This document shows, piece by piece, positions 1-17,379 of a DNA stretch of 17,379 nt. The stretch comes from a virus. The notes under the pieces are model-generated. The model was not told the DNA's origin and did not search any database. It worked only from the letters and a program-made list of their open reading frames with translations. The DNA lies in the IMG/VR virus record IMGVR_UViG_3300045988_147339, positions 1 to 17,379 of that record; one strand, 5' to 3'. Each line of letters opens with the position of its first letter. Positions within the stretch are counted from its first letter, which is position 1. A program made the translations under genes and the position numbers.

Positions 1-2811
1 AGCTAAATAACTATTAATATCTTGAACTTTAATAAATTCACATCTAACTGTAGAATCTGAATTAATATCATAAGCATCAATCTTATTAAGTATCCAGTAA
101 GAATCTTCAAAATAATAGAACTGTCTAAGTAAATCATACTTAACATCTAAATCATCTAATCTTACAAAGCAGGTAACTTTTTTAGTATTTACATCAAATT
201 GATCATTATAAAATTCACTTCAGAATCTACTATAAATAGTACTTCCGATATTATAAGTTATATCATCAATATAAATCTCTTGTGGTAATCCAAAATCTCA
301 AGAAGCAGTAACATTAGAGGACGAAACGGTATACCTTGTAAATTGAGGTAATACAGTTCTCTTTATAGCAATTTTATTCCCCCTAATATCTTTCTCACTT
401 TTAGTAGATATATAACACATTTCCTGATCATTTAATATGTTCATTTCTGTAAGATCATCTGTAATTCAATATGTTACTTCATTTCCTTTTACATCAGTTA
501 AAGGAACATTACCGTTAAAGAATACTAGGGATTGAGAGATATCCTCTAAAGATTCCTCATTACCATCAATTGAGAAAAATACATTTTTGGCAAATATATC
601 ATTACCTGCGATTTTATATCATTCTGTGGTTTTAGAGGGATCTATAAAATTAGCTCCGTATAACTCTTGATCTATAGTCTTAAGTTCAGTAGTGCTATTA
701 TTAAATAATGTATAGGTAATATTATCATTCATAAATGCAGGAACTACAAGGGAAGAAGAATTGTAAAAATTTCTAAAATATTTATTTCTCCATCTTGCAG
801 AAACTATATTTTCATATATATTATCACTATACAGTTCAGTTGTTTCAGAATTAAAATTATAACCAGTATTTAATCTTTGTTGACCATATAATATAGAATA
901 TTCCTTATTGTATTTTTTATAAAAATAAGTTTCTGGACCTTCAGAACTCATTCTATATCACTTCTTATCAAATAATATTGGATTTACATTGAAATCTTTA
1001 GAATAATCTATTCTCTTGCTCCAATCAGAGATTATATTCTTAAAGAAATTATTTCTAGTATATATTCTAATTGTTTTACTATCAATATCTTTTGTAAAAT
1101 ATAACCCAAATAGTTTTGCATAACTCAATAAGTAATCAGCAGGAGATTGTTCTGTTTTTAATAATAATTTTTTAGTTAATAATGCATTACTTTGAAGTAC
1201 CTCTGTAGAAGTAGTAATTTCAATGGGAGAAGTAAGATCTACTATAAGATCTCCTTTTGGAATAGCTTGGTAATCCTCTCCTCTTTCTATTACTTCACTT
1301 AATAATCCAGTAGGGCGAACACTATTTCCAGTAGATCATACAACATTAAGTTTAATTTTAATTTTATTAATTGGAATTTTAAAATTTGTAATATTAATAA
1401 CAAAATCATTAGTTAATGAAGAAGTATCATAAAATACATTATTTTGAAAATACCCAAAATGATTAACCCCATTAGCTATAGGATGTGAGTAGGTTCCTGA
1501 ATTTGTAAATCTATGTATTTCAGAAGTATAAATAGTATCATCTACTTCATTAGTAATTGTTAGCCAAACATCAGCGTATCCTCTATATGCTGAATAAAAA
1601 GGAGGAGCAGAGGAGCTAAAATACCTTCTAAATCCAAAAAAATATCTATCCCCAACATTTCCTGCAGTTCGATTAAACTTTAACTTAAAATAAAAAGTTG
1701 TAGAAAGGCTTTTTCTAAATCCAGCCTCACTTAAATCAATTATTCCAGAATCGTAAACAATATCAGGTGATGCAATGGATAATTTTAAAGGACTTGATGT
1801 AGATTCTCCTTTATTTATACCTACCTGATAATTATATTTACTATCTTCTACTAAAAAGCCAGATTCTGTTACATCTTCTTCGTCACTTACTAGATTAGAT
1901 AATAAAGGTAAAGCTACAAAGGATTTACTTCAATACGGATTATTTCAATTAAAAAATGAAGGATCAAATACTACATCATATCCAGAATTCTCTTTTCTAC
2001 AGATAGTTTCAATTAACTTACTCAATTTTAAAGCTGGCCTTTGCATATAACTTCTAAGATCTCTCATCTCCCATTCTGTATATGCTCTATTTAATTTAGC
2101 TAATCCATACCCATTATAAGGTGTATATGTAACTCCTGAATCTGTCTTACTAGTAGGAAATATACTATTTTCATTAGTATTTATTAAACAAGTTTCATTA
2201 TCAAAATCTTCATATAAACCATTATATGCTGGAATAAATGTCAAATAATCATATATTTGACTTCCTTCATTCGTTTTACTTCAGTCAAAACAAGTATTTA
2301 CAAAATCTTTGTTAATATAAAAATTAAGTTCAGTATCAGCAGGAAGTGTATTCCCATCTTCATCAGTTACAAAGTATTGTAAATCAGCAAGAGTCCTAAT
2401 AGTACCATCTTCTTTATATTTAAGTCCATAGAAGAAATCTCCTAATCCTCCATATAAAGTAATATTATAAGTAATAACAGCTTGTTTTATAGATATACTA
2501 TTTAATTGCATATATCCAGATTCAACTAAATAGTCATTATTATAGATTCCAAAATCAACTCGTTTTGAAGGATCAAAATATACTCCAGAGAAATTACCTT
2601 CTTTTATATGGAGAAATCTATCTAACTTATAAATCTCTCCAAAAATCTTATTATTGTTTTTGTCTCCTGGAATGCTTATAGTCTTACTGAATGAATTTTT
2701 TACTATTGTTGGATTCTGAAAATCTTCTACAGTATAAGTCATTGGTAATGATATGCCTTCAGAACAATGTACTTCTTTTCCTGCAATAAATAATTTAATA
2801 TTCTTTCTCAT
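1..2811 (-). CDS. Large tail / host-recognition-type virion protein. The 3' end runs off the left edge (at least 937 codons). Needs TGA=Trp.
   Basis: The ATG at 2809-2811 lies 2 nt after the TAA of the upstream gene. Track fragments 2281..2811, 1945..2244 and 619..951 share one frame. I read every in-frame triplet from 2811 to 1 and found no TAA or TAG, only nine TGAs (at 2281, 1945, 1930, 1336, 958, 619, 466, 298, 220) against about five TGGs. Function is inferred only from size, beta-rich N/T/S/Y composition and position. Confidence 0.8.
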
Positions 2812-2813
2812 AA

Positions 2814-4994
2814 TTATTTACGATAAGTATCTTGAGAAGTTTCTACATTAATTGTATAGTAGAACTTATTCTTACCTTGATTAGTATAAGTTTTATATTC
2901 ACAATTTGTATCTGTAATTAATACTGGAGTGATAGTATTATCTTTAAGATTATGCAAATATACTTTGGTACTCTCAATTAGATTAAACATCTTAGAAGCT
3001 TGAATATCATTTAAATAACCAGTATAAAGAACCCAGCTTGAAGTTATAGTATTCAAATACTTATTTCTTGCAAACTCTTGTGATGTATTTAATACCTTAC
3101 GAGTATATGTTTCAGATTTAATCTCATCATTCTTTTTAACATTACCCTCAACAAGTAATGAATCTCATCCACCTGCTGAATTAGTATAATACAACACATA
3201 ATCTTTACCTGTAGTATCTATATCATATCTAATCTGTCTATCACTAATATTTCCCCCTTCTACAAATCCTACTATTAAATAGCTTCCACAAGGCCATAGT
3301 TTATTACTTAAATCTTCGGTATATGTATATCCATTAATTCCAGAATTTAAACTAATATCCATAGCAGATTGTACTCCGTCTATATAAAAGAATCTATTAA
3401 TAACTCCAGTTCCAGTTGGTAGAATTCAACTTGATACTAAATACTGCCTTGGATCAACTAAACCAGTAATAGGATCACTTAACATAGTGCCTTTAGTTAG
3501 ATCTCTATCTTTATAACTCCAGTCATTGAAGAAAGTAATTGGTTTTTCATTTCCACTAGATGTTATCAAAGTAAATGGTTTCAAATATTCTGGAGATATT
3601 ATAGTTTTAGAAGTATTAAATATAATACCATTAGATAGATAATTCTCAGCTACATTATTTAATAGAAACTCTACTCTATCAGTTTCTGGATATTTATAAG
3701 CCTTGCCAGCATAAACCATATCTCCTGCATAATCTAAATGATATTCAATAAAATCTGAACTGATTATCTCATTCCAAACATAATCTTTCCAAATAGGAGA
3801 TATATCAGATTTAACAGATTGTGTAATATTAATAGATAAATTAATAATACTTGAACTATTCTTTATAACAGATACTCCAATAGTTGCTTGTCTAGAAGAT
3901 AAACCTGAATTTTCTGCAATGTTCAAACTAATAGTTGCTACACCTTGAGAATTCACAGAGAGCTTCTGACCACTAATCCAACCTACAGGAATACTAAATA
4001 CAACATCATCTAAGTTATTTGAGCCTGTACCAATTATATTTAATGTAGATGCAGTTCAACTTACTTCATAATTAGTATTAGGAATCACTAAAGATGTTGC
4101 AGCTTGTTTAATTGGAACTGTAGCTTCAAGAGTATAACCTCCAGAAGTTGTTGCAGTAACCATTGCACTAAACTCCAAATTATTAGTAGTTTTATTCTCT
4201 GGAACAGTTAATACAAAATAGTTATCAACAATATCCTTTTTAATATTACTAGCTTGAGGGCAGGTAACATTAAATGAGGTAATTGTTTCTTCTGCTTTAG
4301 TTGTACTTAAATGGAATTCTTCAGTAACAAAAGCAGATGCTCCATAAGTTCCAGATGAAGGAGTTACTACTAGCTTTAAATCTTCTGGAGTATTACTTTT
4401 TTCAATTTTAAAGCCGTAACTATAACTAATAAATTTATTAGTATCATAATAAGCTCCTAATTGGATAGTTGCAGTTAAATCAGTATTTCATTGAGTATTA
4501 GCTCTTACTGTAACTTTAAACTTAATAGAGCAAGAATCTCAATCCAGAACTTCCATATTAACTAAAGCTGTAGCATTAACAACTGCTGCATCTCATTTAA
4601 TAATATCTGATCTATTTAATATATACTCTACTGTATATTCTCCACCAGTATTTGGTACTTTAATGGTGCCATTAGCAGGATAATATCCAGGAGCTTTACT
4701 ATGTAAATTAATTGGTAAATCTTCCTCTAATAAAGCAGTAGTAATGCCTCTAGGATAAAAATGAAATACAGTAGAAGAATCAGTAGTTATTGTTGTAGGA
4801 GATAAAAATTGTATTGTACATCCAGAAGTACTAGGCTCTTGTATAGTTACCTCTAAAGGCCCTTCTTCAGTATAATAATCTCCCCAAGCCCAATAATCAT
4901 ATTCTCCAGTAATTCCCCATCCAGGATTATTCCATTTAACAGGAAAACTCCTTGATGCGTTATATACTCCTAATTTACTTGGTATAAATGCCAT
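2814..4994 (-). CDS. Ig-like/BACON-like repeat virion protein (about 726 codons if continuous). Interrupted by one in-frame TAG at 4089-4091.
   Basis: ATG at 4992-4994 and TAA at 2814-2816. Fragments 4593..4994, 3426..3956, 3165..3362 and 2814..3056 share one frame. In-frame TGAs are at 4593, 4539, 4488, 4056, 3426 and 3165 (for example LD-W-DSCSIKFKVTV and NTQ-W-NTD). Repeated segments end in ...RQATIGVSV...INITQ-type strands typical of Ig/BACON folds. No start codon follows the TAG until GTG at 3954, which argues for a single protein. See the finding on the 4078-4142 frame anomaly. Confidence 0.6.
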
Positions 4995-4996
4995 TT

Positions 4997-5476
4997 TTAA
5001 AAGTTTTTAAATACATTATCAACTTGTGTTTCTAAATCTTTTGTAATTGCATCATCTAATAACATATAAGCATCTAATTCAGTTAATGATTCCTCTAATA
5101 GATGCTTGCCTTCAATTCCTCTTCTAGAAATCTTTCTTGCTATTAAATATACTAATTGATCAATAGTTGGAAGTGATCCGTTATATATACGAGGTAATAC
5201 AGGTTTAGTTTGTATCCATCTTTTTATATCACTAATAGGAGGAAACTTTCCTGCATTTCTGCCATCCTCAACATACTTCCAATAATCTTGTATTTGCAAA
5301 CTAACTTCATATACTTCATCTTGATCTTCAACTATATAATTAAGTGTATTACCAAGAGTTCCTGTATCATCTGAACTAGTTTGTAGTAATTTCTGCCTAT
5401 ATATAGAAAGTAATTGTTCTCCATATTGTTTTAAGACAGCTTCTAAATTGGGAAAATCCAAAACTTGATTTGCCAT
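4997..5476 (-). CDS. Virion protein, tentatively neck/tail-completion type (HK97 gp10-like). Function uncertain.
   Basis: Intact 159-aa ORF running ATG to TAA. Its stop lies 2 nt before the next ATG. The motif ...YWKYVEDGRNAGKFPPISDIKRWI... resembles the YxxxVExG segment of gp10-like proteins, recalled from memory only. Confidence 0.7.
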   Translation of the reverse strand: MANQVLDFPNLEAVLKQYGEQLLSIYRQKLLQTSSDDTGTLGNTLNYIVEDQDEVYEVSLQIQDYWKYVEDGRNAGKFPPISDIKRWIQTKPVLPRIYNGSLPTIDQLVYLIARKISRRGIEGKHLLEESLTELDAYMLLDDAITKDLETQVDNVFKNF

Positions 5477-5518
5477 TTTTACTAAAATATATCATTCTCA
5501 TATTGAGTATCTAAACAC

Positions 5519-5543
5519 AAATAGGGAGATTTACTCCCTATTT
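5519..5543. other. Perfect 10-bp stem-loop (AAATAGGGAG / ATTTA / CTCCCTATTT).
   Basis: Read directly from the sequence. It lies between the chaperone-like gene and the 159-aa gene, immediately beside repeat copy 1. There is no clean U-tract on either strand, so a terminator role is unproven. Confidence 0.5.
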
Positions 5544-5545
5544 AA

Positions 5546-5595
5546 GTGTCTACTTTTTACTCACTTTTAGTAGTTAAAATAAATAAAAATAGACA
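5546..5595 (+). repeat. Copy 1 of a conserved 50-bp intergenic element.
   Basis: The sequence GTGTCTACTTTTTACTCACTTTTAGTAGTTAAAATAAATAAAAATAGACA aligns with 11085-11134 in the same orientation and with 12881-12930 in reverse complement. The shared blocks are TGTC(T/A)A, TTTTTACTCA and ATAAAAATAGACA. Confidence 0.8.
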
Positions 5596-5597
5596 TT

Positions 5598-6400
5598 TTA
5601 GTGTTTAGCTTTTCAAAGATCTATTTGTCTTTTTTCTTCTTTTCCTTTATCAAGTAAGTAGCAAATAATATTCAAGAACTCTTGAATTTGCATATCGTAT
5701 ACTTGATGCCAGTTTAACCTTGTTACTTCACTAACTCTGTCTATTCAACAAATCCAGTTCCATTTTTGACTAAATTCAGAGTTTGTCTCGCTTGAACTAT
5801 CCTCTTCCGTAATTGATGTTTCTTTACTGGATCTTTCTCCTTTTTCATCAATTTCTTCATCTCCCGCATTGAAGAGATTAGGGTAGCTATGGTTAAGCTC
5901 TCTAATAATTTGCAAAAAAAAACCATAATGTCTGTAACAATAGTAATTGGAATTTTATCATATAATTCATCTGCCAATTCCATTACATCATAACCCTCAT
6001 TATACTTCTTTCCTTTAGGAATTAAAAAGCATAAGAATATATACTTCTGATTCTTTTCATAATCTTTATAAAAGTTCTGAAAATCAATATACTGAGCAGC
6101 AGTCATATTTCTGAGATTTAATTGAACTGTATATTTATTACCATCAATATCATACTCAGTTTCTGGAACTTTGGATTTATATTTATTTACAATAAAATGA
6201 ATCTTACTAAGTTCTGCAGATAATTGATCTACGGTCATATTTAATAAAGCATCCCTTGCTTCATCTGGGTTATCTGTAAGTAATGAGTAGATCTCGATAC
6301 TCCTATCTAAATCTGTCATTTTTACATCACTCATAATAAATGTATTTAAAGCTTGGAATTTCTTTAAAGATACTTCTTCCCATTTAGTTGCTACATTCAT
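5598..6400 (-). CDS. Possible -1 frameshift isoform of the chaperone-like gene (G/GT-like).
   Basis: The -1 frame is free of TAA and TAG for 118 codons (5954 down to 5601; TAA at 5598-5600). It extends 47 codons past the zero-frame TAG. A zero-frame-aligned T TTT TTT heptamer (a T9 run, plus-strand A9 at 5914-5922) and an AAAAAG (5840-5845) both lie inside the open window. Confidence 0.4.
5741..6400 (-). CDS. Tail-assembly-chaperone-like protein (zero-frame product, 219 aa). Function tentative.
   Basis: Intact ORF running ATG to TAG, starting 1 nt after the terL stop. Its layout (W..V.L..F, ..IDGNKYTVQLNL.NMTAAQYIDFQ.., ..FLIPKGKKY..) is reminiscent of phage TAC families, recalled from memory only. 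A long open -1 frame overlaps its 3' part. Confidence 0.75.
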   Translation of the reverse strand: MNVATKWEEVSLKKFQALNTFIMSDVKMTDLDRSIEIYSLLTDNPDEARDALLNMTVDQLSAELSKIHFIVNKYKSKVPETEYDIDGNKYTVQLNLRNMTAAQYIDFQNFYKDYEKNQKYIFLCFLIPKGKKYNEGYDVMELADELYDKIPITIVTDIMVFFCKLLESLTIATLISSMREMKKLMKKEKDPVKKHQLRKRIVQARQTLNLVKNGTGFVE

Positions 6401-6401
6401 A

Positions 6402-7649
6402 CTATTTAATTTTAATATTATAATGTCCTTTGTTTGTATTTAATGAGTCATAGGCTAACATTAATGAAATTACTGTATCATCATTAAATCCAGATGGAGC
6501 ATTATAACTAACATTTCCAGTTTTTGGATTATATGAAGCTTCATATAGTCTTAACTCATTTAAAAGTTTATCATCTTTTAATAATCCTATCTTTTCATTC
6601 TCCAAAGCAGCTTGAAGCTTATTAACTATATCTGCCTTACTCTTATTAGTAGTTAAGAATCGTATAATCCTGATTTTCGGATTCTTCTGAACTAACATAT
6701 CATAGAAGACACTACCAATTGAGTTTTGTTCAACTTGTACAATCTTTATAAATCCTTGATACTCAGTTAGTATATTTGTTAATAAATCAACTTGCTCTGT
6801 TGGAGTTTTATCGTTAAAATACTTTATAAAGACCATTTGCCCAGATTCATTTAAAGCAGTAACACAAGTATAGTCTTTACCACTCCCAGTAGCCCAGTCT
6901 ATTCCTATATAAAGACTCTGATAATCTGGTTTTTTCTCAATTATGCAATTAGCTATATTATTAAATAAACATCCATCATCATCTGCAAATTCCCCTAAAT
7001 ATTCGGTTCTAAATTTATTTTTTGAGGTTGTAAGTCGATACATCTCTAACTTCTCTTTATCTAAAAGCATAGATGTATCTTCTAAAGCTCAATCAAATGA
7101 TTTATAGAACTTGTCATATTTCGGATCTAACCCTTTAGTAAAGCAGTCATAAAAGAAACCCTCTCGGAACCTTGGAGTACTAATAATTAATATTGGAGCA
7201 GACCACACATCAGTAGTAGGTTTAATAATTTCAAATACTTCATCTTTTAAGTAAGCAGCCTCATCTAATACAAGTAATCCACTTACAGAGAATCCTCGTA
7301 ACGAATCCATTTGTTCTCCAGATCTAAATAATATAGAACTGCCATTATTAAACTCTAATTCAAGCAAAGTTTCATTCTTACGTTTAAGAATATCTGCTTC
7401 AGCTATAGCATTAACTATTTCTTTAAACACTTTTCTTGATTGCCCAAGAGTAGGTTCTACTATACAATTGACTGTTTTTGGATAGTTAATTGCAAATCGT
7501 AATAATTCATTTTCAGCTAAGAAAGATTTACCTACTTGTCGTTTAGCTTTAATTGTAAATATCCTTCCAGATCTATAAGCATCTGCCATAGCTATATGAA
7601 CCTTATATTGGTACATAAATGGCCTATATCCTTTATATATCCTTGTCAT
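6402..7649 (-). CDS. terL: Terminase large subunit (415 aa with TGA=Trp).
   Basis: Track fragments 7089..7649 and 6402..7070 are in one frame and are joined by TGA at 7089-7091 (..KSFD-W-ALEDTSMLL..). Motifs seen are Walker A AKRQVGKS, Walker B LLVLDEAAY and the ISTP coupling motif. The C-terminal RNase-H-like nuclease shows IGIDWATGSGKDY and FNDDTVISL. Confidence 0.9.
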
Positions 7650-7854
7650 TTATAATAGGATCTCCAAATTTAAATTGGCATTCATTATTTTGAATATTAA
7701 CTTGAATTTCTGGTTGATTTAATCCAAACATAGAATTTATTGTTTTAATAACCTCAGTAGCAGATCTTACATCATTTTTACTAATAGCAATATCCAATAA
7801 TGTTTCCAATCTTGTTAATTGTATATGTCTTAAATTCTTTATAAGATTATCATT
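7633..7854 (-). CDS. Open frame resembling the C-terminal part of a small terminase. It has no ATG; TTG at 7807-7809 is the first usual start.
   Basis: 74 codons are free of TAA and TAG: NDNLIKNLRHIQLTRLETLLDIAISKNDVRSATEVIKTINSMFGLNQPEIQV...DKDI*. It overlaps the terL start by 17 nt. It lies in the -1 frame relative to the HTH ORF, which ends at 7839. Confidence 0.4.
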   Translation of the reverse strand, partial: NDNLIKNLRHIQLTRLETLLDIAISKNDVRSATEVIKTINSMFGLNQPEIQVNIQNNECQFKFGDPIINDKDI

Positions 7855-8069
7855 TTATAAGCTTCCCTAATATATTTAGCAGCAGTAGTTTGCCCAACTC
7901 CATATTTAGTTTGAAGTTCCTCACTTACTTTATTTCTGGACCACCCTTTATTAAATAATCTTGCTGCATAAAGATATTTAGTTTTTTGTTCGTCTATTTG
8001 ATCCTCTTTTACTTCTTCCTTTTTCGGTCTCCCTATTTTCTTCGGCAGTTCCTGATTCTTTACTTTCAT
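7839..8069 (-). CDS. Small HTH DNA-binding protein, probably the N-terminal part or the whole of the small terminase.
   Basis: 76-aa ORF running ATG to TAA. It has a basic GRPKK N-terminus followed by an HTH-like segment (WSRNKVSEELQTKYGVGQTTAAKYIREA). It sits just upstream of terL. Confidence 0.6.
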   Translation of the reverse strand: MKVKNQELPKKIGRPKKEEVKEDQIDEQKTKYLYAARLFNKGWSRNKVSEELQTKYGVGQTTAAKYIREAYKMIIL

Positions 8070-8313
8070 TTTCCTTTAGTTTTTCTTGATATTCAAAATA
8101 GATTGGGGCAATCCTCTTTATAAGATTAAGTATACAAGTAGCACAAGCTACGCTCATTCTATATTCTTGTTCAATTAAATATTCATAAATCTCTTTAAGC
8201 TTAATTACATCCTGCTTTTGTACATTTCTGCAATAATTAGACTTAGTTGCAGTTACAAATCTATCTTCAAATCCTCTTAAATATTTAAACTGCTCTTCTG
8301 TTAATTGTTTCAT
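7978..8313 (-). CDS. Hypothetical protein (111 aa).
   Basis: Intact ORF running ATG to TAA. Its last 92 nt overlap the next ORF in another frame. The C-terminal tail is low-complexity and K/E/R-rich. Confidence 0.6.
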   Translation of the reverse strand: MKQLTEEQFKYLRGFEDRFVTATKSNYCRNVQKQDVIKLKEIYEYLIEQEYRMSVACATCILNLIKRIAPIYFEYQEKLKENESKESGTAEENRETEKGRSKRGSNRRTKN

Positions 8314-8402
8314 AATTAGCGCTTTTTAGTATAAGTAAATATAGAAATTAACTTTCCATTCTTGTAGTGATAAATAACTTCTGTTTCCATAAAATATAAT
8401 TT

Positions 8403-8732
8403 TTAATTAATAAGTTTGTATATAACATCTATCAGCTTAGTAGATGCATCTTTTAATAATATCATAATATCTTTAATAATTGGAGTCATAAATGCTAATA
8501 GTGCAATATATCCAACCATTAAAATTGAAAATTGACTTGTAATAAGAATATATATTAATCCAATTCACCAAGTCATACATAAACTGCAATCTAAAGGTTT
8601 TAGTCTTCAATCTTCTTTATAAGGTATACCTTTAAATAGTCTTTTTCAAATACTGTGTTTAAAACTATCCAAAGCCCCAGATAAATCAATTATAAAGACT
8701 ATTATTACTGCTATTATAAATAATTCTAACAT
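8403..8732 (-). CDS. Three-pass membrane protein with a CxxC motif (109 aa). Absent from the ORF track.
   Basis: I translated it by hand: MLELFIIAVIIVFIIDLSGALDSFKHSI-W-KRLFKGIPYKED-W-RLKPLDCSLCMTW-W-IGLIYILITSQFSILMVGYIALLAFMTPIIKDIMILLKDASTKLIDVIYKLIN*. There are three in-frame TGAs. The length of 330 nt is divisible by 3. The ATG overlaps the TAG of the upstream gene (ATGTTAG). Confidence 0.7.
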
Positions 8733-8971
8733 AATCTCTCTCTTATTTGTTTAATAAATCTTTGAATTGTAGTATGACTAATTCCTAATATTCTTCCCAC
8801 TTCTCTATAACTGTGATATTCAGCATATAATATGATTACTGTCTTATCTGCCTTATTAAGCTCAAGTCATTTTGGATATATACTTAATAGTCTATCATCC
8901 ATATTTGTAAACATACTATAGTCTATTTCATACTCAGTAAGTAAATCGTCAATATTAATCTTCCGTTTCAT
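8726..8971 (-). CDS. Sigma-70 region-4-like HTH protein (81 aa), the sigma4 half of a split sigma factor.
   Basis: Hand translation: MKRKINIDDLLTEYEIDYSMFTNMDDRLLSIYPK-W-LELNKADKTVIILYAEYHSYREVGRILGISHTTIQRFIKQIRERLC*. The pattern L..L....r.v..L....g.sy.EIa..LGis..TV......r..L is the classic region 4.2 pattern. There is one in-frame TGA upstream of the HTH. Not in the ORF track. Confidence 0.65.
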
Positions 8972-9263
8972 TTAATCAATCCTCCAATTCGTCATTTTGT
9001 TGTTCAAGTGGTTCTTTAACAATCTCATAATATTTCTTATAGGTATAGTAATATCTACTTGTTTTACTAAACCAATAATTCTTAAATAATCTTGTAATCC
9101 AAAATTTCAATTCATTTTTGCTATCAAGCTGATTTAATTTTGGATTTGAATACTCTAGTATTTCTACAAAAATCATTTGAACACAGTCATCATCTGCACC
9201 AAATTTTTGCTTAAGTTCCATAATAAATGGATAGTACTTTTCTACAATTTCGTTATTACTCAT
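8955..9263 (-). CDS. Sigma-70 region-2-like protein, the sigma2 half of a split sigma factor. It ends at TGA 8976 under the standard code, or at TAA 8955 with TGA=Trp.
   Basis: The segments ...GADDDCVQMIFVEILEY...ELKFWITRLFKNYWFSKTSRYY match the ECF-type region 2 pattern (DLVQE.F..., ..WL.RIA.N...D..R). A TAA in the sigma4 frame sits immediately before the sigma4 ATG, so the two halves cannot be fused by a simple frameshift. Confidence 0.6.
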
Positions 9264-9750
9264 ATGTTCACATATATCCTCCTGCTGTTTTTCGCTGCCC
9301 TTTAAGAACCTTTACAATATTTCTAGATTGTATATTTAGTTCTCTCTCAGCATCTATTGCTGAATCCCATCTTTTAATAACTATTCCATTTAGTAATTGC
9401 AGTATTGGTTTCTTATGACTATATCCAGCTCGCAGATTATGAGTTCCATAATTATTATTATAATTATAAGTACACCATTCTAAATTACTTACATTATTAT
9501 TTGATTTATTTTCATCCTTATGATTTATACAAGGATAGTTATTCGGATTAGATATAAAAGTTTCAGCTACTAATCTATGTATATAACACTTCTTTTTCAA
9601 ATTTTTATTATATAATGTTACTGTAAAGTACCCATTAGTTTTTACTTGAGGTTTTAACCTCTTTGGAACTGATGCTCTTAAACTTCATATTGAGCCATCA
9701 GTTCCAATTTGGTAGTTTTCAAAATTAAGTATTCTTTTATAGGCTATCAT
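9256..9750 (-). CDS. HNH homing endonuclease (164 aa with TGA=Trp).
   Basis: ATG at 9748-9750 and TAA at 9256-9258. Hand translation: MIAYKRILNFENYQIGTDGSI-W-SLRASVPKRLKPQVKTNGYFTVTLYNKNLKKKCYIHRLVAETFISNPNNYPCINHKDENKSNNNVSNLEWCT...TAGGYM-W-TYE*. TGA 9685 falls on the conserved Trp of the dG.vWS motif. HRLVA..F and NHKD.NK.NN...NLEW form the HNH_3 core. Confidence 0.85.
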
Positions 9751-10174
9751 TTGCTATATAATTACTAAATTCTGTATTTACATCTATCTTAATGGCTTTC
9801 TTTAAAGACAACTCTGTTTTTAATGAATAGCCATAAGTTCCTCCAAAATCTGTTGTAGAACAACCATATTTCATAGAATCCTTTATAAAGGCTTGTTTTA
9901 TATCTTTAAATATATATATTCCATCATCAAATATTATTACTAATATAGAATTATTTCTTGATAGCATATCAAATTTATCCCTATTAATAATAGTGGTTGG
10001 ATATTTATTAGAATTAAATCTTCTCCTTTTAACTTCAATTATATAATCAATTCCATTCCAATTAAATGTTCCATCATATCTGGAGTAATCGTCTTTACAT
10101 CATTCTATGTCTATATTAAATTTCTCTTTAAATAGATTCTTTGTAAAGACTAAGCTTCTTATATCTGTTTTCAT
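9737..10174 (-). CDS. PD-(D/E)xK-type nuclease-like protein (145 aa).
   Basis: ATG at 10172-10174 shares 1 nt with the upstream TAA. There is one in-frame TGA at 10100 (IE-W-CKDD). The segment ..YDGTFNWNGIDYIIEVKRR.. fits a D...(D/E)xK catalytic signature. The fold assignment is by motif only. Confidence 0.55.
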
Positions 10175-10413
10175 TATTTTATATTATTAATTTTAAGTGT
10201 TAAATCACAATATTCTTCATATAAATTAGATACTTCTTCACTTGCTGGATTAATCCACATTACTGAATCTAATTTATGTTTTAATTCTGCTCTTTCTAAT
10301 CTTAATTCAAATGTTTTAGTTTGATACTCGTTATAAGCTTTATATCCTCTAATTCCAGCTATACACATTAAAACTAAAAGTATAATAACTGCATATTTAA
10401 ATATATTTTTCAT
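10174..10413 (-). CDS. Small N-terminally membrane-anchored protein (79 aa).
   Basis: Intact ORF running ATG to TAA. It has a hydrophobic N-terminus (YAVIILLVLMCIAGI) followed by a charged helical region. Confidence 0.65.
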   Translation of the reverse strand: MKNIFKYAVIILLVLMCIAGIRGYKAYNEYQTKTFELRLERAELKHKLDSVMWINPASEEVSNLYEEYCDLTLKINNIK

Positions 10414-10424
10414 ATTCTATATTA

Positions 10425-10613
10425 TTAAATAATTACACCTACTCCATAAAAGGTCTTATCTTCATTCTTATATGAAACTCCAGCTAACTTTTCCATAAAT
10501 AATACAGCAGTTTCCAATCCTTCTTTTTCAATTAAACTAGCTATTTCCTTTTCAATTTCTGGAGTTAAGTTTATTGATTCAATTAAATCATTAAGTCTTT
10601 TTATATAATTCAT
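10425..10613 (-). CDS. Hypothetical small protein (62 aa), first gene of the leftward operon.
   Basis: Intact ORF running ATG to TAA, about 40 nt downstream of the leftward promoter-like module. Confidence 0.6.
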   Translation of the reverse strand: MNYIKRLNDLIESINLTPEIEKEIASLIEKEGLETAVLFMEKLAGVSYKNEDKTFYGVGVII

Positions 10614-10651
10614 AATTAAAAATTTTAGTTAAACCTGTTTTATTGATATTA

Positions 10652-10683
10652 CAAATATACAACAAAAAAATCAAATCTCCAAA
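10652..10683 (-). promoter_or_regulatory. Bacteroidota-type promoter candidate driving the leftward operon.
   Basis: On the minus strand the sequence reads TTTG (10683-10680), then 20 nt, then TATATTTG (10659-10652). This matches the -33 TTTG / -7 TAnnTTTG consensus. The surrounding sequence TGTTGTATATTTGTAATATCAA is near-identical to the two rightward modules. Confidence 0.55.
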
Positions 10684-10723
10684 TTTTTTGGCAACTTTTT
10701 CTCATAATTTTTTATTAAAATTA

Positions 10724-10755
10724 TTTGGAAATTTAAAAATAATGTTATATCTTTG
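10724..10755 (+). promoter_or_regulatory. Bacteroidota-type promoter candidate (rightward, copy 1 of the tandem module).
   Basis: TTTG at 10724-10727, then 20 nt, then TATCTTTG at 10748-10755. It is part of a roughly 53-bp module (10718-10770) that repeats 83 bp downstream. Confidence 0.55.
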
Positions 10756-10806
10756 TATTATCAAAATAAGAAAAATGAAAATTTATTAAAAATAATTGCT
10801 AAATTA

Positions 10807-10838
10807 TTTGGATTTTAAATAAAAATGTTGTATATTTG
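10807..10838 (+). promoter_or_regulatory. Bacteroidota-type promoter candidate (rightward, copy 2).
   Basis: TTTG at 10807-10810, then 20 nt, then TATATTTG at 10831-10838. It lies about 40 nt upstream of the ATG at 10880. Confidence 0.55.
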
Positions 10839-10879
10839 TACTATCAAAATAGATTATTATAATTAAAATTTTAAAGACT

Positions 10880-11035
10880 ATGAAAAATTCGATTAAAAAC
10901 AATGGAACAATTATTATTGAAGATAATACAATTAAGAGCACTATGGAGAATTCAATTCCTTGTTCTGATGAACAATTTGCTAACTTATTAGCTAACTCTC
11001 CTACAATTGCAGCTTATTTTAGTAAAAATAAGTAA
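10880..11035 (+). CDS. 51-aa hypothetical early protein.
   Basis: ATG to TAA, no in-frame TGA: MKNSIKNNGTIIIEDNTIKSTMENSIPCSDEQFANLLANSPTIAAYFSKNK. It is framed by the tandem promoters upstream and a terminator hairpin 15 nt downstream. Confidence 0.5.
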   Translation: MKNSIKNNGTIIIEDNTIKSTMENSIPCSDEQFANLLANSPTIAAYFSKNK

Positions 11036-11049
11036 TTCTACTACTTCTA

Positions 11050-11075
11050 GGCAGGTGAAAATCCTGCCACTTTTT
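11050..11075 (+). terminator. Rho-independent terminator candidate.
   Basis: GGCAGG (11050-11055), loop TGAAAAT, CCTGCC (11063-11068), then ACTTTTT. Confidence 0.6.
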
Positions 11076-11084
11076 AACATTAAG

Positions 11085-11134
11085 GTGTCAAATTTTTACT
11101 CACTTGATGTGTATAGATAAAATAAAAATAGACA
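11085..11134 (+). repeat. Copy 2 of the 50-bp element, the left arm of the inverted pair around the helicase gene.
   Basis: Sequence GGTGTCAAATTTTTACTCACTTGATGTGTATAGATAAAATAAAAATAGACA. See copy 1 and copy 3. Confidence 0.8.
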
Positions 11135-11159
11135 ATTAATAACCAAAATTATTACAACT

Positions 11160-12878
11160 ATGAAAACATATTTAAATGAAATTATTAATGAGTTGCCAAC
11201 TAACTGTTTATTTGATAAAGGAAAAGTTGGATGTGGAGGAACTTCAATGGCAATTGAATGCAATAAGCCTTATGTTATTTGTGTTCCATTTACTAGCTTA
11301 GTTGAAAATAAACTTCAACAATATCCAAATGAAAGACGTACTGAGAAGATATTTGGAGTTTATGCTGGTGTTACTATTAAAGAGATTAAAGATTATGTAG
11401 ATAGTGTTAAATGCCCTAAAATCATTGTTACCTATGATTCTCTTTATAAAGTTATTTCTGCAATTAATCCTAAAGAGTTTAGCATTTTAATTGATGAATA
11501 TCATATTCTCTTTAATCAGTATAGCTTTAGAAGCTCTGCTATTCAATCAGTGCTTAAATATTATAAATTATTTGGTAATTTTACATTTATGACCGCAACA
11601 CCTTTAGAGGAAGAGTTTGTATTAGATGAATTAAAAGATTTAGAATTAGTAAAGCAGGAATGGGATGATGTTATAGATGTAAAAGTGCAAACTGTTAAAT
11701 GTGATAATGTAGAAGCTTCTACTATTAAACTTATAAATGGATTTTTAAACGGACAGGTTGAAGGTAACGCCTACATATTCGTTAATTCAGTAGACTTTAT
11801 AAAGAACCTTATTAAGAAAGCCAAATTAACATCTAATAATACCAGAGTTATATATTCCAAAAACAATAAAACTAAACTGTCAATTCCTAATTCAACAGTC
11901 TTAGATGAACCTAAGAAAATAAACTTATTAACTTCAACTGTATTTGAAGGTTCAGATATTTATGATGAAAATGGAAGGATAATAATTATATCTGATCCAA
12001 GTAAAGCTAATACATTACTTGATATATCAACTTCTATACAGCAGATTGCTGGTAGAATTAGAAATAGTAAATATATTAATTGGATAACTCACATTTATTC
12101 TACAACAAGATATGCTGATATATCTTATGAAGAATTTAAAAAGCTTAATATCCAGAATATTGAAGAAACTAAAATTGCTGTAGAAGCATACAATAAACTT
12201 CCAGAGATAGCTAAAAAGAAACTTAGAGAATTTACTTCTGATGCATACATTAAATTAAATTGGGATGATGTATTTGAATTTGACCCTAATATGGCTAAAA
12301 TTGATTTATTTAATTTTAAAGTATCTAGGGGACTGTATTCTGCTAGAGCTAATCTTTCTAAGGAATATATTAATAAAGGATTTAATAAAGTGGTAGAACA
12401 ATATGATAATTCTATAAAAATAGATCTAAATACTAAAACAAAAGCATTTAAAGATATAATTAAAGAAGTAAGAGAGGAATATGAAACCTTATATAAGGTA
12501 AACACCCCAAAATTAGATGATGCTCTTATTAAATACCCTTGGTTAATGGATGCTATTACTAAACTTGGATTCAATAAAATGGCCACTCTAAAATACTGTA
12601 TTACTAAAATAAAAGATGAACTTATTAAAACTTCAGATAAATCTGTAGATAATAAAGTAGCAAATAAACTTAATAAAGATATAACTTTAGGTATGTGGTA
12701 TTCTAATACTGATATTAAAAAGATACTACAAAAAGCTTATGATTTAGTTAATAAAACTAATGCTAAAGCTACTGATATTACAAAATATTATGAAGTTAAG
12801 GTAACTAAAAAATCAGTGAATGGAAACAGATCTTATGGATATACTATTATAGGTAAAAAGTATGTCTTTAAAAATTAG
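11160..12878 (+). CDS. SF2 (DExH-type) helicase-like protein with a long C-terminal extension. Probable replication or early function.
   Basis: Uninterrupted 572-aa ORF under the standard code, ending in TAG. Motifs seen are a P-loop-like GKVGCGGTS, motif II LIDEYH, motif III MTATP and motif VI QQIAGRIRN. All five Trp codons are TGG. Confidence 0.8.
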   Translation: MKTYLNEIINELPTNCLFDKGKVGCGGTSMAIECNKPYVICVPFTSLVENKLQQYPNERRTEKIFGVYAGVTIKEIKDYVDSVKCPKIIVTYDSLYKVISAINPKEFSILIDEYHILFNQYSFRSSAIQSVLKYYKLFGNFTFMTATPLEEEFVLDELKDLELVKQEWDDVIDVKVQTVKCDNVEASTIKLINGFLNGQVEGNAYIFVNSVDFIKNLIKKAKLTSNNTRVIYSKNNKTKLSIPNSTVLDEPKKINLLTSTVFEGSDIYDENGRIIIISDPSKANTLLDISTSIQQIAGRIRNSKYINWITHIYSTTRYADISYEEFKKLNIQNIEETKIAVEAYNKLPEIAKKKLREFTSDAYIKLNWDDVFEFDPNMAKIDLFNFKVSRGLYSARANLSKEYINKGFNKVVEQYDNSIKIDLNTKTKAFKDIIKEVREEYETLYKVNTPKLDDALIKYPWLMDAITKLGFNKMATLKYCITKIKDELIKTSDKSVDNKVANKLNKDITLGMWYSNTDIKKILQKAYDLVNKTNAKATDITKYYEVKVTKKSVNGNRSYGYTIIGKKYVFKN

Positions 12879-12880
12879 TA

Positions 12881-12930
12881 TGTCTATTTTTATTTTTATC
12901 TATATACATTAGTTGAGTAAAAAATAGACA
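12881..12930 (-). repeat. Copy 3 of the 50-bp element, inverted; the right arm of the pair.
   Basis: Plus-strand sequence TGTCTATTTTTATTTTTATCTATATACATTAGTTGAGTAAAAAATAGACA. Its reverse complement aligns with copies 1 and 2. It starts 3 nt after the helicase TAG. Confidence 0.8.
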
Positions 12931-12950
12931 TTTATTAAAATATTTTAATT

Positions 12951-13112
12951 ATGGAAAATGATATTAAAGAAACAATTAAACAAACAGAAGAGTATATTAA
13001 AGAGTTAGATAGATGAATGCTCGAATGTAAAGAGGCTACTAAAAGATTTGGTGATATTATAGACAAAGTATTAAAAAATAAAGATTATATGTTTATTTCT
13101 AAATTTGATTAA
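12951..13112 (+). CDS. Hypothetical small protein (53 aa if TGA 13014 is read as Trp).
   Basis: Translation: MENDIKETIKQTEEYIKELDR-W-MLECKEATKRFGDIIDKVLKNKDYMFISKFD*. Under the standard code it splits into 21-aa and 31-aa pieces, with an ATG directly after the TGA. Confidence 0.4.
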
Positions 13113-13114
13113 TT

Positions 13115-13237
13115 ATGGATGATCATTTATTTAAAAAGCTTGAAGAACTAGAATACAGAATAGTTCAACTAGAAAACCAGAATAGAGGTTTAGTTTGGGA
13201 AGAAGTAGAAGAAATGCCAAAACCAGAAATTACTAAT
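13115..13237 (+). CDS. Hypothetical small coiled-coil-like protein (40 aa).
   Basis: ATG lies 2 nt after the previous TAA. Translation: MDDHLFKKLEELEYRIVQLENQNRGLVWERSRRNAKTRNY*. The only support is that the frame is open and the genes are tightly packed. Confidence 0.3.
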
Positions 13238-13404
13238 GCAACATATACTGATTAATATGAAATACCAAACCTATAAAGTATGTATAAATGGAGTGTATTA
13301 TGTATATGTAATACCAGAAAATAGTAAGTTTTTAGTAGACTTACAAACAGGAGATTTAATACCTAAAGAAGATGATAAATTATTTGAAATAATGGAATAA
13401 ATGA

Positions 13405-13432
13405 AAATAGGAGGGTTTATACCCTCCTATTT
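13405..13432. terminator. Bidirectional terminator candidate between convergent transcription units.
   Basis: Perfect 11-bp stem AAATAGGAGGG / loop TTTATA / CCCTCCTATTT. T-rich sequence follows on both strands. The stem resembles the one at 5519-5543. Confidence 0.6.
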
Positions 13433-13653
13433 CTGTTTAAATCTTTGATAATTACTAACCGATGAATGAATAGCTTTATGACAAACTGAACACATCAGTT
13501 ACAAGTTTGGCAGTGGTAGTTATCCCGCAATAATATTTGCTCTCTAATGGCCTTAAAATCCTTTGATCTTATATATCTTTGGTACTTTAAATATTCTTCA
13601 CTTCTTACTTTCTTCTTTGTCTTATGAAGCAGTTTACTTGATTTGGAGTCCAT
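13417..13653 (-). pseudogene. Probable HNH-endonuclease remnant or small zinc-ribbon ORF.
   Basis: ATG at 13651-13653. The N-terminal part ...FKAIREQILLRDNYHCQTCN is HNH-like and is followed by TGA at 13495. The typical HNH C-terminal motif (M)CSVCHKAIH occurs in a different frame (13493 down to TAG 13427-13429). The His-Asn catalytic core between the two parts is missing. With TGA=Trp the original frame runs on to TAA at 13417, inside the terminator hairpin. Confidence 0.35.
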
Positions 13654-13655
13654 AA

Positions 13656-14108
13656 TTATATAATTGTAAATTTCTGTCTTCTCTGCAAACCCTCTTTATT
13701 CTTCAGTCCTAAATGAATTCAACTAGCTATTCCATTTCTAGGTTTCTCATAAATAAGTTGATCAAAATCATACTTTTCAATAGCTTCAGTAATCCAAACC
13801 TGAAATTCTTTCATTTGGCCGTTACTTGGAATTATATCTGCTGCATATCCTGTTAGATGGGCAGATGTCAAAGATCCTCCTACAGCTTTATTAAGCTCAT
13901 TACATCTATAACCTGAATTCACACTTATTGCTGGATTCCCCAACCGATTAACATCACAATACTCTGCCCAATCACTTCTTAATGGGTCTAAAAGTTTCTC
14001 GACTAACTCTATAAGGTGTTCAGTAATCTCTTTATTTGGAGTATTATCTATCTTCTTAATAGAAGCTGTATCAGATCTTGTTAATTCACTAATAGTAAAA
14101 TATTTCAT
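13656..14108 (-). CDS. Endolysin, zinc peptidase M15 (VanY / L-Ala-D-Glu peptidase-like), 150 aa with TGA=Trp.
   Basis: Motifs ..SGYRCNELNKAVGGSLTSAHLTGYAADI.. (SxHxxGxAxD) and ..FDQLIYEKPRNGIAS-W-IHLG... TGA 13719 is the Trp of the conserved WxH motif that carries the last zinc ligand. The standard-code ORF would end before that His. The true stop is TAA at 13656-13658. Confidence 0.85.
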
Positions 14109-14269
14109 TATTTAATAATATCTTTAAGCATAGTATAACGGTAAAATAAATGACATCCTGCACCAAGTGCTATGAGTGCTAATGTAATACAAAATGGAAT
14201 TACTTTTACCATTAAAAATACTAAGATTATAATTACTATTGCTATTAAATATTTCATCCAATATTTCAT
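14108..14269 (-). CDS. 53-aa two-TM protein (holin/antiholin-like). Absent from the ORF track.
   Basis: Hand translation: MKYWMKYLIAIVIIILVFLMVKVIPFCITLALIALGAGCHLFYRYTMLKDIIK*. It has two hydrophobic segments. Its TAA shares one nt with the endolysin ATG (TAATG). Confidence 0.6.
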   Translation of the reverse strand: MKYWMKYLIAIVIIILVFLMVKVIPFCITLALIALGAGCHLFYRYTMLKDIIK

Positions 14270-14272
14270 AAC

Positions 14273-14926
14273 TTATTTACTTAAAATTATACTTACTTTA
14301 ATTCCTGCATCTCTTAGTTTTACTCAAGTATCAACTGGCATCTCATTATCACAATAAGATAATCCTAAAATTCCAATATCTCTATCTTCTGATTTTAAAT
14401 AGAATATTGCTATCTTATTAACCTCATTAGATTTAAATGCATAATACATTCTTCTATCTAATTCCTTTATATCTTCAACATCTCCAAATCATCCTCCTTT
14501 TTTAGATGTTTCCAATATAAATAAATAATCAGATAATAGGAAGTCTTTATAGTGACTTGAAACTGGAGCAACTCCAGGTTCTGTTTCTTCACTATTCATA
14601 ATTCCATAAGTGAATGGTAATCCTCCTAATCCTGAAGTGCCATTATGATACTCAATAACTCAAGCTCTATCTGCATTCGTATCATTTAAAAGGTCTTTAA
14701 GGATATATCTAACCTTAAGATCCGCTTCTTGTCGTATTACTTGATTAGTATTATGAACTGTTTCTATATAACTTACAACTTTATCATATATTATTCCTGG
14801 ATTAGTACTTATAATTATTACATAAGAAATAAATATAAATCCAAATCCACCTTTAATTATTTTCCACAGTCCATATTTATCTACTCATTCTAATACCTTT
14901 CCAAACCAGTTTAATTTATTTTCCAT
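14273..14926 (-). CDS. 217-aa membrane protein with one N-proximal TM and a large C-terminal domain. Its architecture resembles the T4 t-type (class III) holin. Absent from the ORF track.
   Basis: I verified the hand translation line by line. The length of 654 nt is divisible by 3. There are four in-frame TGAs (14885, 14660, 14489, 14324). Sequence: MENKLNWFGKVLE-W-VDKYGLWKIIKGGFGFIFISYVIIIS...ADRA-W-VIEYHNG...KKGG-W-FGD...PVDT-W-VKLRDAGIKVSIILSK*. It lies directly upstream of the small TM protein and the endolysin. The link to T4 gp t rests on size and topology only. Confidence 0.7.
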
Positions 14927-15510
14927 TACATATTATACTTAAAGGTATATCCTTTAGTTTGTTTTTGTCTTCCACTTAAAACGGAAGATATTAAAGAAGA
15001 AGTTATATTTAACTCTCTTGCTGCTGATCTTATACTTTTATAAGATTTTATAAATCTTCCATCTAAAGTATATTGACTAATAGCTTTAGTTCCATAGTTT
15101 TGATTTTTCTTGCGTATTAATTCCTTAGTTTCTTCAGAATGATGCTTTCCATAAAATGGATTTTTATTTCCTGTTCTAGTTTTAGCAAATTCAGAAATAA
15201 TAACTTTAGTTTCATTAGAAACTATCGGATGATTACTTGTGTCAGTTCTATTATAACCAAATCTTAAATCTGTAGTATTATAATAGCTAAAGAAGTATTT
15301 TTCAAGATATTTCATTTCCGATTCACTATTTACATAATAAATAGTGTGTTTAATATTGTTTCAACCGTACTTTTTAATTGGTCTGTAAACAAATTGATCT
15401 TTATATCCTTCTCCACCTCTTCATCTACTATTTACTGATTGAGTAGTCAATCCAACATATCTTTTACCATTTGGAAAAGTATGAATATAAACTACATACT
15501 GTCTTGACAT
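14926..15510 (-). CDS. GIY-YIG homing endonuclease (194 aa with TGA=Trp).
   Basis: N-terminus recovered through TGA 15421 and TGA 15361: MSRQYVVYIHTFPNGKRYVGLTTQSVNSR-W-RGGEGYKDQFVYRPIKKYG-W-NNIKHTIYYV... The NUMOD3-like NPFYGKHHSEETKELIRK and a C-terminal IENR1-like HTH are present. The gene overlaps its upstream neighbour by 19 nt. Confidence 0.85.
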
Positions 15511-15917
15511 AAGCCTAATGTGTTGTCAACTTGGAAATCAGCTCTAACAAACACTCCGCAGGTAATATCTTTGAACTTTTGATAGAATGGAGTATAAATT
15601 AAAGGATAAGCTATTTCAACTTCTGGATATAGGTTATTAAAACGATTAATTATATTTTGCAGTGCGAGCATACCTGCTGACTGTTCCTCCAATTGGTTGT
15701 TATCAGTCTCATCCCATCTTGATACGAAGTATAGGTTTAAAGAGTAAGTAATAGTATCTTCATCTACACTAAAAGTATTAGGTGTTATATAGAACACATT
15801 ATACTCAATAGTTGGTAAGCTATTTAACTCATAAATATCTTTACTTCCTACAAAATTGATGTTTGGCTCTTCTAATGCACAAGCTTTTAAATTGCTAATT
15901 ATCTCATAGTAGGTCAT
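15492..15917 (-). CDS. Hypothetical virion-module protein (141 aa).
   Basis: Intact ORF running ATG to TAG, packed 2 nt after the upstream gene. I recognised no motif. Confidence 0.7.
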   Translation of the reverse strand: MTYYEIISNLKACALEEPNINFVGSKDIYELNSLPTIEYNVFYITPNTFSVDEDTITYSLNLYFVSRWDETDNNQLEEQSAGMLALQNIINRFNNLYPEVEIAYPLIYTPFYQKFKDITCGVFVRADFQVDNTLGLCQDSM

Positions 15918-15919
15918 AA

Positions 15920-16609
15920 TTACTTACTCTTTTTATTATTACTTGAAGGGAAATCATAAGCTCTTTGAAGAGGTCCCTCTCCAGGTTTAATGCTCCATCC
16001 TTTACCTCTTGCTCCACCAAGCCAAATATTGCAAGATGAGCTAGAGTAAAGATTGGGAAACATATCCTTTAATGGCTTATATGTATAAAGCTCAGGGAAT
16101 TCGTTATAATATGTAATTATAAAGTCCTGTAAACGAGTCTTAAAGAAATCCGCCTTATCTCTATAATACTTCTTAATTTGATTTACTTGACTTGCTTCAG
16201 CAGCAATATCTTTCTCATCATCAGTTCTCATAACTCCAAAATTACCAAGCTTATAAGATATAGGAATTACTATCTCGCTAAGTACTTGATAAAGTAAATA
16301 AGGCTGAACATAATAGTCTAATAGCTCTTTATATCTGTAGTTATCAGAATCATCAATAGAATCACTTGGAAGTGGCTCAGGAGGTTCTATTGGATGAACT
16401 GGAGTATGAGGATCAATCCAATTAATACATTTCTTTTGTAATGCTTCCAATAGCTTAGTACCAATAGTTGACTGAAGCTCTACATCTTGAGCACTTGTGA
16501 TGGCTGCTTGTAAATATTTACCCGATATATTGTTATCTAATGTAGAATTTGACTTTATATAGTCTTCTGAAATAAGCAGTACATTTCTATAGTTAAGTTG
16601 TTCCATCAT
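15920..16609 (-). CDS. Hypothetical virion protein, possibly a head-tail connector/adaptor type (229 aa).
   Basis: Intact ORF running ATG to TAA. The N-terminal pattern ..EDYIKSNSTLDNNISGKYLQAAITSAQDVELQSTIGTKLLEAL.. resembles gp6-like connector proteins, recalled from memory only. All three Trp codons are TGG. Confidence 0.7.
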   Translation of the reverse strand: MMEQLNYRNVLLISEDYIKSNSTLDNNISGKYLQAAITSAQDVELQSTIGTKLLEALQKKCINWIDPHTPVHPIEPPEPLPSDSIDDSDNYRYKELLDYYVQPYLLYQVLSEIVIPISYKLGNFGVMRTDDEKDIAAEASQVNQIKKYYRDKADFFKTRLQDFIITYYNEFPELYTYKPLKDMFPNLYSSSSCNIWLGGARGKGWSIKPGEGPLQRAYDFPSSNNKKSK

Positions 16610-17201
16610 AAATAAATTTATTGTTTTTATAAGGTCTATTTTCTTTTAAAGCTAAATATAATCCAGAACGTTCTCCATTAACTGATTTAACAGCTTCTTT
16701 CATTGAATTATATCTTGCAATAAAATTCCCATTCATATCAAATCTTAATATAGGCTTAACTCTAGTAATTCGTCCTTTGGAAGCATTTCCAATTTTAATA
16801 AGTGTTTCCAAAGTATAGATTCCTTTCTTTCCTTTATTCCAGGGTGTTTTACCTTTTTTAGAATTTGACATTTTTGTTCTACTCTCATTAGAAAAAGAAT
16901 ACCCGTATGTACCTTCTCCTCCTGATGTTATATTGTAACCATTTTCAGGAGTATTTGTTTTATATTTATGTATCAATATCCTTTCTAATGTCTTAGCACA
17001 AGCTTCTGGTAAATTATCTTTAATTATGATATGTTCAAATCCATCTCAGCTATATTTTTGTATCGCTTTATAAAAGTAAGCTTGAGTAGAGTATCCATAT
17101 CCATTTTTTCACCTAGCTTGCACACTTTGTCCAGTAATGCCAAAATATAGCTTATTGTTATACTTATTTATATGGCAATAAACAGTATAATTATTCAACA
17201 T
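16593..17201 (-). CDS. GIY-YIG homing endonuclease (202 aa with TGA=Trp).
   Basis: ATG at 17199-17201. Hand translation: MLNNYTVYCHINKYNNKLYFGITGQSVQAR-W-KNGYGYSTQAYFYKAIQKYS-W-DGFEHIIIKDNLPEACAKTLERILIHKYKTNTPENGYNITSGGEG... TGAs are at 17109 and 17046. I checked all in-frame triplets from 16977 to 17201 and found no TAA or TAG. The gene overlaps both neighbours (17 nt and 11 nt). Confidence 0.85.
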
Positions 17202-17379
17202 TTTGTTTGCTATCTTCTTGTCCATTTGGAGTTAAGCTAAAAGGAGTTATAGTTATTGAACCTTTCATTCCAAATATCTTATCAAATGTATCTACTATTT
17301 CGACCTGAATTGGTCTAACTACTGTACGATTATAAAGTTTAAAAGCTTCATTAAATTCTTGTTCGTTGAATCCACTTGA
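17191..17379 (-). CDS. C-terminal 62 codons of a gene that begins beyond the right edge (possibly portal or another morphogenesis protein).
   Basis: Open from the window edge to TAA at 17191-17193: SSGFNEQEFNEAFKLYNRTVVRPIQVEIVDTFDKIFGMKGSITITPFSLTPNGQEDSKQNVE*. The resemblance to portal C-termini is weak and from memory. Confidence 0.5.
   Translation of the reverse strand, partial: SSGFNEQEFNEAFKLYNRTVVRPIQVEIVDTFDKIFGMKGSITITPFSLTPNGQEDSKQNVE

Follow-up and report, generated by a model that had tools for sequence, protein, structure and literature searches.

The reassignment of TGA in phage genomes is already known (Ivanova 2014, Yutin 2021, Borges 2021/22), and the lineage described here is a further case of it, set slightly apart by a complete genome in which there is no suppressor tRNA. 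Its closest described counterparts are the crAss-like Beta, Delta and Zeta phages (Yutin 2021, PMC7886860) and the Jade, Agate and Sapphire phages (Borges 2021), with which it shares in-frame TGA at tryptophan positions, recoding concentrated in structural and lysis genes alongside a replication gene in the standard code, an origin in the human gut, Bacteroidota-type signals and, for many of those phages, the lack of a detectable Sup-TCA. It differs from them in that its genome is five-fold smaller (30 kb versus 100-190 kb), is without tRNA genes, RNA polymerase and DNA polymerase, and encodes an unrelated large terminase (TerL) and a major capsid protein that is almost free of TGA. The Garnet and Amethyst (~34 kb) and Topaz (~22 kb) phages (Borges et al.) are of similar size and likewise have one recoded structural and lysis block and one or few standard-code genes, and Garnet is found as a prophage in Prevotella; however, the representatives described so far recode TAG (as Gln) and often encode an integrase and are temperate, whereas this lineage is TGA-recoded (Trp) and has none. 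Mycoplasma and Spiroplasma phages also read TGA as Trp at low G+C, and a suppressor tRNA is neither needed nor present in them, but in the Mycoplasma phages MAV1 and P1 TGA makes up 77-95% of Trp codons, with Shine-Dalgarno (SD)-like motifs and no annotated hydrolase, whereas the phage described here uses TGA at ~45%, has no SD and encodes an M15 endolysin. The code-25 phages of Absconditabacteria and Gracilibacteria, too, use TGA as sense, infect walled hosts and can do without a decoder of their own; there, however, TGA specifies Gly and occurs in ~90% of genes, whereas here it specifies Trp and is used unevenly.

We analysed a stretch of 17,379 nucleotides (IMG/VR virus record IMGVR_UViG_3300045988_147339), hereafter the window, which is a 17.4-kb part of a tailed phage whose genome is ~30-31 kb long. 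In one of nine rebuilt genomes of the lineage the two ends overlap by 55 bp. The gene set of this small phage for structure, packaging and lysis is complete; very little of the DNA is non-coding, and the G+C content is 27-30% (27% in the window). The lineage is commonly found in human-gut metagenomes, where it is mostly assembled alone; no integrase was found in it, and integrated copies were never seen. Its 415-aa, Terminase_6-type TerL has no crAss-like TerL among the 25 best phage matches listed, and the closest matches among cultured phages, at <30% identity, come from archaeal and Thermus phages. Judged from sequence, the phage thus appears to lie outside Crassvirales, from which it departs in TerL type and in genome size and with which only a fibre segment is in common.

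Under the standard code the open reading frames (ORFs) of the window are short, follow one another in frame and are split by TGA, as a preliminary description of this DNA had claimed. Its count of more than 30 TGAs was borne out by the 35 in-frame TGA codons (and 43 TGG codons) in 25 window genes, and every position that it gave (TerL 7089, HNH 9685, GIY-YIG 15361/15421 and 17046/17109, M15 13719) is correct. The comparison of translation tables that it proposed gave a non-overlapping ORF coverage of 0.67 with table 11 and 0.94 with table 4; coverage with table 15 is 0.72. With TGA as sense the largest ORFs reach 726 aa and at least 937 aa, TerL, the endolysin and tail genes regain their full length, and table 4 creates no gene fusions. 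Stops are TAA or TAG throughout and never TGA, again as claimed, and the complete relative c111621 has 26 TAA and 5 TAG stops. The TGA in TerL bridges ORFs 7089-7649 and 6402-7070, and others fall in the motifs GTDGSI-W-S (HNH), KYG-W, SR-W, KYS-W and AR-W (GIY-YIG) and AS-W-IHLG (M15). The same TGAs are kept in frame across dozens of independent assemblies, and the base following TGA (+4) shows no bias, which argues for a general reassignment and not for local readthrough.

Explanations that do without recoding (pseudogenes, assembly errors, selenocysteine, local readthrough) find support in the fragmented table-11 ORFs and nowhere else. They would leave TerL, the endolysin and the tail genes all broken, they are at odds with the in-frame conservation and the unbiased +4 base, and 35 sites in 17 kb are far too many for selenocysteine; we regard them as refuted, with a negligible chance of being right.

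UGA is translated as tryptophan in this phage, by three tests that are independent of the translation table. The first is codon swaps: at homologous codons in ~100 related loci, TGA codons of the window are matched by TGA 1235 times and by TGG 336 times, and TGG codons of the window by TGA 192 times. Rarer partners of window TGA are Tyr, Phe and Leu codons (a few times), AGT (Ser, four times) and TAA (twice); GGN is never found opposite it in these loci. Swaps between TGA and TGG with GGN at zero therefore indicate Trp, not Gly. The second test is the Peptidase_M15_3 endolysin (150 aa; 13656-14108, minus strand; Pfam 3.1e-14; phrog_894 2.3e-30), whose TGA at 13719 encodes Trp130 of an SWIH motif, two residues ahead of the zinc ligand His132. 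The preliminary description had recognised here the WxH motif of M15 peptidases, and Trp130 is indeed invariant in 22 endolysin homologues (49-65% identity), as are H84, D91 and H132; its codon is TGA in 42 of 42 aligned loci. The third is TerL (415 aa; 6402-7649, minus strand; Terminase_6N/6C, phrog_2), with one TGA at 7089-7091 that encodes Trp187, between the ATPase and nuclease domains. L028 and L029, which are its nearest standard-code relatives, have Trp at residue 187, as proposed earlier; among relatives, 62 loci have TGA as the codon and six have TGG. For the HNH endonuclease, an alignment to I-HmuI via PDB 1u3e places aromatic residues, Tyr and Phe, in the two TGA columns.

Glycine as the meaning of TGA (code 25), in a phage of Absconditabacteria or Gracilibacteria, would share the low G+C and the walled host with an alternative code, and code-25 phages are known from the gut and the mouth (Borges preprint). 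This reading is refuted by TGG at 336 aligned positions and GGN at none; invariant Trp130, the aromatic HNH columns and Trp in the TerL relatives also speak against it, and we give it practically no credence.

Terminase, tape-measure and M15 endolysin genes are among those recoded, together with genes for large tail and fibre proteins, for membrane proteins, for homing endonucleases and for an ECF-sigma-like pair. A tail or baseplate gene (1-2811, minus strand, as are all genes in this and the next paragraph) runs off the window after the first 937 codons of 1119 aa, the full-length form being found in c111621; eight of its nine in-frame TGAs (2281, 1945, 1930, 1336, 958, 619, 466, 298 and 220) are replaced by TGG in some relatives, the exception being 1945. 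The neighbouring 726-aa structural protein, which has no family match (2814-4994; six TGAs at 4593, 4539, 4488, 4056, 3426 and 3165), is called intact both in Logan loci and in L002, an ENA locus, where TGA was evidently taken as sense. The 109-aa multi-pass membrane protein (8403-8732; TGA at 8646, 8607 and 8565), for which a family search gave no match, is a holin-like candidate on the basis of its hydrophobic segments. Two overlapping ORFs of 102 aa (8955-9263) and 81 aa (8726-8971), with one TGA each (8976 and 8867), make up the ECF-sigma-like pair (8726-9263); they match, with weak scores, the N- and C-terminal halves of TIGR02937 (positions 4-104 and 117-161), and their relatives match Sigma70_r4_2 and HTH_50. 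A 217-aa protein with an N-terminal transmembrane segment (14273-14926; TGA at 14885, 14660, 14489 and 14324; weak phrog_30125 match) may have a lysis role, given its position next to the endolysin. [quoted passage not shown]

Three of the recoded genes encode homing endonucleases. The I-HmuI-like HNH/NUMOD gene (9256-9750; TGA at 9685 and 9268; phrog_59 1.5e-39) has an HNH_3 match, with NUMOD4 under its Pfam cut-off, and is missing from some relatives. The other two (16593-17225, GIY-YIG/NUMOD3, TGA at 17109 and 17046; 14926-15510, TGA at 15421 and 15361) had been called GIY-YIG in the preliminary description. NUMOD domains are present in both, but the Pfam GIY-YIG match falls below the cut-off in the first and is absent from the second, which matches NUMOD1, NUMOD3 and I-HmuI_NUMOD-like; because of this absence, the GIY-YIG type of 14926-15510 rests on the motifs recognised in that description. 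This gene is found in only seven aligned loci and therefore behaves as a mobile element.

No gene that could account for the decoding of UGA was found in the phage. The lack of a suppressor tRNA or release factor, first noted for the window, holds genome-wide, as complete 30-31 kb relatives have neither. ARAGORN with default settings found no tRNA in 153 loci scanned or in the nine rebuilt genomes, and with relaxed settings returned only low-scoring calls within coding regions; Rfam gave no tRNA-like match at E <= 10, and a UCA anticodon arm is missing from the window. Pfam identified no release factor or aminoacyl-tRNA synthetase (TrpRS) among the scanned proteins, which represent most ORFs of the genome. 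The decoder gene is thus absent from the phage, and none of the known phage-encoded means of code change (Sup-TCA tRNA, RF1, TrpRS) was detected. As its own tRNA, release factor and TrpRS are absent, the UGA decoder must come from elsewhere, which suggests that it acts in trans. Sup-TCA has been found in only 35% (Borges, 10.1101/2021.08.26.457843) or 15% (Cook, PMC11210395) of code-4 genomes, and the same gap is thus reported for 65-85% of code-4 phages.

A genome free of decoder genes is also exactly what would be predicted if the host natively used code 4, as a Mollicute-like bacterium or an undescribed walled lineage, and the phage made no code switch at all. Many table-4 phages merely mirror their Mycoplasma or Spiroplasma hosts (Cook, PMC11210395), which fits such an origin, as do the G+C content of 27-30% and the spread of TGA over roughly two thirds of the gene families, some of them close to the beginning of the single long operon, whose third gene contains its first TGA. 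The distribution of TGA among genes argues against it. Despite 27% G+C, TGA makes up only ~45% of window Trp codons, and some genes avoid it almost entirely. The SF2 helicase (572 aa; 11160-12878), the only large plus-strand gene, has five TGG and no TGA, ends in TAG and follows the standard code; this agrees with the Borges/Yutin model of phage-specific recoding in a standard-code host, in which some early or replication genes lack the recoded stop. Its AlphaFold model (pLDDT 83) gave Foldseek matches to DEAD-box, Mfd and RecQ helicases. Across its family (28 distinct sequences) one of 130 Trp codons is TGA and 129 are TGG, and we found TGA ever used at one of five helicase Trp sites versus 58 of 73 elsewhere (P = 0.011). 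TGA is similarly rare in the families of the major capsid protein (1 of 147 Trp codons), a 174-aa protein (2 of 92) and the prohead protease (4 of 54). Its fraction is 0.15 in the portal family and 0.16 in the DUF6712 family, whose window member (229 aa; 15920-16609, minus strand; Pfam 8.2e-14) has three TGG and no TGA; in most other families having Trp codons it is 0.25-0.95. Three small plus-strand ORFs 3' of the helicase (12951-13400: 12951-13112, 13115-13255 and 13257-13400), also called in L001, contain one TGA, at 13014-13016 in the first, and are followed by a bidirectional terminator hairpin (13404-13433).

As controls we used the Mycoplasma phages MAV1 and P1, which have the same G+C content. 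In these TGA represents 77% and 95% of Trp codons, respectively, and occurs in every gene with Trp codons, replication genes included; SD-like motifs precede most genes, and no peptidoglycan hydrolase is annotated in either record. A phage of Mollicutes would have TGA free and dominant in all gene classes and no need for a lysin, which is not the pattern observed here.

The regulatory signals of the window also bear on the host. Bacteroidota-like promoters had been reported in the preliminary description, and we found three TTTG-N20-TAnnTTTG sites, where 0.91 would be expected across the whole window; they cluster in a span of less than 190 bp in the sole divergent intergenic region (10652-10838). 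One (10652-10683, minus strand) faces the long leftward operon and two (10724-10755 and 10807-10838, plus strand) face the helicase module; all three are conserved in four complete relatives. Sigma-70-type sites showed no enrichment, and gene starts have no Shine-Dalgarno. Helicase homologues are found in Hymenobacter sp. J193 and, at 48% identity, in a TAG-recoded prophage (L127), where the gene lies beside a Phage_int_SAM_5 integrase on a standard-code contig. A profile scan of 185,579 species genomes revealed no prophage of this lineage, its sole returns being two archaeal MAGs at 26% identity.

Six indirect lines (the M15 peptidase, the absence of SD, the promoters, the avoidance of TGA, the fibre and the helicase prophage) thus support, but do not prove, the walled, non-Mollicute, standard-code host assumed in the preliminary description; they favour a standard-code member of Bacteroidota. 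The low G+C (27-30%) would suit Mollicute-like hosts too, and iPHoP places some opal-recoded Zeta crAss-like phages in the Firmicutes genera Holdemanella or Faecalibacillus (PMC12386605). A native code-4 host nevertheless appears quite unlikely. It is hard to reconcile with a peptidoglycan peptidase whose active site is intact and invariant, with Bacteroidota-type promoters in the absence of SD, with the fibre DNA in common with crAss-like phages, or with the abundance of the phage in human stool. We know of no common code-4 bacterium in human stool.

The link to crAss-like phages lies in the fibre region. A 2.27-kb fibre segment with nine TGAs is 89-99% identical to the DNA of TGA-recoded crAss-like phages of 164-171 kb, and as protein (755 aa) it is 98% identical; a diverged form (90%) is present in other small-phage contigs. 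TerL of the large phages groups with those of crAss-like, Bacteroides, Flavobacterium and Cellulophaga phages. The similarity reflects a recent exchange of DNA between this lineage and TGA-recoded crAss-like phages, and it implies co-infection of the same cells. At least two independent assemblies, of 148 kb and 193 kb, fuse the small and large genomes at the fibre segment, and the two phages were therefore both abundant in these samples.

These observations raise the possibility that the decoder is a suppressor tRNA of a co-infecting TGA-recoded crAss-like phage, or of a resident prophage, on which the small phage hitchhikes. This would agree with the implied co-infection, the joined assemblies and the lack of a decoder gene of its own, and some opal-recoded Zeta crAss-like phages do carry a Sup-TCA tRNA (PMC12386605, PMC7886860). 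However, in the partner genome the ~40 kb surrounding TerL and the fibres contains no tRNA, a Sup-TCA is not detectable in four of the five phages that make up one opal-recoded Zeta clade (PMC12386605, table rows 3-7), and the small phage has a complete gene set and assembles alone in most samples; we therefore consider this source of the decoder unlikely. A broader conjecture, which we put forward tentatively and at rather low confidence, is that the phage relies on a decoder from elsewhere in the cell, for which a crAss-like suppressor tRNA is the most provocative candidate, or else on a route without such a tRNA, such as the disabling of RF2 or the retuning of host tRNA-Trp by a protein of the phage.

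The interpretation that we consider probable is that the phage reads UGA as Trp in most genes of the long operon, keeps TGA almost wholly out of the divergently transcribed helicase gene and the genes for high-copy head proteins (largely so for the portal), and infects a walled, standard-code host, most likely a member of Bacteroidota, in which the decoder would be supplied in trans, whether by that host, by a resident element or by a co-infecting phage. The in-frame TGAs may then act as a gate, such that packaging, tail assembly and lysis proteins would be finished only where UGA is read as Trp; an endolysin cut at codon 130, for example, would lack its third zinc ligand. Against this interpretation, a host link through a prophage, CRISPR or genome is absent. 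The gating component needs to be viewed cautiously, as it is weakened by the TGAs already present in the ECF-sigma-like pair and in the third gene of the operon; with TGA in early genes, the decoder must be present early. The scarcity of TGA in capsid genes could reflect a cost of decoding and not timing.

In practical terms, public pipelines that apply table 11 cut the proteins of this lineage short: endolysin gene calls under that table end at 127-129 aa, as do many database copies, and annotation and host-range work on a common gut phage is therefore degraded. How UGA is decoded in those code-4 phages that lack a suppressor tRNA (65-85% of them) is a wider question, for which this lineage offers a compact test case, with a 30-kb genome, no tRNA, one standard-code helicase, a sharp TGA pattern and a TGA-recoded exchange partner. 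If the small phage does depend on the decoder of another, co-infecting phages would share an altered genetic code as a resource, with this 30-kb phage as a 'code hitchhiker'.

Many of the 58 ORFs of 40 aa or more that table 11 gives in the window (27% G+C) are collinear fragments. If stops are limited to TAA and TAG, these fragments merge into long minus-strand ORFs, among them one of 937 codons that runs off the window edge (1-2811, nine TGA), one of 726 aa (2814-4994, six TGA) and the 415-aa TerL gene (6402-7649, one TGA). Across the 25 genes counted there are 35 in-frame TGA and 43 TGG codons; the preliminary description had reported more than 30 TGAs joining collinear ORFs, and all its TGA coordinates proved right. 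Every gene ends in TAA or TAG, so that none needs TGA as a terminator, as had been claimed. Greedy, non-overlapping ORFs cover 0.67 of the window under table 11, 0.94 under tables 4 and 25 and 0.72 under table 15; the table comparison suggested earlier is thus far from equal, and the complete relatives show a similar pattern across tables. The position following TGA (+4) has no base bias, which indicates general reassignment and rules out context-dependent readthrough. The recoding observation is confirmed.

About 100 loci were aligned to the window and the codon facing each window Trp codon was tabulated, for which no translation table is needed. We found that window TGA lies opposite TGA 1235 times and TGG 336 times, and that window TGG lies opposite TGA 192 times; window TGA is further paired with AGT (Ser; four times), with TAA (twice) and, in a few cases, with codons for Tyr, Phe or Leu, but never with GGN. 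These alignments show TGA and TGG to be synonymous, and the swaps, together with the lack of GGN, exclude a reading of TGA as Gly (code 25). Endolysin Trp130, encoded by the TGA at 13719 (the stretch spanning it reads ...NGIASWIHLGLK), is invariant in 22 homologues of 49-65% identity, as are H84, D91 and H132. Position 187 of TerL is Trp in L028 and L029, its nearest standard-code relatives (42% identical), and the two TGA columns of the HNH gene align to Tyr and Phe in I-HmuI. Alignments with PDB sequences of TerL, the M15 peptidase and the GIY-YIG-type protein stopped short of the TGA columns. The placement of TGAs on Trp residues, proposed from the window alone, is therefore borne out by the codon swaps and at the endolysin and TerL columns, with aromatic residues at the HNH sites, and these lines agree in showing that UGA is read as Trp. 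The family assignments held for TerL (Terminase_6N/6C), the HNH gene (HNH_3, I-HmuI-like, with NUMOD4 below the Pfam cut-off) and the endolysin (Peptidase_M15_3 / phrog_894), but the GIY-YIG domain is below the Pfam cut-off in 16593-17225 and has no Pfam match in 14926-15510.

The phage population has been assembled many times: a 572-aa protein recurs without change in 99 blocks of the collection, none of its contigs there exceeding 50 kb, and IMG/VR holds dozens of relatives of 26-32 kb. Complete contigs rebuilt from overlapping loci measure 30.1-32.0 kb, and the rebuilt contig c093071 has a 55-bp terminal overlap typical of circular assembly. All genes except one module share a strand. Along the direction of transcription, small ORFs come first, then a pair of ECF-sigma-like genes, a gene for a membrane protein and one for a small HTH protein. 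Next are TerL, the large tail proteins of 726 and 1119 aa and a tape-measure-like protein of 777 aa; after these come a protease of XkdF type, a 301-aa protein that occupies the major-capsid position but matches no family, and a 174-aa protein. Fibres that weakly resemble BspA-type leucine-rich repeats, below threshold, and a Phage_tail_C fibre precede the portal; DUF6712, a TM protein and the M15 endolysin close the series. The 301-aa and 174-aa genes lie outside the window, at 14219-15689 of c111621 (rebuilt from L075 and L042). The opposite strand encodes only the 572-aa protein and three small ORFs. This standard-code protein was considered as code-switch machinery and rejected, as its predicted fold (pLDDT 83; Foldseek matches to DbpA, UAP56, Mfd and RecQ) is that of an ordinary SF2 (DEAD/DExH-type) helicase. 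Neither an integrase nor a DNA polymerase was found in the genome; megablast returned no close cultured or GenBank phage, and TerL matches all fall below 60% identity, the best 25 listed being below 30%.

Several genes of the window have features of their own. At 8726-9263 on the minus strand, two ORFs of 102 and 81 aa in different frames overlap by 17 nt, contain one TGA each and correspond, the longer to the N-terminal half (region 2) and the shorter to the C-terminal half (region 4), to the ECF sigma-70 model; they may represent a phage sigma factor that has been split or frameshifted. Near 7852, the minus-strand gene at 7633-8069 is missing 16 bp (AAGATTATTGCAGATA) that both L001 and c111621 have; the loss frameshifts a 150-aa HTH protein into pieces of 76 and about 73 aa and reflects a defective variant or, alternatively, an error of assembly. 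The stretch from the tandem promoters to the start of the helicase (10880-11068, plus strand) contains a 51-aa ORF and, at 11050-11068, a strong hairpin resembling a terminator (GGCAGG-N7-CCTGCC and then a T run), which suggest attenuation or antitermination control of the helicase gene. Homing endonucleases are dispersed over the genome and their set differs between relatives: those at 9256-9750, 13417-13653, 14926-15510 and 16593-17225 (HNH and GIY-YIG types) vary in presence, with the ORF at 13417-13653 resembling a truncated HNH remnant, and some relatives carry extra ones. Those at 14926-15510 and 16593-17225 carry NUMOD domains. As all of these genes contain TGA, they probably circulate among TGA-recoded genomes.

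The phage has no decoder gene of its own. ARAGORN detected no tRNA in 153 loci and nine rebuilt genomes, and allowing introns or relaxed thresholds yielded only noise, in the form of low-scoring calls within coding regions; a recurrent 'tRNA-SeC(tca)' call was rejected, as it lies inside the DUF6712 gene and has poor structure. Rfam gave no tRNA-like match at E <= 10 in one complete genome, a regex for a UCA anticodon arm (a perfectly paired 5-bp stem with a YUUCARN loop) found none in the window, and no release factor or aminoacyl-tRNA synthetase was found in the genome. The earlier statement that the window lacks a suppressor tRNA and a release factor thus extends to complete genomes.

We pooled distinct sequences per gene family and calculated the share of TGA among Trp codons. 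TGA is rare in the helicase (1/130), the 301-aa capsid protein (1/147) and the 174-aa protein (2/92), and infrequent in the prohead protease (4/54), the 219-aa protein at 5741-6400 (5/49), the 175-aa protein (4/36), the portal (0.15) and DUF6712 (0.16); it ranges from 0.25 to 0.95 in the remaining Trp-containing families (TerL, tail, fibres, tape measure, membrane, endolysin, sigma-like pair, homing endonucleases and others). Outside the helicase, 58 of 73 Trp sites have TGA in at least one genome, compared with one of five within it (P = 0.011). Within the endolysin, the codon of the active-site Trp130 is TGA in 42 of 42 aligned loci, Trp47 (13968) is TGG in 69 of 69 relatives and Trp105 (13794) is TGG in 51 of 55. 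The fixed TGA would inactivate the enzyme if read as a stop, and because of it table-11 pipelines deposit endolysins of 127-129 aa that lack His132. In the Mycoplasma phages MAV1 and P1, which are native code-4 controls of similar G+C, TGA makes up 77% and 95% of Trp codons and occurs in every Trp-containing gene, replication genes and integrase included, and most genes have SD-like motifs. The small phage shows another pattern: low-copy late proteins appear to tolerate TGA, and the helicase and high-copy head proteins to exclude it. The near absence of TGA from the 301-aa and 174-aa genes runs against the literature, which expects recoding to be heaviest in structural genes.

No direct host link was found. 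A TerL profile searched against 185,579 species genomes (one per GTDB species) matched just two archaeal MAGs, at 26% identity, so the prophage matches by which a host might have been predicted did not materialize. Shine-Dalgarno motifs are absent from all gene starts. The sole divergent intergenic region has three TTTG-N20-TAnnTTTG sites with the same internal spacing, compared with 0.91 expected in the whole window, and these are kept in four complete relatives; sigma-70-type sites occur at chance (25 found, 25.6 expected). The layout of the three sites is that of the Bacteroides -33/-7 promoter, which agrees with the Bacteroidota-like promoters reported in the preliminary description. The endolysin is a peptidoglycan peptidase. 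Helicase homologues are present in the chromosome of Hymenobacter sp. J193 (46% identical) and in a TAG-recoded prophage on contig L127 (a protein of 579 aa, 48% identical). This prophage (L127:5902-21740, code 15) has 13 TAG codons in TerL and none in its integrase or helicase homologue; it adjoins a Phage_int_SAM_5 integrase, glutamine synthetase and TerC on a 132-kb standard-code contig of 38-40% G+C.

Contigs longer than 50 kb contain the small phage only where another phage is attached to it. One IMG/VR contig of 148.6 kb and one ENA contig of 193 kb seem to contain it. We rejected the idea that it is a prophage of a host there: the flanking DNA is that of a family of TGA-recoded phages 164-171 kb in size (including IMGVR_UViG_3300029720_000001 and 3300045988_159576), and the two genomes meet within the tail-fibre gene, at a common 55-bp word, so that the long contigs are chimeric assembly joins at a shared fibre segment. 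The 772-aa TerL of these large phages matches crAss-like phages and phages of Bacteroides, Flavobacterium, Cellulophaga and Azobacteroides. Their 1542-aa fibre and the 1293-aa Phage_tail_C fibre of the small-phage contig L131 have 755 aa in common at 98% identity, corresponding to 2265 nt of 99% identical DNA with nine in-frame TGAs. Further small-phage contigs have the same segment in diverged (90%) or partial form; between families it is 89-99% identical (L131:2605-4869, L113:15316-17574, L065:6726-8990 and L128:4651-4869). Receptor-binding DNA has thus passed recently between the small and the large TGA-recoded phage, which implies a common host and co-infection. In the approximately 40 kb read of a 164-171 kb partner genome there is no tRNA. 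Zeta-group crAss-like phages with opal recoding occur with and without a detectable Sup-TCA tRNA, and their predicted hosts are mostly Bacteroidales, with a few Firmicutes calls (PMC12386605; PMC7886860).

The missing Shine-Dalgarno motifs, the promoters, the endolysin, the helicase homologues and the crAss-like link together point to a host in the Bacteroidota, presumably a member using the standard code. The chief competing reading, a native code-4 host, would account for the missing decoder but leaves the endolysin, the promoters, the avoidance of TGA in helicase and capsid genes and the crAss-like link unexplained; we consider it improbable. The proposal of phage-specific recoding in a walled, non-Mollicute host is accordingly favoured by endolysin, promoters, lack of SD motifs and TGA pattern; this interpretation of the recoding is supported, although the host is not proven.

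TGA-to-Trp recoding in gut phages has been described repeatedly (Yutin 2021, PMC7886860; Borges 2021/22, 10.1101/2021.08.26.457843; Cook 2024, PMC11210395; also Ivanova 2014, as cited in Cook 2024 and Yutin 2021), and most code-4 phages were already noted to have no detectable suppressor (Borges; PMC11210395; PMC7886860). Cook et al. counted 46 table-4 vOTUs in UHGV (PMC11210395). The described representatives of small recoded clades (22-34 kb) are TAG-recoded and often temperate (Borges), whereas the small phage is TGA-recoded. The lineage is already in public catalogues, mostly mis-translated; the useful specifics are its compact genome with zero tRNA genes, the sharp contrast in TGA between genes and the demonstrable recombination with a recoded crAss-like phage.

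This phage reads UGA as Trp, has no decoder gene and distributes TGA by gene class. A decoder would then be supplied in trans, whether by the host, by a resident element or by a recoded phage infecting the same cell, and the TGAs would tie the completion of packaging, tail and lysis proteins to its presence, as in the 'late-gene gate' idea proposed by Borges et al. (10.1101/2021.08.26.457843). A simple early/late picture is weakened, because TGA is already present in the sigma-like pair and in the long operon's third gene, and because the capsid genes look more as though they avoid a codon that is costly at high expression. A narrower reading, which we consider unlikely, is that the phage would hitchhike on a decoder from another phage or use a tRNA-free switch.

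Follow-up and report, generated by a model that had tools for sequence, protein, structure and literature searches.

The window, by which we mean the whole stretch of 17,379 nt analysed here, is part of a ~31-kb human-gut phage in which TGA is read as sense. The only long gene on its plus strand, as the first-pass annotation had already stated, encodes a 572-aa orphan SF2 helicase and contains no in-frame TGA; all other plus-strand ORFs are of 54 aa or less. The same annotation had described inverted copies of a ~50-bp element on the two sides of this gene, and this description is borne out. The left copy (B) and the right copy (C) are identical at 43 of 50 positions when one 1-nt indel is allowed, and they form the longest inverted repeat of the window, with 43-nt arms (11086-11128 and 12888-12930) that an inverted-repeat search finds 81% complementary without gaps; the longest exact match between B and C is 13 nt. 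The reported spacings are also right: the helicase stop (TAG, 12876-12878) is followed at 12881 by copy C, which is thus placed between the stop and the 53-aa gene, while copy B ends at 11134, 25 nt before the ATG at 11160, and is itself preceded at 17 nt by a terminator hairpin. The short inverted termini noticed within each copy are perfect in copy C (TGTCTATTTTT...AAAAATAGACA, 12 bp) and imperfect in copy B (TGTCAAATTTTT...AAAAATAGACA). A search for the motif had been proposed as a check, and the pattern TTTTTACTCA-N18-30-AAAAATAGACA gave 3 matches in the window versus 0 in 200 dinucleotide-preserving shuffles, including a third copy (A) that the first reading had overlooked; the element, therefore, does not uniquely mark the helicase gene.

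Table 1. Positions of the element copies and of neighbouring genes and signals in the window
Feature	Position	Strand	Description
GC-cored hairpin	5519..5543		AAATAGGGAG-ATTTA-CTCCCTATTT, 3 nt from copy A
Element copy A (third copy)	5547..5595	+	Intergenic, between 219-aa and 159-aa late genes
Overlapping 102-aa and 81-aa ORFs	8726..9263	-	Match N- and C-terminal halves of ECF-type sigma-70 factors
Divergent early promoter region	10650..10851		Three host-type motif copies, TTTG-N19-21-TAnnTTTG
Intrinsic-terminator-like hairpin	11050..11068	+	GGCAGGTGAAAATCCTGCC then ACTTTTT, directly before copy B
Element copy B (left copy)	11086..11134	+	TGTCAAA-TTTTT-ACTCACTTGATGTGTATAGATAAAAT-AAAAA-TAGACA
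572-aa orphan SF2 helicase gene	11160..12878	+	Motifs GCGGTS, DEYH, TAT, QQIAGRIR
Element copy C (right copy)	12881..12930	-	Inverted relative to B; 12-bp perfect termini
Three small genes (53, 46, 54 aa)	12951..13400	+	After copy C; kept even where the helicase gene is replaced
Bidirectional terminator-like hairpin	13404..13433		Where the plus-strand block and the minus-strand genes converge

Several other signals surround these copies. The host-type promoters of the divergent early region are one leftward (10652-10659) and two tandem rightward copies (10748-10755 and 10831-10838, within 51-nt direct repeats), and no such Bacteroidota-type motif was found within the element. A scan with the sigma-70 consensus was uninformative because its sites (110) were no commoner than in shuffles (121.5). 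The hairpin beside copy A is flanked by A- and T-runs, hence terminator-like on both strands, and its counterpart adjoins a further copy (D) in related genomes; the GC hairpins beside the various copies are dissimilar in sequence to one another. The two ORFs resembling halves of a sigma factor are present in all related genomes, those lacking the helicase included, with matches that are weak and below curated cut-offs. Precomputed Pfam matches for the ~31-kb gene set revealed no integrase, invertase, recombinase or transposase, and no polymerase or primase is recognisable in these ~31-kb phages.

The element is an A/T-rich, hairpin-forming sequence with about five copies in the ~31-kb phage. 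Each copy consists of a 6-7-nt arm, a T-run, an asymmetric core of ~25 nt (ACTCA ... GTAnTAnAGA), an A-run and a complementary arm, the complementary termini extending over 6-13 bp. Conservation in related phages had been named as a further check, and the element is indeed present in related ~31-kb genomes at four syntenic intergenic sites (A, B, D and E) besides site C. Across about 60 contigs these four core sites are stable, with complementary arms at each. The late genes form three blocks, and sites A, D and E coincide exactly with the junctions between them, each site adjoining a GC hairpin; the elements there are directed away from, and antisense to, the neighbouring operons, and copy C is directed into the 3' end of the helicase gene. 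Both C and D begin 1-3 nt past a stop codon. Co-orientation and even spacing of A, B, D and E were also considered as evidence and set aside, since four copies would show them by chance about once in eight cases.

The sites differ in their history. Copy B is found upstream of the helicase gene in every gene-bearing genome of the lineage, while copy C is limited to genomes whose 572-aa gene is of the ~100% allele and is lacking beside the 70-80% alleles. The element is missing from site D in two genomes (L015 and L016), and at site A it is flipped in place with conserved flanks in L010, L014-16, L029, L033, L035, L153 and L155; the flipped A allele is closer to the B allele of other genomes than to its own positional homologues. 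Joint replacement of the helicase gene, copy B and copy C by another module, ordered as terminator, iterons and a 248-aa HTH-like gene, is seen in four genomes, and in L016 the end points of this swap differ from the positions of B and C. Copies A and D are kept, with intact arms, in the four genomes without the helicase gene. Differing arm sequences also occur together within single genomes. These comparisons show that copy C is a recent, lineage-restricted extra copy and that the family was founded by the copy directly before the helicase gene; copy B is an old control or origin element travelling with that gene. Since B and C belong to a dispersed ~50-bp family and C is a recent addition, the bracketing of the helicase gene is incidental and marks no cassette boundary.

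The 16-mer scan of IMG/VR found full elements confined to this lineage, about half of the matches being chance hits on unrelated contigs; INPHARED contains no near-identical phage record, and tblastn gave just 7 distant matches. The architecture itself reaches much farther. In lineages at 80, 70, 58, 50, 46, 41 and 33% protein identity it lies 34-120 nt before the helicase ATG, always in the same orientation relative to the gene, and in many phage and prophage lineages it occupies the interval between a terminator-like hairpin and the helicase start codon. The arms are unrelated between lineages yet complementary (among others TGTAAC/GTTACA, GCTGGGA/TACCAGC, GAGGG/CCCTC, CCTTACA/TGTAAGG, CCTATA/TATAGG and GTGTGACA/TGTCACAC), and the distance from the T-run to the GGTA/TAnAGA block ranges from 8 to 13 nt. 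In distant lineages (C/T)AGATT iterons lie between the element and the helicase gene. Self-searches indicate that the elements of other lineages are single-copy, the exceptions being L101, where two copies lie in tandem, and L093, with a half copy.

Because a MAFFT alignment across deep lineages lost the stem register, arm complementarity was scored there for each sequence against shuffles, and 12 of 36 upstream regions contain an inverted repeat unmatched by any of 60 shuffles. Within alignment A3, 86% of cells are paired versus 76.5% in shuffles (none of 500 reaches 86%), the proportion is 35-60% when the partner is slid, and the covariation score is 0.197 versus 0.061. In the 41% lineage one base pair has been gained in both arms while the helicase is still 97-99.5% identical, and one-sided intermediates exist. 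The compensatory changes by which the arms are held complementary show that the arms either pair, as a DNA cruciform or hairpin, or are read as a symmetric pair.

The protein encoded downstream of copy B combines the helicase core with a ~250-aa C-terminal domain of unknown function. Its family has more than 1000 uncharacterised members in phages and prophages of Bacteroidota and relatives, with invariant motifs GxGGT, DExH, TAT and QQxxGRxR, and has no Pfam, PHROG, NCBIfam or PDB-sequence assignment; Pfam Herpes_ori_bp gave no match, and a weak match to Helicase_C_2 was obtained in 9 of 30 family members. Foldseek searches with the AF2 model (pLDDT 83) returned SF2 helicases, with UvsW among the fold matches and HSV UL9 (9hgi) among the PDB matches, and many of the best matches among viral proteins are named 'replication origin-binding proteins'; this likeness is one of the generic SF2 core, with a TM of about 0.4.

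The reading that we favour, tentatively and with a little less than even confidence, is that the element belongs to the helicase replication module as its origin and control element, is able to form a cruciform, and has been copied to intergenic sites elsewhere in the genome. It would act in cis as the start site of this module: an A/T core prone to unwinding would be clamped by the pairing arms, an origin-binding-type helicase would be loaded there, and the element would probably overlap the helicase gene's own promoter, as in herpesvirus OriS/UL9 or in the T4 origins made of a promoter plus an unwinding element. In this lineage it may have been copied to three or four more intergenic sites, from which single extra copies could be lost or flipped harmlessly. 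An origin is supported by the three copies in the window where none is expected by chance, together with the confinement of full elements to the lineage, and by the conservation of the architecture and of the compensating arms upstream of the helicase in distant lineages. Further support comes from the joint replacement of helicase, B and C by an iteron module, as well as the iterons of distant lineages; from the tandem copies in one lineage and the SF2 fold with its origin-binding-protein matches; and from the fact that C and D are dispensable and A can be flipped.

Other observations count against an origin. The persistence of A and D in genomes without the helicase gene implies that these copies, if not left over from recent module swaps, are independent of that protein, and the different arms found within one genome imply that the arms are not the half-site of one protein. 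The hairpins of this lineage, with A/T-rich stems and loops of 25-30 nt, are thermodynamically weak: their energy is better than that of shuffles in just 2 of 8 copies, and copy C is the only one in the window whose DNA hairpin clearly beats shuffles (z = -3.4). Duplex stability is not extreme either: copy B falls at the 14th percentile of the window, and the elements are not its least stable parts. It would be unusual for 31 kb to contain four or five origins. The helicase likeness is generic, and Herpes_ori_bp gave no match. Finally, there is no separate helicase promoter between the terminator and the ATG, which suits a promoter role of the element at least equally well. The earlier proposal of a binding site or origin for the helicase thus stands as plausible for the left copy, which has equivalents upstream of the gene in distant lineages and is lost jointly with it; A and D, however, are kept where the helicase is absent.

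The closest known parallel to an origin of this kind is HSV OriS, where inverted boxes surround an A/T spacer and the hairpin form is bound by an SF2 origin-binding protein (PMC12543377). The phage system resembles it in the pairing of an SF2 helicase carrying an extra C-terminal domain with a ~50-bp imperfect palindrome, in the inverted arms around an A/T-rich spacer, in the importance of intrastrand arm pairing, in the presence of several copies per genome and in the structural matches of the 572-aa protein to UL9 and to viral 'origin-binding proteins'. An SF2 helicase as candidate initiator and an imperfect palindrome with pairing arms are both found, while Herpes_ori_bp membership or a homologous C-terminal domain is not. 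The phage system also differs from OriS/UL9 in that copies persist without the helicase, in that its origin role is putative, and in that the arms vary freely even within one genome and therefore are not fixed recognition boxes. A wider generalisation, that many Bacteroidota-type phages and prophages start replication in the herpesvirus manner with an orphan SF2 helicase and an upstream arm-pairing quasi-palindrome, and that this origin has been multiplied here to four or five interchangeable, flippable copies, we regard as possible but rather doubtful.

What the element does matters since, with no recognisable polymerase or primase, nothing but the helicase gene and the element upstream of it gives visible access to the replication of these ~31-kb phages. 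A conserved, compensating cis-element also offers a concrete testable target, the helicase with 50 bp of DNA, in an uncultured and widespread group of gut phages. If it is an origin, phages would join herpesviruses and giant viruses in the design of an SF2 origin-binding helicase plus a palindromic origin; as a promoter, the element would define the regulon of a split phage sigma factor. In either case the 'cassette' reading of the bracket is removed.

The main alternative, which takes up the first-pass proposal of promoters or operators for the phage sigma factor and which we consider possible though on balance unlikely, is that the element is a middle or late promoter used by the host RNA polymerase with the split, ECF-type sigma factor of the phage, B driving the helicase gene and the other copies lying at operon junctions beside terminators. 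Copy B comes right after a terminator and the element lies 25-50 nt ahead of the helicase ATG; in every lineage examined there is no host-type promoter (TAnnTTTG) in this interval; and A, D and E are exactly at late-block junctions, each by a GC hairpin. ECF promoters have the form of, for example, TGTAAC-N17-CGAC, and all copies of this lineage read in forward orientation as TGT(C/A)A(A/C)-N17-GTA, which is ECF-promoter-like. The sigma-like pair, moreover, is present in all genomes, including the helicase-less ones that still bear A and D. However, A, D and E are antisense to the operons that they would serve, C reads back into the helicase gene from its 3' side, and both orientations are known for A, so that the orientation suits just B and the flipped A. 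The putative -35 box, corresponding to an arm, is wholly different between lineages and covaries with the other arm, for which a promoter gives no explanation, and the spacing from the T-run to the GGTA/TAnAGA block is inconstant. Site D is dispensable, and in distant lineages the sole copy is the one upstream of the helicase, which therefore is not their general late promoter. The sigma assignment is itself weak.

Such a promoter would recall the PeSLs of T4-type phages, composite terminator/promoter repeats linked to gene gain and loss (PMC4122927). As in PeSLs (PMC2839356, PMC4122927), short intergenic repeats here join a stem-loop terminator to an adjacent conserved element, lie at module boundaries, are tied to gene gain, loss or replacement, and can bracket single genes. 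PeSL promoters, however, are of the host early type and co-oriented with the genes that they flank, whereas the present element has no host-type motif, is itself a quasi-palindrome and lies antisense to its neighbours in three of its five sites, and the adjoining GC hairpins are mutually dissimilar. A terminator followed by a co-oriented host-type early promoter was thus not found, and a GC hairpin adjoins A, B and D. The T4 origins ori(uvsY) and ori(34) consist of a middle promoter and a downstream DNA-unwinding element, and in the same way a promoter-proximal A/T-rich element beside a replication gene could serve transcription and initiation together; the T4 elements, unlike the one described here, are not palindromic.

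It is considerably less probable that just B is functional and that A, C, D and E are passengers, copies of a dispersed repeat that is selfish or neutral and has spread by ectopic gene conversion, by template switching at hairpins or by a MITE-like process. This would account for the gain of C, the loss of D and the flipping of A among otherwise syntenic genomes, for the resemblance of the flipped A to the B of other genomes, for the restriction of the multi-copy spread to one lineage and for the terminal inverted repeats. The element is indeed like MITEs in being short, A/T-rich, multi-copy and intergenic, with inverted termini, but the ~31-kb genome has no detected transposase or recombinase, no target-site duplication is visible in the flanks of A, B, C and D, and the positions are syntenic and stable, one copy keeping its place even between deeply diverged lineages. 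The stability of the four core sites in about 60 contigs, with complementary arms at each, suggests selection.

We find it improbable that the element acts as RNA, that is as a translational operator or stability element formed by a hairpin in the 5' UTR of the helicase mRNA. In all lineages the element has one orientation with respect to the helicase gene, the compensatory arm changes are stem-like, and it would be transcribed if the upstream terminator were read through. Nevertheless, the element is placed after that terminator; the other copies are antisense to neighbouring genes, and their RNA would therefore carry the complementary loop; the A-U-rich stems enclose 25-30-nt loops; and the Rfam scan of the window gave just a sub-threshold snoRNA chance match away from the element. 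ARAGORN found no tRNA in the whole genome, and the idea that the ACTCA loop is a mini-tRNA with a UCA anticodon was rejected for its wrong loop context and for the lack of conservation of TCA in other lineages. An integron attC site (RYYYAAC ... GTTRRRY) was rejected as well, since only the TGTAAC/GTTACA allele is core-like, the other alleles are not, and no integrase was detected.

Two further roles put forward in the first-pass annotation can be largely discarded. Very little speaks for terminators that would insulate the helicase gene, which is transcribed opposite to the main direction of the genome: the elements are intergenic, and C and D come directly after stop codons, but the stem is not GC-rich, the loop of 25-30 nt exceeds the 3-8 nt of intrinsic terminators, the T-run is inside the stem instead of at its 3' side, the terminator scan skips the elements and calls the separate GC hairpins at 11050-11068 and 13404-13433, and L016 retains the hairpin after the capsid-like gene though the element is absent. 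An invertible or mobile cassette, in which recombination between B and C would flip or move the helicase gene, is the least credible of all: the geometry of inverted repeats around one gene is right and small-scale flipping is seen within the 50-bp element at site A, but the right copy is absent from relatives with 70-80% alleles, the longest exact match is short and no recombinase or transposase gene was detected, the natural module swap of L016 has other end points, and the inverted state of the 1.7-kb segment was never seen, all contigs, among them at least 17 distinct ones with both copies (L001-L010, L013, L017-L021, L037), having one orientation, although in consensus assemblies a rare inversion is possible. 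In chloroplast non-coding DNA, small hairpin-associated inversions are regarded as neutral by-products of hairpin formation. Site A resembles them in that a loop enclosed by short inverted repeats is turned round between unchanged flanks; unlike in the chloroplast cases, the flipped A allele differs in arm sequence and may be an import by recombination.

The inverted copies of an A/T-rich element of about 50 bp that bracket the 572-aa helicase gene, as described in the first-pass annotation, are real and worth recording, and their coordinates and spacings proved right when checked on the sequence. Positions 11086-11128 and 12888-12930 form the longest inverted repeat of the window (43 nt, 81% complementarity, ungapped), and the complete copies, B on the left and C on the right, are identical at 43 of 50 positions with one indel. 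The two-box pattern TTTTTACTCA-N18-30-AAAAATAGACA gave three matches in the window versus none in 200 shuffles: this pair and also copy A, overlooked in the first-pass annotation, which is intergenic with two late genes either side.

A profile built from the copies located the element in about 60 related contigs (L numbers below), at four intergenic sites that are syntenic, plus a fifth site (see table). An element family therefore exists, with 80-86% pairwise identity among copies and the consensus TGTCAAG-TTTTT(T)-ACTCA-N4-5-GTAsTAAGAA-AAAATAAAAA-CTGACA; only in the lineage of the window has it spread to other sites. Copy C is an extra copy restricted to one lineage, present only in genomes carrying the ~100% allele of the 572-aa gene, while with the 80%, 78% and 70-75% alleles the stop codon is followed directly by the next gene or a terminator, without copy C. 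The bracketing pair consists of one conserved regulatory or origin element and an inverted duplicate of recent date, both belonging to a small dispersed family.

Individual copies can be dispensed with and can flip. L015 and L016 lack copy D and keep the GC hairpin that follows their capsid-like gene; at site A, the element has been turned round in place, with conserved flanks, in L010, L014-16, L029, L033, L035, L153 and L155. The flipped A allele has TGTAAC/GTTACA arms matching the site-B allele of other genomes, which suggests flipping via a hairpin or an exchange between sites. Copies A, B, D and E all lie on the + strand in the orientation of the window, which makes A, D and E antisense to the surrounding late genes; four copies are too few for this shared orientation to carry statistical weight. 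A GC-cored terminator-like hairpin precedes each of A, B and D on the + strand, the hairpin sequences being mutually dissimilar.

Coordinates and positions of the element copies and of other features (window coordinates unless a contig is named)
Feature	Position	Strand	Remarks
Site A	5547-5595	+	between 219/206-aa and 159/162-aa genes
Site A, flipped	L010 3912-3969; L014 20499-20556		examples
Site B	11086-11134	+	upstream of 572-aa gene
572-aa helicase gene	11160-12878	+	
Site C	12881-12930	-	downstream of 572-aa gene; inverted
Site D		+	straight after stop of ~320-340-aa capsid-like gene
Site E		+	between 777-aa and 197-aa genes
Tandem element copies	L101 2462-2511, 2564-2613		46%-identity lineage
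Half copy	L093 9653-9673		80% lineage
Leader before helicase gene	L118 9440-9945		41% lineage
Replacement module	L016 12957-15351		also L153, L154, L155; 261-aa HNH/HTH gene; divergent terminator, TCGATTCAGTACCC x2, ATAAAAGTAATACTATA x2, 248-aa HTH-like gene
Divergent promoter region	10650-10851		
Terminator	11050-11068	+	between promoter region and copy B
Bidirectional terminator	13404-13433		
81-aa ORF	8726-8971	-	weak match, C-terminal half of ECF-type sigma-70
102-aa ORF	8955-9263	-	weak match, N-terminal half of ECF-type sigma-70; overlaps 81-aa ORF
Plus-strand block	10880-13400	+	51-aa ORF, 572-aa gene, three small genes
TGA as sense, examples	1-2811, 2814-4994, 6402-7649, 8726-9263		whole window affected
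Homing-endonuclease gene regions	9256-9750, 14926-15510, 16593-17225		
Rfam match	6913-6984	-	inside terminase gene

The arms of the element stay complementary. Five terminal hexamer combinations occur, three of them perfect (TGTCAA/TTGACA, TGTAAC/GTTACA and TGTCTA/TAGACA) and two with one mismatch each (TGTCAA/CTGACA and TGTCAA/TAGACA), and the mean number of arm mismatches is 0.4, versus 1.45 in cross-pairings. In a 12-sequence alignment standard pairs fill 86% of the cells, compared with 76.5% in partner shuffles (none of 500 being as high) and 35-60% with a slid partner; the covariation score is 0.197 versus 0.061. Different arm types coexist within one genome, as in L014, where the arms are TGTAAC at both A and B but TGTCAA/TAGACA at D. 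The arms are therefore not the half-site of a single protein; they pair, or are recognised as a symmetric pair. Hairpins are weak as naked ssDNA in this lineage, only C and the L014 copy of B being better than shuffles. In the lineage whose helicase is 41% identical, the helicases are 96.5-99.5% identical to one another, yet in some genomes one base pair has been inserted in both arms, and one-sided intermediates were found as well; the arms evolve here by compensation, not in step with the protein.

Copy B is of ancient origin and has been conserved along with the helicase gene. Homologues of the 572-aa protein number more than 1000 and come mainly from phage-sized contigs and genomes of Bacteroidota, Chlorobiota and Ignavibacteriota. 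In lineages at 80, 70, 58, 50, 46, 41 and 33% identity, a quasi-palindrome of like build (variable 5-8-nt arm, T-run, 21-33-nt core, A-run, complementary arm) is present within the 200 nt that precede the gene. Its distance from the ATG is 34-120 nt and its orientation is constant, mostly right after a terminator hairpin, and it keeps the loose core signature A(A/C)T..GGTA..TA(A/T)AGA. Such elements include TGCTGGGATTTTTA...TAAAAATACCAGCA, TGAGGGTTTTTTT...AAAAAAACCCTCA, AATCCTTACATTTTTT...AAAAATTGTAAGGATT and CCTATATTTTTT...AAAAAATATAGG. The inverted-repeat score was unmatched by any of 60 shuffles in 12 of 36 upstream regions. Distant lineages have 2-5 short (C/T)AGATT repeats separating element and gene and are otherwise single-copy; L101 carries an identical tandem pair spaced 102 nt apart and L093 a half copy 250 nt upstream of the full element, both likewise upstream of the gene. 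In L118, one of the temperate standard-code relatives that encode a serine recombinase and a methyltransferase, the 475 nt leading up to the helicase gene contain, one after another, a host-type promoter, a GC hairpin, TAAGCGTAG twice in a terminator, the quasi-palindrome and AAACTCCAGAT twice, an arrangement that reads as a complex, origin-like leader.

SF2 motifs are invariant across the helicase family, while no curated family claims the 572-aa protein. Its AlphaFold model (mean pLDDT 83) matches SF2 helicases generally in the PDB (DEAD-box, RecQ, UvsW, Mfd and HSV UL9, 9hgi), and many of the best matches among viral models are named replication origin-binding proteins, from giant viruses and herpesviruses. 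Four contigs (L016, L153, L154 and L155) lack the gene together with copies B and C. In their place stands an HNH gene, and facing the other way are a host-type promoter, a terminator, two direct-repeat pairs and a 248-aa protein with weak HTH matches. This looks like an alternative iteron-type replication module, which would place copy B where an origin or operator is expected.

Concerning transcription, a promoter-like motif of ~26 nt, TGTTrTATaTTTGTAnTATCAA, of the Bacteroidota promoter type TTTG-N19-21-TAnnTTTG, occurs three times in the divergent region, in one leftward and two tandem rightward copies, and the rightward pair drives just the 51-aa ORF, followed by a terminator. Between the terminator and the helicase ATG a host-type promoter is absent in every lineage examined, so that the helicase would be expressed from inside the element or by read-through. 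The overlapping 81-aa and 102-aa ORFs, with their weak matches to the two parts of ECF-type sigma-70 factors, may represent either a split sigma factor or a single frameshifted gene.

Our tentative reading is that the element acts at the DNA level as a structure-forming start site for the replication module and probably overlaps the helicase promoter. This is favoured because the arms are compensatory, either orientation is tolerated, the element adjoins an initiator-like helicase in deep lineages, iterons neighbour it, and it is replaced along with the gene in the module swap; OriS and its binding protein UL9 in HSV offer a precedent (PMC12543377). However, the four helicase-less genomes retain A, and L154 also D, with arms intact or nearly so; hairpins and duplex instability are unremarkable; and copy number is high for a 31-kb genome. 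That the element is a promoter seems to us somewhat less probable: this would account for the order terminator, element, gene and for positions at operon junctions, as in the PeSLs, composite terminator/promoter cassettes of T4-type phages (PMC4122927), but it leaves arm covariation, the antisense orientation of three copies and flipping unexplained. RNA-level and selfish-repeat readings are less likely still, as are the cassette and terminator roles raised in the first-pass annotation, the former picture being misleading (the 1.7-kb segment was not seen inverted, and C is an extra copy) and the latter ruled against, the elements not being terminators. The nearest known kinds are palindromic origin/control elements or composite regulatory repeats of phages, of which the putative start site is a variant, conserved, evolving by compensation and tied to a large uncharacterised helicase family.

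The window has a G+C content of 26-31%, and nearly all its genes are on the - strand. The standard code breaks its genes up, whereas TGA as a sense codon gives long ORFs (e.g. 937+, 726 and 415 aa); in-frame TGA occurs 36 times versus 44 for TGG, and no gene ends in TGA. Both sigma-like genes and early-operon genes contain TGA, while the helicase gene has none and five TGG. No tRNA genes were found across the whole ~31-kb genome. Despite the recoding, early promoters are of Bacteroidota-type appearance and start codons are without Shine-Dalgarno sequences. The gene products that could be recognised comprise a T4-type large terminase, an M15 peptidase, several homing endonucleases of the HNH and GIY-YIG kinds and an HTH/sigma-region-4-like protein. 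Free-standing HNH/GIY-YIG genes number 5-8 per genome and vary in number and position among otherwise near-identical contigs (L001-L016).

The identical 572-aa protein is encoded on many human-gut metagenome contigs of 29.5-32.5 kb, whose gene orders overlap into a circle of ~31 kb. Nine of ~35 contig ends lie in the ~900 nt that precede the helicase ATG or a short way into the gene (L017, L018, L020, L031, L034, L092, L096, L098 and L099). This may reflect a hotspot for assembly breaks, through strain variation or falling coverage at A/T-rich palindromes, or else a genuine DNA-end feature. A relative of the phage is embedded in a 148,631-nt contig, IMGVR_UViG_3300045988_175865 (L036/L077), which may represent a prophage, a concatemer or an assembly chimera and might show the host. 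Finally, the Rfam match in the terminase gene, to the eukaryotic snoRNA R43 (34 bits versus a 50-bit gathering score), is almost certainly due to chance.
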